In this document: positions 1-52,657 of the stretch, one piece after another
Layout of the letters: each line of letters starts with the position of its first letter
How positions within the stretch are numbered: the first letter of the stretch is position 1
Assembly (NCBI GenBank): GCA_013203345.1
Contig: JABMQF010000032.1
Location: 1-52,657 of the forward strand
Length of the DNA: 52,657 bases
Direction: 5' to 3'
Origin: Candidatus Woesearchaeota archaeon
GTDB taxonomy: Archaea; Nanobdellota; Nanobdellia; Woesearchaeales; UBA11576
Program-made: the position numbers and the translations under genes
Notes under the pieces: generated by a model
What the model saw: the letters and a program-made list of their open reading frames with translations, nothing else
The model's database searches: none
What the model was told of the DNA's origin: nothing

Positions 1-48
1 ATCTACATGTTTAAGCACTCTTAACTTAAGTTTTTTGCTGTATCCCAT
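1..48 (-). CDS. 5' part of a gene running off the window (MGYSKKLKLRVLKHVD...)
   Basis: ATG at 48 (minus strand) preceded by SD-like AAGGAG (55-60); open to the window edge; divergent from the radical SAM gene. Confidence 0.55.
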   Translation of the reverse strand, partial: MGYSKKLKLRVLKHVD

Positions 49-173
49 CGTATTCTCCTTTAAAACACCAAAGGATACCACTACAAGAAACTATCACCGT
101 AACATAATTACGGTTAAGAACATTTTATATGTTCACCACAAACTATAAAAGAAGCCCTATTAGGTATGTTTGC

Positions 174-2372
174 ATGGCAGAAAAAATTCCCATAGTATTT
201 GTATTCCCTCCAGGTGGGCTGTTCTCTGATTTCCAGCAGTATATAGGAATATATTATCTTATTGCGTATCTTAATAGTAAAGGTATACATTCAGAACACT
301 ACCTGTGCGACAAGCCCAAGCCTATCTCAGAAGTCGTTGATGATATCATCGCAAAGCGACCAAGGATAGTGGGCTTTTCCTGCAAAGACACTAACTATCC
401 ATTCATCAAGCTGATGAGTCAGCTCATAAAAGCCAAAGATCCGAATATCCTGATTATTGTAGGCGGGCCAGCTGTGCCTTATATCAAACGATTCATACTC
501 GAAGATTCTAAGGGGGTTGATGTGTGCATAGCATTCAATGCAGAGGAAAAGCTTGAACTCATATTCAATCGTCTGGATTCCAACAAACTTGCATCAATAG
601 ATGATATCGAAGGAATTATGCTTAAATCAAAGGGGATAATAAAAGACAATAATTCTGATTCCATGAAAGTGATGAAGGATCTTGATATCTTTCCTTCTCC
701 GTATATAAATGGAGTGCTTGACAAGAACTTAGGGGTCATAACCTCACGAGGATGCCCTTTCCGCTGCAGTTATTGCAATTATGCGACAGTGCTCAAGAAT
801 ACATTCTGTAAGCATTCTGTCAAGAGGGTTATTGATGAACTCAAGTTTCTAAATAAGATGTATCGTAGTGGGCAGGCAGAATCCAACTGGGTAAACCTTA
901 ATGACTCAATATTCAGTTTTGATATCAAAAGGGCTAAATCCCTCTGCAAAGAGATAGAAAGTAATCATTTCAATCTGCGGTTGAGCGTAACAACAAGAGC
1001 AGATTACTGTGACACAGAACTTTTAGATCTTATGAAAAAAGCTAATTTTGTAGAGATTAATTTTGGTCTGGAATCTGCTTCATTAAGGATTCTGAGGGCT
1101 ATGAAGAAACTACCTTCAAGTGATGAGGCTGACGAGGAATATAATGCAGAGAAGACATTTCTTGAACGTCTCAAGCATCTTGTAGCCCATGCTAAATCAA
1201 TAGGTATAGAGAGTGTGCAGGCTAGCGTGGTTTTTGGTTTTCCTGGCGAGACGCTCAAGGATGCCCAGATGACACTTGACTTTGTCAAAAGCCTAGAACT
1301 GGATTCATACTCTCATCATATTCTTGAGGTGTACTCTGGCAGTCCTATATACAGGGAGGGTATGCTTGACAATAGAATAGCATTTGAACCTAACAAATTC
1401 CCTCTAAGGATAAAATACCCTGAATATATCAGCAAGGTGAAGCCATTGGACAATGCTGTTGAGATAATCAATACGATGCGGTTGCGTTACCAGGGAATGT
1501 TTCTTGACTGTTTTTCTGCCCAGCAGAACCAAGAAGAGAATCCTTTTAGCGAGGTTGTCCTTCTCAACCCCTCTTGCATGTCTTCTGAATTGAAATTCAA
1601 GACATTGGAATGGATAAAAAAGTATATGACTTTCTCCTGCAGGCTTGTGGTTGTTGAAGAGATGAATTATTCTGAACAAGATGTCAAGGAATTCAAGACA
1701 CTCCTGTCTACAGTAGGTGTACCGACCTCATTCTATCTCCTAACATCCTGTGTTAATCCAAAAGGAATCTTTGCCTGTAATGACTGCAAGCCTTCAGCGT
1801 ACATCAGAATAGAGAACAATCATGAAGTTGGGGGTAGTCCTCTTAAAGATATCTGGATAAGACCATTGGATGACTGCCTTAGTAAGATGAATTCTACTAA
1901 AGACGACTCTTATTACATGACTTATCTTAAAGCAGATAGTGTGCAAGAAATAATACAGACATATTCAGATGCAAGTAAGGTAAATCAGAAATGTGCAATG
2001 GTTTATGATGAACGTCTTGTCTTTATCGACAGCTGCAGGTGGTTGGATGAGCCCTGCCCTGCCATTAAACTAAATAGGGTCATAATAGATGAGAATGGAG
2101 ACATAAGACCTTGCTTTGATTCGCCTATAGTGGGTGATGTCGGCATGTCAAAGGAACAAATAATCTCGCGGCTTAATAAGATGAATGTCTGTGATTCCAG
2201 GTCCTGCAATGAGTGTGAAGAGGAATACAACTGCTCAAAATGCATGTTCGTGGATGATTCTCTCAAAAGATTGTTTTGCAGCAGTACAGGCAAAGATATG
2301 AAAAAAATCATTTCTAAGAAGAAAAAATCTTATTTTGATGTAATAATGCCAGACTTTTTACTGAATAAATAA
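174..2372 (+). CDS. B12-binding radical SAM protein with C-terminal SPASM-like Cys-rich domain (putative peptide maturase)
   Basis: N-terminal cobalamin-binding-like region (GIYYLIAYL, IVGFS, IIVGGP); CxxxCxxC in TSRGCPFRCSYC; GLES; GFPGET; C-terminal CPA...IDENGDIRPC...CNECEEEYNCSKC. ORF opens at 129; ATG 174 preferred because TATAAAA lies at 144-150. Confidence 0.85.
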   Translation: MAEKIPIVFVFPPGGLFSDFQQYIGIYYLIAYLNSKGIHSEHYLCDKPKPISEVVDDIIAKRPRIVGFSCKDTNYPFIKLMSQLIKAKDPNILIIVGGPAVPYIKRFILEDSKGVDVCIAFNAEEKLELIFNRLDSNKLASIDDIEGIMLKSKGIIKDNNSDSMKVMKDLDIFPSPYINGVLDKNLGVITSRGCPFRCSYCNYATVLKNTFCKHSVKRVIDELKFLNKMYRSGQAESNWVNLNDSIFSFDIKRAKSLCKEIESNHFNLRLSVTTRADYCDTELLDLMKKANFVEINFGLESASLRILRAMKKLPSSDEADEEYNAEKTFLERLKHLVAHAKSIGIESVQASVVFGFPGETLKDAQMTLDFVKSLELDSYSHHILEVYSGSPIYREGMLDNRIAFEPNKFPLRIKYPEYISKVKPLDNAVEIINTMRLRYQGMFLDCFSAQQNQEENPFSEVVLLNPSCMSSELKFKTLEWIKKYMTFSCRLVVVEEMNYSEQDVKEFKTLLSTVGVPTSFYLLTSCVNPKGIFACNDCKPSAYIRIENNHEVGGSPLKDIWIRPLDDCLSKMNSTKDDSYYMTYLKADSVQEIIQTYSDASKVNQKCAMVYDERLVFIDSCRWLDEPCPAIKLNRVIIDENGDIRPCFDSPIVGDVGMSKEQIISRLNKMNVCDSRSCNECEEEYNCSKCMFVDDSLKRLFCSSTGKDMKKIISKKKKSYFDVIMPDFLLNK

Positions 2373-2405
2373 TTCTGCTCATCACAAATCCAGATTTATA
2401 ATAAT

Positions 2406-2414
2406 AAAAAAAAA
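2406..2414 (-). terminator. Oligo-T archaeal terminator after the 59-aa peptide gene
   Basis: A9 on + strand (T9 on minus) immediately after the stop codon. Confidence 0.5.
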
Positions 2415-2594
2415 TTAGAACCTTGTATCTGCTGCAATTGACTTGTTAACATTAGGGTTCTTTTTTGTCTGTGAATTGCTAGGATGTATAATCACCTGGT
2501 GCATATTAACTCCCGATCCCCAGACAAGAAGAACTGGCTTTGATGCTTTATCAAGATTTATTATTCGCATGCTCGATTTTTTCAGTGCTGTCAT
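2415..2594 (-). CDS. Unannotated 59-aa peptide MTALKKSSMRIINLDKASKPVLLVWGSGVNMHQVIIHPSNSQTKKNPNVNKSIAADTRF (candidate precursor peptide)
   Basis: Hand translation; SD AAAGGAGGT (2602-2610) just upstream of ATG; TAA directly followed by a T9 tract; just below the 60-aa ORF cutoff. Confidence 0.7.
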   Translation of the reverse strand: MTALKKSSMRIINLDKASKPVLLVWGSGVNMHQVIIHPSNSQTKKNPNVNKSIAADTRF

Positions 2595-2708
2595 TGGTAT
2601 GACCTCCTTTTATTATTTTCATCAATTAAACTAACATTTATTTTAAATCTTTTGTTTTTGAATGTGCTATTTTGCTGTAATATGAGTATTTGCACCATTT
2701 GCTCCGCC

Positions 2709-4040
2709 TCAATCATTCCTGTCAAGCATGACTATTGTTGGGTTCACAAGATACTTATCTGCTACGCTTATCATTTGCGCGTCAGTCAAGTGATTGATTA
2801 TGCTGGCAAGGTCAGAATTGCTTAGGTCGTAATCAATTATCTCCTTGAACAATGCATCAAAATTCTCATCTTCATATACTTCTCCTGCCATCTTTATAGA
2901 CGCTTTCACAGATCTCTTAATTGTTTCTAACTCTGCTTCTGTGATTCTCTCACGACTGATCTTCTCTATCTCTTCCAATGTGAGTGTCTTAACTTCTTCT
3001 AGCTTGCCAGGTCCTGTCTGAACAGTGATTATGAATGCAGAATACAGTTTTGTTGTATGTAATTCTACCCTAGGAGAATATGCCAAACCCCCTTTTTCCT
3101 CTCTAAATAGCCTTAGCAGTCGCGTATTCAGCTGGGCTGAGACCAGCTTGAGTCTGAACAGGTCTTCAAAGCTGGCAGATGGAGAGATAAGATATCCTAT
3201 CATCAAAACAGGCGATTCAGTGTTATCATCCATCACAATCTTCTCTATTGTCAAAGGCCTTACTGGAATCTCTTCTTTACTTTTACTTTCTTCCACAACA
3301 GGCATGTCCCTACTTAGAATTCTTATGTTGTTCACCATCACTTCAGTATCAAAATTGCCTGTGATTGATACAGTCATCCTGCCTGGCCCCACATATGCCT
3401 CATGCTGCAATACCAGGTGTTCGCGCGTAATGGATGTAATATCTTCAGCAGAAGTCACCGTCCCTAAAGGTGTGTCCCTGAAAAATGTTCTTGTAAACAT
3501 ATCACCAAGTTTTGATTCAGGATAGTATTGAGATGAGTTCAACGTTTTTATGTAATTATTTTGGATAAGTTCCAGCATATCTTCAGTTAAAGAAGGGTCT
3601 TTCAATATGTCAAACAATATCTTGGCAGATTCTCCAAGATTCGCGCTGTCAGAGACCAGGCCGAATCCCTTGAAATCGTCCTGATCAATAGGATACACAT
3701 AGACACCAAGCTGCGAGAACGCATTGTTTATCTGTTCTGTATTCAAAGTTCCAGTTCCGGTTGGCATAAGATTGAAAAGCACATCATTCAAACCAGGCTT
3801 GTGTTGTTCGTCTGGGAATTCATCATAAGGCGATAACTGCACTCCAATATGCATAGCTACTCTGTCGTGTCTGTGATCCTCTTGCATGAGTATCACTAAC
3901 CCATTCTCAAGTATCACTTTCTCATACCCATTAATGGATGGCTCACGAGAAATAACTGTAGTGTGTTGTTGGTCACTACCACATCCAGCAAGAAGTGACA
4001 TGACCAGTATTATTGCAAGCAATCCTATTTTTATCTTCAT
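2709..4040 (-). CDS. M16B peptidase-like lipoprotein, catalytically inactive subunit
   Basis: LENGL..., RLFREEKGGLAYS motif; HxxEH replaced by NDVLFN; lipobox LLAGC; 4-nt overlap with partner. Confidence 0.85.
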   Translation of the reverse strand: MKIKIGLLAIILVMSLLAGCGSDQQHTTVISREPSINGYEKVILENGLVILMQEDHRHDRVAMHIGVQLSPYDEFPDEQHKPGLNDVLFNLMPTGTGTLNTEQINNAFSQLGVYVYPIDQDDFKGFGLVSDSANLGESAKILFDILKDPSLTEDMLELIQNNYIKTLNSSQYYPESKLGDMFTRTFFRDTPLGTVTSAEDITSITREHLVLQHEAYVGPGRMTVSITGNFDTEVMVNNIRILSRDMPVVEESKSKEEIPVRPLTIEKIVMDDNTESPVLMIGYLISPSASFEDLFRLKLVSAQLNTRLLRLFREEKGGLAYSPRVELHTTKLYSAFIITVQTGPGKLEEVKTLTLEEIEKISRERITEAELETIKRSVKASIKMAGEVYEDENFDALFKEIIDYDLSNSDLASIINHLTDAQMISVADKYLVNPTIVMLDRND

Positions 4041-5386
4041 TTTGGTTCTGTTATTAGCATTACGCGATTATTAAGATATGTTCCTGCAAGCCGTTTGATG
4101 TCATCAATTGAAATGCTATTTACCAGTTCAACATCACTGTATATCTGGTTCATTTCCTCTTCTTCGCGAACATCATTGTTAATGGCGTAACTCACAAGGA
4201 GTTCAGCTTCATCATCCATTGTGTAGAATCTCTGTTCCATCTGCAGTTTCATGTTATTCTTGTGCTTTTCTAGTTCTTTAATGTTAATATTCCCTGATCT
4301 CATCATATCAGCAATAGACTCAAAGCCAGACAGGATTTGTTCTTCATTTTCAGAAGAGAACATAGCTCCTACTATGATGCTGTTATCATTTTCCAGATCA
4401 TGGAGGTATGCTGCAGCGTCTAATGCTATACCACTCATCATAAAAGTTTCTGAAAGTTCTTCATTGAGAATGGATCCAAGTATCAGCAAGGCGAACTTAT
4501 CTTTTTTTGTTAGATTACCAGGAATCTTATATCCTAATTGTACGATTTCAATGCCGACATCCTGCTGGATTCTCTGCGTTTTGTTCTCCTCAGCAGGGTT
4601 CAACTGCAACCTTTGCTTCACAACCCGTGTTTGGTTATTTAATGTTTTAAAGGCGGTTTCAACCAAAGAAATTGCCTTGTCTGTGCCTATATCCCCAACT
4701 ATTGATATGTATATATTATCGGTTGTGAAAAAACGCGCATGGTAGCTGTAAAGCATATCAGGAGTTAAATTCAAAAACAGTTCAGGGTAGCCTATAGTTT
4801 CATAGACATAAGGATGATCGCCGTACAGAATGTCCATGAATCTTATGCTGGTCGCATAGAAAGGGTCATTGAGTTCAGTAAGATATTCCTCGTATATGAC
4901 CTGTTTCTCTCTGTCGAATTCCTCTTCAGTAAAAATGGGGTTTACTATCATGTCTGAGTAGGTCAGGAATACTTCCTCGAAATCCTCTGGAAGAGAACTG
5001 AAAAGAAATGTTATGTGATCTCTTGATGTGTAGGCATTGGCGTTCGAGACACCTAATGATCTAAAGTAATCAGAGAAGAACAAGCCGTGCTTTGCCTTGA
5101 TTGTCTTAAAGAACATGTGCTCCAGGGAATGAGCCATACCTCTTGTTGAGTCGTTCTCATTAACTGACCCTGCCTTGACCACAATCTGCATTACAACTTT
5201 AGGATGCCTATGGTCTTCTTTCACAATGAGAGTGATACCATTGTTAAGTTTTGCAAAAGATATAGGAGTTTCAGAATTGACAGGATGATATGTATCTTTT
5301 AGTTCAAGCACAGGTGTTTGGGTTGAATCGCACCCTGCCAGGATAAGAATGATTATGATTATAAAAAATTGTAACCTCATTTTCAT
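4037..5386 (-). CDS. M16B zinc peptidase lipoprotein, active subunit
   Basis: GMAHSLEHMFF (HxxEH), NAYTS, EKQVIYEE, HPY; lipobox ILAGC. Confidence 0.9.
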   Translation of the reverse strand: MKMRLQFFIIIIILILAGCDSTQTPVLELKDTYHPVNSETPISFAKLNNGITLIVKEDHRHPKVVMQIVVKAGSVNENDSTRGMAHSLEHMFFKTIKAKHGLFFSDYFRSLGVSNANAYTSRDHITFLFSSLPEDFEEVFLTYSDMIVNPIFTEEEFDREKQVIYEEYLTELNDPFYATSIRFMDILYGDHPYVYETIGYPELFLNLTPDMLYSYHARFFTTDNIYISIVGDIGTDKAISLVETAFKTLNNQTRVVKQRLQLNPAEENKTQRIQQDVGIEIVQLGYKIPGNLTKKDKFALLILGSILNEELSETFMMSGIALDAAAYLHDLENDNSIIVGAMFSSENEEQILSGFESIADMMRSGNINIKELEKHKNNMKLQMEQRFYTMDDEAELLVSYAINNDVREEEEMNQIYSDVELVNSISIDDIKRLAGTYLNNRVMLITEPK

Positions 5387-5551
5387 AGGTGAAATAGGAC
5401 AGGATATTTAAAACTTTATTATTTTTGTATGTGGTATGTCAGCAGGTCTGTCAATGAATGAGTGCGATCAAGTCTTAACAGACAAGGTGAAACACCCTGT
5501 CTACAAAACGAAACACACGTTTATAACAAAATTCAGTCATCATTTCTCAAC

Positions 5552-5764
5552 ATGACAACAAAATTACGGATCCAACTTTCTGACAAAGCCAAAAAAGAGC
5601 TTGAATCCCTAAAAGATAAGCTAGAAATGCACAGCATCACAGAAGTCATCAGAAGCAGTGTCTCTGTTAACAAGTTCCTCATAGAACAGAAAGAGGAAGG
5701 TAATGAGCTGATTCTAAGGAATAGGATGACTCGATGTGAAAGGATCATACTGATTCTAAAATGA
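5552..5764 (+). CDS. Ribbon-helix-helix (CopG-like) DNA-binding protein
   Basis: KLRIQLSDKAKKELESLK...SITEVIRSS pattern; ATG at 5552 within ORF 5462-5764; overlaps next gene. Confidence 0.65.
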   Translation: MTTKLRIQLSDKAKKELESLKDKLEMHSITEVIRSSVSVNKFLIEQKEEGNELILRNRMTRCERIILILK

Positions 5765-6054
5765 AAAAAATGGAACAATTCTCAAACACAAACAGAGAAT
5801 ATTCAGATATAGATGACTTTGAACCCACTCAGGCAGTTATTGAAGAATTAATAAAATCTCAACAGACAAGAAAGACAATACTGCACATAGTTACACACTC
5901 AATAGCATATATTATTCTAGTTCCGTTCGCACTGATAATCATCTACAACACACTAACCAACACAACACAACCCATCCCAACATACTTTATATCTATAGTA
6001 TCTATTGTAATTGGATTCTACTTTGGTGGAAAAGTACTACAAAAGAAATCATAA
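5761..6054 (+). CDS. Small 2-TM membrane protein
   Basis: Two hydrophobic segments ending IVIGFYFG; coupled to the RHH gene. Confidence 0.65.
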   Translation: MKKMEQFSNTNREYSDIDDFEPTQAVIEELIKSQQTRKTILHIVTHSIAYIILVPFALIIIYNTLTNTTQPIPTYFISIVSIVIGFYFGGKVLQKKS

Positions 6055-6098
6055 AAATCCGCAGAAATTACGCTATTGACAATTTCTTTTGAAAGCGA

Positions 6099-6132
6099 AT
6101 TTTAGGATGCCAAAAATTTTGTGAAATTTTTG
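6099..6132. repeat. REP-like palindrome (TTTTAGGA..CAAAAATTT-N4-AAATTTTTG)
   Basis: Inverted repeat 6111-6132 in a convergent intergenic gap; related copy at 7534-7566 in opposite orientation. Confidence 0.5.
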
Positions 6133-6140
6133 CGCATAAT

Positions 6141-6524
6141 TCAACCATACCTATCCCATTCACCAGAAACTACAACATTATAACCCTGGTTTCTAAAGTC
6201 TATCCTGAAGTTTGATATGAAGTGGTCCATCCATTTATACATGAGCATAAATCCTCTTAACTCTATGCAGAATGTTTTTTCATCAACTTGTTTGATCTCA
6301 TGAAAATCTGCATCAATAGAATATTCCTGTTTCATGTTATTGAAGTATGTGTTCATCTTCTGAGAATTAAATGCTTCAGGAAACTCTATCCACAACTGAG
6401 CTATAGCAGGATTTTTTGTGCTGACCTGTCGTTTGTTGAGCACAATTCTCTTAGTACTATCTCTAAGCTTTGCACCGTGTTTTTTCAGAAGACTCAATGC
6501 TTCTTTGTGTGTTAAATCAACCAT
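6141..6524 (-). CDS. Hypothetical protein
   Basis: 127-aa ORF with SD CAGGAG upstream; no recognised motif. Confidence 0.65.
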   Translation of the reverse strand: MVDLTHKEALSLLKKHGAKLRDSTKRIVLNKRQVSTKNPAIAQLWIEFPEAFNSQKMNTYFNNMKQEYSIDADFHEIKQVDEKTFCIELRGFMLMYKWMDHFISNFRIDFRNQGYNVVVSGEWDRYG

Positions 6525-6667
6525 TTTATCATAACTCCTGTTTATTATTAGTCAAGAGTCGTCCTAATTGATAAGTGTTCTTATATCCCTTAGCAGACCT
6601 TTATTTACCACCCTTCGATGGTAACAAAACCAAAACCTTTATAAAGCATAGCAGTATAACTCTTGTA

Positions 6668-7486
6668 ATGGTCAAATTAACGGTTTGCTCAGATATCCAT
6701 GGTGACTTAGAGTCATTAGTGCATTTTGCGAATTTCACCAAATCAAGAGGATCTGATAAAATAATCATAGCTGGCGATCTCATAACAAAGCCTTACACAA
6801 AAGAGCATCTGGATGCTTTACAGAATGGTTCCTTAGATAAAGAAAGTTTCTTAGAAAATAAAAGAATCCACGCCAGAAACACTTACACGCAAATGAAACA
6901 AATTCTTGACACAACAAACATACCTTACTCAGTAATCCCAGGTAATTATGACACTCCAGAAGATATCCACGCTGTTTTCCAGAATAATGATCTGCACAAT
7001 AACACAACTCTTTTAGGAGATCAAAAATTTGCAGGATTTGGAGGAGCTGATGCATACCCACCTCACATACATCTTCTTGTTGGTTTAAACGAGATAAATT
7101 ACAACGATGATACCATGATAACTTTATTCAATGCAGAACAACCAGATATCATAGTAACACACAACCCTCCACATGGTCTTTGTGATGACATGTTCAATGG
7201 AGCAAATGTAGGAAGTCCGTCACTAAGACAATATATCCGGGAACACCAACCAAAACTAGTAATCTGTGGCCACATCCACGAAGCAGGTCCTTTAGGTAAC
7301 AACCCTAATGGCGTCAAAGGCATAGCCAAAGAAGGCGACACATATGTTGTAAACCCAGGCAATCTGGGCATATTCCAACTGCTAAACCCACAAACCCTAA
7401 AACCAGTACAATCATTCGACAATGGCACATTCGCAGAGATAGAATACGATAACGAAGTAAAGAATGTTAGGTTTTATAGGTTGTGA
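6668..7486 (+). CDS. Icc-like metallophosphoesterase (calcineurin-like)
   Basis: SDIHG, AGD, PGNYD, THNPP, CGHIHE, NPG motifs; ATG 6668 within ORF 6575-7486. Confidence 0.9.
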   Translation: MVKLTVCSDIHGDLESLVHFANFTKSRGSDKIIIAGDLITKPYTKEHLDALQNGSLDKESFLENKRIHARNTYTQMKQILDTTNIPYSVIPGNYDTPEDIHAVFQNNDLHNNTTLLGDQKFAGFGGADAYPPHIHLLVGLNEINYNDDTMITLFNAEQPDIIVTHNPPHGLCDDMFNGANVGSPSLRQYIREHQPKLVICGHIHEAGPLGNNPNGVKGIAKEGDTYVVNPGNLGIFQLLNPQTLKPVQSFDNGTFAEIEYDNEVKNVRFYRL

Positions 7487-7533
7487 TGATTTCTTATTAG
7501 TCAAATCAAAAACCAACACCCCCAGTCAATACC

Positions 7534-7566
7534 TCAAAAATCAAAGATTTTTGATTGTCCTAAAAA
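7534..7566. repeat. REP-like palindrome TCAAAAATC-AAA-GATTTTTGA plus TCCTAAAAA
   Basis: Perfect 9-bp inverted repeat 7534-7554; resembles 6099-6132. Confidence 0.5.
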
Positions 7567-7759
7567 CGCAACAAGTTTTGATGAGACCTGCAGCATGAGC
7601 AGATAGCCACCCTATATGTATTTCTTAACTGCTGAATAATTCAGGATGCGCAGCAGCCTAAAGGCTTACAGCCCGAGGGTTGAAAGAGAACCTATTTGTG
7701 AACCACCGGCGAGCACACCAGTGGAATGACTTCATTTAACCTATCAAATTATAAAGATA

Positions 7760-9193
7760 TTATTTGTTCTTTTCAGCATCTTCGAATAATGAAGAAATCT
7801 CTTCCAAAGTTAAATAAGTCATTTTCTTTGTGTCCAGGTATTCAATACACTCTTTGGTGAATCCTGATTTGGATATTAGTAAGTATTTGAATGATCCCGA
7901 AGCATTTATGAATACTGATTTTCTGACTAAGTCTTCAACCATAGGAATATTCACAGGAGTATTTTTCCACTTCACTTCGCAAATAATTAATTCTCGGTCT
8001 TTTGTGTTATTAACGACCAAGTCAATCTCTTCTGCTTTACCATCAGAATTTTTTCCCCACCAAGGACCAATCTGATCAAAATTTATTTTCAAGTTCTTTA
8101 TTTTCTTACCATTGTATAAAATTAACAATTCTCGGACAATGTCTTCAAATTTATGACCGATAAAACTATTGATATCCTTATTGATTTTTTCTCTCAAAAG
8201 TTCCATATTACCTAACTCTATTAATGATAAATTTGAAAAGATATATTTATACCAAAAGTGAAAAAAATTATCTTCAAAAGCATACCTCGGTTTTGGTTTT
8301 TTAGAGTGGAATAAAGGGTCTCTTGTACCAATTATATGAAGAAGGTCTTTAAGATTGTTAAGATAATAATTTACGTCTTTTTGCTCAACACCTGACTGGA
8401 TGACAATCTCTTCACGTGTGCCGTTTGTTGTGGAAATTGCATGAAGTATAGAATTGTAATTTGTTTCTTTTGTCAATTCCATCATGATAAAATTTGTGGG
8501 TTCATCTCGTAAAGGTGCTGTTTTCCTTAAAACCATCTTTTCAATTATTTGTATCAATTCTTTCTGAGAATGTTTTTTGACAAACCATAAGAAATGAGGC
8601 GTTCCACCAAAAACTGAATATATTTCAATTCTCTTTTTCTCGTCCAAATCGCTGAACATATCTCGAAAATCAAGATACCTGAATGGTTTGAATGGCATTT
8701 TCCAAGTCATTCTACCATATAACGGAGCAGTCTTGTCCATAAAAATATCATACATCATGCTCATAGATGAGCCGATAGCTACAAATAGAATCTTTGACTT
8801 GCTTAGTTTATTATCCCAATAGTTCTGAAATTTGGATAGGAATTCTGGCGCATGGTCTTTTAATCGTGAAAATTCATCCATAACAAAAACAAATTTTTGT
8901 TTTGAAGCTTTTTTATATAAATATTCAAAGAAGTCTTCCCACTCAATAAATTTTTCGCGTTCACCAGTTTGATCGTAGATATCTTCAGATAGTATTCTTA
9001 ACAGTTCTTTTTTATTTGCTTTGTTAACAAAATAATAAACTGCTTCTCCATCAATTTCATTCATAAACCTCTTGATAAATTCAGTCTTTCCAAGTCTTCG
9101 TCTACCATAAATGATGCATAATTCTCCAGAATCAATCTCATCATATTTACCTGATAAATCCTTTAATTCGTTTGTTCTATCATAAAATTCCAT
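7760..9193 (-). CDS. Archaeal AAA ATPase with wHTH, DUF234 and C-terminal PD-(D/E)xK-like domain
   Basis: FYDRTNEL, Walker A GRRRLGKT, Walker B VMDEF, GGTP, DNFFHFW, EIDLV...EVKW. Confidence 0.9.
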   Translation of the reverse strand: MEFYDRTNELKDLSGKYDEIDSGELCIIYGRRRLGKTEFIKRFMNEIDGEAVYYFVNKANKKELLRILSEDIYDQTGEREKFIEWEDFFEYLYKKASKQKFVFVMDEFSRLKDHAPEFLSKFQNYWDNKLSKSKILFVAIGSSMSMMYDIFMDKTAPLYGRMTWKMPFKPFRYLDFRDMFSDLDEKKRIEIYSVFGGTPHFLWFVKKHSQKELIQIIEKMVLRKTAPLRDEPTNFIMMELTKETNYNSILHAISTTNGTREEIVIQSGVEQKDVNYYLNNLKDLLHIIGTRDPLFHSKKPKPRYAFEDNFFHFWYKYIFSNLSLIELGNMELLREKINKDINSFIGHKFEDIVRELLILYNGKKIKNLKINFDQIGPWWGKNSDGKAEEIDLVVNNTKDRELIICEVKWKNTPVNIPMVEDLVRKSVFINASGSFKYLLISKSGFTKECIEYLDTKKMTYLTLEEISSLFEDAEKNK

Positions 9194-9217
9194 TTTTTAT
9201 TACTCGTGAAAGGAAAC

Positions 9218-9385
9218 CGGATAGCGATTAGTTCATTTAGCGGAACAAGTTCCGCACATATAACGGATTAAAATCCGGTCTTTGCATTATAAAAACACCT
9301 TTCCTTTAAATACTTTTACAATTAATCCTCTAACTTGCAATAGTTTAGCGGATTAGAATCCGGTAATTGACCGGACTCTGCTCCG
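9218..9385. promoter_or_regulatory. Array of CGGA-N6-TCCG palindromes (putative operators)
   Basis: Full sites at 9241, 9264, 9349, 9372 and a half-site at 9218; 23-bp spacing within each group; upstream of the ATPase gene. Confidence 0.6.
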
Positions 9386-9728
9386 CATATTACTATGTGC
9401 TTCACACACACTCGAAAATTACTAAATTAGCCGTTTAAATCCTCTAATATATTTTCATACTCTTTCATACTAATCTCCCCATAAGCCATCCTTTTCTTTG
9501 CTATGTCCATCAGGTCTACAGCCCAAGACTGTTAGTCATTGCGCGTACTCTGTATGAACATTGATGTAAATCCTCAAATTAGCGTCACGGTTTTTGGGCC
9601 TAAAATGATCAGTCAAGCCTTTATATCATTAAACTTTACAAAATTAGGAAAAAACTCAGATACTGAAAGATTTTTGGATTTTGCACGATAATATTTATAA
9701 AGAAAACAATACTAAACCTTGTAATTAG

Positions 9729-10430
9729 GTGATTCATATAAACGCTCAACCATACTCACATAGCAAAGTATCTGACTTTATGTCAGTTTTCAATGACGTT
9801 CTCGATAGTTTATTTGTCAAAAAAGACCATACAATAAATGCTAAACTAGTAATCAGCCATCTCCAACAAAGGCAACTCGATACTAAGAAAATTCAGAGTT
9901 TTATGAGTAAATTACCAGAAGGTGAATGGAGTGTAAACGTCTTTGTAGACAATATTGAAGAACTTAATGAGATTTTTGGTCTGTCTGATCAGGAAATTGT
10001 CCAACAAGCTGTCACAGAGCTGGGTAAGGAAGACATTCCACAGGTTAGATGGAAGATTGTGATTGAGTCTCTGACAGAATACTCTAGATTCTCAACCGAG
10101 TTTTACGATGCGCTTAAGTATAATATCTCATCGGATTTAAGTGTTTCACAGCTAAAGCTTCTAAATGAATTCATGTTAACTTTCAAGATAATTAAAAAAA
10201 CTTCTGTTGAGTTGTATGATAAATTTCGAAACAGGAAATTATCCCAAAGAAATATACGTGAGCTAAACAAAGTGAGAGTTGTCCTTGAATTCTTCATTTT
10301 GAGATTGTTATATATATCCATTAATTTGAAGAATACTGATGATAAGAAATTCGAGCAGTATGCAAAATTGCTAGGTAAGGAAAGAATTGCACTAATGTAT
10401 CAAAAAGCTTATCTTCCAAAATTCAGTTAA
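9729..10430 (+). CDS. Hypothetical protein (possible partner of downstream PIN-like protein)
   Basis: 233-aa ORF, 2 nt from the next gene; start may be ATG 9780. Confidence 0.7.
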   Translation: MIHINAQPYSHSKVSDFMSVFNDVLDSLFVKKDHTINAKLVISHLQQRQLDTKKIQSFMSKLPEGEWSVNVFVDNIEELNEIFGLSDQEIVQQAVTELGKEDIPQVRWKIVIESLTEYSRFSTEFYDALKYNISSDLSVSQLKLLNEFMLTFKIIKKTSVELYDKFRNRKLSQRNIRELNKVRVVLEFFILRLLYISINLKNTDDKKFEQYAKLLGKERIALMYQKAYLPKFS

Positions 10431-10432
10431 AA

Positions 10433-11185
10433 ATGAAAATTTCTTCTGATGTTAATTGTATTTTTGCATACGCTGATCCGCAACATATATTCCATAGGCC
10501 AGTTATATCTTACATTGTGAAGAAACAAAGAGATACCTTTGTCCTATTATCGAAGTTGAAAAGTAATTTTATGTACACATATAAGGACTACTTGGCAACA
10601 TCTTGTATAATAATCGAAAAAGCTATCCGAGATGAAAGGACAATCCGTGATGCATCACCCTCAAAAACATACAAGCCCAGCATTCTTTCAATATCAGCAA
10701 ACATCAATTCAAAAATTGAGAAATACCTTCTAGAAGAATCGGAAAAGTGTCTGAATTTTAACATGTCTGGCACACGAAAATTCATAAACATAATACTGAC
10801 AGAGTTCTCCATTCCCAAGCTATATGAAGACAACGAAGTATTGGCTAAATTTCGTGAAAAATATGTTGTTGAAGCCGAAAAACAAGCCGAAGAAGTCGTA
10901 AATCGTTTCATAAAGAGATTCAACAATTTTGAATGTGTAAATATCGAAGATTACTCTATGTATGATAAATGGACGACCCGAATAAAAAAGAGTAAACATA
11001 ATGTATTCCAGAACAAACAAGATGTTGAAGATATAAGTATTGCATCAGAATTCTTAGCATTCAATTCCGAAAAAAGTAAACTGGCATTCTTCACTAGCGA
11101 TGTTAATTGTCATAAATCCATACTTAAAATAGCCAAAGAATACTCGCTTAAGACAGGACACTTACATCTAATTACGAAGTCGTGA
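10433..11185 (+). CDS. Divergent PIN-domain-like protein
   Basis: N-terminal SSDVNCIF and C-terminal DVEDISIA...FFTSD match PIN acidic motifs. Confidence 0.6.
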   Translation: MKISSDVNCIFAYADPQHIFHRPVISYIVKKQRDTFVLLSKLKSNFMYTYKDYLATSCIIIEKAIRDERTIRDASPSKTYKPSILSISANINSKIEKYLLEESEKCLNFNMSGTRKFINIILTEFSIPKLYEDNEVLAKFREKYVVEAEKQAEEVVNRFIKRFNNFECVNIEDYSMYDKWTTRIKKSKHNVFQNKQDVEDISIASEFLAFNSEKSKLAFFTSDVNCHKSILKIAKEYSLKTGHLHLITKS

Positions 11186-11199
11186 AGAGACAGTTGACG

Positions 11200-11814
11200 T
11201 CAAACCTCATTAAAAAACTTCACAGCAAATTCACAGAATCCTATTATGACTTCCTTATCAAGTTCAAACTCAGATCTATTTCCTAAGTAATTCTTAGATG
11301 TCAAAGTGACTTTCTTGCCATCCTTAAGCTCACCATATGTAATACACTTGATATGCTTCTTTGACACAACAACGAAATAACAGTTCTCATAAGGGTAATC
11401 TTTAGGTAAATCTTTAAAAGAAAATTCTTCATTTGCCCGAAACTTGACTTCAATAAAGAAAACATCTTTCCGGTGAGGATGCTGAACTACAAAATCAGGC
11501 ATTCTTCGTATGTTTGTAGCAACTTCACTTTTTATACCTTTTAACAAATCCATTATACCTGGAACAGTATTCTCCATACCATAACGAAATACATTATACC
11601 CTAAAGATAGAAACAACTCTTCAATCAAAGTTTCAGCTATCCTTCCCTTAATCATACCTTCCTTATACCTGCTTTCTTTCTTGGTCAAACCCTGGTTGTT
11701 GCTGGATTTTTGATGTTTTCTGCACAATGACTTACCGAGCTTTTTCATTGAGAATTCATACTCCTTGGAAGTTATCTCCTGCTTACAGATAGAACAATGG
11801 TATTTCATCAACAA
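11200..11814 (-). CDS. PD-(D/E)xK nuclease-family protein with N-terminal Zn-finger-like region
   Basis: GRIAE...MPDFVV...FIEVKFR; CSIC...CRKH. Confidence 0.8.
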   Translation of the reverse strand: MLMKYHCSICKQEITSKEYEFSMKKLGKSLCRKHQKSSNNQGLTKKESRYKEGMIKGRIAETLIEELFLSLGYNVFRYGMENTVPGIMDLLKGIKSEVATNIRRMPDFVVQHPHRKDVFFIEVKFRANEEFSFKDLPKDYPYENCYFVVVSKKHIKCITYGELKDGKKVTLTSKNYLGNRSEFELDKEVIIGFCEFAVKFFNEV

Positions 11815-11983
11815 TCAAATAATAATAGATTATATAAAATATACCCACACATCATTCACCTCAATTTCTCAAAATACTCTTTTGTGAAGTATAGCTTTAC
11901 AAGCCAAAAAGTGTACTCGAATAAATCATATTTTACCACCCATAGGTAGTTTTATAAATATATCTTTTAAATTAATAGGGAAT

Positions 11984-14581
11984 ATGCTCAGATCTAGCGC
12001 TAAAAAAATAATCAAAATCATCGAAGAAATTAATACGCTGAAGTCTCGAAAAATATGGGGCTACATCACAATACCAATCATTGTTGGATTCTTCATTCTT
12101 CAAAGATTGAAGAAAAAAATAACTGATTTGGAAGAGTCCAAAGAGCAGGTCATGAAAGAATTAAAATCCTTTGTGAATAATACCACCAACAATACAAGAG
12201 ATACCCTCTCTGAAATCAAAACAAATGACACCTATCTCACATATAATATAAGAAATGAGTTAAACCAAAAACTATCACAAAATTTAAAAGAAATAATATA
12301 TCTGAAGGAGAAAGAAATATATTTTGGTGACTCGCTTAATACAGCACTGACAAAAGCACAGGATATCCTAACTCAGTCTATCAATCAAATCAACGTTTTT
12401 AACAAAGAGTTTGTTGAAAGAAGGAAGGAAGAATACAGTTACCTGTTTAAGAAAGGACCTTTTCCTCTTGATGATAATCAGAAAACAGCCATAGTTACGG
12501 ATGAAAAGCACAATATTGTAGTGGCTGGAGCAGGTTCTGGTAAGACAGAAGTTCTCACTACAAGAATTGCTTATCTGATAAATAGAAAACCCGACATAAT
12601 TAAATCGACGAGAATTCTTACCCTAGCATTCCAGAACAAAGCAGCAGAAGAGATAAAACATAGACTCAAGAAAAGATACGATGTTGATGTAGAAATCAGG
12701 ACATTTCATTCACTCGGTCTTAAGATTATTGGAGATATCTCCAAAATGAAAGGAGTCAAACCCCCAAAACTCAAAGAAGAATGCTCAAAGGATGGAAAAT
12801 ATATGATATTCATGCAGGATCTCTTCTATAAGGAGTTCCAAAATAACCCTGCACTAAAGAATGAGATCATTAACTTCATGAAATTGTATGGTGATACCGA
12901 AGTTATAAGAAAAGAGACTGACTTCAAGACAAAAGAGGAATTCTACGAGTATCAACGAAGCTTAAGATACACTACTCTCGACGGAACAAACGTGGAGAGC
13001 GAGTCTGAACGTGCTATACTAAACTTCTTTGTCTCGCACAACATAAATGGAAAAAAGATCAGGATTCTGTATGAAGAGCCCGCAAAATGGATGAAGTACA
13101 AAAACCAGGAAGGAAATGAGCAGATTCCTCAACCTGACTTCTATTTCCCAGATTTCGATATATATCTTGAGCATTGGGCAATCGGGAAAAGAGGCACAGT
13201 CCCTAACTGGTTTGCAGGGGATAATCCTACAAAAGAGTATACTGACAGTATGAATCTTAAGAAGTCGAAATACGCAGAACATAAAAAGGTCCTGATTGAG
13301 ACATCGCAAGCAGATGTAGAATCTGGAAAACTCAATGAAGAGCTCGAGAAACGATTCCTAAATGCGCTGAAAGAAAAATATCCTGATGAAAAGCACGAGC
13401 TAACAACAATAACATATAATGAGTTAGTCAACCGCGTGTGGGAGGAGTGTAAAGAATTTGTAAAGGTCATATCCAAAAACATATCAAAATATATCACAAT
13501 AGCAAAGACATACAGGTCCTACCCTGCTGATATTATCAAGCGACTTGAAAAAGAGCAATGGTCCCCTAAACAAAGAGCCTTCGCAAGAATCGCAATTATG
13601 ATATACACGAAATATGAGGAAGATTTGCGAAGAACAAACTCTATGGACTTTTCGGATATGATAAACATTGCTGTTGATTTCCTGAGAGAAAATCCGGAAG
13701 CATATGAGGACACATACGACCACATCCTTATTGATGAATATCAAGACATAAGCACACAAAGATACGACATGATAAAAACTCTCATGAATAAGAATCCCTC
13801 TTGCAAGCTATTCTGCGTAGGGGATGACTGGCAGAGCATAATGGGATTTTCAGGATCAAATCTTGACTATTTTGTGAACTTCTCTAAGTATTTCCCGCAT
13901 CCAGAAAGGACAGATCTAATTAGGAACTACCGCAGTTCAAAATCGATTGTTGATACTGGCAGCACAATCATTAATGGTAATATAGGTCAGATCAAGAAGC
14001 AGACATTAGCAATATCGGAAAACATACAGAAGATTAAAGTGTATTCGTTGCTGCATCAGAAGGATTACTTTATGCCTTATTACGATCAGACAACCAAACA
14101 TTGCCTGAAAACAATCAAGGAGTACCATACAAAGAAGAACTACAAATATAGTGACTTCATGATTCTTATGCGAATAGCTAAAAACACTAAGATCTGGAAT
14201 CTACTGAAAAAGAATTCTAATCAATTAGGAATACCTATAACAGAGTCACAAAAGACACCAAATGCGGTGCGGATCATGTCAGTTCACAAGAGCAAGGGTT
14301 TACAGGCTAAAGTCGTTATAATCATTAATCTAAATAGCGGGCCGTATGGTTTCCCATGCGAGCTGGAAACTCCCAATATTTATTACACTGCTATAAGTAA
14401 AGATGACGGACTAAGAAAACAAGAAGAAAGGCGTCTGTTCTATGTTGCAATCACAAGAGCCAAAAAAGAAGTTATTATATACACTCAAAAATGCTCAATG
14501 AGCAAATTCATCGATGAGATTAAAGATCACATAGAAATAGAAGAATTGCAGTACGGTGAGGCTAGAAAGACAGCAAATTAA
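11984..14581 (+). CDS. UvrD/helicase IV-like SF1 helicase with N-terminal TM segment and inserted nuclease-like domain
   Basis: AGAGSGKT, TFHS, IDEYQD, VGDDWQSI, NYRS, HKSKGL, EERRLFYVAITRA; insert ESESERAI...PDFYFPDFDIYLEHWA; hydrophobic IWGYITIPIIVGFFIL. Confidence 0.9.
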   Translation: MLRSSAKKIIKIIEEINTLKSRKIWGYITIPIIVGFFILQRLKKKITDLEESKEQVMKELKSFVNNTTNNTRDTLSEIKTNDTYLTYNIRNELNQKLSQNLKEIIYLKEKEIYFGDSLNTALTKAQDILTQSINQINVFNKEFVERRKEEYSYLFKKGPFPLDDNQKTAIVTDEKHNIVVAGAGSGKTEVLTTRIAYLINRKPDIIKSTRILTLAFQNKAAEEIKHRLKKRYDVDVEIRTFHSLGLKIIGDISKMKGVKPPKLKEECSKDGKYMIFMQDLFYKEFQNNPALKNEIINFMKLYGDTEVIRKETDFKTKEEFYEYQRSLRYTTLDGTNVESESERAILNFFVSHNINGKKIRILYEEPAKWMKYKNQEGNEQIPQPDFYFPDFDIYLEHWAIGKRGTVPNWFAGDNPTKEYTDSMNLKKSKYAEHKKVLIETSQADVESGKLNEELEKRFLNALKEKYPDEKHELTTITYNELVNRVWEECKEFVKVISKNISKYITIAKTYRSYPADIIKRLEKEQWSPKQRAFARIAIMIYTKYEEDLRRTNSMDFSDMINIAVDFLRENPEAYEDTYDHILIDEYQDISTQRYDMIKTLMNKNPSCKLFCVGDDWQSIMGFSGSNLDYFVNFSKYFPHPERTDLIRNYRSSKSIVDTGSTIINGNIGQIKKQTLAISENIQKIKVYSLLHQKDYFMPYYDQTTKHCLKTIKEYHTKKNYKYSDFMILMRIAKNTKIWNLLKKNSNQLGIPITESQKTPNAVRIMSVHKSKGLQAKVVIIINLNSGPYGFPCELETPNIYYTAISKDDGLRKQEERRLFYVAITRAKKEVIIYTQKCSMSKFIDEIKDHIEIEELQYGEARKTAN

Positions 14582-14846
14582 TGCTTGGACGTAGCCTGGA
14601 GATGCTCCCTTACTCGGAAAAAAATTAATGTTTTTAATAGAAAACACTGTTAAATAAAAAATATAAATACAATTTAAACGAAATATAACACATAATAATT
14701 TGACTACAGATATTTTTTACTGAAAAAGAAAAATTGTTTAAAATGGTGAATGAATCAAAAAAAATAAAAAGATATCCGGATTATTGTACGAGAACACCAA
14801 AAAAGATAAACATATACTAATAAAACTATAAAATACCCGAACGAAA

Positions 14847-16295
14847 ATGCCACTACTAACCAAATCCAAATACCTAAACGGCCTTCAATGCCCTAAGCTA
14901 CTCTGGACTGTCATCAATGATAAAGGATCCATGCCCCCAGTAGATGCTGCCACTCAGCATTTATTCGATCAGGGCCACACAGTAGGAGATCAAGCCAAGG
15001 CGTGGTTTCCAGAAGGTATTCAAGTACCAATAGACTTCAAAGAAAACATTGTACAGACCAGACAATTAGTCCTCAAACGTAAACCTTTGTTTGAACCTGG
15101 ATTCTTAATCAACAACCTATACGCAAGAGCAGATATCATAACTCCTGTAGAAGATGATAAATGGGATATCATAGAAGTAAAGAGTTCTACTCAAGTAAAA
15201 GACATCAACATACAAGATGTTGCTTTTCAGAAACATGTTTATGAAAAGTTTGGATTAAAGATTAGAAATTGTTATCTTATGTTCATAAACAATGAATATG
15301 TAAGACAAGGAGATATTGATTCAAAGCAGCTTCTGAAAATGCAGGAAATTACAGACGAAGTCAATGCCATTGCAAACATCCAGGAAAATATTGATAAGAT
15401 GTTTGAGATAATTTCAAAAAATCGTCCTACTGTCAAAATAGGCCCGCAATGCAGTGCTCCATATGCTTGCGCTTTAAATGATAAATGCTGGGCCTTCCTC
15501 CCAGAGCATAATGTCTTCAATCTGTATTATGCAGGAAAGAAAGCATTTGAACTCTTCCAATCAGGCATTACAGACATCAAAGACATACCGAATGATTATA
15601 ATCTTAATCCAAAACAGCTAATCCAGAAGAACGCAGTCACAACAGGACAAACCCATATAGACAAAGAAGCAATAAAGTCCTTCGTGCAAGGCCTGGAATA
15701 TCCAATTTATTATCTGGACTTTGAAACAATAAATCCAGCAGTTCCTTTGTTTGATAACACAAGACCATACCAACAAATACCCTTCCAGTTCTCCCTACAC
15801 ATAGAGCAAGAAGACAACTCTATAGAACACCATGAGTTCCTCCACAACAACAACACAGACCCAAGACCAGCATTCATAACAGCCCTAAAAAACGTTTTAG
15901 GAAACTCAGGCACAATCATCGCATTCAACCAATCCTTTGAGATAAGCAGACTAAGAGAACTCTCAGAAACCTTCCCAGAATACAAGGAGTGGTACAACCA
16001 CCTGTTACCCAGATTCATAGACCTCATAGTACCATTCAGGAACTTCGATTACCACAACCCAAAACAAAAAGGCAGCAACTCACTAAAAGCAGTATTACCC
16101 GCAGTGACAGAAAAAGGATACGACAACCTGGAAATCAACAACGGCGGAGATGCCAGTTTGGCTTATCTTGATATGATATGCGGAGATATGACACCAGAAA
16201 AGAAAGAGAAGACACGAAAGAATCTGTTGAAGTACTGCTGTCTAGATACCGAAGGGATGGTTTGGATAGTAGGGGAGTTGAGGAAACTAGTATGA
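14847..16295 (+). CDS. DUF2779 domain protein (N-terminal PD-(D/E)xK/Cas4-like, C-terminal RNase H-like)
   Basis: LTKSKY..GLQCPK, ARADI, IEVKSS, DVAFQ, YLDFET, QQIPFQFSLH, SLKAVLP, LKYCCLDT. Confidence 0.85.
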   Translation: MPLLTKSKYLNGLQCPKLLWTVINDKGSMPPVDAATQHLFDQGHTVGDQAKAWFPEGIQVPIDFKENIVQTRQLVLKRKPLFEPGFLINNLYARADIITPVEDDKWDIIEVKSSTQVKDINIQDVAFQKHVYEKFGLKIRNCYLMFINNEYVRQGDIDSKQLLKMQEITDEVNAIANIQENIDKMFEIISKNRPTVKIGPQCSAPYACALNDKCWAFLPEHNVFNLYYAGKKAFELFQSGITDIKDIPNDYNLNPKQLIQKNAVTTGQTHIDKEAIKSFVQGLEYPIYYLDFETINPAVPLFDNTRPYQQIPFQFSLHIEQEDNSIEHHEFLHNNNTDPRPAFITALKNVLGNSGTIIAFNQSFEISRLRELSETFPEYKEWYNHLLPRFIDLIVPFRNFDYHNPKQKGSNSLKAVLPAVTEKGYDNLEINNGGDASLAYLDMICGDMTPEKKEKTRKNLLKYCCLDTEGMVWIVGELRKLV

Positions 16296-16390
16296 TAATA
16301 TAAACAAATAATCATGCTCAATGCTTATTCATATGTTAAATCAGTAATTCCAATAACACCCCTTCATAATTGAATGCTGATCGCTTCAAT

Positions 16391-16921
16391 TTAATTATTC
16401 GGTTCTCGCACAGATACAGAATTAAGACCAACCTCATCAGCAACTTCTTTAACTCTTTTCTTTTTTGTCCTCTTCACAAACTCACCATCCATCGTCAATA
16501 GGACATTACAATCTTCCCTCATTGCAGTGGCCAGATGAACACAATCAGTTAAATCAAGACCTCCGAACTTTGACAGGACAACTTCAAGAATTTTCTCAAC
16601 ACCATCATTACCCACAACCTTCAACAAACCCGCGCTTTGGCAATTAAAAAGATGAGTTACAAACAGGTTAAGGTCATTTCTAGCTTGGTCTTCATCCAAT
16701 TTTCCTGACTTAATTCTCTTATCTAACTTGAAACAAACATTTCCAACCGCTTCACCAATGCTTAAATGACTCGTAACAGGTTGAATCTTACCATTCTTGG
16801 CATTAAGCAACTTACGATAAATATCTTCATTAACATCTAAGGTACAAGCGTCATAATAGTGCCTTTGCCCTTTTTTCACATTAACAACTACAGCACTTCT
16901 TGACTTTGACATAGAATTCAC
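16391..16921 (-). CDS. PIN-domain protein (VapC-like toxin)
   Basis: YYDACTL, SIGEA, DCVHLATA, LLTMDGEF. Confidence 0.75.
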   Translation of the reverse strand: MNSMSKSRSAVVVNVKKGQRHYYDACTLDVNEDIYRKLLNAKNGKIQPVTSHLSIGEAVGNVCFKLDKRIKSGKLDEDQARNDLNLFVTHLFNCQSAGLLKVVGNDGVEKILEVVLSKFGGLDLTDCVHLATAMREDCNVLLTMDGEFVKRTKKKRVKEVADEVGLNSVSVREPNN

Positions 16922-17115
16922 TTCCTAAAAATATTTCTTCTTACACATTCCTTCAATGAAGCTTCTACTCGTAGAATAGCATCCACTTTTCTCACAGGAG
17001 ACGATGTTACCTTAAACACCTGCTCTCCTCGCATATCAATTTTTCTGAACATATATATATCTGGAATGACTATTCTCGCTTCCTTAGCTTGAACTTTAAC
17101 TAATTTGGCAGGCAT
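16918..17115 (-). CDS. Small basic hypothetical protein
   Basis: 65 aa, overlaps both neighbours, so probably the middle gene of a 3-gene operon. Confidence 0.55.
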   Translation of the reverse strand: MPAKLVKVQAKEARIVIPDIYMFRKIDMRGEQVFKVTSSPVRKVDAILRVEASLKECVRRNIFRK

Positions 17116-17603
17116 TTTTGAAGGACCCCCTCTTCTCTTAATACCATTTCAACCTCGTCATCGGTTGGGTCTTTTAACTTACACAACCGAACTTTAGCAG
17201 CACTTTCAGATAAACGAGCCTCAGTTAGTAACCAATGATATGTAGCAATCAATTCAAGATCCTCAAAAGTTTTATTTCCCAAAAATACTTGGAGACTCCT
17301 AAAAGCTTCTTCCTTATCCTGGCTTGCAAATTTATCAGGTTTAATCTCTATATTAAACTCGTCAACTCTAAAAAGATCATTTGCTAAATCAGGTGAATAA
17401 GGGCCTCTCCAGTACAAATTATAACAATAATGAGGCGAAACACCAAATAACTGAGCAAAATATTGCTTCTTTTGTGTTTCGATTCTATTTTTTAAAGTAT
17501 CAAGTTTTCCTGCTCCCAAACGCTTTAGCACACCGCAAGCTAATAAAGCAACATCATACGGTTTTTTTAATTTTGATATATCAACACCACTCATCACATA
17601 CAC
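17100..17603 (-). CDS. Panacea/DUF4065 (YwgA-like) antitoxin-like protein
   Basis: QKKQYF, YNLYWRGPYSPDL, LELIATYHW motifs. Confidence 0.65.
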   Translation of the reverse strand: MYVMSGVDISKLKKPYDVALLACGVLKRLGAGKLDTLKNRIETQKKQYFAQLFGVSPHYCYNLYWRGPYSPDLANDLFRVDEFNIEIKPDKFASQDKEEAFRSLQVFLGNKTFEDLELIATYHWLLTEARLSESAAKVRLCKLKDPTDDEVEMVLREEGVLQKCLPN

Positions 17604-17817
17604 CCATATCTCTAAATATATATAAGATCGTTGAGTTTAAAACATTTTCGTTTATAAATCAACATAAATTCCGATAAACAAAAAAATCACTCCTTTCTAA
17701 TATATTTTATCCGGAAAAGTCCAGTGTCCAGTGGTACAAACAACAAATCTGAGTTTTTGTAAATCCTCCGATTTTCCCTCAACAACACTTATTAAACCAT
17801 TTTACTTAATTATACAC

Positions 17818-18486
17818 ATGCGTATCAGAGAAATCTCACCAGAAAATAGACCAAGAGAAAGACTAGCCAAACTTGGGTCATCTGCACTCTCAGATGCTGA
17901 ACTTTTAGCAATCATTCTAAAAACAGGCAATAAAGAAGAAAACGCTATAGACATTTCAAACAGATTGATCTCCAAGTATGGATTAGATAAACTATCTACT
18001 TGTTCCTTAATTGAGTTACAATCAATCAAAGGAATAGGTAAAGCTAAATCTTCCCAAATTCTAGCATCATTTGAACTTAGTAAAAGATCAAAGATTTCTC
18101 AAAATAAAGAAATAAATTGTTCAAAAGATGTTTTCGCCATATATCACTCAAGACTATCTGAGTTAGATAGAGAGATCTTTATGGTTCTCCACCTAGACAC
18201 CAGAAATCAATTAATCAATGATGAAATCATCTCTATTGGCACCTTAAATGAAGCTATAATTCATCCCAGAGAGGTCTTCAAATCAGCCATTAAACAAAGC
18301 GCTAATTCAGTAATACTTGTTCATAATCATCCATCTGGTGATCCTTCTCCTTCTCCTGAAGATGAAGAAATAACAAGAATAATACGAGAAGCAGGAGATT
18401 TACTTAAAATCAAAGTTCTAGACCATATAATCATCGGCAAGAACAAATTCTACAGTTTCACCGAAGATAAAGGGTTAAATCCGTAA
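17818..18486 (+). CDS. radC: RadC/JAB-domain protein
   Basis: RPRERL...LSDAELLAIIL, GIGKAK, HPREVF, HNHPSGDPSPSPED, VLDHIIIG. Confidence 0.95.
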   Translation: MRIREISPENRPRERLAKLGSSALSDAELLAIILKTGNKEENAIDISNRLISKYGLDKLSTCSLIELQSIKGIGKAKSSQILASFELSKRSKISQNKEINCSKDVFAIYHSRLSELDREIFMVLHLDTRNQLINDEIISIGTLNEAIIHPREVFKSAIKQSANSVILVHNHPSGDPSPSPEDEEITRIIREAGDLLKIKVLDHIIIGKNKFYSFTEDKGLNP

Positions 18487-18518
18487 TATATATAAGCATG
18501 TGTAAGTATGTGCAATTC

Positions 18519-18662
18519 ATGAACACTAAAAATATTACACTAAAAGTCAATGCTGATCTTTATGATCGATATCGCGAATTCTGCAAAAAGAAAGGTTGGA
18601 TTGCCTCCCGACAATTCGAAATCATGATGGAAGAACAAATGGGAGAGAATGAAGATGACTGA
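18519..18662 (+). CDS. Unannotated 47-aa RHH protein MNTKNITLKVNADLYDRYREFCKKKGWIASRQFEIMMEEQMGENEDD
   Basis: Hand translation; beta-strand KNITLKV plus helix pattern; TATA (TATATATAA ~18487) upstream; stop overlaps hsdR start (ATGACTGA). Confidence 0.75.
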   Translation: MNTKNITLKVNADLYDRYREFCKKKGWIASRQFEIMMEEQMGENEDD

Positions 18663-21414
18663 ATTTATTCACACTCCCGAAGATAAAGCACGTCATAATA
18701 TTATCAATCCTATGCTGACCAAGGCAGGTTGGACTATTCAAGATTTTACGAATGCGAACATTAGAGCAGCAAAAGGCGTTGCTGTTGAATACTTTCATAT
18801 GGGTCAAGGTGTTGGCGAAGCAGATTATGTTCTATTTATAAATGGTTTTGCAGTTGGAATTATTGAAGCCAAAAAAGAAGGTGAAACATTAACTGGAAAA
18901 GAAATCCAATCAAGCAGATATGCAGAAGGTTTTCCCGAGCAGTTTAAAAGTGTCCCTTTACCACTCCCTTTTGTTTATGAAACATCAGGTTCAGAAACAC
19001 ACTTTACCAATCTTTGGGATCCCAAACCTCAAAGTAGAGCAGTGTTTAGTCTTCATAGACCTGAAACCTGTGAGAACTGGCTTGAAGAAGGTCACGAAAC
19101 ATTCAGGAAACGATTATCAACATCTCACGATTTACACAATGATACTCTTTGGCCTGCTCAAAAAACTGCAATAATCAATACTGAAAATTCGCTTGCTCAA
19201 TGGAAGCCAAAATCATTACTTCAAATGGCAACCGGAAGCGGTAAAACTTACACCGCTGTAAATATCTGTTATAGATTATTGAAAAATGCCAAAGCAAAAA
19301 GAATATTGTTCCTTGTAGATAGAGGAAACCTTGGTGAACAAACAGAAACAGAATTTCAAAAATTCTCAACACCAGACGATGGACGTAAATTTACAGAAAT
19401 ATACGGAGTTCAACGATTGACAAGTAATTTTATTGATAGTTCAAGTAAAGTCTGTATTTCCACCATTCAAAGAGTTTATTCAATGCTTCGAGGAGAAGAA
19501 CTTGACGAAACAGCAGAAGAGAAATCTGGTTTTGAGACGGGTCCTAACGAAGTAAAAACAGTAGAGTATAACGAGAAGATACCTATTGAAGAATTCGATA
19601 TGATAATTGTAGACGAATGTCATCGTTCTATTTATAATCAATGGAAACAAGTATTAGATTATTTTGACGCATTCTTACTTGGTTTAACTGCAACTCCTTC
19701 AATGCACACCATCGGATTCTTCAATCAAAATATGGTTATGGAATATGGACACGAAGCAGCAGTCGCAGATGGAGTGAATGTTGATTTTGGAGTTTACAGA
19801 ATCAAAACAAAAATCACAGAAGAAGGTTCAACCATAGATGCTGGAACGGTTATTCAAAAAAGAGATAAGCGAACCAGAAGAAAAAGATGGGAAACACTTG
19901 AAGAGGCAGAAGTATATGATAGTTCAAAACTTGACAGGTCAGTTGTAGCAACAAATCAAATAAGAACAGTAATTAGAACATTCAAAGACAAAATCTATAC
20001 TGAAATATTTCCTGGCAGAACAGTTATGCCAAAAACACTTATTTTTGCAAAAGATGATAATCACGCAGAAGAAATTGTTCAAATTGTTAGAGAAGAATTT
20101 GGAGAATCAAATAAATTCGCTGTTAAAATTACTTATAAGACAGAAGGAGAAACTCCAAAGAACCTTATTCAACAATTCAGAAATAGCTTCTATCCAAGAA
20201 TTGCTGTAACTGTTGATATGATTGCAACAGGAACAGACATCAAACCATTAGAAGTAGTTTTTTTTATGAGAGATATTCACAGCAGTAATTATTTTGAGCA
20301 AATGAAAGGACGTGGAGTTCGAGTAATGCCAAATGATGACTTTAAGGCTGTAACTCCCGATGCTATGGCAAAAGACCACTTTATTATTGTTGATGCGGTT
20401 GGCGTAACAGACGAAGGACACAAACTATCAGACAGCAAACCATTAGAACAAAAACCAGGAGTTTCATTTGAAAAGTTATTACAAAACATTAGATATGGAG
20501 ACCCAACAGATGAAGATTTATCATCTATGGCAAGTAGATTATCTCGCTTACAAAAGAAACTAAATGATACTCAAAAAGAAGAAATCTCAAAACTCTCTGG
20601 TGGAGCAGACTTAAAGTTCTTTGCCAAACTATTTGTTGATGCAATCAATGCAGACAACAATCTTGCAAAAGCAAAAGAGAAGTTTGGAGAAGAATTAACC
20701 ACAGACCAATTAAATGAAGTTTGTGCAGAATCCAGAAACGCTGCAATTACAGAGTTTTTAAATCACGGAGAACTTGTTTCAAGACTTCCTGAAATTAAAA
20801 AAGAAACAGAGATTATTATTGATGATGTGTCAGTTGATGAAGTACTAGATTCTGGCTTTTCAGAAGAATCTGCGGATAAAGCAAAACATAATATTGAGTC
20901 ATTCGAAAAATTCATTGAAGAGAACAAAGATGAACTAACAATCATTCAAGCATTTTACAATAATAAGAACTTGAAGTATTCTGACCTTAAAGAAATGGCT
21001 GATAAAATTCAAAATGCGCCTTACAAATTAACATCTCCTAAGTTATGGGATTCATACAAGGTTTGTGAAAAAGGAAAAGTTTATGGTTCCGCAAAAGGCA
21101 AAGTAGTTGATTTTGTATCATTATTAAGATTTGAATTAGGTAAAAATGAAACATTAGAACCTTTCGTTGTTACAGTTAATGAAAGATTTGCAAACTGGCT
21201 TTCTAAACAAAAAGCAATGGGCGTATCATTTAGCCAAGAACAGTTGAATTGGCTTGAAAAAATAAAAGAACACATTTCAGAATCAGTTGAAATCACAGCA
21301 GACGACTTTGATTTGGGCATCCTTGCTCAAATGGGCGGACTTGGAAAAGCATATCACATCTTTGGTGACAGATTGAACGGAATAATAGAAGAACTAAATG
21401 AATTGAGTGTATAG
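18655..21414 (+). CDS. hsdR: Type I restriction enzyme R subunit (EcoAI/EcoEI-like)
   Basis: ADYVL...IIEAKK nuclease motif; MATGSGKT; DECHRS; GLTATP; QMKGRG; ORF opens at 18649. Confidence 0.95.
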   Translation: MTEFIHTPEDKARHNIINPMLTKAGWTIQDFTNANIRAAKGVAVEYFHMGQGVGEADYVLFINGFAVGIIEAKKEGETLTGKEIQSSRYAEGFPEQFKSVPLPLPFVYETSGSETHFTNLWDPKPQSRAVFSLHRPETCENWLEEGHETFRKRLSTSHDLHNDTLWPAQKTAIINTENSLAQWKPKSLLQMATGSGKTYTAVNICYRLLKNAKAKRILFLVDRGNLGEQTETEFQKFSTPDDGRKFTEIYGVQRLTSNFIDSSSKVCISTIQRVYSMLRGEELDETAEEKSGFETGPNEVKTVEYNEKIPIEEFDMIIVDECHRSIYNQWKQVLDYFDAFLLGLTATPSMHTIGFFNQNMVMEYGHEAAVADGVNVDFGVYRIKTKITEEGSTIDAGTVIQKRDKRTRRKRWETLEEAEVYDSSKLDRSVVATNQIRTVIRTFKDKIYTEIFPGRTVMPKTLIFAKDDNHAEEIVQIVREEFGESNKFAVKITYKTEGETPKNLIQQFRNSFYPRIAVTVDMIATGTDIKPLEVVFFMRDIHSSNYFEQMKGRGVRVMPNDDFKAVTPDAMAKDHFIIVDAVGVTDEGHKLSDSKPLEQKPGVSFEKLLQNIRYGDPTDEDLSSMASRLSRLQKKLNDTQKEEISKLSGGADLKFFAKLFVDAINADNNLAKAKEKFGEELTTDQLNEVCAESRNAAITEFLNHGELVSRLPEIKKETEIIIDDVSVDEVLDSGFSEESADKAKHNIESFEKFIEENKDELTIIQAFYNNKNLKYSDLKEMADKIQNAPYKLTSPKLWDSYKVCEKGKVYGSAKGKVVDFVSLLRFELGKNETLEPFVVTVNERFANWLSKQKAMGVSFSQEQLNWLEKIKEHISESVEITADDFDLGILAQMGGLGKAYHIFGDRLNGIIEELNELSV

Positions 21415-21415
21415 G

Positions 21416-21568
21416 ATGGCAAGATTCAAGAAATACGGAAGATACTGGTATACTACTCGTGCAGAAGCAGAAGCGGCTCGAAGATTTAATGAACGTATAT
21501 ATTATGATGAAGGAATGAGAGCATATTATATTATTCGTCCTCAAAGTAAAGGGTTTTGGGGTTTCTAA
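21416..21568 (+). CDS. Unannotated 50-aa aromatic/basic protein MARFKKYGRYWYTTRAEAEAARRFNERIYYDEGMRAYYIIRPQSKGFWGF
   Basis: Fills the gap exactly: 1 nt after the hsdR stop and 1 nt before the next ATG. Confidence 0.7.
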   Translation: MARFKKYGRYWYTTRAEAEAARRFNERIYYDEGMRAYYIIRPQSKGFWGF

Positions 21569-21569
21569 A

Positions 21570-22070
21570 ATGGTGAGTAAAAAGAATAATGATATTTGGA
21601 AATACATTAGCCATTTGCAAAAGTTGGGAGATATTTATCAAAAAGATTTTGAAAAAGATAATAAAAAAATATCTGAAAAACTTAATTCTATCAAATTACA
21701 TCTCAATAGAAAGAAAGAGTCTAAATTAGACATTACTTCACTAAACACCTTTTGCATAGAAGAATGGAAAAAAGCAATTGAATTAGCAATAAAATCACTT
21801 ATTGAAACAGTAGACAAAAGAAAAACAAGAGGTTCTGAATTCTCAGATATCAAATTTCAATTAAATAAATTAAAAGAAGACATCCAAATTGAAGAATTTG
21901 AAATGGATAAATATGAAAATATGTACGAAAATGATCTCAAAGGATTCAAAGAACAAATTAAAGAGAAAATGGATATTGAAAAATTCAATAATAAACGATT
22001 CTGGTGGGGACTTGCTATTGGTGCGACATTAGGAATTATAGGGACGATACTTCTAGGGGTGTTTGTTTAA
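21570..22070 (+). CDS. Helical protein with C-terminal TM anchor, inside the R-M operon
   Basis: Charged helical body, tail FWWGLAIGATLGIIGTILLGVFV; stop overlaps hsdS ATG. Confidence 0.75.
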   Translation: MVSKKNNDIWKYISHLQKLGDIYQKDFEKDNKKISEKLNSIKLHLNRKKESKLDITSLNTFCIEEWKKAIELAIKSLIETVDKRKTRGSEFSDIKFQLNKLKEDIQIEEFEMDKYENMYENDLKGFKEQIKEKMDIEKFNNKRFWWGLAIGATLGIIGTILLGVFV

Positions 22071-23335
22071 TGTCATTATCAGTCACTGTGGAAGAATTAG
22101 TTCAGAAGAATGAAAAGAACCTTCTTGCTAAGAAAGAAAATTGGAGTAGAATCCAAATTAAAGAAATTGCAGATATACTTAACGGATTTGCATTTAAGTC
22201 ATCTCAGTTTCAGAAATCAGAAGAAGGAATGCCACTTATTCGAATTAGAGATATCACAAAATCAATAACTGTGGTTAATTATCTTGGAGACTATGATAAA
22301 TCATATATTGTATCAGAAGGAGATATTCTTATTGGAATGGATGGAGATTTCAATATTGCAATTTGGAAAGGAAAAGATGCTTTACTAAATCAGCGAGTAT
22401 GTAAAATAACTGTTGATGAAACAAAATTTAACAAAAAATTATTTTTTTATATTCTACCAGGATACTTACAGGCAATACACAATTCAACATCGGCAGTTAC
22501 AGTCAAACATTTATCTTCAAGGGATATTGCAAAAATACCTCTTCCAAATCCATCTCTGCCTGAACAAGAACTTATTGTTGCAGAAATTGAAACACAATTC
22601 ACAAGATTAGATTCTGCAATTGAAAGTTTGCAGACTATCAAGAATAAACTTGAAATTTATAGACAGAGTATTTTAAAAAAATCTTTTTCTGGAAATATGG
22701 AGACCATTGAAAAAAAATTTTCTCTACAAAAATTAGGAACATTAACAAAAATAATTACTAAAGGTGCATCTCCAAGGTGGCAAGGAATAAATTATACAGA
22801 GAATCCAGATTTATTATTTATTACAAGCGAGAATGTTAGAGATGGAAAAATAGATCTAACTAAAACTAAATATTTGGAGTTGGAGTTTAATAAAAAGCAA
22901 AAGAGATCAATCTTAGAAAAAGGAGATGTGTTATTGAATATTGTGGGTGCCTCAATAGGAAGAGCGGCAATATACAATTTGAGCAATTTAGCAAATATAA
23001 ATCAAGCAGTAGCCCTTATAAGATTATTAGATAAAAAATATAACAAATATCTTTGTTATTATCTAAATTCAAATGACGCATTAGCATATTATACAAATAA
23101 AAAAGTCGATGTCGCGAGAGCAAATTTGAGTTTAAAGGATATTTCAGAAATGGATATACCCACATTCAAATGGGAAGAAACAGAAAAAATTATTGAATTT
23201 ATAGAATCTCAATTCTCCGTTATTGACAAACTTAAAGAGACTATTGAGGATTCTTTACTTAAAGCGGAGACTTTGAGAAAATCAATTTTAAAATCTGCCT
23301 TCGAGGGCAAGTTAGTGAGGTATGATGATGACTGA
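22070..23335 (+). CDS. hsdS: Type I R-M specificity subunit
   Basis: Two TRDs (GDILIG..LLNQRV; GDVLL..INQAV), PLPNPSLPEQELIV, SILKSAFEGKL; ATG 22070 within ORF from 22004. Confidence 0.95.
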   Translation: MSLSVTVEELVQKNEKNLLAKKENWSRIQIKEIADILNGFAFKSSQFQKSEEGMPLIRIRDITKSITVVNYLGDYDKSYIVSEGDILIGMDGDFNIAIWKGKDALLNQRVCKITVDETKFNKKLFFYILPGYLQAIHNSTSAVTVKHLSSRDIAKIPLPNPSLPEQELIVAEIETQFTRLDSAIESLQTIKNKLEIYRQSILKKSFSGNMETIEKKFSLQKLGTLTKIITKGASPRWQGINYTENPDLLFITSENVRDGKIDLTKTKYLELEFNKKQKRSILEKGDVLLNIVGASIGRAAIYNLSNLANINQAVALIRLLDKKYNKYLCYYLNSNDALAYYTNKKVDVARANLSLKDISEMDIPTFKWEETEKIIEFIESQFSVIDKLKETIEDSLLKAETLRKSILKSAFEGKLVRYDDD

Positions 23336-24812
23336 TGCAAAACAATTAGTAAATAAATTATGGAGTTATTGTAACATTTTAAGAGATGATGGTTTATCCT
23401 ATGGCGATTATGTTGAACAATTAACATTTCTACTTTTCTTAAAGATGGACGATGAACGAACAAAGCCACCTTTCAACAAAGAATCAAAAGTTCCAAAAGA
23501 ATTCAATTGGGAGACTCTTGTGAAATGCGATGGTGTTGAATTAGAAACCCAATATAGGAAAACCTTAGAAGGTCTTGGAAAGGAAAAAGGTATTGTTGGA
23601 GTTATTTTTAGAAAATCACAGAATAAAATTCAAGATCCTGCCAAATTAAAAAAACTGATTATTGAACTTATTGCAAAAGAGAACTGGCTTTCACTTGACG
23701 TTGATCTGAAAGGAGATGCTTATGAAGGTCTTTTAGAAAAGAACGCTTCCGATGTTAAAGGTGGAGCAGGACAATACTTTACCCCAAGAGTCTTAATTGA
23801 TGCGATGGTTGAAGTAATGCAACCAAAACCAGGACAGAAGATTCACGACCCGTGTTGTGGAACTGGTGGATTCTTATTATCAGCATACAACTATATTTTA
23901 AAACATAATAAACTTGACAGAGATCAACTGATTAAATTAAAATCTGAACATTTTTCAGGTGTTGAAATTGTTCCAATGGCTGCACGCCTATGTGTTATGA
24001 ATATGTATTTGCACGGAGTTGCAAACGAAGAAAGCCCGATTGATTTAAACGATGCATTGAAAGAAAATCCAGGTCCGAATCAAGATATGGTTTTAACAAA
24101 TCCGCCTTTTGGAAAGAAATCATCTGATACAATAATTACAGAAGATGGAAAAACAGAAAAGAAAAACCTAACTATTACAAGAGATGATTTCTGGGTTTCA
24201 TCTGGGAACAAACAACTTAACTTTTTACAACACATAAAGAGTATTCTAAAAATAAATGGTTCTGCGGCAGTAGTTCTTCCTGATAACGTATTATTTGAAG
24301 GTGGAGCAGGAGAAACAGTTAGAAAGAAGTTAATGGAAACTTGCGATTTACATACTATATTAAGATTACCAACAGGGATATTTTATGCACAAGGAGTTAA
24401 AGCAAATGTTCTTTTCTTTGAAAAGAAAGGAGCATCACCTGACGCTCAGACAAAAGAAGTTTGGTTTTACGATTTGAGAACAAACGTCCATTTCACACCA
24501 AAAGAAAATCCGTTCAAATTTGATGATTTAAAAGATTTCATCGAGTGTTATAATCCAAAGAATAGATACGAAAGAAAAGAAACCTATTCAGAAGAGAACC
24601 CAGAAGGAAAATGGAGAAAATATGCTTATGAAGAAATTCTCAAACGAGATAAAACAAATCTTGACATATTCTGGGTTAAAGACAAGAGTTTAGATGATTT
24701 AGACAATCTTCCAAAACCAAATGTAATTGCACAAGAGTTAGTAGATGACTTAACAAGTGCATTAGAAGAGTTAAAATCAATATCTGATGATTTAGGAGAT
24801 GATGAAAAATGA
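23322..24812 (+). CDS. hsdM: Type I R-M N6-adenine methyltransferase
   Basis: GQYFTPR, DPCCGTGGF, TNPPF, LRLPTGIFYAQGVKANV. Confidence 0.95.
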   Translation: MMMTDAKQLVNKLWSYCNILRDDGLSYGDYVEQLTFLLFLKMDDERTKPPFNKESKVPKEFNWETLVKCDGVELETQYRKTLEGLGKEKGIVGVIFRKSQNKIQDPAKLKKLIIELIAKENWLSLDVDLKGDAYEGLLEKNASDVKGGAGQYFTPRVLIDAMVEVMQPKPGQKIHDPCCGTGGFLLSAYNYILKHNKLDRDQLIKLKSEHFSGVEIVPMAARLCVMNMYLHGVANEESPIDLNDALKENPGPNQDMVLTNPPFGKKSSDTIITEDGKTEKKNLTITRDDFWVSSGNKQLNFLQHIKSILKINGSAAVVLPDNVLFEGGAGETVRKKLMETCDLHTILRLPTGIFYAQGVKANVLFFEKKGASPDAQTKEVWFYDLRTNVHFTPKENPFKFDDLKDFIECYNPKNRYERKETYSEENPEGKWRKYAYEEILKRDKTNLDIFWVKDKSLDDLDNLPKPNVIAQELVDDLTSALEELKSISDDLGDDEK

Positions 24813-25648
24813 TTGGAAGAACTATTGAAATATACTTACCCAATGCAAATCCAAGAGGAGTAAGAGAATGCACCATAATGGACAGCATCACAAAAGCAAT
24901 AGTTGTTCCAAGACCCAAATTAGGGGATGTAACAAAAAGAGATGACTTGCAAGATCCAGGAGTATATTTTCTTGTTGGTGAATCTGATGATTTGGGTAAG
25001 CCAGAGATTTACATTGGGGAAGCAGAGCAACTTATTAAAAGATTAAAACAACATAATAGTTCAAAGGAATTCTGGCAAACAGCCATTTGTTTTGTATCTG
25101 TTAAACATAATCTTAACAAAGCACACATAAAGTTTCTTGAAAACCATTGCTGCGAAATTGCAAAAGAAACAAACAGATGTTCTTTACATAACAGCAACAC
25201 ACCAACAAAATCCTCTTTAACAAATAAAGATAGAGATTTCGTTTTAAGATTCTTTGAAGAATTAAAAATTATTATTGGAACATTAGGATTTCCTATTTTT
25301 GAATCAATTAGAAAAGAAAAGAAAAATATGATTTATTGTAAAGGGAAAGATGCAGATGCACAAGGAACTTATTCAGAAGATGGATTATTAGTTTTTAAAG
25401 GTTCAAAAGCCAATCTTGAAGAATCTGAAAGTGCAGGTCCTTGGGTCTTGAATATGCGTTCTAAACTTAAAGAACAAAAAATCTTATTTGAAAGAGAAGG
25501 AGTTCTGGTATTTTCATCAGACCACTTGTTCAATTCACCAAGTGCGGCAGCAGCAGTTATTCTTGCAAGAAGAGCAAATGGCTGGACTGAATGGAAAACC
25601 AAAGATAAGAAAACAATCGATGAAGTGATAAGAAAAAAAGCAAAATGA
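24809..25648 (+). CDS. GIY-YIG nuclease with C-terminal DUF4357
   Basis: GVYFLVG...IYIGE...RLKQH; FNSPSAAA..ILARRANGWTEWK. Confidence 0.85.
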   Translation: MIGRTIEIYLPNANPRGVRECTIMDSITKAIVVPRPKLGDVTKRDDLQDPGVYFLVGESDDLGKPEIYIGEAEQLIKRLKQHNSSKEFWQTAICFVSVKHNLNKAHIKFLENHCCEIAKETNRCSLHNSNTPTKSSLTNKDRDFVLRFFEELKIIIGTLGFPIFESIRKEKKNMIYCKGKDADAQGTYSEDGLLVFKGSKANLEESESAGPWVLNMRSKLKEQKILFEREGVLVFSSDHLFNSPSAAAAVILARRANGWTEWKTKDKKTIDEVIRKKAK

Positions 25649-26010
25649 CCAGCCTACCAAGTCCAAATTTATGAACAATCTTCAATGTCCTAAACTACTA
25701 TGGAGGTCAAATCAAAAGACTCTCCCTGAAATTACTCTTTCTGATGAGTATAAGTTTGCACAAGGTCACGATTTTGAGAAATATGTCAAAATGCTTTATC
25801 CAGATGGTATTGAACTTCGCGAATTAGATTTTAAAGAAAATATCGAGAAAAAGCAATTGATGAAAGAAAAATAATCTTTGAAGCAGGTTTTTAAGTTGGC
25901 GAATAGTTCGTTCGTTCCGACCTTTTAGAGCCTGTTGAATGTGTTGGAGATTTATGCGAGATTAAATCTCCTTTCGAATTTGAACCAGTTCATTTTCCAG
26001 ATCTTGCATT
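25645..26010 (+). pseudogene. Frameshifted/truncated DUF2779 paralog
   Basis: TKSKFMNNLQCPKLLW...QGH...DFKENI matches the N-terminus of 14847-16295; downstream frames contain fragments such as IFEAGF and EIKS with stops. Confidence 0.75.
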
Positions 26011-26223
26011 TTAAAAGTTTATTTTAGAAAAGGCGGGATATGCCACATGTTCTGTTTCAATGAACTGTACTTCACCACCGCATCTCATGCAGACATCTAT
26101 GGCTGATACCAGTTTGCATTTCTTGCATAATGCAGGCCTTCTTGTTCCTGGCCCAAAACCGCATCCTATGCTTAACCCAACTGTATACCCACATCCACAC
26201 TTAGCGTTCATTAGCATACCCAT
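26011..26223 (-). CDS. Small Cys-rich Zn-ribbon-like protein, possibly truncated
   Basis: CGC...CKKC...CMRC. Confidence 0.55.
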   Translation of the reverse strand: MGMLMNAKCGCGYTVGLSIGCGFGPGTRRPALCKKCKLVSAIDVCMRCGGEVQFIETEHVAYPAFSKINF

Positions 26224-26382
26224 GCATAACAGTTATGATTTACTTTCTTATAACCATTTCGTAGAACTTTTAAAACAATTTTGTACAATTTCTATTAGAT
26301 GTAAATATAATTATTACATTTTCACCACCCAAGAATACTAACAAACCATAACGTTTATTAACCTCCCCAACTTACCAAACCC

Positions 26383-27117
26383 ATGAAACTGACCATCTGT
26401 GCCAACATTTACGACGATTTAGAGTCATTAGTAAAACTAACCAAAAAGGCCCAAGGAGACTATATTCTAATAGCAGGCGACCTCTGCCTAAGACCTTACA
26501 CCAGACGTCAGTTAGAAACCCTTTGGAATGGGTTTATAGAAGCAAAAAGACAACACGTACAAAAAACATACACTGAAATGAAACAGGCATTAGGCAACAA
26601 ACCTTACTTTGTAATCCCAGGTAATTACGATTCAGATATAGATATTGAAGCTGTCTTTAAAGACAAAAACCTTCACAAAAAAAGTTCAACAATTGGAAGT
26701 TCAACAATCACAGGATACGGAGGAGCTTTAGAAAACCCACCACATATCAAATTGCTAGAAAAATTAGGAGATATTGAACAGTTCAAGGATTATGACATTC
26801 ACAAATTTCTAGAAGAAACAACCACAGATATACTGATAACCCATGAAGCTCCAGAAGATGATAACCATATTGGCTCTCAAGCAATAACGCAATATATAGA
26901 AACAAACCAGCCAAGATTAGTGATCTGCGGCAATACCCAAGAAGCTATTCCATCAAGCAAACAATACAAAAAAACTACAGTAGTCAACCCAGGCAATTTA
27001 GGTAAGTTTGAATTAATCAACCCACACGATCTAAAAACTATAACAAGCTTTGATCACGGAACCTATGCTGAGATTGACTTTGAAGATGAAATCAAAGTAG
27101 ACTTTTATTCTATCTAA
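26383..27117 (+). CDS. Degenerate metallophosphoesterase, paralog of 6668-7486
   Basis: Shares DLESLV, IAGDL, VIPGNYD, PPHI, VVNPGNLG, SFD; SDIHG is ANIYD and GHIHE is GNTQE. Confidence 0.8.
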   Translation: MKLTICANIYDDLESLVKLTKKAQGDYILIAGDLCLRPYTRRQLETLWNGFIEAKRQHVQKTYTEMKQALGNKPYFVIPGNYDSDIDIEAVFKDKNLHKKSSTIGSSTITGYGGALENPPHIKLLEKLGDIEQFKDYDIHKFLEETTTDILITHEAPEDDNHIGSQAITQYIETNQPRLVICGNTQEAIPSSKQYKKTTVVNPGNLGKFELINPHDLKTITSFDHGTYAEIDFEDEIKVDFYSI

Positions 27118-27179
27118 CTTAAGAAACACCAACCCACCCTATAGCAGGAATTATCCCTGCCGTTGTTTTTAACTGATTT

Positions 27180-27824
27180 TCAGAGTCTGAATCCATTTTT
27201 ATGAGCCTCAATTATCAATTGGTAATATATATCTTGGTTAAAAAACAGCAGATGCTTTCTATATATCTGTTTTCCAAGATTTTCTTCTTTTCTTAGAAGC
27301 ATTTTTTTGAACTCATTAAAAGTGATATAGTGTTCATCTACAGAAACTGCATGGTTTAACTTGATCTCATTAAAATATGGTTTGATTCGTTTGGCAGCAC
27401 TTTTTGCGTCTATTAAAAAACATAAGTCCAGATCAGACCCTTTTTTTTGTTTTCCTTGCGAAAAACTGCCAAAAACAATAAGACAATAATTCTTTAGATG
27501 TATGCTAGTGATTGTTTCCTGGATTAAATCCAACTGTGGGAAATCCAGACCCCTCTGCGCCTCCAGATATTGCAGAAAATGGATAGTATTAGGATTATTG
27601 ATGTTTAAGGAGTATATGTTCATATTACCTTTTCGACTTAGAATCAGTAACTTGTGTTTTGATAATATTTTTAACGTGTTAAAAACCCAGGGCTTAGACT
27701 TTTTTCCTGCCAATTTCATTATTTCTGCAATGCCGTATTCACTAAATAGGTTATCATTCCAGATTTCAAGCAGTTTTATTCTTTCATTAGGGATTAATCG
27801 GTCCATAACACCCATAAAAAGCAT
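27180..27824 (-). CDS. wHTH plus minimal nucleotidyltransferase (MntA-like)
   Basis: VFGSFSQGKQKKGSDLDL motif; N-terminal HTH-like region. Confidence 0.85.
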   Translation of the reverse strand: MLFMGVMDRLIPNERIKLLEIWNDNLFSEYGIAEIMKLAGKKSKPWVFNTLKILSKHKLLILSRKGNMNIYSLNINNPNTIHFLQYLEAQRGLDFPQLDLIQETITSIHLKNYCLIVFGSFSQGKQKKGSDLDLCFLIDAKSAAKRIKPYFNEIKLNHAVSVDEHYITFNEFKKMLLRKEENLGKQIYRKHLLFFNQDIYYQLIIEAHKNGFRL

Positions 27825-27873
27825 TACTTATTTAAATAACTATCGTTATTTTTTAAAGTATAGGTAGCAATAA

Positions 27874-28015
27874 CTAAAAGTTTGACAATAATCTATACGC
27901 AAGCCCTATCCCCTACCTAAAGGTAGGGGTATTACGGGCTTGCAAATTGATTGTCAAACTTTTAGGGATTACAAATTGCACCCTAAAGGGAGGGGTATTG
28001 AACCCGTGCAATTTG
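27874..28015. mobile_element. IS200/IS605-end-like or REP/MITE-like double hairpin element
   Basis: Long inverted repeat 27874-27965 centred on CCCCTACCT-AA-AGGTAGGGG; second unit CAAATTGCAC...CCTAAAGGGAGGGGTATT...GTGCAATTTG; no transposase in window. Confidence 0.55.
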
Positions 28016-28106
28016 AAATAAGAGCATGCTCGATAACTTATCAAAACAATTAAAAAATAAAACTCCACGCCAAAACAATTAAGAACACCAAACCCCTAAC
28101 AACAAT

Positions 28107-28355
28107 ATGCAATCATTACAGACAATAGTCAACAATGAACTTCTCAACCACTGGTGTCAACACTTACCAGAATGCAAAACATTCATCAACAATTTCTTCA
28201 GTTCCTGCAAAGATTACACCCAACAGACCAATTTCATCAATTACATGTATGACCTGGAGCTCGAGTCAGAAGTAAATCCAGGACGGAAAAAATATGAAAG
28301 CTATTTGATCCAGGCATTCATAGATATAACAGGGTCTTGTCAAGATAGAGTTTAA
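28107..28355 (+). CDS. Hypothetical protein
   Basis: 82-aa ORF, no recognised motif. Confidence 0.55.
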   Translation: MQSLQTIVNNELLNHWCQHLPECKTFINNFFSSCKDYTQQTNFINYMYDLELESEVNPGRKKYESYLIQAFIDITGSCQDRV

Positions 28356-28459
28356 GTAATTTCACCGCCAGCTCAAACCCCATTCTACACAACTTAAAAT
28401 AGGAACATTTAAATATACACCATATATATCATATATAAAATATACATAATATACGCAAA

Positions 28460-29077
28460 ATGGATAATCAAACAATCAAGGTCAAATCAAATGAGGAAAT
28501 ATCCTCTGTAAGACTCACCAAGAAGACCAAAAAGATGCTGGAATCTATGGCTCAGGGTAAAGAGACCCATGAACAGATAATACTTCGGTTGATACGGACA
28601 GTTACAGATCTATCCAAAGAAGAAGGCACCAGGATCATCGAAAAAGGTAAATTAAAAGGCACAAAGTACCAAAGAACACATAAAACAATACATGTTGAGA
28701 CTGACAAGAACAAGTATTCTGTTGTCTGTACTTACAACGACCTCGCGATCATCTCAATGTTAAAGAAGTCAACATACCTAAAAAATTACAAACCAGACCA
28801 TCTCGAGTGGGAACTTGATCTCGAAATAAATAATATTAAAATAGGCAGCAAAAACTGGTCTGATCCGGAAAAAATAATACAGTCAGACAAGAGCGAGTAC
28901 CGGCTTATCTACCTTATCTGTATCAAGGATGTGCTTGAACAGACATTTGACATCCAGATCTATGAAGTGATGACAAAGCCAGACTATTTCACCCCAGACA
29001 GATGGGAAAAAGCATATCAACGCAATGGTCTTTCCATGGATTCATTCTATTCCGACGTGCAGAAAAGGTTGAGATGA
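28460..29077 (+). CDS. Protein with N-terminal RHH/antitoxin-like domain
   Basis: SSVRLTKKTKKMLESM..GKETHEQIILRLI; stop overlaps next ATG. Confidence 0.65.
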   Translation: MDNQTIKVKSNEEISSVRLTKKTKKMLESMAQGKETHEQIILRLIRTVTDLSKEEGTRIIEKGKLKGTKYQRTHKTIHVETDKNKYSVVCTYNDLAIISMLKKSTYLKNYKPDHLEWELDLEINNIKIGSKNWSDPEKIIQSDKSEYRLIYLICIKDVLEQTFDIQIYEVMTKPDYFTPDRWEKAYQRNGLSMDSFYSDVQKRLR

Positions 29078-29688
29078 TGCCACAAAAAAGCTTTATCTGT
29101 GTTTTGCCCGAATACTCAAACCAGGAACATCTTGAGGATATTCGCAGTGAACAAGAACATGAATCAAGAATCAGATATACTCAAGGCGCGTTCACAATAG
29201 AGATTAGTGAAACAAATTCTTTTGTAGAGGATAAATACTCTTTGAATCTTACGACTGCAAGATATGTTGTTGTTGGGTCTGAAGGTAGCACAAAGAACAG
29301 GGAAGCTATGATTCACCACCACCCACACGGACACCGTGACAGGCATCTGCAGTTCAAACTTCAGGCAGCCCATGAAGTAATACGGATAAATCTTGATTTC
29401 CTGGATCATGAGGATTACATAAGATGTATCAAAGGTTTTCTTTCAGTATCTCAAAAAGTGATAGCCCATGAACAGGACGAGAACAGTATTTCAGTAGACC
29501 TGCAAAAGCACTTTTTCAACCAGCATATTGATGGACTCGAAAGCGAAAGACAGTTCCTATTGGGTAAAATCAGACAGGCTCATCAGTCCAGCAGAATACT
29601 AGACAACAACAATGACCCTGTAACACCAGGTAGACTGGTCTCGTTGAGATCAGAGTCCCATCTTCTGCCATTCCTGGACTGGCTCTAA
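29074..29688 (+). CDS. His-rich hypothetical protein (possible toxin)
   Basis: ATGA overlap start at 29074 (in frame with ORF 29002); motif HHHPHGHRDRHLQ. Confidence 0.6.
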   Translation: MMPQKSFICVLPEYSNQEHLEDIRSEQEHESRIRYTQGAFTIEISETNSFVEDKYSLNLTTARYVVVGSEGSTKNREAMIHHHPHGHRDRHLQFKLQAAHEVIRINLDFLDHEDYIRCIKGFLSVSQKVIAHEQDENSISVDLQKHFFNQHIDGLESERQFLLGKIRQAHQSSRILDNNNDPVTPGRLVSLRSESHLLPFLDWL

Positions 29689-30713
29689 ACATCCACCATC
29701 CCTTCAATCACAATCTCGCACTCAATCATACGCCCTTCCAATATGGTAGGATCATAATCAGAATTAAAAAACAGTTTACGACGCCAATAATCTTCTATTT
29801 TTTCACGATCAAACAATACTGCCTTACTATCATTCAACCGTTGCGCAAACCGCAAAAAATCCTTAACACTCAACCTATCAATAACATCCGGCTGCGTCGC
29901 CCTATCAAGCATCTCTGAATAAAGTGGACTTTTATACAATTCCATCACGCACCCAAGCGACTCCTCAAGTGACAAAAACATCCCACGATACCGTGCACCA
30001 CACATCGCCTGAAGAGTACGTCCAGCTGAAAAAATATCGGTTTTTGAATTCACTTCACCTGTTAACAATTCAGGCGCAGCATAGCTATACGTCAACGGAA
30101 AAGGATTCGCACTCCCAAGATGACAATATGCCCCAAAATCTATCAGCTTAAAATCTCCATTAGAATCAACACACAAATTGTCTGGTTTGATATCTTTATG
30201 CACTATCTCTTCAGATGAAAGATAGTCAAGACATTCTGCCAACTGCAATACCATCCGCTTGTAAGTATTATTGTCCAGTTCTGTGAACCGCATAGGAGAT
30301 AAAAGTTCCATCACATAGAAGTCATTAGCGATACCGCCGACAATAGGTATTGAATTATGATTTAATTCTGACATTATTGAATGCTCTTTGCAGAACCTTG
30401 TATAAACAAGCTTTTTTAAATCCTGTTCATTGCACGCTACGCGTTCAAGTAGTGATTCTGTTGCATCACCCTCAAAGTCAAGATAGTCCTTTTTCAGCGC
30501 CTTTATAGCGACCTCCTCATTGCCACAGCTTGCTTTATACACCTCTGAAAATCCACCTTCCCCAATCAATGATTCTATCTTATATGATAGACCATCCAAT
30601 TCAAGCACATCCCCTAAAGAATATGCTGTGCCTGTAGCAACTCCTACCCCTGATGTAGAAACAAAGTCCTGCTGGTCGCTGATTAAATCTCTAGCATTTA
30701 GTATATATCGCAT
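29685..30713 (-). CDS. Hanks-type Ser/Thr protein kinase
   Basis: IGEGGFSEVY, VAIK, HKDIKPDN, DFG, APE, DIFSAG; ATG 30713 within ORF to 30785. Confidence 0.9.
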   Translation of the reverse strand: MRYILNARDLISDQQDFVSTSGVGVATGTAYSLGDVLELDGLSYKIESLIGEGGFSEVYKASCGNEEVAIKALKKDYLDFEGDATESLLERVACNEQDLKKLVYTRFCKEHSIMSELNHNSIPIVGGIANDFYVMELLSPMRFTELDNNTYKRMVLQLAECLDYLSSEEIVHKDIKPDNLCVDSNGDFKLIDFGAYCHLGSANPFPLTYSYAAPELLTGEVNSKTDIFSAGRTLQAMCGARYRGMFLSLEESLGCVMELYKSPLYSEMLDRATQPDVIDRLSVKDFLRFAQRLNDSKAVLFDREKIEDYWRRKLFFNSDYDPTILEGRMIECEIVIEGMVDV

Positions 30714-30834
30714 CCCAGCACCTCTCAACCCCAGTATTATTAGGCAGTCAGAACTTAAATAAATTGTTTTGAATATTTTTATCAAAACGCAGAATAAGTA
30801 TTACTATATGTAACTTAAAAAAAACTCATCAAAA

Positions 30835-30972
30835 TTATTCCCAACCGCTATCCTGTTTTTTATTATTTCTGTCCACACCAGCCATGTGCTGTTCATAAGC
30901 CCAGCAAGGATGCATAGGACATCCACTTTCAGGACAATCTCTGAGATTCTTAGGGCAATTATCAACTCTCAT
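30835..30972 (-). CDS. Unannotated 45-aa Cys-rich peptide MRVDNCPKNLRDCPESGCPMHPCWAYEQHMAGVDRNNKKQDSGWE
   Basis: Hand translation; alternative in-frame ATG at 30990; co-oriented upstream of the kinase. Confidence 0.45.
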   Translation of the reverse strand: MRVDNCPKNLRDCPESGCPMHPCWAYEQHMAGVDRNNKKQDSGWE

Positions 30973-31280
30973 AAATGAAATATAAGACATAGAAGTATAA
31001 TAAGGTGCCGCTGACAGTACAAGTCAACACACAATCAAAGCTTCACAAGTTCTATTAACAAAGAAGATTGTAACTAAACTCCAAGTTTCCCGAAGGAATT
31101 TTCCAACTATCAATTCTTTATAGAGAACATATTATTTTGCTGCTTCAATCTTAAGCTTAAACCACTTTTTAGTCTCTTCCAATGTAGAATATCCTGCTTC
31201 ATCCAGAAATTCTGCTACTTTTTCCTGCATCATCACCATTTATACATCCTTCCAATCACATAACACATTATAAAAAAAGG

Positions 31281-31401
31281 TGCCGCCGATGGGATTTGAG
31301 CCCATGACCTCTACGTATCTCAGAGCTACAATTAATCACTGGCTTTCGCCTCATCGCTCATTCATATGAGCGTAGCGCTCTAACCGCTGAGCTACGGCGG
31401 C
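31281..31401 (-). tRNA. tRNA-Met(CAT), elongator-type, with 48-nt intron at 37/38 (31317-31364)
   Basis: Acceptor GCCGCCG/CGGCGGC, D-stem GCTC/GAGC, anticodon stem CTACG/CGTAG, T-stem ATGGG/CCCAT; BHB helix CTCA/TGAG with bulges TAT and ATA; mature length 73 nt. Confidence 0.9.
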
Positions 31402-31457
31402 ACTTAGGTTTTCTGAGAAAAGGATTATTTATAAGGTTTTTGGGGGGTTCAAGCAGT

Positions 31458-31841
31458 CTAACTCTCAAATTCGAGTTTCTTGACAGTCAAACCAGGAACA
31501 TTTGCAAAGTGCTTGTCAAGCGTGACTAGGATAAGGTTGTTATAAATGCATGTACCTGCAATATGAGTGTCATGATAGCTTATTGTTTTCCCTTTTACAG
31601 ACATCCTGGACTTCAGATCCGCTGACACATCCGCGCAGGGAGTGTCATATGCAATGACAGGGAGACTTCTGAGCATCCTTTGCATCTCTTCAAACCTTTT
31701 CCCTTTTCTAGTCGCGAGAAGCTCGTATCTCGTAAGAGATGATATTGCCACAGACTCTTCACCTATCTCAAGCAGGGCGGCAGCACCTGTCTTCGTCGCC
31801 GAGAGTATCTCAAACATCACTGAAGTGTCAAGCAAATACAT
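31458..31841 (-). CDS. vapC: VapC PIN toxin
   Basis: MYLLDTS, YELL, DTHIAGT, LVTLDKHF. Confidence 0.9.
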   Translation of the reverse strand: MYLLDTSVMFEILSATKTGAAALLEIGEESVAISSLTRYELLATRKGKRFEEMQRMLRSLPVIAYDTPCADVSADLKSRMSVKGKTISYHDTHIAGTCIYNNLILVTLDKHFANVPGLTVKKLEFES

Positions 31842-32073
31842 TATAGCGTTCCTCCATCTCCTTGTCCATCTTCTCACGTTGTTCCTTCAACCTCAATCTC
31901 ATCTTCTTCAATTCACTGCCAGAATCATTAAGTCTGCCAAAAAGTTCCTTCGCAGTAACCTTCCTATCGCCACCCACCCTCATGATTAGGTCAGAGAAGC
32001 TCTCATCAGGGCGCTTCATAGAACTAAGGATATCATACGCGTCTTGCTTGATTGTAATTGTCTTGACTACCAT
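31828..32073 (-). CDS. vapB: VapB antitoxin (RHH-like)
   Basis: KTITIKQDAYDIL..KRPDESFSDLIMR; overlaps vapC. Confidence 0.9.
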   Translation of the reverse strand: MVVKTITIKQDAYDILSSMKRPDESFSDLIMRVGGDRKVTAKELFGRLNDSGSELKKMRLRLKEQREKMDKEMEERYNVFA

Positions 32074-32095
32074 ATGTTTAAACATATGTTTAAAC
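32071..32095. promoter_or_regulatory. Overlapping palindromes CATATGTTTAAACATATGTTTAAAC (putative vapBC operator)
   Basis: Two perfect interleaved 18- and 20-bp palindromes abutting the vapB start. Confidence 0.6.
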
Positions 32096-32101
32096 TTATA
32101 T

Positions 32102-32524
32102 TTAAAGCTTTCTCTGCTCCAGAGCTTCTGTTATCTTAAGCCTCCACTCCTCTATCTCTCCTTCATCATACTTAGTCGAAGGCCAGAATCGAAACCCGTC
32201 ATCCTCAACGCGAGGTATGATATGAAAATGAAGATGCGACACTATCTGCCCTGCAGTTCGAAAATTGTTCTGCACGATATTGAACCCGCCGCAGCCCGTG
32301 CCTTGCTTCACAGCACCAGCCACTTTCTGAACACCCAACACAACGCGACAAAGAATTTCCTCAGGCACATCAAGGATAGTCTCATAATGCTCCTTAGGGA
32401 TCACCAGCGTGTGCCCTTTATTGTTCGGCGGTATGCTCAAAAATGCTATCACATCTGAATCTTCATAAACCTTTGCGCAGGGCGCTTCGCCCCGAACTAT
32501 TTTACAGAATATACAATCATCCAT
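32102..32524 (-). CDS. HIT family hydrolase
   Basis: CIFCKIV, GHTLVIPKEH, GQIVSHLHFHIIPR. Confidence 0.95.
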   Translation of the reverse strand: MDDCIFCKIVRGEAPCAKVYEDSDVIAFLSIPPNNKGHTLVIPKEHYETILDVPEEILCRVVLGVQKVAGAVKQGTGCGGFNIVQNNFRTAGQIVSHLHFHIIPRVEDDGFRFWPSTKYDEGEIEEWRLKITEALEQRKL

Positions 32525-32526
32525 TT

Positions 32527-32784
32527 TTATTCACCTTCAATTATCTTTTTTGCTTGAAGATAGCTTGGTAAATCTCCAATATCGTGCGGGTCTTCCCGTA
32601 ATATGTGCACGTGAACCGAACTTCTCTGGAAAAGATATGTTATAAAATTTCCCATACCATCGCTTGGCCGACCTTCAGAAAAATATTCCTCCAGAAATGC
32701 GATATCATCCTTCTTAAGCACATAAAACGGCAACCCGACCATCCGGCTTGTAGACTCGCTAGGTTGATATAGCAGACATGACAC
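32527..32784 (-). CDS. Hypothetical protein
   Basis: Tightly packed in the minus-strand gene run. Confidence 0.55.
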   Translation of the reverse strand: MSCLLYQPSESTSRMVGLPFYVLKKDDIAFLEEYFSEGRPSDGMGNFITYLFQRSSVHVHILREDPHDIGDLPSYLQAKKIIEGE

Positions 32785-32787
32785 ATC

Positions 32788-33561
32788 TCACCTAACCCAT
32801 CTCTTAAACCACTCTGCAATAAGCTCAACAAGCACCTCTCTCTTATCTCCTCGAAACCAATGATCAGCCTCGTCTACTTCTTCAATAGCTTTAGGATCAT
32901 TAGCAGCTCCAAAAAGCGTCCTGCTCTCATCTATCCGTACGCGCAGATCATCATTTCCGTGCACGAACAGCACAGGTACAAAGACTCTTTTCAGTTCATC
33001 CAGCACATTCTGCATTCTTGCACTGACAACATATCCTTTTCTTATCCGAAAATCAGAATTCTCATAAAGTCCTGTCCTCATCAGCTCTTCAATCTCATAC
33101 TTCTGGAATCTACTCTCTATGTGACGGTCAAAGTGGCTGCGCGCCCCTTGTACAACTAGCGCTTTCACTCTCGCGTCTTTGGCCGCAGCAAGCAATGCTA
33201 TATTACCACCAATATCTGTTCCAACAACAGATATCCTGTCCTTGTCTGCGTCCTTAAGCTCAGAAATAAAGTCAAGCGCAGAGATAACATCATCCACCTG
33301 CTGGTGTATTGTCAGTTCCTCGAAAGCACCAGTACTATCTCCATGACCGTGAAAATCAAAACGTAATGTCAGAAAACCATGATGCACAAGCATATTTGCA
33401 ATATCTGCAGTCAAGTCATGATGTTTATGCTCTGCAAAACCATGAAGCACAACCACCACAGGATACTTGATTGGCTCAACAGGTTCTGAATATCGTATGA
33501 TTCCAGAAAGAGTGTGTCCTTTTGAATTCCTAAACTCAACTTCTTTAGTAGTCACTAGCAC
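32788..33561 (-). CDS. Alpha/beta hydrolase
   Basis: LHGF, RFDFHGHGDS, elbow GTDIGG, HGNDD, ADHWF. Confidence 0.9.
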   Translation of the reverse strand: MLVTTKEVEFRNSKGHTLSGIIRYSEPVEPIKYPVVVVLHGFAEHKHHDLTADIANMLVHHGFLTLRFDFHGHGDSTGAFEELTIHQQVDDVISALDFISELKDADKDRISVVGTDIGGNIALLAAAKDARVKALVVQGARSHFDRHIESRFQKYEIEELMRTGLYENSDFRIRKGYVVSARMQNVLDELKRVFVPVLFVHGNDDLRVRIDESRTLFGAANDPKAIEEVDEADHWFRGDKREVLVELIAEWFKRWVR

Positions 33562-34031
33562 TCACCAGGCAGATATCCTTCAATCCCATCTTCAATACAG
33601 GCTTTACAAACATTGCTGAACTTCTGCCACGAATCTGTTTCAGTCTTATTATCATACAATCTCCCACATACAGGGTCGTATTCAGGAGGGCATATTGCTT
33701 TTCCCAGGTATTGATCGCCACATATTGTCATATTGAGCCCTGGTTCGCACTGATCATGGTAATATGCCCATTCTTCACAAAAGCTCCCATCCGCAAACCT
33801 GCAGATACCGTACTGGTTTCCTTTAGGATCCTCTTTAAGCTGCCATACTGCTCCTTCTGTACGCATGCAATTGAGTGTTGCAGGATTAGACACTCCTGTC
33901 TGCTCCATAGACCTTTCCTGCTCAAGTTCTTCATCTGTCATCATGTATTTCTGTTTCTCAGAACAACCAGATAATGTCGTAACCCCTATGGCAATCACAG
34001 CAATTACAATAAAAAGCAGTTTTAATTTCAT
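33555..34031 (-). CDS. DUF333 plus Kazal-like lipoprotein
   Basis: Lipobox LSGC; NPATLNC...GICRFADGSFCEEW; CPPEYDPVCG...FSNVCKAC. Confidence 0.8.
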   Translation of the reverse strand: MKLKLLFIVIAVIAIGVTTLSGCSEKQKYMMTDEELEQERSMEQTGVSNPATLNCMRTEGAVWQLKEDPKGNQYGICRFADGSFCEEWAYYHDQCEPGLNMTICGDQYLGKAICPPEYDPVCGRLYDNKTETDSWQKFSNVCKACIEDGIEGYLPGEC

Positions 34032-34076
34032 AATAGTCTCTTCTGCTTCAAAATATTTAAATATTTCCTACAAAGA

Positions 34077-34574
34077 ATGACAGTCATGATACTAATACTA
34101 GGAAGATTTCAACCTTTGCACAAGGGTCATATGAAAGTCTTAGAAGATGCTTATCAGGATGACAAAAGAATAATCATCGCTATAGGCAGTGCACAGGAGA
34201 AAAGGACAAAGCTGAATCCTTTTTCGGCTGTTCAAAGAAAGATAATGTTAGAAAAGTCACTTAAAGTGAAAAATATCCCTGCCAAGATATTCTTCATACC
34301 CGATATCAAAGGAGACGGGAATTATGTGCACCACATCGAAAATATTATCAAAAAAAAGCCAGGTAAGATAATAACAGAGAATCCTTGGACAGTGAGTCTT
34401 TTCAAAAAAGCAGGTTATGATGTGATTCTTACACCGCGCCATTTCAATATCAGCGCTACTGAAATCAGGAAAAGATTGACAAACAGAAAAAAGTGGAAAG
34501 ATATGGTGCCTGATGAAGTCGCTAAGTACATAGACAAGATTAATGGTGAGAATCTGATAAAAACTATAGCATAA
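34077..34574 (+). CDS. nadM: Nicotinamide-nucleotide adenylyltransferase (archaeal type)
   Basis: GRFQPLHKGH, IGSAQ, NPFS, ISATEIR, VP. Confidence 0.9.
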   Translation: MTVMILILGRFQPLHKGHMKVLEDAYQDDKRIIIAIGSAQEKRTKLNPFSAVQRKIMLEKSLKVKNIPAKIFFIPDIKGDGNYVHHIENIIKKKPGKIITENPWTVSLFKKAGYDVILTPRHFNISATEIRKRLTNRKKWKDMVPDEVAKYIDKINGENLIKTIA

Positions 34575-34596
34575 AGAGTTTCTGAAGAAAAAAGGA

Positions 34597-34731
34597 TGGA
34601 CTCTGCGGGATTTTCATTGGCTAACTATTGTCTAGCCATATTGAACCCGCTGCCTCCCGATTGCCAACCGGACGTTCTCTTCTGCTTTACGCAAGATTCA
34701 TCCAAGTAAAGTACCAGTGAACTAAGAGCCC
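34597..34731 (-). tRNA. tRNA-Ala(GGC) with two non-canonical introns (D-loop 34679-34712; T-loop 34611-34639)
   Basis: Acceptor GGGCTCT/AGAGTCC with G3:U70; anticodon GGC at 34663-34665; both inserts fold as BHB-like motifs; mature length 72 nt. Confidence 0.85.
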
Positions 34732-34755
34732 ATTTATGAAAATCTAGAAGGGGAT

Positions 34756-35022
34756 TTACTGAATCTTAACCTTTGTGCCTTTTGACTGTCCAGGCATTCC
34801 TGTCTCAAATATAACTCTGACCGCACCCTTGTTTCCGTGCGATGATCTTATTTCCCCTTTTAGCTCCTTTCCTGCTGGTGAAGTCCACACAACAGTCTTG
34901 CTGACAAGCTTTACAGCCTCCTCTTTGCTATCTACACCATCTATAACCAATATCATCTGGTTATTATATTGTGTGTGATGACTTCCCCGATAATTTGCTA
35001 TTACGCCTTCCATGAAAAACAC
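34756..35022 (-). CDS. rpl35ae: 50S ribosomal protein L35Ae
   Basis: GVIANYRGSHHTQ...HGNKGAVRVIFETGMPGQS; probable start 35013. Confidence 0.95.
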   Translation of the reverse strand: MFFMEGVIANYRGSHHTQYNNQMILVIDGVDSKEEAVKLVSKTVVWTSPAGKELKGEIRSSHGNKGAVRVIFETGMPGQSKGTKVKIQ

Positions 35023-35085
35023 CTAGTATGCGGTGTTTAAGACTTCCTTATAAACTTTTGGGGTAATATGCAAAATATACCTAAA

Positions 35086-35156
35086 AACCCACAAACAACC
35101 ACACAAACCCCACACAACCCCACAACAACACCCCACACAACCAACAACCACAACAC
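35086..35156 (+). repeat. C/A-only low-complexity tract
   Basis: About 70 nt of only C and A (CCCACACAAC-like units). Confidence 0.6.
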
Positions 35157-35278
35157 TGCTTGTGCTACCATTACCGCCTAGCGAGCTTAAAACTAAAGAA
35201 GCAATAGCGAGTGCAGTTGGGCGACCACATTAAAAAACACAGTAGTGCGAGCGCAGTAATGGTATTGCACAGGCAGTG
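35154..35278. other. Long imperfect inverted repeat enclosing GCGAG repeats (candidate ncRNA or MITE)
   Basis: CACTGCTTGTGCTACCATTACCGC pairs with GCAGTAATGGTATTGCACAGGCAGTG. Confidence 0.5.
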
Positions 35279-35411
35279 AAACCACGCCATGTCAAAGAAT
35301 CTGAGACGTTGATGTCGAAGGCTTTGTGATTTTTATTTTTCTATTAAATAATCAATAACCACCAAACCCCTCTCCAAACCTTAGACTTCTTCATACAAAC
35401 CACAAAATAAC

Positions 35412-35649
35412 TATACCAATAAGTATATATACCAAATAACACAATCATAAATAAACCAAAAAAAGAAACATTTTTATATGAGTATACCAAATGGAATAAA
35501 TATCAGAAAACATATAGACCAATTAAACTAAACGCGGCTCTTGCCGCGATCTCCAAAAAACAACCCCCCAATAAAATGGGGGGACCCCCCTTTTTTATCA
35601 CAATCTTTATATAAGATTAGTCCAATAAGACTATATACCGATTGGTAAA
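35412..35649 (+). promoter_or_regulatory. TATA boxes with 16-bp palindromic sites (TATACC-N4-GGTATA-like)
   Basis: Sites at 35412, 35428, 35483, 35515, 35618, 35634; TTTATATA at 35606 directly upstream of the last tandem pair. Confidence 0.55.
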
Positions 35650-35667
35650 TAAATTATTAACAGACAG

Positions 35668-36816
35668 ATGCAGCGACAAAGTAAAAAAAAAGAGGCGAAA
35701 CCGTTCACTTGCAGGATTTCTGAGCTTAAGCACGCTAAAGAATCTATTTCTAAATCAAAAACAGTCGCTGTTCTTGCTGCATCAGGACTAGGACGAACAT
35801 ATTTACTCAATAATATCTGCGACAACTCAAACTCTTTCTACATAGATCTAAGGAAATTAAGCCCAACACCCGAAAGCTTTTCTGTTGAGTTCATCGCTGC
35901 GCTCTGCAAAGATTCAGTACAACAACCATCAATTGATTATTTAAGCAAACTAAAACTTAGCAAAGAATGTAATGAAATCATAGCAACTGTAAAGAATGAA
36001 CTTGAAAAAATAAAACCTGACCAACAACTTCTACTTGATTCTGCGTTCAGGTTCGCACAGTCCTTCAAGATCAACGACAAAAAAACAATAATAGCAATAA
36101 ACAACTTTGAAGAACTTCTAAAGCTGAACAGTTTCTCAAAAATAAGTGATTCTATCGGAACTTTCTTCAGTCATGCCGATAAAGCAGGTTGTTCTTACAT
36201 AATTTCTTCCTCTGCTGTTCACTTAATGAAAACTGCTTTGAAGCAGTACAAGATCGACTCAATCAATCTCAAACCTCTGAAATTAGAAGCGGTCCATGAT
36301 CTGTTTGAAAGCATCGCAGGAAAAATTGACAAGAGAATATCAACCGAAGTCCTAAACATATCAGCAGGTCTGCCTATCGCAATAATCAGCATTGCCCAAA
36401 GATTCGCAAAAGAGAAATCAGAAGATGTGCAGCAAAACATCAGCCTGATTCATCACATCTTTGATTCTGAACTCGTCACAAAATACTCCAGACTGCATAG
36501 TTACTCAAGAAACCTGTTCACTGATTCCCTCAACAGAGCAAGAGGAGAATCACTTCTGAAAGCAATACTAAAAGTCGTATCACAAAACAGGCCAATGAGA
36601 CTTACAGAGATTGCACATTTGATATTCAGATCAGGTCCTGTTACCAAGAGTCTTATAGAACGGCTCGTCGAGGTTGACATGCTGGTCAAGACAGATAACA
36701 CATTTGATTTCGCCAATCCTGTTCTCAGGAGATGGTGCTATTTCATGTTCCGTAGTATTGAATTTGAAGAGACGCCTGAAGAGACAACATTATCTAAGAC
36801 AGGAGGACCACTATGA
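35668..36816 (+). CDS. Degenerate archaeal ATPase-fold protein with C-terminal wHTH (putative regulator)
   Basis: Walker A AASGLGRT, Walker B IIAINNFEE, SAGLP, RLTEIA...LIERLVEVDML, FANPVLRRW; ATGA overlap with next gene. Confidence 0.8.
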   Translation: MQRQSKKKEAKPFTCRISELKHAKESISKSKTVAVLAASGLGRTYLLNNICDNSNSFYIDLRKLSPTPESFSVEFIAALCKDSVQQPSIDYLSKLKLSKECNEIIATVKNELEKIKPDQQLLLDSAFRFAQSFKINDKKTIIAINNFEELLKLNSFSKISDSIGTFFSHADKAGCSYIISSSAVHLMKTALKQYKIDSINLKPLKLEAVHDLFESIAGKIDKRISTEVLNISAGLPIAIISIAQRFAKEKSEDVQQNISLIHHIFDSELVTKYSRLHSYSRNLFTDSLNRARGESLLKAILKVVSQNRPMRLTEIAHLIFRSGPVTKSLIERLVEVDMLVKTDNTFDFANPVLRRWCYFMFRSIEFEETPEETTLSKTGGPL

Positions 36817-38291
36817 GGAGCAATAATAACACTGAACAGAGAAGCATGAAAAATGCCGCTAAGATATTCATAGTACTTCTCCTTGCAGTGGTTCTCACAT
36901 CTGTCTTATCAACAATTGTACAAGCAGGTCCGTTTGATAGTTTGCGTACTGGTTGGAGCCAGATAAGATTCTTTGTGTTCAGTGCAGCATTCTGGATAAA
37001 CAGCTTGATTGTTTTCGGTGCTGCTTTCCTTGGATTCATTCTGTTACTAAAAGACAAGCTTGGCAGCGACAACACACAGAAAATAGTGATGTACATAATA
37101 ATAGGCATAGTCGCTTTGATTACAGCATCAAAGATTGTAGCAGATACTGGTCAGCCTGTTTATCTGTGGGAAAAAGAATCTTTTGCTGCAGGACTAAGGT
37201 TCCTGATTGGACCAAGTCCATCAATGGAATCTTGTCGTGCTGATGGACCTTCAATGTTCAGGTCATGGCTATCAATCGATCCCAATCCTCCATGCTGTGG
37301 TGCAGGCGCTTATTATACTGACATCCAGGGCGAACGCGTATGCCGCCAGGCTATATTCAGAACTAATGAACAAGGTACAGGTCTACCCGCATTCATTGCC
37401 GCTGGATTGTTGCTGTTCTTGCTGCTTCACATATCACGTGGCGCGCTTGGGCTTGAAGGTCTGGGTGACAGTGGAAGCAAATGGTTCACAATAATACTAT
37501 CAGGCTTCCTCGCGGCTTTAATAGCTCATCAGCGTGTGAGCCGTAGCGCAGTACTGATTGTTGCCGGCTGGATAGCAGTCTTTATGATAGGAAGAAAACT
37601 ATCAGGCACAATGGGTGAAGGTGATCCTCAAGGTCTGCGTCGTGGCTTTGCATTTGGTCTTGCTTTTGCTCTTGTCACGTTGATACTGAACATGCTCGGC
37701 ACATCATTGTTTGGAGCAGTAAGAGCATCAGGTGAAATAACACTCATGACAATAGGCATCAACATATTCTGGGGCATAATCATAGGATATATTTACGGAG
37801 CACTAGTCGGAGATGGCCTGTTAGGCACAATAATGCAAAGTATGGGTGAGGAAAAAAGAGCCAAGATTGAATCTCTGTGTGACCGTGCCAGAGATGATGG
37901 TAAGTTCAGAGACTATGGACGAGCTTTCCTTTCAGGACTGCCACTAATAGGTAGGTTTGTCGCGAAACCAGGCGCCACAAGAATCAGGAATACTAACCGA
38001 AGACGTGAAGACAGGATGGCAGAACAAATTGTTCATCTTGAAGAACAGTACAACAACGCAGTCACACAGGGAAGGCATGCTGACTCGTTAAGGATAGCTG
38101 AACAGCTAAACCGTTGGAAAGACTCTTACAGAAGATTACTAGCAGAAGGTGAAAGACCAGACGATGATGAACCTGGAACGCATCCAGGTGGAACAGATGA
38201 TGAATCTGAACCACATCCAGGTGGAACCGATGAAGAAAGACACCCACCTCCTCCACCAATAAGAGGATCCCCAGACCTACCACCATTATAG
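36813..38291 (+). CDS. Polytopic membrane protein with small Cys loop and acidic/Pro-rich tail
   Basis: About 9-10 hydrophobic segments; PPCCGAG loop; HPGGTD x2; SD GGAGG. Confidence 0.85.
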   Translation: MRSNNNTEQRSMKNAAKIFIVLLLAVVLTSVLSTIVQAGPFDSLRTGWSQIRFFVFSAAFWINSLIVFGAAFLGFILLLKDKLGSDNTQKIVMYIIIGIVALITASKIVADTGQPVYLWEKESFAAGLRFLIGPSPSMESCRADGPSMFRSWLSIDPNPPCCGAGAYYTDIQGERVCRQAIFRTNEQGTGLPAFIAAGLLLFLLLHISRGALGLEGLGDSGSKWFTIILSGFLAALIAHQRVSRSAVLIVAGWIAVFMIGRKLSGTMGEGDPQGLRRGFAFGLAFALVTLILNMLGTSLFGAVRASGEITLMTIGINIFWGIIIGYIYGALVGDGLLGTIMQSMGEEKRAKIESLCDRARDDGKFRDYGRAFLSGLPLIGRFVAKPGATRIRNTNRRREDRMAEQIVHLEEQYNNAVTQGRHADSLRIAEQLNRWKDSYRRLLAEGERPDDDEPGTHPGGTDDESEPHPGGTDEERHPPPPPIRGSPDLPPL

Positions 38292-38294
38292 ACA

Positions 38295-39944
38295 ATGAAC
38301 TCGAATAAAATTCAAGATTGGATGAAGAAAGCGTTGTTTGTAGTCGAGACTACGCAATCCATACTGGATTTGAGAAATGATCTAAGACACAAATTCGAGC
38401 AAAGCCCTGAAGGTATGGAGACTCGACAACTCGGAATCATATTATCTCACGTAAATAAACTGGAAAACTTTGAGCATTTCTTCTCTGAGCACTCAGGTCC
38501 TGACGGTCTTGGACAGCACTTAACTTATCTTAAGCAGAACCATATCAAGGCTGACAAAGGCATCCTGAAGATGATGGAAATAATCTCTGAAAAGATGCAG
38601 AATGGAAAACTTCCAAATTGGGAAAAGATAAATCATTTTGTAAAGCTTAAGCAGGAACTCAAGAAAAGACTTCGACTAAAACGCGATGTGCACGAATTTG
38701 TCAGAGAATTAGACTCTGCTCTTATGATGCTCTATCCAGAAAAGTATCCTAATGTACCGATAGTGAAAGAACTAAGAGAGCACAGCAAAAAGACAAAGAT
38801 GATCAGAAAGATTTGGCATTACGAGGCTGTTGTCAGTGCATGGAAGATTCTTTTCAAAAGATTTTACATGCCTTTCGATCCAAAACAATATAACCTGTCT
38901 GCTTTTGCGCATTCCATAGATGAAAATGTATGTATACGCGCAATAGCTCACGGATTGCACATGCAAGAGGATGAAATACGTGAAGAACTCAGAAAACTAT
39001 TCCCTTCAGCAAATTTCGAGAATAACAACCTGGAAAATGTGCAGTCATTTGTTAAATCAGCAAAAAAGAACAGTCTTGTAAAAATTCTGAACGAATTTGG
39101 TAAGGAGAAGAACGCAAAAGCATTCGTCAATCTTTTCAGTCACGGCGCTGCACGACCTGATGTTGCTATACAGATATACAATAAGTGGCTCAGCCCTCTT
39201 ATTAGTGAAGAAAAAAAGAAGAATATAGAACTTGAAGCTGTAAAAGAGTTTTATTCACTTATGAATGAGACAATAGACAGCTTTGAAAAACCAGTCTATG
39301 ATCTGAGTAAAAAACTCCAGTCAAAGATAAGCCGCAGGATAAAGACAGTCAAAATACGGCGCGCTAAAGATCTTTCAAAGACAGAAGAATTTACAGATGA
39401 ACTAATCAACAATGACAAGAAGTTACTCACTAGCATAACAGCAGGAACAAATTGTGTGAATGAAATACAAAAAAACAATGTAAAAAAATCAGAAGCATCT
39501 TCGAGATTGATTCTTTCAACTATGATAATCAATGCTAACGCAGCATTGAGTGAATACGAAATCAAAAACAATCAAGAAAATAAATTAGATGTAAACGAAC
39601 TCAATGTTAAGCTTCACAAGCTAATCAAAGAAGCAAAAGATCACGAACCCATGGCAATATCAACCTATTTCGAAAGGACTGTCCATTACATGCACTCTTT
39701 GACAATGCAGGGTAAGTCAAATGAACGTAATGATTTTGTCGCAAAAATGACTAAAGATGATACTCCTACAAAAGTTATCCAATCTGTCAATAAAGAAATC
39801 AAAAAGAAAGAATCAATTTTAGAAAGTGTTGCTGAAATGCTGAACCGTCTCACTAAACAGGGAAATGGTATTGCTCTTAAATCAGATAAGTTGAAAGAAG
39901 AGATAGTAAAAAACAAAGATAGAGGTACAAGACCACATGCATGA
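38295..39944 (+). CDS. Soluble alpha-helical hypothetical protein
   Basis: 549 aa, K/E-rich, no TM; coupled to both neighbours. Confidence 0.8.
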   Translation: MNSNKIQDWMKKALFVVETTQSILDLRNDLRHKFEQSPEGMETRQLGIILSHVNKLENFEHFFSEHSGPDGLGQHLTYLKQNHIKADKGILKMMEIISEKMQNGKLPNWEKINHFVKLKQELKKRLRLKRDVHEFVRELDSALMMLYPEKYPNVPIVKELREHSKKTKMIRKIWHYEAVVSAWKILFKRFYMPFDPKQYNLSAFAHSIDENVCIRAIAHGLHMQEDEIREELRKLFPSANFENNNLENVQSFVKSAKKNSLVKILNEFGKEKNAKAFVNLFSHGAARPDVAIQIYNKWLSPLISEEKKKNIELEAVKEFYSLMNETIDSFEKPVYDLSKKLQSKISRRIKTVKIRRAKDLSKTEEFTDELINNDKKLLTSITAGTNCVNEIQKNNVKKSEASSRLILSTMIINANAALSEYEIKNNQENKLDVNELNVKLHKLIKEAKDHEPMAISTYFERTVHYMHSLTMQGKSNERNDFVAKMTKDDTPTKVIQSVNKEIKKKESILESVAEMLNRLTKQGNGIALKSDKLKEEIVKNKDRGTRPHA

Positions 39945-42081
39945 TAAAATGATTACAGGAAAGAGAATATGCACTCTTCTGTTAATCATAGTTCTCGCTA
40001 TCCTCGTCACTGAACCTGTAATGGCAGGTGCTATTGGTGACAGTCTAAGGTCTGCAGGAAACAGCATAAATTCTTTCTTCAGTGAGTATGCATCTGATCC
40101 GAATCCTTCATTGATTGATTTCGTGATTTTCTCAGCGATATTCATCGCGCTTTGCTATATTGGTTTCAGCAAGGTATTCACTGACGCGAAGAACGCAGTG
40201 ACTGTGCTAAGTATTTCTGTCGGTCTGGCTTTGAGTATTGGTCTGGTATTTGGCGGCCAGATTACATTGAAGAAGCTTATGCCTTTTGCAGGAATAATTC
40301 TTTTCCTCATAATTATCGTATTGATCTATGCACTAATGAAGAGGTTTGTGTTTTCATCAGACACTGCAGGGAGTAAGATACTTTCTGCAGTGATAGCAAT
40401 AGTGGTTTCAATATTGATTCTGATTCTTGCATGGAACATGATTTGCGCTAATGAAAGATGTGAAGGCAATCCGTTCGCAAGGATTTCATTAGGTTCTAAT
40501 TCTATAATAGGTCGCATCATAGGAGGTTTTGATGACCTCACCGAATGGGGACCAGATCCAAGTCATGTCCCTCCAGGCAGGTACAGTCCAGGAGATATTG
40601 CCAGTTGCGGTGATGGTAGGATTGATTCGAATGAATTCTGTGATACAGGTCAAAGAGCAAATGTTTCTGAACAAGGTTGTAACGAAGATGAACGTTGTGA
40701 TAATTGTGCCAGGTGTATATCAAACTCAACAGCAGGAACAACACTTGATTTCTTAGGTGATAATTACTTGTGGATAATATTGATTGTCCTGTTCCTGATA
40801 GTTTTCAATGTTATCATGTTCAAAAATAAAACGATTCGCGACAACATGGATAAATGGTTGCGACGCAAACCTCACAAAAAAGAGATTGACGCAATGAACA
40901 GGTTGTTGGGAAAACTAGACAGGCACGAAAAACAAGTTAGTAATAACATTGCACAGCTTATTCAGAACATCAGATCAGAAAAACAGCCTATGGACTTATT
41001 CACAACAACAATTATTGATAATCTGACCAAGGATATCAAAGATACTATAGGCGGCACCATGCAGCAGGTGCAGGATGCAGAAAGAGCAGGATTAAATGAT
41101 AATATTAACACACTTAAGAACTTAAACCAAAGTGAGTCAAACATCTCTCGCAACATAATCGCAGATATCATGAGACAGGAGATAAGGGATATTGACAATG
41201 AAATAAGGGGTTACAGGCAAGTATATGATAAACTTAACCAAATAGAGAATGTGGCTCAGCATTTCGACGAGAATTCAAGGATAATGGAATCATTCGGCCA
41301 TTACAATTTCCGCGAGCAGGGAGTTATTGAAAAAATGAAGCAGGAGCTTACTGAAAACTCTGCTCAGTTCGATAATATCGCAAATATTTGTGATGGTATG
41401 CACACTTTGCTGGAAAAAGAGCAACACATTGTTAAGAATATAGCGAAAGGAAGAGATGTGGAAAATTATTCTTATGTTGTGAAAAAAATAAAGGAAATAA
41501 GAGGTTATACTCTCAAGCTGAAACAGCTTTTCGGCAGTAAAGTAACTCTATTGAGACATCTTGTAAGAAACATGGAGCATCTCAAGCAGGAAGTTGAAAC
41601 ACTTCATACTGTTGAGGTTGAGAGCATAAAGGGATTAAGAGATGGTGCTGTTCGTTCAAAAGATGCTGAGCTATTCGACCAGGCAGTCTATTTTGCGGCT
41701 CATGTCATAGAGAACGCACACTACCTAAACCATTGCCAGCTTGACGAACAATCAAGGTTGAATTTACAGACCTGGGAAAATGAAGCTAAAGATGTGTTAA
41801 GAGAATGCCTTCCAAAAGTGATAAAGTCCATAGCCCCGGGCGTTGTTGAAGATCTTTGGTATGGTACAGCCCTTCCAATAAAAAAATACAAAAGAGCAAA
41901 AGCGAGTTTGAAACATATTAAGACTATTGATTACATCAACGATGATGCAAAAAATGACCTACGCATTGAGTTCACAGAATACAGCAGACAAGTAAGCGCA
42001 TTGAACGAATATGTAGAAAGATGGGCAACTGCTGGCCGAATAAGAGACCAGATACTCAGGATATTAGGTTTAATACCTTAG
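39937..42081 (+). CDS. Membrane protein: TM block, DUF4215/myxobacterial-type Cys repeat, TM, helical cytoplasmic domain
   Basis: LIDFVIFSAIF block; CGDGRIDSNEFCD; YLWIILIVLFLIV; coiled C-terminus. Confidence 0.85.
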   Translation: MHDKMITGKRICTLLLIIVLAILVTEPVMAGAIGDSLRSAGNSINSFFSEYASDPNPSLIDFVIFSAIFIALCYIGFSKVFTDAKNAVTVLSISVGLALSIGLVFGGQITLKKLMPFAGIILFLIIIVLIYALMKRFVFSSDTAGSKILSAVIAIVVSILILILAWNMICANERCEGNPFARISLGSNSIIGRIIGGFDDLTEWGPDPSHVPPGRYSPGDIASCGDGRIDSNEFCDTGQRANVSEQGCNEDERCDNCARCISNSTAGTTLDFLGDNYLWIILIVLFLIVFNVIMFKNKTIRDNMDKWLRRKPHKKEIDAMNRLLGKLDRHEKQVSNNIAQLIQNIRSEKQPMDLFTTTIIDNLTKDIKDTIGGTMQQVQDAERAGLNDNINTLKNLNQSESNISRNIIADIMRQEIRDIDNEIRGYRQVYDKLNQIENVAQHFDENSRIMESFGHYNFREQGVIEKMKQELTENSAQFDNIANICDGMHTLLEKEQHIVKNIAKGRDVENYSYVVKKIKEIRGYTLKLKQLFGSKVTLLRHLVRNMEHLKQEVETLHTVEVESIKGLRDGAVRSKDAELFDQAVYFAAHVIENAHYLNHCQLDEQSRLNLQTWENEAKDVLRECLPKVIKSIAPGVVEDLWYGTALPIKKYKRAKASLKHIKTIDYINDDAKNDLRIEFTEYSRQVSALNEYVERWATAGRIRDQILRILGLIP

Positions 42082-42107
42082 GATATTAAGTTTAATCAGG
42101 TGTTATT

Positions 42108-43256
42108 ATGGCTGAAAAGAAAAAAATACTGACAGAAGATGAAAGACGTGAGGTGATAAAGCTCCTCAAGGATTATGAAAAAGAAATGAATAATCTAAAT
42201 AATTCTTTTGATAATCTCAAGAAACACGTCGATTTAAGTGATGATAAGAGTAATAGTTTTACTAAAAAAGGAAAAGAAGAACTTGAATCCACTGAGACTA
42301 AAGCTCAATTAGGCATAGCAAATTCTTTTGTCAATGATGCTCGCAATAACCCTAAAAAGAAAGAGATGTATCTGAAACAAGCAATTAAGATTCTAAAAAA
42401 CAAGCCCAACTCTTCAGAAGCAGATGAAAAAAAGAGTCTAATAACAGAACTAACTGCAAAGATGAACCAAGGCAAAGAAACGCCTGAAGAAAAAACAGAA
42501 CCAATCACTAAAAAAGAGTTTGATGAATGGATAAAAAACAATCCCTTTATCAACTCAACAGCAAAATTAGAAGATACATTATCCAATTTGCATGACGATG
42601 AGTCTTTTAATAATACAATAAAGGAAATTAACAGCACCCTATATAAAAGCCGTAGTGCGGCAAACCGTAATCAAGTTATTAGTTGGCTGATAGAAAAAAT
42701 TGATGAAAAGATTGAATATATAAAAAATATGGATAAGAGTCCCGACAACATACATCAGGAGACTTTGGGCAAGCTGGATAATTTCTACAAACATATCAAA
42801 ATGCAATTAGAGCAGCAGCGTGACGCAAGCAGTACTGAAACATCCACGACAGATACAACAACTGAACCAAAACAAAGACCTGAACCAATTTTAATAAAAG
42901 AACATGGTCCAGAAGAACTTGCAAATCTCGGATCTAACACTAAAGATAAAGACGATGTTGAAGCGTTAATCAACAGCAACGCGATAATCAATCCTAAAGC
43001 CAGCATCGCAGAGTCAAAAAATACATTTGCATCTGGTACTGAAAAATTTGAATTAAAAAAGAGTATGGAAGATTTTCTTCAGAAAAGTTCCACAGATAAT
43101 ACCATCAAACAAGTGAAAACACAAATTACCAATGCAATCTCAAGTAAAATTAAAAAATTAGAAAATGAAATGAAAACCGACAATTCTAAAGAACTCGAGA
43201 ACCTTATAGAATATCTCAAACAACAAAAAAAGTTTATCAATAAGTTCAAAGGATAA
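42108..43256 (+). CDS. Soluble charged helical hypothetical protein
   Basis: 382 aa, K/E/N-rich, Thr-rich linker. Confidence 0.75.
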   Translation: MAEKKKILTEDERREVIKLLKDYEKEMNNLNNSFDNLKKHVDLSDDKSNSFTKKGKEELESTETKAQLGIANSFVNDARNNPKKKEMYLKQAIKILKNKPNSSEADEKKSLITELTAKMNQGKETPEEKTEPITKKEFDEWIKNNPFINSTAKLEDTLSNLHDDESFNNTIKEINSTLYKSRSAANRNQVISWLIEKIDEKIEYIKNMDKSPDNIHQETLGKLDNFYKHIKMQLEQQRDASSTETSTTDTTTEPKQRPEPILIKEHGPEELANLGSNTKDKDDVEALINSNAIINPKASIAESKNTFASGTEKFELKKSMEDFLQKSSTDNTIKQVKTQITNAISSKIKKLENEMKTDNSKELENLIEYLKQQKKFINKFKG

Positions 43257-43260
43257 TAAT

Positions 43261-46200
43261 ATGATTACAAAAAACAAAGTAGGATTATATGGAGTGTTCT
43301 GGGTATTCATAGGAATAGTTGCAATCCTACAGTTCTCAAAAGGAATAAATGGAGTGGTTACTGGAACAGGCATCATTTCTGTAGGTTTAGTCATATTTTC
43401 TGTATTTGTTATTTTCATAAAACCTAAAGTAAGGATATTCAAGGAGCTTCTTGACATAAAAGAGGAAGAGTTTGATGCTGATGACTTAAGCAAATCATAT
43501 CAATCAATCAAACAGCATGGCAGCAAGACAATCAAAGCAGTCAAAGGAGTAAAAGAAAATATTCCTGACATCTCATCAAAGATTCGCCAAACATGTTCAA
43601 CATTAAAAACTAAACTGACTTCTAAACAAGCAAGAAAAGAGACTGTGGGAGAACAGATAAATGCTGTTGCGGAAGTAACACAAGAAGTTGAAAAAACTCT
43701 AGAAGAGCTTGCCGAAAGCACTGACCAAAGATCTGCCACGGGAAAGTTGCTTTCTGTACTTATCGGAGAACTCGAAGCAGAACATAAGGAAGTCGCTTCA
43801 AAAATAGAGGAATTGCAGGATAACAAAGAGGATTTCGGCAGGATAGAACAATTACTAAAAGATAATCTCGAAAGGTGCAGAAAAGTATTGACAAGTGAAG
43901 ACCTTGAAGTGAAAATAAGAGAACTCCATGGCGTAGAAGAGCTGATTGCCAGGGAGCGCGAAGAAAAGATTGATGATAAGCTTCAAAAAGAATTGATTGT
44001 TGCAGAACAGCAAAGTCATTATCTTAAGAAGTTGCAAAAACGCACCCATAGCACAATAAAACAACTACAGGCAGCAATACATCCTGACGGGAGAGATAAA
44101 AATTATCAGGAAATGCAGGCTCGTCTTGACAATATGGAGACTATTTCTGATTCTCTCGCTACTGTCGCAGAAGATCACGCCAAACTCGTGATGAATATAA
44201 TACAGAGTATGAGAAATGCTGATAGGCAGGTTCAGCAATTACACCTTCTCGAACTTCAACAGGAAAAAAATAAACACATAGGGCTTGCAGAAAACGCCAA
44301 ATTAAGAGTTATAGAAGCAGACAAAAAAGCAGAGGACTTCTCTAAAATATTGCGTTCATCACAGGCTGAAAATACTGAACTGAAAAAAAGAGTGGACGAA
44401 CTTTTCAGTAGTGTTGCCAGAGCAAACATGAATCTGAATGCTTGGAGAAAAGATCTGAAAACCGCTAAAGAAGCGATTAAAGGTGACAAAGATCTTGAAA
44501 CACTTCTCGCAAATCTCAACACCACTGATTCGAACAAGAAGATAGACCTCATAAACAGGCTTGTGAAAGCAGTTATTGCCAGTGACGAAAATGCGTCAAA
44601 CATGCTGGAAAGCAAGGCAGCTGCAGAAGCTCAGGTAAATGAACTCAATCGTAAGGTTGCGGCACTTAAAGAAGAGAAGAATAATACTGAGAATGCGCTT
44701 TCTGCGGCAAAAGAAGAAAATAAAGAGTTCAGAAGAAATATTATCAGAAAAGAGGAAATGATCTCTGAAATCAATCTTAACTTCAGTAAAGAAGTAGATG
44801 ACGAAACAAGGAAAAGATATGGGGAAGAACTCGAAAAACTAGGAAAAGAAAAACAGGAAATGCAGATTAAATTAAGAGAATCTACTAATGATTGCAGCAT
44901 ACGTGCAAAAGAGATTGAGGAAGTTAAGAGCAGTCTTGCAGCATCACAAGAAAAAGTAAAGGCTCTTGAGCCGCAATTGTCAGACCTAACACGAGAAACA
45001 AAAGATGCTTTGAAACAGAAAGATAATGTCCAGGCTGAACTCAAAAGGATACAAAAAGAGTTCGCTGACCAAAAAGATGATCTAACAAAAAAGATTTCTG
45101 AACTTGAAGAAAAGATTGTCGAAGAACGTAAAAGATTCAAAAAAGCTCAAGAAGAAAAAAATAGACTATCAGAACAAGCTGATAAATCGCATAAAGCTGT
45201 TCAGGAACAAGAAAATAGAACATCTCTTGCATGGGACGCGACAAAAAGATTGGAAGAACAGAAGAAAGAGCACATGCACGTGATATCCGAGATGCACAAA
45301 CTTGTTGAAAAAGAAAGAAAAAATAATGACAATCTGCACACAGCAATATCTGAAGCAAATATCGAATCGCGAAAAGCACTAAGACATCTTAACGGTCTTA
45401 AGCAGATATATGCCCAAGAGCTTAGTACAGGCCATTTACAAGCCGAAGAGTTGACAACAACTAATCTAGAATTCGAGAGAAATATACGAAATTTAGAAGA
45501 TAGTTTGATGACGCTAAAAGACAGAAAGCTCCAGCTTGAATCACTTCCCGAAGATAGGATAGATACTTCGACTGAAGATGAAATAAAGGATTTCATACAT
45601 GAAATAGCTGAACTAACAAAAGCTATCAAAGAGGATAAAAAAGATCTTGGAAAGAGCAAAGAGCTGGCAAGGTCGATGGAAGAAAGGGCAGAACATGCTG
45701 AAGAAAGAATCAATATTATAGAAGAAGAAAGATTGCAGGTATTCCAGGATCTAGAATCATCTAACGCAGAACTTGAGAACCTACGAAAAAATAATGAAGC
45801 AGATACTGCAAGACACCACGAAGAGGTTGACAAGCTTCAAGGAAAAATATTAGAGCTTGAAGCAAACATAGAAAATATTCAAGAAAGTATCAAAAATGCA
45901 AGCTCTGTGATTGATAATGCAGAAGAGATTGAACATCGTGAACAAGAACTCGCAGAACTTATCGATGAATACAAAGAACTCATAAGCAAAAGGACTCAAG
46001 TGCAGGAACTAACAGTAAGAAGGGTTCACGCTCTGCGAAAAATACAAACAGACTATCAGAATAATGTGAAAGAGACAGAGCAGCTCAGTGAGGAAAAAGC
46101 AATTCTTGAGAGCGAACTGGAAGAAGCAAAACGTAGGGAAAATAATCTACTTAATGAAAATAAAAGACTCATCGATGAGGAAAACGTAATAAAAACTATT

Positions 46201-47868
46201 GAGCTAGTGCCTAAAGAACTTGAAGAATTAAAAGAAAAGCTGAGAACAACTGAAGAAGAACTCAAGAATACTCAAGCAAGCAGGGGACAGCTCAAAGAAG
46301 TTATTAATGCTGCAGCAGAACGAATTCATCAGCTTGAGTCAACACAGCAAGTATTAAAACCAATCATAGATGTTGATATTACATCAAAAACAGCGGATAT
46401 GAGACAAAAAGTTGAAGAAGAACTTCAAATAAGCATAAACACAAAGATTACATTAGAGGTGCTTGATAGAGTTATCAGATTAAAAGATACCAATCCCTCC
46501 AAGACAATTGAATTGATTGATGACTCACTACCACACATGATGCAATTTGATAAGAATGTTAACATGCATGAAGAGGAAAAATCAATTCTCACAAATACTA
46601 TTTCTAGATTGCAGGAAATCAAATCAGTTCTAGAGACAAGTATTGCGATGGCTCATCCAATCGTTGCAAAACCGATTGTGATAGCAATAGGTGATGTACA
46701 TGGTGATTGGAAAAAATTAAAAGAAGTGATGAACAAAGCAGGCGTACTTGAAGGCGATAGGTGGAGCGCACCAAAAGGAACAAAGGTTGTTCTACTTGGA
46801 GATTACATAGACAGAGGTGAAGAGACCTTTGAAGTGCTCTACCAGCTCATGAAACTCAAACAAAAAGCAGGGGAACAGCTAGTCATGCTCATCGGAAACC
46901 ACGAGGCTATGTTCCTCGGAGCATTCGACTGGGAAGGTTTTGATAAACCAAAGATATTTGAGAGTTATTTAGCAGAGGAACAAAGCTTTGAGCAAAACAC
47001 CAATGGAGAAGAAGATGCAGTCAGGCAATGGAATTTCAACAACACGACTCATAAATTCAGGCAACTTTATCTGAGGCTTAGAAAGTTGAAGATCAGCTGG
47101 TTAGGCAATGAGTTGATAAAAAATAAGAACACAGGCCTTCCTTTGTATAATGAGCAGGGTGAAGTGCAAAGCCATGTGTTGAACTCCCTGGGATTAAACT
47201 TCAATGATTTGCTGAAAGATTCGCGCCTTATCTTCAAAACATCCTACAAGGATATCCCTATGAAAAAATATATTGAGTTCCTAAGAAAAAACCTTGTAAG
47301 TCATTATATGGATGATAACTACAAAGTCCTCTTTGTTCATGCAGGAATTCCATTCCATGCAGATAACATGGAAGATCTAAGTGACAATCCGCTTATTAGA
47401 ACACCTGGCGATTTCGTGAATAGGCAAGAGCTGAACAAGCTACTGGCAGATCTGGATAATAGAATCAAAAAGAAGGATATAAACTTCATGATAACCGCCA
47501 CAGAGCTTTCACCACTTACTGCAGCCGAACCAGTCAAAAGGTCGTATGAATGGTACGATATCTACAAAAAGTATTGGAAAAAGAGTTCGGAAGAGAACGA
47601 AGCAAGGATAAGCAGTTTGATATCAGATTCATTGAAATTCTCTGCTGTTGTTCATGGACACTCGCGACACAGACCAAATGAAGACAATCTGCAATCCTGG
47701 TATACCCACAATAACAGGATAAGAAGAGAATACAATATTGATTTCGGCATGTCCAAAGGATATAAAACAAGCCCTGGCGGATGGCTTGTGTTAAACAACA
47801 ATAAAACAATAGATGTAAACATCATAACTGATACAGATGTCAATAAGTACACTTACAAACTAGAATGA
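43261..47868 (+). CDS. Membrane-anchored long coiled-coil protein with C-terminal PPP-family (Shewanella-like) metallophosphatase
   Basis: 2 N-terminal TMs; ~1000-aa heptad-rich stalk; GDVHG, LGDYIDRG, GNHE, VHAG, HGHS, IDFGMS. Confidence 0.9.
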   Translation: MITKNKVGLYGVFWVFIGIVAILQFSKGINGVVTGTGIISVGLVIFSVFVIFIKPKVRIFKELLDIKEEEFDADDLSKSYQSIKQHGSKTIKAVKGVKENIPDISSKIRQTCSTLKTKLTSKQARKETVGEQINAVAEVTQEVEKTLEELAESTDQRSATGKLLSVLIGELEAEHKEVASKIEELQDNKEDFGRIEQLLKDNLERCRKVLTSEDLEVKIRELHGVEELIAREREEKIDDKLQKELIVAEQQSHYLKKLQKRTHSTIKQLQAAIHPDGRDKNYQEMQARLDNMETISDSLATVAEDHAKLVMNIIQSMRNADRQVQQLHLLELQQEKNKHIGLAENAKLRVIEADKKAEDFSKILRSSQAENTELKKRVDELFSSVARANMNLNAWRKDLKTAKEAIKGDKDLETLLANLNTTDSNKKIDLINRLVKAVIASDENASNMLESKAAAEAQVNELNRKVAALKEEKNNTENALSAAKEENKEFRRNIIRKEEMISEINLNFSKEVDDETRKRYGEELEKLGKEKQEMQIKLRESTNDCSIRAKEIEEVKSSLAASQEKVKALEPQLSDLTRETKDALKQKDNVQAELKRIQKEFADQKDDLTKKISELEEKIVEERKRFKKAQEEKNRLSEQADKSHKAVQEQENRTSLAWDATKRLEEQKKEHMHVISEMHKLVEKERKNNDNLHTAISEANIESRKALRHLNGLKQIYAQELSTGHLQAEELTTTNLEFERNIRNLEDSLMTLKDRKLQLESLPEDRIDTSTEDEIKDFIHEIAELTKAIKEDKKDLGKSKELARSMEERAEHAEERINIIEEERLQVFQDLESSNAELENLRKNNEADTARHHEEVDKLQGKILELEANIENIQESIKNASSVIDNAEEIEHREQELAELIDEYKELISKRTQVQELTVRRVHALRKIQTDYQNNVKETEQLSEEKAILESELEEAKRRENNLLNENKRLIDEENVIKTIELVPKELEELKEKLRTTEEELKNTQASRGQLKEVINAAAERIHQLESTQQVLKPIIDVDITSKTADMRQKVEEELQISINTKITLEVLDRVIRLKDTNPSKTIELIDDSLPHMMQFDKNVNMHEEEKSILTNTISRLQEIKSVLETSIAMAHPIVAKPIVIAIGDVHGDWKKLKEVMNKAGVLEGDRWSAPKGTKVVLLGDYIDRGEETFEVLYQLMKLKQKAGEQLVMLIGNHEAMFLGAFDWEGFDKPKIFESYLAEEQSFEQNTNGEEDAVRQWNFNNTTHKFRQLYLRLRKLKISWLGNELIKNKNTGLPLYNEQGEVQSHVLNSLGLNFNDLLKDSRLIFKTSYKDIPMKKYIEFLRKNLVSHYMDDNYKVLFVHAGIPFHADNMEDLSDNPLIRTPGDFVNRQELNKLLADLDNRIKKKDINFMITATELSPLTAAEPVKRSYEWYDIYKKYWKKSSEENEARISSLISDSLKFSAVVHGHSRHRPNEDNLQSWYTHNNRIRREYNIDFGMSKGYKTSPGGWLVLNNNKTIDVNIITDTDVNKYTYKLE

Positions 47869-48013
47869 AATCAATCCAAACAAATTCAAAATACACTATT
47901 GATATATAAACAATTTATAAAAAAAACAAAAACATTATAAACCCAAAATACCCAATCAAGACCCAGGAATTATAAAAGACTGGCGTAAACATAATAAAAG
48001 AAAGAGGAATCTC

Positions 48014-50371
48014 ATGGAAAAGAGACAATTTTTAGCCCTGTTTATTGCAGTAACACTATTATTTTTGCTACTGACAGGCTGTGCAGGAATTACTAGAATA
48101 GATAATTTCTTTGAAAACAAGGAATATCTCGATCATAGCAAGATTATAGATTTCGCTCTTTTCTTTATTATTTTCTTTGCACTTACTTACACTGGACTTA
48201 GTAGAGTCTGGGGTGAAGGTTTTGGCAAACCAGGTGATGCAAAAGGACCTATTGTAGGGATATCTCTGGCATTAGGAATTACTCTCGCTTTCGCCATAAT
48301 ATCCCAGACTAGATTCTCTATTACAACAATGTTCCCTATTGCCAAGGCTATGTTATTCCTCTTGATATGGTTCGTGATATGGGGATTGTTTATTGCTTCA
48401 AAAATTTTCGGAGAACACTGGGGTGGCAAAGCTATCGCCGCTATTCTTGCGTTAATCGCTTGCTATTTGATTTTCAGTATTGCAACTTTCTTTATCTGCG
48501 AGATGGAGTCAAACCAGGATGATCCTGCTTGTGAATCTGGATTCTTTAGTGGTGGTGCCCAATTATTACAAAAACTGATTAGATCATTAACACCTGACCC
48601 ATCTCCAGATCCTACGCCTGGACCAACACCAGGACCAACACCCACACCAGAATGTAGAGCAATCTCAGACTGTCCTGCTAATCATAATTGTATTGGGGGT
48701 AAATGTGAAGAACTACTCGAACCTGCTCCTCCTTGTACAACAACAGCTGATTGCTTTGCAGGTCAAATTTGTATAAGTGGTTCTTGCTTTGTCAGGAATT
48801 GTGATAGCAGTTCAGATTGTTCAGATGGTAAAACTTGCAAGGATGGTCAATGTTTAGATAGGGAATGTAATTCTATCTCAGACTGTCCTGCTAACAATAA
48901 TTGTATTGATGGTAATTGTGAAGAACTACTTCAGCCAAGACCTACTTGTACAACAACAGCTGACTGCTTTGCAGGTCAGATATGTATAAGCGGTACTTGT
49001 TTTGTCAAAGAATGTGATAGCAGTTCAGATTGTTCAGGTGGTAAGACTTGCAATAATGGTCAGTGTATAACTCCTGAGTGTACAAGCAATTCTGACTGCG
49101 GAACAAATGAAGCCTGCACAAATGGTGCGTGCGTCGCTATAGAATGTTCAAGTAATTCTGACTGCGGAACAAATGAGATCTGCAGGAATAATGAGTGTAT
49201 AACTCCAACAATCTGTACAGGTCTTCCGGGTAGCTGCCCAGACGGTCAGGTTTGCAGGAATAATGCTTGCGTACCAAGCCCATCAAGCTGTAGAAGCTAT
49301 GCTGACTGCGGCACAGGCATGGAGTGTAGAGCAGGAGTATGCGTTGCTTCAACAAGTTGTAATATGGATAGTGATTGCCTTCTTGAAAGAGTCTGTAGGG
49401 ATAATCGCTGTGTAGAACCTTATGATGCTCCTAATGATCCACAATCAGGAAATCAAGACCAGGAAGGATCTGGTGAAGAAGAAAATGAAGAAGGTGGAGG
49501 AATCCCCTGGTGGGTATGGATCATTATTGGAGTGATCGTACTTATTCTGCTAGGTCTGCTAGGAGTATCTGTTGTAGCAACTGGTTTTGTAGGTCACAGA
49601 GTTGGGTATCACCAATGGAAGAAGTGGAAGCATGGTGAAGACCTCTCTATTATGGATGATAGGATACTCGAACTTATAGTAAAAGCCATGGAAATGCTCG
49701 AAGCTTTGAACAATGACATAGGTAACAGAGAACATACTAATGATGAAAAAAGCCTTTGGAAAAGAGCAATGCAAAGCAAATCGCCCCGTCTGCGCAAGAG
49801 CATTGAGAAATATCTCGGTGGAGCAGGGTATGACAATATAACCTACGCTCCTAATCTTAACCCTCCTACTGCTGGCGGTCCAAGCAGAAAGAAGTTCCTT
49901 GACAGGGTTGAGTCCTGTGCACACACAATTAGAGAAACTCATAGTCTTTTGAACAACCGTCTGTTGAATTTCTTCTGGCCTAAGCTAAAGAGAATCAAAA
50001 AAATTGAAGACAGACTTATGAAGACTGCTGTATCACCTATAGTTCACTTTGACAAAAAAGTCACTTTCATGTATAAAGCACCACCAAGAACAACAAATAT
50101 CACAGAAGTGAAAGTTAATTATCAAAAGCCTGATGGAAGCGTCAAAACAGAGACATTGTTCAATGTGAACCCCAATATAAATGTCTGGAAATTCAAGACA
50201 TCTGACCCTCTTGTTGACGGCGCTTACAAATACAAATACTTAGTCACTCAAGGTGGAGTAGTTACTCAGCTAAAAGATTCGCTTAACAACATGTCACCAC
50301 CAGGAACTACCCAATGGAGTTTGCTGACAGTCAAGGATCCAGAGAGAGATCCAGCAGGACCAAGGCCTTAA
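48014..50371 (+). CDS. Membrane protein: TM block, Pro/Thr linker, 11 four-Cys modules, TM, cytoplasmic domain ending in a CBM48/E-set-like fold
   Basis: LLTGC; IIDFALFFIIF block; C-x5-C-x5-C-x4-C repeats; WWVWIIIG TM; VTFMY...W...DGAYKYKYLV. Confidence 0.85.
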   Translation: MEKRQFLALFIAVTLLFLLLTGCAGITRIDNFFENKEYLDHSKIIDFALFFIIFFALTYTGLSRVWGEGFGKPGDAKGPIVGISLALGITLAFAIISQTRFSITTMFPIAKAMLFLLIWFVIWGLFIASKIFGEHWGGKAIAAILALIACYLIFSIATFFICEMESNQDDPACESGFFSGGAQLLQKLIRSLTPDPSPDPTPGPTPGPTPTPECRAISDCPANHNCIGGKCEELLEPAPPCTTTADCFAGQICISGSCFVRNCDSSSDCSDGKTCKDGQCLDRECNSISDCPANNNCIDGNCEELLQPRPTCTTTADCFAGQICISGTCFVKECDSSSDCSGGKTCNNGQCITPECTSNSDCGTNEACTNGACVAIECSSNSDCGTNEICRNNECITPTICTGLPGSCPDGQVCRNNACVPSPSSCRSYADCGTGMECRAGVCVASTSCNMDSDCLLERVCRDNRCVEPYDAPNDPQSGNQDQEGSGEEENEEGGGIPWWVWIIIGVIVLILLGLLGVSVVATGFVGHRVGYHQWKKWKHGEDLSIMDDRILELIVKAMEMLEALNNDIGNREHTNDEKSLWKRAMQSKSPRLRKSIEKYLGGAGYDNITYAPNLNPPTAGGPSRKKFLDRVESCAHTIRETHSLLNNRLLNFFWPKLKRIKKIEDRLMKTAVSPIVHFDKKVTFMYKAPPRTTNITEVKVNYQKPDGSVKTETLFNVNPNINVWKFKTSDPLVDGAYKYKYLVTQGGVVTQLKDSLNNMSPPGTTQWSLLTVKDPERDPAGPRP
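48650..49075 (+). repeat. 213-bp (71-aa) intragenic tandem duplication
   Basis: Units start at 48650 and 48863 and share long identical stretches (ATCTCAGACTGTCCTGCTAA; TGTACAACAACAGCTGA; TGTGATAGCAGTTCAGATTGTTCAG). Confidence 0.85.
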
Positions 50372-50372
50372 A

Positions 50373-51422
50373 ATGGAAATTCAGACAAGCCATACAGCAG
50401 AAGAAAGGAGAAAGCGCATTCTTGAGCGTATGGACATGGTTAAAACATTTTTCGAAGATGGTGATATAAGCGGAGCTTTAACAACATTAGGTGGAGTAAA
50501 AGAAGAGTATATCAAGATTAAGGAAGACACTGCTGTTGACCCTGCAGAAAAAATAAACATTGAAACTGCAGAAAAAAACGCTGACCAACAGATTGCGGCT
50601 TCAAAAAAAGCATTCAAAGAAGACGAGGCAATGCACAAACTGCTGGCTGGAAAGACAGTAAGCATAGAACAATTGATTTCTTTGGTTAATTACTTTAGCA
50701 TAGATCCTGAGAACGACAAATGGCTTTCTGAAAGACTTTCATTCAAGCGCTTGGTATATAAGAAAAAAGGTTACAAGATACTCAAGTTCCGCTCAAAGGA
50801 CGACCAGGGCCAGATTCAGCTTGATGGTTTTGTTCATGTGCAGTCATTGGAGAAAGAGATTGACAAAGGTTGGATCCCTGTTGATGAGAAAACAATAGAA
50901 CGCATACTTGCAAAAGAGACTGCGCAGGAAATGAACAACATTGAGAAAGGAATGACCGAGACTCCACAAAAATTAATTGGTCTTATTCAGAACCTTCGGG
51001 ATCAGAAGATACAGCCAGAAATGATAAAAAAGAAGATCTTAGATACAAAACCTAAGATAAAAATGGGAGAGCATACAGCAAATATAAACTATTACATGGA
51101 GATCAACAACCATCCTGTGATACATATTGAAGGCTTCCCTGCTTCTGTATGGCTGAAACTGGAAGAACGAGCAATAGGGACTGCGGTCAGTATCCTACAC
51201 TTACTCGAACCTCTGTCAGGCAAACTAGGTAATATCAAACCATTTGGAGCTCACACCATTGAAGAAGCAATGGATCTTCGTGACCATGACATCAAAGAAC
51301 TTAGTTTCTGGAAGGAAAAAGAACCTGAAAACAACATAACAATTGAGGAAATAAACGCCTTGATATTCATGAAAAAAGGCAGGGGCGTTGTACGAAATAA
51401 AAAACCCGCCAAACCAGAATGA
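50373..51422 (+). CDS. Soluble hypothetical protein
   Basis: 349 aa, 1 nt after the previous stop. Confidence 0.8.
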   Translation: MEIQTSHTAEERRKRILERMDMVKTFFEDGDISGALTTLGGVKEEYIKIKEDTAVDPAEKINIETAEKNADQQIAASKKAFKEDEAMHKLLAGKTVSIEQLISLVNYFSIDPENDKWLSERLSFKRLVYKKKGYKILKFRSKDDQGQIQLDGFVHVQSLEKEIDKGWIPVDEKTIERILAKETAQEMNNIEKGMTETPQKLIGLIQNLRDQKIQPEMIKKKILDTKPKIKMGEHTANINYYMEINNHPVIHIEGFPASVWLKLEERAIGTAVSILHLLEPLSGKLGNIKPFGAHTIEEAMDLRDHDIKELSFWKEKEPENNITIEEINALIFMKKGRGVVRNKKPAKPE

Positions 51423-51546
51423 TACAGATAATAACCATTTAAGAATAACAAAAATTTTATATACTCACCAACTCAACTCCCTTCGAAAAGAGGCACTACT
51501 GCTTCTATAAATCATAATAAAAAAGAAAACTCATGAGGTGTTTTAT

Positions 51547-52509
51547 ATGGAAGAAAAAGATTTTAAGAAACTTATTGAACTCATTAAAAAACTCGCTCAC
51601 AAATGTCACTTAGCAGCATTGAAAGGTGTTGCAGACCTTGAGACAATACGCAGCATAACCACAACAAAAGAAATAAAATATTCACAACAAGAACTAGAAC
51701 ATGCTGAAAAAGACATGAAAGATCTTGAAGATGCAATTGAAAAACACCTAATCGCAAAAGCACAGCACTACGAAATTGATATTCTAAGAAATATTGTCCG
51801 CAGCATTAAGAACCTATACCTTAGTGGATTCAATATTACCATTTTTGAAAGAATCGCATTAAAAGATCTAAATAATTTTGTCAATGACTCTGTAAGAAAA
51901 ATTAAAAACGAAGAATATAGGCGAGCAATTAATGATGTAATCAGCAATATTATTGAAGAATGGACTGATAATCTCAGGACAATTCACGAGGGAGCCAACG
52001 CAGTCCTTAGCTCAGCAAAGGGCAGAACAACTATAACGCTAAAACTAACAGAAGCAATCCACGTTAGAGGACCAAGCATCATCAAAAGAATACAGGAGCA
52101 ACACCTAATCAAAGAAGGTCATAGAGATACCAAGAAAGCAAATGCTATTATGAATGAAATCATTAAAACGCGAAATTTAGATAAAAATAAAGCATTCGAA
52201 AAACTTAAAAGTCTAAAAACCACTGAAATTGAAGGAATTAAAGATTACACAAAAGCAATTAAACTGCTCGATACAGACTGGCAAAATGATTTAAAGGAAT
52301 TCAATGATTTGGTAGAAAAGACAAACAAAGCTGTTGAAAAACATGAAATACCTCAAAGAGACGCTGAACAAATAAAGGAATTACAAACAATATTGGTAAA
52401 CAATTTTGTTGAGCCGTTCTTACATAGCATAAATGAAAGCGTTAACCAATTAAATTCCATAAAAAAACAAGTTGAATCAAAAGCAGCACAACTCAAAAAA
52501 GCAGCCTAA
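51547..52509 (+). CDS. Soluble alpha-helical hypothetical protein
   Basis: SD GAGGTG upstream of ATG 51547 (ORF from GTG 51538); T-rich tract after the stop. Confidence 0.8.
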   Translation: MEEKDFKKLIELIKKLAHKCHLAALKGVADLETIRSITTTKEIKYSQQELEHAEKDMKDLEDAIEKHLIAKAQHYEIDILRNIVRSIKNLYLSGFNITIFERIALKDLNNFVNDSVRKIKNEEYRRAINDVISNIIEEWTDNLRTIHEGANAVLSSAKGRTTITLKLTEAIHVRGPSIIKRIQEQHLIKEGHRDTKKANAIMNEIIKTRNLDKNKAFEKLKSLKTTEIEGIKDYTKAIKLLDTDWQNDLKEFNDLVEKTNKAVEKHEIPQRDAEQIKELQTILVNNFVEPFLHSINESVNQLNSIKKQVESKAAQLKKAA

Positions 52510-52623
52510 ACATTTTTTTCTTTTTCTTATTCCCTTAACCTAGACTTTTGCGTTTTTCCTCGATGGAGTGTTGTTTTTTGAAAACGAAAGTTTTATATAT
52601 AAGTTGTTGCTACATGTGTCAAC

Positions 52624-52657
52624 ATGAGAAAAATTAAAGTTAGTAAGGGAAATTTGA
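52624..52657 (+). CDS. 5' fragment of next gene (MRKIKVSKGNL...)
   Basis: ATG about 25 nt after TTTATATA; open to the window end. Confidence 0.45.
   Translation, partial: MRKIKVSKGNL

Follow-up and report, generated by a model that had tools for sequence, protein, structure and literature searches.

Radical SAM enzymes that mature peptides are usually sorted as cobalamin-dependent methylases or as SPASM enzymes, and M16 peptidases can act in pairs on RiPPs, as PqqF/G and AlbE/F do elsewhere. On the cobalamin side, CysS (9n1b), TokK (7kdx), TsrM (6wte) and MgmA/QCMT (9ccb) share an N-terminal B12-binding Rossmann domain and a radical SAM barrel with a CX3CX2C motif, and ApyD, an RRE-containing B12 radical SAM enzyme that forms beta-methyltyrosine in aminopyruvatide, acts on a ribosomal peptide (PMC10635010). 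For SPASM domains, the published motif is CX9-15GX4C...CX2CX5CX3C...C, with seven cysteines, and the same source ties characterised SPASM enzymes mostly to peptide or protein substrates (PMC5715301).

Here we describe a locus at the start of a 52,657-nt contig (hereafter the window) of a Candidatus Woesearchaeota archaeon, where an earlier note had proposed a peptide-modification pathway composed of a radical SAM maturase, a small convergent ORF and two M16 peptidases. Its features are as follows.

1..124, no strand: terminus of a multicopy insertion sequence (IS; 'end A') and contig break, from read depth, multiple continuations and matches to contigs C136 and C107
125..136, no strand: target-site duplication of 12 nt, TTATATGTTCAC, with its second copy next to the IS end on contig C107
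174..2372, plus: radical SAM protein of 732 aa, last gene of a five-gene cluster, from Pfam, structure model, Cys motif and hhalign
2406..2414, minus: T9 run that immediately follows the stop codon of the 59-aa ORF, read from the sequence
2415..2594, minus: 59-aa orphan ORF, with GGAGGT at 2607-2602, TATA-like TTTAAAATA at 2647-2639, and a codon score
2709..4040, minus: 443-aa M16 lipoprotein, non-catalytic partner (Peptidase_M16_C only, 81 bits; lipobox LLAGC; no HxxEH)
4037..5386, minus: 449-aa M16 lipoprotein, predicted catalytic subunit (Peptidase_M16 83.8 bits, M16_C 75.4 bits; HSLEH at residue 86; lipobox ILAGC)

The B12 domain, radical SAM core and fold place the 732-aa protein among the class B (cobalamin-dependent) radical SAM enzymes; cobalamin binding and methyl transfer are predicted for it. 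The ORF spans 129..2372 (+), and the start most in keeping with the aligned homologs is the ATG at 174. Pfam places a B12-binding domain (PF02310, 54.5 bits against a cut-off of 32.1) at residues 24-128 and a Radical_SAM domain (PF04055, 54.1 bits) at residues 188-371, followed by a middle domain of ~200 aa and a C-terminal SPASM-like domain with eight cysteines. All 61 homologs share the B12-binding domain, and the three cysteines of the CX3CX2C motif (C194/C198/C201) are invariant in the aligned homologs; Pfam and Cys motif thus bear out the earlier description of a B12-binding radical SAM protein with a Cys-rich C-terminal domain. The structure model (pLDDT 84.3, pTM 0.88) has CysS, TokK and TsrM as its closest Foldseek neighbours (E about 1e-18). 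Matches to these and to MgmA (E 2.4e-18 to 1e-17, 436-529 columns, 16-18% identity) leave the eight-Cys domain uncovered, with query-normalised TM-scores of 0.40-0.46; relative to all four, the archaeal protein adds the middle and SPASM-like domains. ApyD (NF050148) is the best NCBIfam match, with 136.3 bits over the B12 domain and radical SAM core, far under the 750-bit cut-off and covering only profile positions 66-365 of 645. Unlike ApyD, the 732-aa protein has no RRE, and a SPASM domain is not described for ApyD in the accessible text.

The C-terminal domain appears to be SPASM-like, homologous at the profile level to canonical SPASM domains (84% hhalign probability). Its cysteines (C621, C628, G642-x4-C647, C678-x2-C681-x5-C687-x2-C690 and C702) include every element of the published motif, starting with C628-x13-G642-x4-C647, although the final spacing is CX2C, not CX3C, and C621 is additional. 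Seven of the eight are invariant in 61/61 aligned homologs, and all eight are present in 10/10. A profile of the 61 C-terminal sequences aligned with 19 Pfam-SPASM-positive domains from relatives at 84.3% probability (E 7.2e-6, 60 columns in register) and with five full SPASM domains at 76.5%, compared with 1.9% and 1.5%, respectively, for reversed-query controls. The SPASM assignment raised in the earlier note holds for profile-profile comparison, agrees with the Cys pattern apart from that last spacing, and does not hold for curated models: PF13186 and TIGR04085 gave no match at E <= 10 to residues 401-732, the Pfam SPASM model matched only 1/61 family members (E 0.0069), and PF13186 had no match at E <= 1e-5 in the window's genome. 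A weak lead from an atlas points to a cluster in which 39% of the members have SPASM (score 0.86). With PqqE, AlbA, anSME and SuiB the protein shares CX13GX4C...CX2CX5C..C...C and a predicted beta-hairpin and helix in the same order; SuiB was also found by Foldseek (E 1.5e-5). It differs from them in its N-terminal B12 domain, the ~200 residues that separate the SPASM-like domain from the barrel, and the last CX2C spacing. Eight cysteines would suffice for two auxiliary [4Fe-4S] clusters, which are predicted here. A full-text literature search found no description of a fused B12 and SPASM architecture.

The window begins inside an IS, and a 12-nt duplication joins it to contig C107, a join reconstructed by short-sequence logic rather than from an IS-spanning read. 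Read depth over 1..124 is 24, against about 8 over the rest, with three continuations past 124/125 (run X1). Positions 6-124 are identical to C136 1-119, the IS end read inward agrees with the C107 terminus at 16/20 bases (a score reached by 44/5000 shuffles), and a 40-aa transposase end matches rve_3 (E 7e-4). Window 122-136 is the perfect reverse complement of C107 143-129, and another copy of the IS has an 11-nt duplication between its read-derived flank and contig C16. Because the target-site duplication links the two contigs, the 732-aa gene becomes the last of five. With C107 reversed, these comprise, in order, radical SAM genes of 659 and 685 aa on the forward strand, one of 676 aa on the opposite strand, a forward AsnB-like amidotransferase gene and, after the IS, the forward 732-aa gene; without the IS, 63 nt separate the AsnB stop from the 732-aa start on the same strand. 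The four radical SAM proteins are old paralogs, to judge from their sequences, with pairwise identities of 26-31% and a common 18-tip clade (support 95, from FastTree only and with long branches).

The enzyme family is rare and patchily distributed. The best 150 proteins of a family profile search all had E <= 1e-93, most measured 700-880 aa, and 126 carried the C-terminal CxxCx5CxxC motif. No full-length match was found in 40 relatives and no convincing match in 300 other genomes of the phylum, where four weak ones had E values of 1e-4 to 5e-4; the enzyme is an outlier in this lineage, in line with the earlier note, which called a peptide-modification pathway unexpected in a reduced DPANN-like genome. 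We regard the cluster as a rare accessory trait, and its absence from the sampled relatives fits horizontal acquisition, which we infer.

Elsewhere, in bacteria, members of the family lie in peptide-modifying gene clusters and show the hallmarks of such pathways: PqqD domains, either fused to them or encoded next to them, and genes for precursors. One member (P0010) has a fused PqqD domain (28.7 bits; cut-off 23.4), and a jackhmmer search from its tail recovered a PqqD-like tail in 21/126 members, query included (about one in six). At locus L140, a free-standing PqqD (38.3 bits) lies with a further radical SAM gene, and a PqqD-Memo match is weak (19.8 bits, under cut-off); L138 holds tandem family members and a radical SAM-PqqD fusion. 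The most explicit arrangement is in a Chloroflexota MAG (G323:C36, L163) with two cassettes. In each, a precursor whose leader is conserved and whose variable core is rich in Gly/Val/Ala is accompanied by a PqqD, a protein of 387-389 aa and a family member of 742 aa; the PqqD scores 41.7 bits in one cassette and is a truncated remnant of 64 aa in the other. A second contig of this MAG (G323:C43, L161/L162) carries nine family genes as a tandem array, and the family members on the two contigs match the C-terminal profile at E 1e-38 to 2e-25. The MAG and the window's genome share the enzyme family and several tandem paralogs per genome. The archaeal genome differs in having no counterpart of the leader-bearing precursor or the full PqqD, and the window region has AsnB and M16 genes that the G323 loci lack. 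The RRE (PqqD-like) domain, which the earlier note suggested looking for, occurs fused or adjacent in other family members but was not found here: the PqqD domain (PF05402) has no match in the window's genome (89% complete), and the tail is absent from all four paralogs, the 732-aa protein ending 30 residues past C702. Neither a precursor-like gene in the intergenic regions of the cluster nor genes resembling the G323 precursors in the window's genome were found.

We propose, with a probability of roughly 0.55, that the 732-aa gene ends an IS-split cluster of four paralogous B12/SPASM radical SAM genes and an AsnB-like gene whose products likely modify a peptide or protein. By analogy with the solved class B enzymes, and given where the family occurs elsewhere, the four radical SAM enzymes would most likely act on unactivated carbons, each paralog at a different site, in a peptide or protein made by the ribosome; amidation of a carboxylate would fall to the AsnB-like enzyme. 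Methylation would be the most likely chemistry, assigned by analogy only, as the family has no characterised member. The earlier idea of a peptide-modification pathway is consistent with the B12, radical SAM and SPASM-like make-up and with the PqqD and precursor contexts of the family; what is not supported is the trio of maturase, 59-aa ORF and M16 pair. The co-directional partners of the maturase lie behind the IS, where the earlier note could not see them. The 59-aa ORF and the M16 pair would simply lie next to the cluster at its 3' end.

The convergent 59-aa ORF with its GGAGGT Shine-Dalgarno (SD) sequence and T9 run was found at 2415..2594 (-) as described earlier, its stop codon 42 nt from that of the radical SAM gene. 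Contigs of two runs, which may be the source samples, bridge the radical SAM gene, the ORF and the adjoining M16 gene (M16B), X1 covering 1252-3295 and X2 2197-2931, so their adjacency is not an assembly join. We think it unlikely, but a reading to reckon with, that the ORF is not a gene and that the 336-nt spacer is instead the 3' UTR or terminator of the M16 operon, with an SD-like hexamer by chance. The T9 run, likely an archaeal oligo-T terminator for minus-strand transcripts, would suit that operon equally; no homolog of the ORF was found in a collection of 5.8 billion proteins, in the genome or at any retrieved locus; and GGAGGT-N4-9-ATG is not commoner genome-wide than a control hexamer (109 sites vs 111). 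Against this, the codon-usage score (14.6) matches the average for windows of real genes (13.7, sd 6.9), and among 369 intergenic ORFs 50-70 aa long just 4.6% score as high. GGAGGT lies 7 nt before the ATG, the full AAGGAGGT has an ideal spacing, a TATA-like box stands 45-53 nt upstream, and the exact 59-aa sequence is present in the protein collection, which means that a gene caller predicted it. The organism itself uses SD sequences, as SD-like cores precede 169/1020 long ORFs (17%) against a background of 2.8%. On balance, this orphan ORF probably represents a genuine gene.

It is rather unlikely that the four radical SAM enzymes and the AsnB-like enzyme have, as many class B radical SAM enzymes do, a substrate other than a peptide, for example a cell-envelope glycan, a lipid or a small molecule. 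Such a substrate is suggested by glycosyltransferase-type neighbours (GT2, PMT_2, DUF2298) at 4/7 other family loci, with GT2, PMT_2 and CDP-alcohol phosphatidyltransferase at L050, DUF2298 and GH17 at L137, an MTase-GT2-TPR protein at L140, and PMT_2 and GNAT beside the G323:C43 array, and by AsnB homologs that adjoin ordinary B12 radical SAM genes at L128, L078 and L117 and in relatives. The lack of PqqD in the window's genome and the small-molecule enzymes among the structural neighbours (TokK, CysS, AprD4 and OxsB) point the same way. The fused PqqD-like tails, the precursor-PqqD cassettes of G323:C36 and the substrates typical of SPASM enzymes, as given in PMC5715301, argue instead for a peptide or protein.

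The M16 genes are as the earlier note had them, co-oriented with the 59-aa ORF. They overlap by 4 nt in ATGA, one with and one without HxxEH, and each protein starts with a signal peptide closing in the lipobox LAGC. One HxxEH subunit, one inactive partner and overlapping genes also characterise YfmH/YfmF, which gave the best NCBIfam matches, PqqF/PqqG and AlbE/AlbF. The pair nevertheless scores far below the NCBIfam cut-offs (YfmH 80.2 bits vs 250; PqqF, TIGR02110, 35.9 vs 320), and it differs in that both proteins are predicted lipoproteins and no synteny with a maturase occurs outside the window's genome. It would be an improbable arrangement for the 732-aa enzyme to modify the 59-aa peptide and for the M16 pair to remove its leader, the convergent genes forming one RiPP pathway. 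The ORF may have a substrate role, given its gene-like signals and its distance from the radical SAM stop; it is the only credible small ORF adjoining the cluster, the family has RiPP contexts elsewhere, and M16 pairs of other systems process RiPPs. The synteny test named in the earlier note went against this arrangement, however: M16 genes occur at 0/7 other family loci, and the sole orthologous M16 pair found (G013:C61) has neither a radical SAM gene nor a similar small ORF adjoining it. Nor did a conserved precursor emerge, as the ORF has no homolog or paralog and its scores against the G323 precursors were reached by 37% and 64% of shuffles. The M16 proteins carry lipoprotein signals, whereas the peptide lacks a signal peptide and an exporter gene next to it, and the co-directional partners of the 732-aa gene lie on its opposite side. 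The two M16 lipoproteins most likely form a cell-surface peptidase that works independently. Improbable, too, is a reading of the whole ~14-kb region, with the IS removed, as one archaeal peptide natural-product pathway, the 59-aa peptide being tailored by the four radical SAM enzymes and the AsnB-like enzyme and then trimmed by the M16 lipoproteins at the surface of the cell.

Were that whole-region pathway true, a DPANN-like archaeon with a small genome would have a RiPP pathway with a new class of enzyme, one that transfer may have brought in and an IS later interrupted. The junction also illustrates that IS-terminated contig ends can conceal the true neighbours of a gene. The radical SAM family unites the predicted cobalamin and SPASM cofactor sets in one protein and multiplies into tandem arrays, with four copies in the archaeon and nine consecutive ones in the Chloroflexota MAG, and characterising one of its members would define new chemistry.

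rSAM-732, the 732-aa B12 radical SAM protein of the window, runs from an ATG at 174, placed by homolog alignment, to an ORF end at 2372 on the plus strand. The only domains that Pfam recognizes are B12-binding (54.5 bits) and Radical_SAM (54.1 bits). The C-terminal 110 residues contain eight cysteines (C621, C628, C647, C678, C681, C687, C690 and C702), seven of which are invariant in 61/61 aligned homologs, with all eight kept in the ten closest. Their spacing (C628-x13-G642-x4-C647 ... C678-x2-C681-x5-C687-x2-C690 ... C702) agrees with the SPASM motif CX9-15GX4C...CX2CX5CX3C...C, in the form given in the relevant part of PMC5715301, save for the last spacing, which is CX2C rather than CX3C. 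Curated models from Pfam and NCBIfam do not match the domain at E <= 10, and only 1/61 homologs reaches Pfam SPASM (E 0.0069); a profile-profile comparison was therefore made against a reference profile of 19 canonical SPASM domains taken from relatives' genomes. With hhalign, this comparison gave 84.3% probability (E 7.2e-6, 60 columns in register) vs 1.9% for the reversed control. In the full-length AlphaFold model (pLDDT 84.3, pTM 0.88), residues 635-702 are predicted to form a beta-hairpin, a helix and a Cys-rich loop, which is the SPASM order, preceded by an alpha/beta middle domain of ~200 residues. The description in the earlier note of a B12 radical SAM protein with a SPASM-type domain stands; of the SPASM and RRE domains that it had raised, the first is recovered as SPASM-like by hhalign while escaping the curated models, and the second is absent from rSAM-732.

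Folded alone, the C-terminal domain yielded a poor model (pLDDT 59.9) with an uninformative Foldseek search (best E 3.7). Its profile found nothing among PDB sequences (best E 0.27, DnaI), the protein atlas returned only weak leads for residues 400-732, and a word-based search of a 5.8-billion-protein collection with the C-terminal half recovered only the self-match among 986 candidates. The structures closest to the full-length model are the class B enzymes CysS, TokK, TsrM and MgmA (E about 1e-18). Among NCBIfam models the RiPP methylase ApyD scores best, but its 136 bits vs a cut-off of 750 place rSAM-732 outside the ApyD family. ApyD itself was expressed in a host provided with cobalamin uptake (PMC10635010).

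In the available assembly (1.69 Mb, 144 contigs, 89% complete), three rSAM paralogs and an AsnB-like gene lie on a different contig, C107. Read depth over window bases 1-124 is threefold that of the remainder, contigs split after 124/125, and C136 opens with an identical copy of bases 6-124. The end of an rve-type transposase gene (40 codons; rve_3, E 7e-4) opens C107; it falls in a stretch of 119 nt that C16 also has at its start. Read inward, the termini of the insertion sequence (IS) match at 16/20 bases, a score reached by 44 of 5000 shuffles, and the 12-nt word TTATATGTTCAC stands in both unique flanks, forming a direct repeat when C107 is placed in reverse orientation. At a second IS copy, an 11-nt word is common to the read-derived flank and the C16 flank. 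This pattern is the signature of a putative single insertion sequence with target-site duplication; the terminus match, the 12-nt repeat and the second copy argue that C107 (reversed), the IS and the window contig are contiguous. With the IS removed, the AsnB-like stop falls 63 nt upstream of the rSAM-732 start on the same strand, and the join thus gives the cluster rSAM-659 >, rSAM-685 >, < rSAM-676, AsnB-like >, rSAM-732 >.

The AsnB-like protein retains its N-terminal Cys (MCGIAG), and its GATase and Asn_synthase domains score strongly. In a tree built with FastTree only and marked by long branches, all four paralogs fall in a single 18-tip clade (support 95), within which the 676- and 685-aa paralogs are sisters (support 98) and rSAM-732 is nearest the 659-aa paralog (support 82), which lacks the Cys-rich end. 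On the same contig, C107, positions 8440-8510 of the minus strand hold a C/A-rich direct repeat, CAACACAACTAACCCCCAC, in about two copies, within the 740-nt spacer between a DAHP synthase gene and the first rSAM paralog; it has no Rfam match.

A profile of the four paralogs searched against 1.84 billion representative proteins returned full-length matches, mostly of 700-880 aa. The best 150 matches listed all have E <= 1e-93, and 126 of these carry the C-terminal CxxCx5CxxC motif. The family is rare and its distribution patchy. Full-length matches are missing from all 40 relatives, where the best hit covers the N-terminal 405 residues at 31% identity in a 464-aa frame; the counts of relatives, here and for the SPASM domains, M16 genes and AsnB homologs, include the unpublished genome G004, on which no claim depends alone. 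Another 300 genomes of the archaeon's phylum gave no convincing match, four hits reaching E 1e-4 to 5e-4 and two of these lying in frames with stops. A further 300 genomes of Chloroflexota, the phylum of a family-rich MAG designated G323, gave none among the <=16 candidates scored per genome. A contig-wide genome scan, with 80 loci kept, found full-length members only in L050 and in L051 of G323, the remaining long matches being tandem B12 rSAMs of 450-560 aa. Same-genus relatives G006, G010 and G003, which are without the fused family, carry an AsnB homolog (38-42% identity) with ordinary B12 rSAMs of 450-500 aa (G006:C2 48-77 kb, G010:C3 87-113 kb, G003:C5 28-53 kb), accompanied in G006 and G010 by separate SPASM rSAMs.

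Several lines tie the family to peptides, namely fused and free-standing PqqD domains, precursor cassettes and an rSAM-PqqD fusion. The member P0010 ends in a PqqD domain above the Pfam cut-off, and an iterated search with this tail matches 21/126 motif-bearing members, the query included. At L140 the family gene adjoins a free-standing PqqD (38.3 bits), a below-cut-off PqqD-Memo match and a further rSAM, and at L138 family members in tandem accompany the rSAM-PqqD fusion. G323 encodes 12 family genes, nine of them in a single tandem array, and also carries a duplicated cassette:

G323:C36, 8352-16724 (locus L163): two cassettes, each with a precursor, PqqD, a 387-389-aa protein and a 742-aa family rSAM.

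The precursors, of 53 or 68 aa, share a conserved leader (MDISK..K.RKDYKEPVF.VV.VDYS.PTS) followed by a variable Gly/Val/Ala-rich core, and each precursor gene comes with separate promoter-like and SD-like signals. PqqD scores 41.7 bits in one cassette and is a truncated 64-aa remnant in the other; the 387-389-aa protein has a GNGKST P-loop and no Pfam match. The tandem array (G323:C43:232000-251600, loci L161/L162) comprises nine consecutive B12/rSAM/SPASM-like paralogs of 748-803 aa, interrupted by a 326-aa protein of no assigned family and flanked by GNAT and PMT_2 membrane glycosyltransferase-like genes; no precursor gene was recognised there.

On this evidence we consider a peptide or protein the probable substrate of the rSAM cluster, at roughly 65%. 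A non-peptide substrate is unlikely. Glycosyltransferase-type genes (GT2, PMT_2, DUF2298) occur at 4/7 other family loci and speak against an exclusively peptide reading of the family, whereas the PqqD tails and the G323:C36 precursor cassettes link it to peptides. The proposed chemistry follows that of class B enzymes: the CX3CX2C cluster would cleave SAM to a 5'-deoxyadenosyl radical, and cobalamin would then donate a methyl group, or bring about another radical outcome, at an unactivated carbon. Two auxiliary clusters predicted for the SPASM-like domain would relay electrons or hold the substrate, and the AsnB-like enzyme would amidate a carboxylate. The presence of four diverged paralogs points to more than one site or to steps in succession.

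The earlier note had proposed a peptide-modification pathway, in which rSAM-732 modifies a 59-aa peptide handled by a pair of M16 lipoproteins. The features it described (rSAM, convergent 59-aa ORF, GGAGGT, T9, co-oriented M16 pair) are all present, the ORF and the M16 pair as follows:

2415-2594, minus strand: 59-aa ORF, with AAGGAGGT upstream and 7 nt from GGAGGT to ATG.
2709-5386, minus strand: two M16 genes upstream of the 59-aa ORF, overlapping in ATGA.

Both the 59-aa ORF and the M16 operon face the 3' end of the rSAM/AsnB-like cluster, the stop codons of the ORF and rSAM-732 lying 42 nt apart. A nine-T run directly follows the ORF, and a TATA-like TTTAAAATA lies 45-53 nt upstream. Shine-Dalgarno-like cores precede 169/1020 long ORFs in the genome vs a background of 2.8%, so the organism uses such signals; GGAGGT-N4-9-ATG alone is not enriched (109 sites vs 111 for a control hexamer). 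More telling than this bare pattern is the codon-usage log-likelihood of 14.6, which compares with a mean of 13.7 (sd 6.9) in 57-codon windows of real genes; among 369 intergenic ORFs of 50-70 aa, only 4.6% score at least as high. The ORF is thus probably a real gene, with the odds well in its favour, and by sequence comparison it is an orphan. No homologs turned up in protein searches, whether among sequences of similar or of greater length, neither its own genome nor any fetched locus holds a second copy, Pfam and NCBIfam give no match and the protein atlas no usable one, and Rfam finds nothing in the spacer holding it or on C107. The region occurs in four public DNA runs, all from one freshwater study, and in none of the RNA runs listed. 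Contigs of two public runs, which may be the source samples, span rSAM-732, the ORF and an M16 gene, so the adjacency is not an assembly artefact.

The 449-aa M16 protein has HSLEH, and its 443-aa partner has no HxxEH and an inactive M16_C domain only. Both carry a signal peptide ending in a LAGC lipobox, and a position anchored outside the membrane is predicted for both. Relatives have a single M16 of about 404 aa, as does this genome on C59. The pair is not conserved in the genus; an orthologous lipoprotein pair was found only in the relative G013 (37% identity, E 1e-82), between methyltransferase-like and HD-motif genes (both by eye) and without an rSAM.

Synteny does not bear out the proposed pathway: by tblastn with both M16 proteins, 0/7 other family loci (L050, G323:C43, G323:C36, L137, L138, L139 and L140) carry an M16 gene, a count of seven because sampled genome searches gave no further family loci. 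As a precursor the 59-aa ORF fares no better, showing no real likeness to the G323 precursors (37% and 64% of shuffles score equally high); shuffling also disposed of a seeming similarity between its N-terminus and the G323 leaders. The genome holds no counterpart of the G323 precursors, PqqD or the 389-aa protein, and the 59-aa peptide has no signal sequence and no adjacent exporter gene. Complex prediction of rSAM-732 with the peptide scored 0.00 vs a mark of 0.32 and counts neither way. Nothing beyond adjacency backs the trio, and the 59-aa ORF is an improbable substrate. Adjacency itself weighs little, since the 25 kb around it have the look of a variable island, with the rSAM/ORF/M16 region at its edge, given a defence-type run at 7760-25648 that encodes an ATPase_2/DUF234/Mrr_cat protein (477 aa), a UvrD-like helicase, DUF2779 and a type I restriction-modification system (HsdR, HsdS, HsdM).

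Further features were recorded in the window. Just past a 97-aa membrane ORF, 6048-6140 holds a short repeat of about 60-97 nt, with depth of 58-90 vs about 8 in its flanks (public runs) and 86-97% identity to matches on >15 other contigs; it has the appearance of an intergenic or MITE-like repeat family. At 31281-31401 (minus strand), Rfam reports a complete tRNA (59.4 bits) whose model positions 1-71 stretch over 121 nt, hence an insertion of ~50 nt, presumably an archaeal-type intron; ARAGORN finds no tRNA in the window. The stretch 35668-47868 holds a block of five co-directional large ORFs (382, 492, 549, 714 and 382 aa) with no significant Pfam match, the fifth having a weak DUF6712 match only, and after this block a 1535-aa protein with Metallophos near residue 1140 as its sole match. 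A probable surface protein of 785 aa, encoded at 48014-50371, contains DUF7107 and Dumpy DPY repeat modules.

Radical SAM tailoring clusters are an already known kind of system; for the B12, radical SAM and SPASM-like fusion, often with an RRE, no description was found in a full-text literature search of main texts, mostly outside subscription journals. What makes the finding valuable is the enzyme family and the IS-split cluster rather than the peptide-protease pairing, and the duplicated G323:C36 cassette offers a tractable model system for the family.

Follow-up and report, generated by a model that had tools for sequence, protein, structure and literature searches.

The window, a stretch of 52,657 nucleotides from a Candidatus Woesearchaeota archaeon (contig JABMQF010000032.1), carries nine ORFs (g1–g9) at 35668–52509, all on the + strand and exactly where a preliminary description, made from the letters alone, had placed them. 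The intergenic spacings are, in order, -4, +3, -8, +26, +4, +145, +1 and +115 nt, so the genes are mostly coupled, as had been said, and start and stop codons overlap between some neighbours. A Kyte-Doolittle scan located TM segments in g2, g4, g6 and g7 and none in g1, g3, g5, g8 or g9, which agrees with the largely alternating membrane and soluble genes seen earlier. The nine genes form one unit (Table 1), and g9 is the final gene ahead of the contig end. No RNA run was found to contain this stretch. There is no kinase gene within the operon; a kinase gene 5 kb upstream is not syntenic in relatives, and Pkinase has seven matches above cut-off in genome G000. Upstream, the window also holds a type I R-M system and UvrD+DUF2779, ATPase_2-DUF234-Mrr, PIN and GIY-YIG/DUF4357 genes, with a tRNA, a hydrolase, a cytidylyltransferase and the eL33 ribosomal protein gene between these defence genes and the cluster.

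Table 1 Genes and domains of the nine-gene cluster (positions in the window).
Feature	Position	Strand	Description
g1	35668..36816	+	382 aa, soluble P-loop protein, degenerate Walker A
g2	36813..38291	+	492 aa, polytopic membrane protein
g3	38295..39944	+	549 aa, soluble, predicted helical
g4	39937..42081	+	714 aa, receptor-like TM-block protein
TM block of g4	40111..40446	+	aa 59-170, four TM helices
Juxtamembrane helical domain of g4	40828..41631	+	aa 298-565, hhalign to g6
g5	42108..43256	+	382 aa, K/E-rich low-complexity soluble protein
g6	43261..47868	+	1535 aa, two N-terminal TM, putative coiled coil, PPP phosphatase
PPP-family phosphatase domain of g6	46669..47868	+	aa 1137-1535, Pfam + PDB + motifs
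g7	48014..50371	+	785 aa, second TM-block protein
Cytoplasmic tail of g7	49577..50371	+	predicted docking site for g8
g8	50373..51422	+	349 aa, soluble, predicted partner of g7 tail
g9	51538..52509	+	323 aa, soluble helical, GTG start

The single architecture proposed earlier for g4 and g7 was recovered: a signal peptide, four TM helices (the TM block), an I-C motif, a Pro-rich linker, a Cys-rich ectodomain, a further TM segment (WII...) and a cytoplasmic domain. The two blocks are significantly similar (BLASTP 42.7 bits, E = 4e-8, 28% identity over 143 aa), and the two ortholog profiles align with an hhalign probability of 99.9% (E = 3e-31). These comparisons make g4 and g7 paralogues that have a conserved four-helix membrane block as their common base. 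D61, F65, L99 and P116 of the g4 block are invariant in the ortholog alignment, and C170 and C175 come after its TM4. The block helices were modelled with pLDDT values of 90–98 (AF2, alignment of 111 sequences). The block has no Pfam family and no Foldseek match in the PDB at E ≤ 0.001; by VIA wide structure comparison the best Z was 6.1 over 49 residues, with no chain at Z ≥ 8.

The weaker TM block attributed to g2 is only weakly supported. g2 matches g4 across the signal peptide and TM1 (BLASTP E = 0.006). With the pooled block profile its hhalign probability is 89% (some 100 columns), but with g7 alone only 38% (best BLASTP E = 0.42), and it lacks the invariant Asp. A hydropathy scan of g2 gave a signal peptide, multiple TM helices, a cytoplasmic helix and a Pro-rich tail. 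Its small outer loop contains conserved Cys (PNPPCCG..GAY...C.QA), and W119, G133, G165, Y167, Q179 and G188-A193 are invariant in its alignment. g2 directly follows g1 in relatives and has no Pfam or PDB family.

Across the g4 and g7 regions, identity among orthologs was 56–59% for the block, 12–30% for the ectodomains and 14–27% for the tails (mean of 56% for the block and 30% for the ectodomain in g4; 59%, 12% and 14% for block, ectodomain and tail in g7). Proteins with the block range from 93 to 1903 aa and have it at the N-terminus in every case, and in 58 distant members the attached domains include OmpA (three), SLT (two, E = 1.9e-20) and CarboxypepD_reg (three). An OmpA-like domain occurs in 7/10 g7 orthologs, six of the seven scores lying under the Pfam gathering score; the window's own g7 had no OmpA-like match in Pfam, and none of the window's proteins matched SLT or OmpA. 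Three loci (L016, L035 and L045) have the TM block in one gene and the helical domain in the gene next to it. Ectodomains and cytoplasmic tails are swapped between species while the block is conserved, and the modular envelope gene set envisaged earlier is borne out in that the TM-block family is real and its outer and inner domains are shuffled.

The ectodomain of g4 has eight Cys within aa 170-260, and its cytoplasmic part is all-helical in the AF2 model (mean pLDDT 71), for which Foldseek returned no PDB match at E ≤ 0.001; the helical bundle reported for this C-terminus thus stands. g7 consists of an LTGC signal, probably lipobox-like, the four-TM block at aa 44-162, a Pro linker, an ectodomain of about 340 aa, a TM segment at 503-521 and a 264-aa tail. 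There are 45 Cys in aa 163-502, and the Pfam matches are DUF7107 (E = 4.1e-22), Dumpy_DPY (1.7e-12) and EB (5.4e-5); Cys-rich DUF7107 repeats thus occupy in the window the place where relatives have OmpA-like or SLT domains. The tail comprises two helical segments followed by a C-terminal beta-rich part. The CBM48-like fold once suggested for it could not be confirmed: the window's C-terminal 113 aa matched no Pfam family even at E 10, and three orthologs gave sub-threshold beta-sandwich matches (CBM_48 E = 0.0036, Big_13 E = 2.8e-4, X25 E = 0.036). Three relatives have, downstream of an OmpA-type g7, first a gene of about 200 aa and then one for a papain-family (Peptidase_C1) protein of 620–870 aa; the window's g7 has no protease neighbour up to the contig end.

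Only L018, L016, L015 and, to a weak degree, L046 have the tail type of g7, and these same loci have g8; tail type and g8 are together present in five loci and together absent in six. g8 was found in 4/10 fetched relatives plus L046, and a g8-like gene adjoins a TM-block gene in another family (L052). Complex prediction, which had been recommended for adjacent pairs, gave the g7 tail and g8 an ipSAE of 0.66, against 0.21 for the best of three controls. Of solved complexes 58/80 reach this mark, as do 2/110 mismatched pairs, a calibration that is only rough for this pair because its alignments had five rows. Contact agreement was at least 78% and partner pLDDT at least 79, with g8 touching the tail via its N-terminal helices (aa 10-117). 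At the level of prediction, binding of the g7 tail to g8 is supported.

g6 has two N-terminal TM helices (aa 7-53) and no TM block. Pro and Gly are nearly absent from aa 55-1100, about 1000 residues, which suggests a coiled coil; NCBIfam returned SMC/Rad50-type coiled-coil noise. Orthologs of 1610–1910 aa were present in 10/10 fetched relatives. The C-terminus matches Pfam Metallophos (E = 2.6e-12), and all PPP motifs are intact (GDVHG 1144, GDYIDRG 1180, GNHE 1212, HAG 1360, HGH 1465). In the PDB this domain matched the Shewanella cold-active phosphatase (2zbm/1v73, E = 1.5e-10), RLPH2 (5vjv, E = 1.9e-7) and PP2A/PP1 (about 1e-4). By motif and profile, it is a PPP-family Ser/Thr phosphatase, bacterial-like and of Shelph/RLPH type. 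The Shelph/RLPH2 enzymes are free-standing proteins of about 300–340 aa, whereas the g6 domain makes up the final 400 residues of a protein of 1535 aa that is anchored in the membrane. The PPP phosphatase listed earlier among differing C-termini is therefore real, but it belongs to a protein without the TM block.

Across 11 whole g6 orthologs, Metallophos was matched in 5/11 and FHA in 5/11; in the C-terminal segments the Metallophos member L015 also showed weak FHA similarity (E = 3.6e-4), and one ortholog had neither. A search with a g6-type query found no g6-type PPP in the five FHA-type genomes. By these domain matches, sister species differ at the g6 C-terminus, where a PPP phosphatase alternates with a phospho-Thr-binding FHA domain, which ties the system to phospho-Ser/Thr signalling. 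This link was verified within one family only; in 10 loci from other families, small HMMs detected no copy of either domain next to the TM-block genes. Residues 298-565 of g4 are homologous to residues 53-336 of g6 (hhalign 97.8%, E = 1.2e-12 over 249 columns), while the other helical pairs compared scored below 10% each. The g4 query also matched the g6 ortholog of G016 (E = 1.1e-8; BLASTP E = 4.8e-7). The sequence is charge-rich and helical, so the similarity could be partly compositional in origin. Neither the PPP/FHA alternation nor the common juxtamembrane helical domain of g4 and g6 figured in the preliminary description.

g1 always opens the cluster and was found in 25 loci of the genome contig collection, with 48–55% identity within the genus and 30–35% in other families. 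Its Walker A motif is degenerate (GLGRT), and the Lys is replaced by Arg in 7/10 aligned sequences, which makes ATPase activity doubtful. Pfam gave only weak matches (AAA_19, nSTAND1 and Bac_DnaA, E = 0.03–0.07). The best PDB match of the g1 profile was 2qen_A 'Walker-type ATPase' (E = 1.4e-4, P-loop region only). The archaeal ATPase_2/Walker-type ATPases (PF01637; 2qen) are equal in size and likewise have an N-terminal P-loop, but the match covers residues 17-66 of g1 only, PF01637 itself was unscored in Pfam, and the Lys is mostly Arg. The C-terminal segment is helix-rich and conserved and may be a winged helix.

g3 evolves fast (19–27% identity inside the genus) and has no family in Pfam, NCBIfam or PADLOC; its profile gave coiled-coil noise alone against the PDB, and ESM Atlas returned no usable match. 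The position of g5 is conserved and its sequence nearly unalignable: seven genus relatives have there a gene of 346–428 aa with 20–29% K+E, the gene is absent where g4 is long (920 and 962 aa), and BLAST found a single relative (27% over 126 aa). Orthologs of g9 occur at 24–29% identity in L011, L014, L018 and L020, with a weak match in L051, and g9 has no family in Pfam, NCBIfam or PADLOC.

Synteny, for which a survey of DPANN genomes had been proposed earlier, was seen in relatives: the order g1-g2-g3-g4-(g5)-g6-g7 recurs in 10/10 of those fetched. g4 had a match in 17/17 same-family genomes, a tally that takes in the unpublished genome G004. A TM-block gene lies downstream of g1 in 16/18 g1-anchored loci with at least 5 kb of downstream sequence, including 8/10 of those outside the genus. 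The arrangement of g1/g2 with two TM-block genes was found in three further families. Synteny thus extends across the genus, the family and parts of the order. The eL33 gene flanks g1 in 17 loci, indicating a fixed chromosomal site. The block was detected in 56/301 sampled genomes of the order (E ≤ 1e-5) and is rare overall (414 clusters among 1.84 billion representatives). These results support the view of the cluster as a gene set of a DPANN archaeon that is conserved, modular and associated with the envelope. It is most improbable that these are mere neighbours with no common function, the block serving as a generic membrane anchor. Most members do lack a recognisable family, and g5 and g9 are poorly conserved; gene order, however, is kept although sequence identity falls to about 20–30%, start and stop codons overlap, the g7 tail and g8 co-vary and are predicted to bind, and the block and helical domain undergo fission and fusion.

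A STAND-like NTPase (g1) heading a set of membrane effectors against viruses would suit the defence genes upstream, the weak g1 matches to nSTAND1 (E = 0.05) and AbiEii (E = 0.009) and the weak match of the g4 tail to the ZorA tail (E = 6e-4). We nevertheless consider an anti-virus system very improbable: PADLOC gave no convincing model match, four intervening features separate the cluster from those genes, and the same site is occupied in 17/17 family genomes, unlike patchy mobile defence islands. Very improbable too, and unsupported as to effector delivery, is a host-directed apparatus for secretion or effector delivery. Such a function, raised in the preliminary description, would fit a membrane-rich cluster in a probable symbiont, and the Peptidase_C1 protein after OmpA-type g7 in three relatives could be secreted cargo. 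Searches of Pfam, NCBIfam and PADLOC, however, matched the cluster to no family for secretion, pili or defence, as the same description had remarked for secretion and pilus genes; no ATPase motor, secretin, pilin-like part, needle or translocon and no signal-less small effector gene was recognised, the Walker A motif of g1 is degenerate, and no protease gene adjoins the cluster in the window up to where the contig stops.

A structural role in the cell's own envelope or cytoskeleton (shape, division, S-layer or wall anchoring) deserves more weight, though we regard it as unlikely. The TM-block proteins would anchor a surface layer and g6 would be a membrane-tethered filament or ruler resembling bacterial coiled-coil cytoskeletal proteins, with FHA/PPP regulating assembly, a role that FHA proteins and phosphatases have in the division of actinobacteria. 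Presence in 17/17 family genomes at a fixed site beside a ribosomal protein gene would fit housekeeping, one g6 ortholog matches Pfam Rod_CreS (crescentin rod, E = 1.1e-5), and g6 is nearly Pro/Gly-free over residues 55-1100. Against this, ectodomains and tails diverge fast and swap within one genus, as a core structural machine would not usually do, the block was detected in only 56/301 genomes of the order, and the OmpA-like and SLT domains target peptidoglycan, which archaea are not known to make.

Our tentative preference, at somewhat less than even chances, is that g1–g9 together specify a single trans-envelope receptor/scaffold complex of this Woesearchaeota-type DPANN archaeon, lineage-specific and inherited vertically, whose output would be phospho-Ser/Thr. 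The ectodomains would touch an external polymer or surface, the OmpA-like or SLT ectodomains elsewhere pointing to peptidoglycan. Each cytoplasmic tail would draw in its own helical adaptor, g8 being one and, by analogy, g3, g5 and g9 others, and g4 may pair with g6 via the common helical domain. g6 could hold a phosphatase or phospho-reader as far as about 150 nm away from its anchor in the membrane, so that surface contact would alter Ser/Thr phosphorylation of substrates, and g1 (degenerate P-loop, putative winged helix) may be a nucleotide-dependent switch or regulator of the set. From its sequence, the cluster looks like a seemingly undescribed machine joining the cell surface to intracellular phosphorylation signalling.

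Related logic is known elsewhere. TagQRST-PpkA-PppA-Fha1 controls type VI secretion by threonine phosphorylation, PppA being a PPM-type rather than a PPP phosphatase, and ArnA/ArnB with kinases and PP2A control the archaellum. By analogy with the complex proposed here, envelope sensors, an FHA protein and a Ser/Thr phosphatase switch a surface structure; however, no search run found a homologue of these proteins among g2-g5 and g7-g9, and the operon has no kinase. In eukaryotic STRIPAK-PP2A, SLMAP is tail-anchored and recruits a separate PP2A, whereas g6-type proteins are N-terminally anchored, with FHA or PPP fused and alternating between species. What g6 may share with SLMAP (cf. PMC5663475) is its logic, namely that a coiled-coil protein anchored in the membrane, by means of an FHA domain, takes a PPP-family phosphatase to phosphorylated targets. 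The receptor-like proteins also resemble MotAB, TolQR-Pal and ZorAB in that several helices form a membrane unit in which one acidic residue is invariant, the cytoplasmic tail is long and helical and, in relatives, there is an OmpA-like wall-binding domain. Unlike these stators, the block is four tightly packed helices without a cytoplasmic loop domain, and its Asp sits at the outer end of TM1 in a polytopic protein, not in a single-pass partner; Pfam gave no MotA/ExbB match, and TolQ chains appeared only at Foldseek E 2–4 (TM-score 0.11).

The earlier interpretation is thus partly supported. Host recognition or attachment is plausible by analogy, the only pointer to host contact being that in relatives this block has OmpA-like domains attached (7/10 g7 orthologs, mostly under the Pfam cut-off) or SLT domains (2/58 distant members). 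Surface proteins with bacterial-wall-directed domains in the same lineages were proposed to attach to bacterial hosts (2021, PMC8204110). That study describes one protein family, not the present operon or TM block, and the window's proteins have no SLT or OmpA match, but its theme is like that of the SLT domains on the two distant TM-block proteins.

The cluster lies on contig C22 of a 1.69-Mb metagenome-assembled genome (G000, 89% complete) and comprises nine genes, g1–g9, whose successive junctions from g1 to g9 are spaced by −4, +3, −8, +26, +4, +145, +1, and +115 nt. Scanned for hydropathy, g2, g4, g6, and g7 show transmembrane (TM) segments, and g1, g3, g5, g8, and g9 show none. We read it as a receptor-linked Ser/Thr phospho-signalling scaffold made almost wholly of undescribed parts; as the best-supported reading we tentatively favour a lineage-specific receptor/scaffold complex that spans the envelope and has a phospho-Ser/Thr output.

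A g4 query matched all 17 other genomes of the family, a tally that takes in the unpublished genome G004, and 2 of 23 single-genome samples of other families. The order g1-g2-g3-g4-(g5)-g6-g7 was kept in the ten relatives with fetched loci, with identities dropping to 19–27% (g3), 22–31% (g6), and 31–40% (g4); g1 was the best-kept gene (48–55% identity). Used as a probe, g1 recovered 25 loci, and a gene carrying the N-terminal TM block of g4 and g7 stood downstream of it in 16 of the 18 loci that extend 5 kb or more beyond it (8 of 10 outside the genus). In three more families (G113, G056, G120), g1/g2 were followed by two TM-block genes. The cluster proposed in the preliminary description is thus not scattered in the relatives covered. 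Beside this retained order, a set of genes with no common function is barely credible. Among the 36 gene pairs, hhalign probabilities above 10% were obtained only for g4-g7, g4-g6, g2-g4, g2-g7 (38%), and g6-g7 (21%).

Features of the window and of related loci, with positions in the window unless a contig or locus is named
Feature	Positions	Strand	Details
B12-binding radical SAM protein	129-2372		window start; unrelated to the cluster
M16 peptidase-like gene pair	2709-5386	-	window start; unrelated to the cluster
Defence-like island	7760-25648		
ATPase_2-DUF234-Mrr	7760-9193	-	in the island
UvrD-type helicase	11984-14581		in the island
DUF2779 protein	14847-16295		in the island
Type I R-M genes R, S, M	18649-24812		in the island
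GIY-YIG/DUF4357 protein	24809-25648		in the island
Metallophosphoesterase (separate)	26383-27117	+	244 aa
Ser/Thr protein kinase	29685-30785	-	366 aa; 5 kb upstream of the cluster
tRNA	31281-31401	-	121 nt; 59.4 bits
eL33 (L35Ae) ribosomal protein ORF	34756-35022	-	88 aa; E 8e-22 to archaeal ribosome chains
Noncoding stretch 5' of g1	35040-35667		C/A-rich low-complexity tract ~35090-35160; G6/C6 hairpin 35578-35590
TATA-like elements upstream of g1	35606-35613; 35632-35637		
g1–g9 (ORFs)	35668-52509	+	382, 492, 549, 714, 382, 1535, 785, 349, 323 aa
Third, weak TM-block match in the same genome	G000:C87:32530-32967	+	E 7.4e-10
1691-aa protein with N-terminal TM block	L051:4737-9812	-	other family of the order
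Protease-neighbour loci	L012:16180-18792; L013:16392-18773; L017:16777-18639		genus relatives

An archaeal eL33 gene lies beside the cluster, as would fit a DPANN archaeon of Woesearchaeota type. Because 17 related loci also have eL33 adjoining g1, in some cases in the same orientation, and because ordinary genes separate it from the upstream restriction-modification (R-M) genes, the cluster is a vertically inherited chromosomal locus, separate from the defence island further upstream. A provirus or mobile-element reading was set aside, as the eL33 flank is fixed and no viral fold was found. With such an island on the same contig, a defence function was also weighed and is considered very improbable; a search of the nine proteins against PADLOC-DB 2.0 returned only AbiEii (E 0.0093) and the tail of ZorA (E 6e-4), and no convincing component of a defence system. 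The kinase and the separate metallophosphoesterase lie 5–9 kb upstream, and in the relatives checked no homologue of the kinase was found within 10 kb upstream of g1, so that the kinase is not syntenic. The noncoding stretch preceding g1 had no Rfam match. The tRNA, the sole find of the Rfam gathering scan of the window, is long enough that it may contain an intron; no tRNA was called by ARAGORN anywhere in the window. A sigma-70/terminator scan, whose models are not applicable to archaea, stayed at chance level. No archaeal SSU rRNA was found in the assembly. Among the sequencing runs listed, the stretch occurs in four DNA runs, all from one freshwater study, and in no RNA run.

The proteins g4 and g7 follow a common plan consisting of a signal peptide (lipobox-like in g7, LTGC), four closely spaced TM helices, two Cys right after TM4, a Pro-rich linker, a Cys-rich ectodomain, one further TM helix, and a cytoplasmic domain. 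At the sequence level their TM blocks are homologous (BLASTP E 4e-8; ortholog-profile hhalign 99.9%, E 3e-31), which bears out the shared architecture noticed in the preliminary description. Residues D61, F65, L99, and P116 (g4 numbering) are invariant across 24 sequences, and D61, F62, F65, F69, P116, and A154 are at least 90% conserved in 111 sequences. An AF2 model of g4 residues 1–300 on the 111-sequence alignment had a mean pLDDT of 80, with the four helices at 90–98. Because this model gave no match at E≤0.001 with Foldseek against the PDB or the viral BFVD, and in VIA wide reached at best Z 6.1 on 49-residue hairpins with no chain at Z≥8, the TM block as modelled appears to have no convincing known-fold match; the VIA rows lay mainly in residues 114–187, the ectodomain part being barely covered by the comparison. 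The full g4 model retrieved only generic helical bundles from the PDB, none at E≤0.001 (Foldseek). The ESM Atlas held no usable match for g4 or g3, and PDB profile searches of g3 and g2 returned only noise.

A search with g4 for homologous proteins returned only g4 itself and one 40% relative. The block profile matched 56 of 301 sampled genomes of the order at E≤1e-5 and 50 of 401 in a phylum-wide sample, ten of these from other orders of the class (the two samples take in the unpublished genomes G223 and G515). Among 1.84 billion cluster representatives there were 414 block matches at E≤1e-3, 136 of them at E≤1e-10, and the block was always N-terminal, in proteins of 93–1903 aa. The preliminary description had also seen a weaker version of it in g2. 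Against the pooled block profile, g2 reached an hhalign probability of 89% over ~100 columns, but against g7 alone only 38%, with BLASTP E values of 0.006 (g4) and 0.42 (g7); this link is therefore possible rather than established, and g2 shares at most the signal peptide and the first two helices. The third block match in the window's genome sits in an open frame that leaves the contig end, and an ORF-based hmmsearch did not recover it. The 1691-aa protein of locus L051 may be a fusion of the block with a giant helical protein.

Region identities computed relative to the window's proteins were highest in the TM block (56% in g4 and 59% in g7) and lower in the ectodomain (30% and 12%) and the cytoplasmic parts (22–27% and 14%). 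Among g7 orthologs, one of which (L011) was mis-segmented by the scan, the ectodomains range over 105–341 aa with 2–45 Cys and the tails over 234–689 aa. The window's g4 ectodomain has 8 Cys; that of g7 has 45, with matches to DUF7107, DPY, and EB repeats but no OmpA match at E≤0.1 in Pfam. DUF7107 (PF23416) matched g7 in seven stretches at 78.7 bits against a gathering score of 24.6 (E 4.1e-22), and in the literature searched it is named in no paper. An OmpA-like match (PF00691) at about residues 243–337 was obtained in 7 of 10 g7 orthologs (E 2.4e-7 to 4.7e-4), only one of which, at 31.4 bits, exceeds the Pfam cut-off of 27.2 bits; two of the seven additionally carry DUF7107. Pfam matches in 58 distant block proteins comprised OmpA (three), CarboxypepD_reg (three), SLT (two, E 1.9e-20), and SdrD_B, SpaA, and TPR_2 (one each), the remainder having none. 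In L016, L035, and L045, two neighbouring genes encode the block and the helical cytoplasmic domain separately. The CBM48-like fold ascribed earlier to the g7 C-terminus has a sub-threshold counterpart in the G016 ortholog (CBM_48 at E 0.0036; 18 bits, cut-off 22.4), but the C-terminal 113 aa of the window's g7 matched no Pfam family at E≤10; other orthologs gave Big_13 and X25. A PDB profile search of the g7 tail returned only unrelated helical noise.

The invariant Asp, the OmpA-like domain, and the weak match to the ZorA tail prompted us to consider a stator-like reading. By sequence, membership in the MotA/ExbB/TolQ or MotAB/ZorAB stators was rejected, as none of the nine proteins matched MotA_ExbB (Pfam) at E≤0.1 and the stator-family match is limited to ZorA positions 392–527, in the tail and not the membrane domain. 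TolQ chains aligned to the TM-block model with Foldseek E values of 2.3–3.7 and TM-scores of 0.11–0.13, and VIA wide listed no stator chain. No secretion ATPase, secretin, pilin, prepilin peptidase, or translocon appeared in the Pfam or NCBIfam matches of the nine proteins, in agreement with the earlier remark that secretion and pilus genes are not recognisable. Effector delivery, one of the functions first proposed for these membrane proteins and their soluble partners, is considered improbable. The only parts that tests place in known families are the PPP domain, DUF7107, and, in relatives only, the FHA and OmpA-like domains.

The giant protein g6 has two N-terminal TM helices followed by a region (residues 55–1100) that is nearly free of Pro and Gly, rich in E/K/R/Q, and read here as a putative coiled coil; if continuous, it would span ~150 nm (0.148 nm per residue). 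Over its first 280 cytoplasmic residues, g6 appears homologous to the g4 juxtamembrane domain (hhalign 97.8%, E 1.2e-12, supported by independent matches). PPP phosphatases carry the signature GDxHG, GDxxDRG, and GNH[E/D] with downstream metal-binding His residues. Every signature is present in g6 (GDVHG 1144, GDYIDRG 1180, GNHE 1212, HAG 1360, HGH 1465), and Metallophos (PF00149) scored 48.0 bits over residues 1140–1238 (cut-off 21.5; E 2.6e-12). The PPP phosphatase C-terminus of the preliminary description is thus confirmed on g6, whose C-terminal 400 residues form a predicted PPP-family phosphatase.

Among eleven g6 orthologs, whole proteins matched Metallophos in five and FHA in five. In their C-terminal segments, FHA was clear in G002, G010, G003, G001, and G009 (E 1e-11 to 8e-15) and Metallophos in G005, G011, G012, and G016, the last also with weak FHA; the G007 segment had neither. 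Yop-YscD_cpl matches in relatives were below cut-off and overlapped the FHA domain. A g6 phosphatase query found no g6-type phosphatase elsewhere in the five FHA-type genomes. No FHA match (PF00498, Pfam) was found in the window's g6 or in its 89% complete genome, which has seven protein-kinase matches over cut-off. Within the literature searched, FHA-for-phosphatase exchange at the tip of a membrane-anchored giant coiled coil is undescribed in archaea, and it marks phospho-Ser/Thr signalling as the variable to measure. The logic of the cluster is similar to that of FHA/phosphatase-controlled envelope machines and of eukaryotic SLMAP-STRIPAK, but there is no homology for membership in either. 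With a putative coiled coil of this length in a membrane-anchored protein, a scaffold serving the cell's own envelope or cytoskeleton was also considered; we regard it as somewhat unlikely.

The window-type g7 tail was found only in L018, L016, L015, and, weakly, L046, loci that also have g8, and the six loci with other g7 tails all lack g8; because the loci are kin, this co-occurrence is a pattern and not a statistic. The predicted complex of the g7 tail with g8 had an ipSAE of 0.66 against 0.21 for the best control, past a mark reached by 58 of 80 solved complexes and 2 of 110 mismatched pairs, a calibration that holds only roughly because our own shallow alignments were used. The runs agreed in at least 78% of contacts, partner pLDDT was at least 79, and the predicted interface joins two helical segments of the g7 tail to the N-terminal helices of g8. 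In seven genus relatives the place of g5 is taken by a K/E-rich gene, which is absent where g4 is ~200 residues longer. Rosetta-stone evidence from a g4-g5 fusion was set aside as too weak, with residues 709–920 of the long G003 g4 scoring 27 bits (bias 23) with the g5-position HMM in a three-sequence database. In three genus relatives, an OmpA-type g7 is followed, instead of by g8, by a ~200-aa ORF and a 620–870-aa papain-family (Peptidase_C1) protein; the window's contig ends before any such protease gene could appear.

Conserved family-wide, seen again in other families of the order, and kept at a fixed chromosomal site, the operon is therefore a concrete candidate machine. Woesearchaeota are abundant and, to our knowledge, uncultured, and the operon offers a candidate for their attachment or partner sensing with testable parts, namely the predicted g7-g8 receptor-adaptor pair, an assayable putative phosphatase, and ectodomains whose relatives bear peptidoglycan-directed domains. 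A DPANN-specific cell-contact organ with this cluster at its core is judged unlikely. On TM-block receptors, such an organ would present ectodomains that are rapidly exchanged (Cys-rich repeats, OmpA-like wall binders, lytic transglycosylases) and that take hold of the wall of a partner cell, possibly bacterial, or open it; through the ~150-nm coiled coil with its FHA or PPP tip, the contact would be relayed into the tiny archaeal cell so as to switch attachment or cytoplasmic exchange. If so, the TM block would represent a novel membrane fold and would mark host-interaction loci in genomes across Nanoarchaeia. In any case, the block has neither a Pfam family nor a convincing PDB fold match and could be used to search for similar loci. 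The literature searched, which excluded supplementary tables, contained no description of the operon or the TM block; some of the families may be among those in Table S3 of PMC8204110. That paper suggests that some Woesearchaeota and Pacearchaeota attach to bacteria, a suggestion echoed by the peptidoglycan-directed domains that relatives carry on the same block; these domains bear on the question, raised there, of whether some DPANN live on bacteria.

A member of the archaeal ATPase_2/STAND-type NTPases would show a family match over the NTPase domain and a canonical Walker A (GxxxxGK[ST]). The g1 profile matches the archaeal Walker-type ATPase 2qen_A only at the P-loop (E 1.4e-4, ~50 residues), its Pfam matches are all sub-threshold, and its Walker A reads GLGRT, with Lys replaced by Arg in the window's protein and in 7 of 10 aligned sequences. 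The C-terminal segment of g1 (RLTEIA...RSGPVTKSL.ERL), which is strongly conserved, resembles a putative winged helix. A g1 homologue with 31% identity also occurs at L043, on a 7953-bp contig titled Omnitrophica bacterium, which could be a mis-binned archaeal contig or reflect a transfer.
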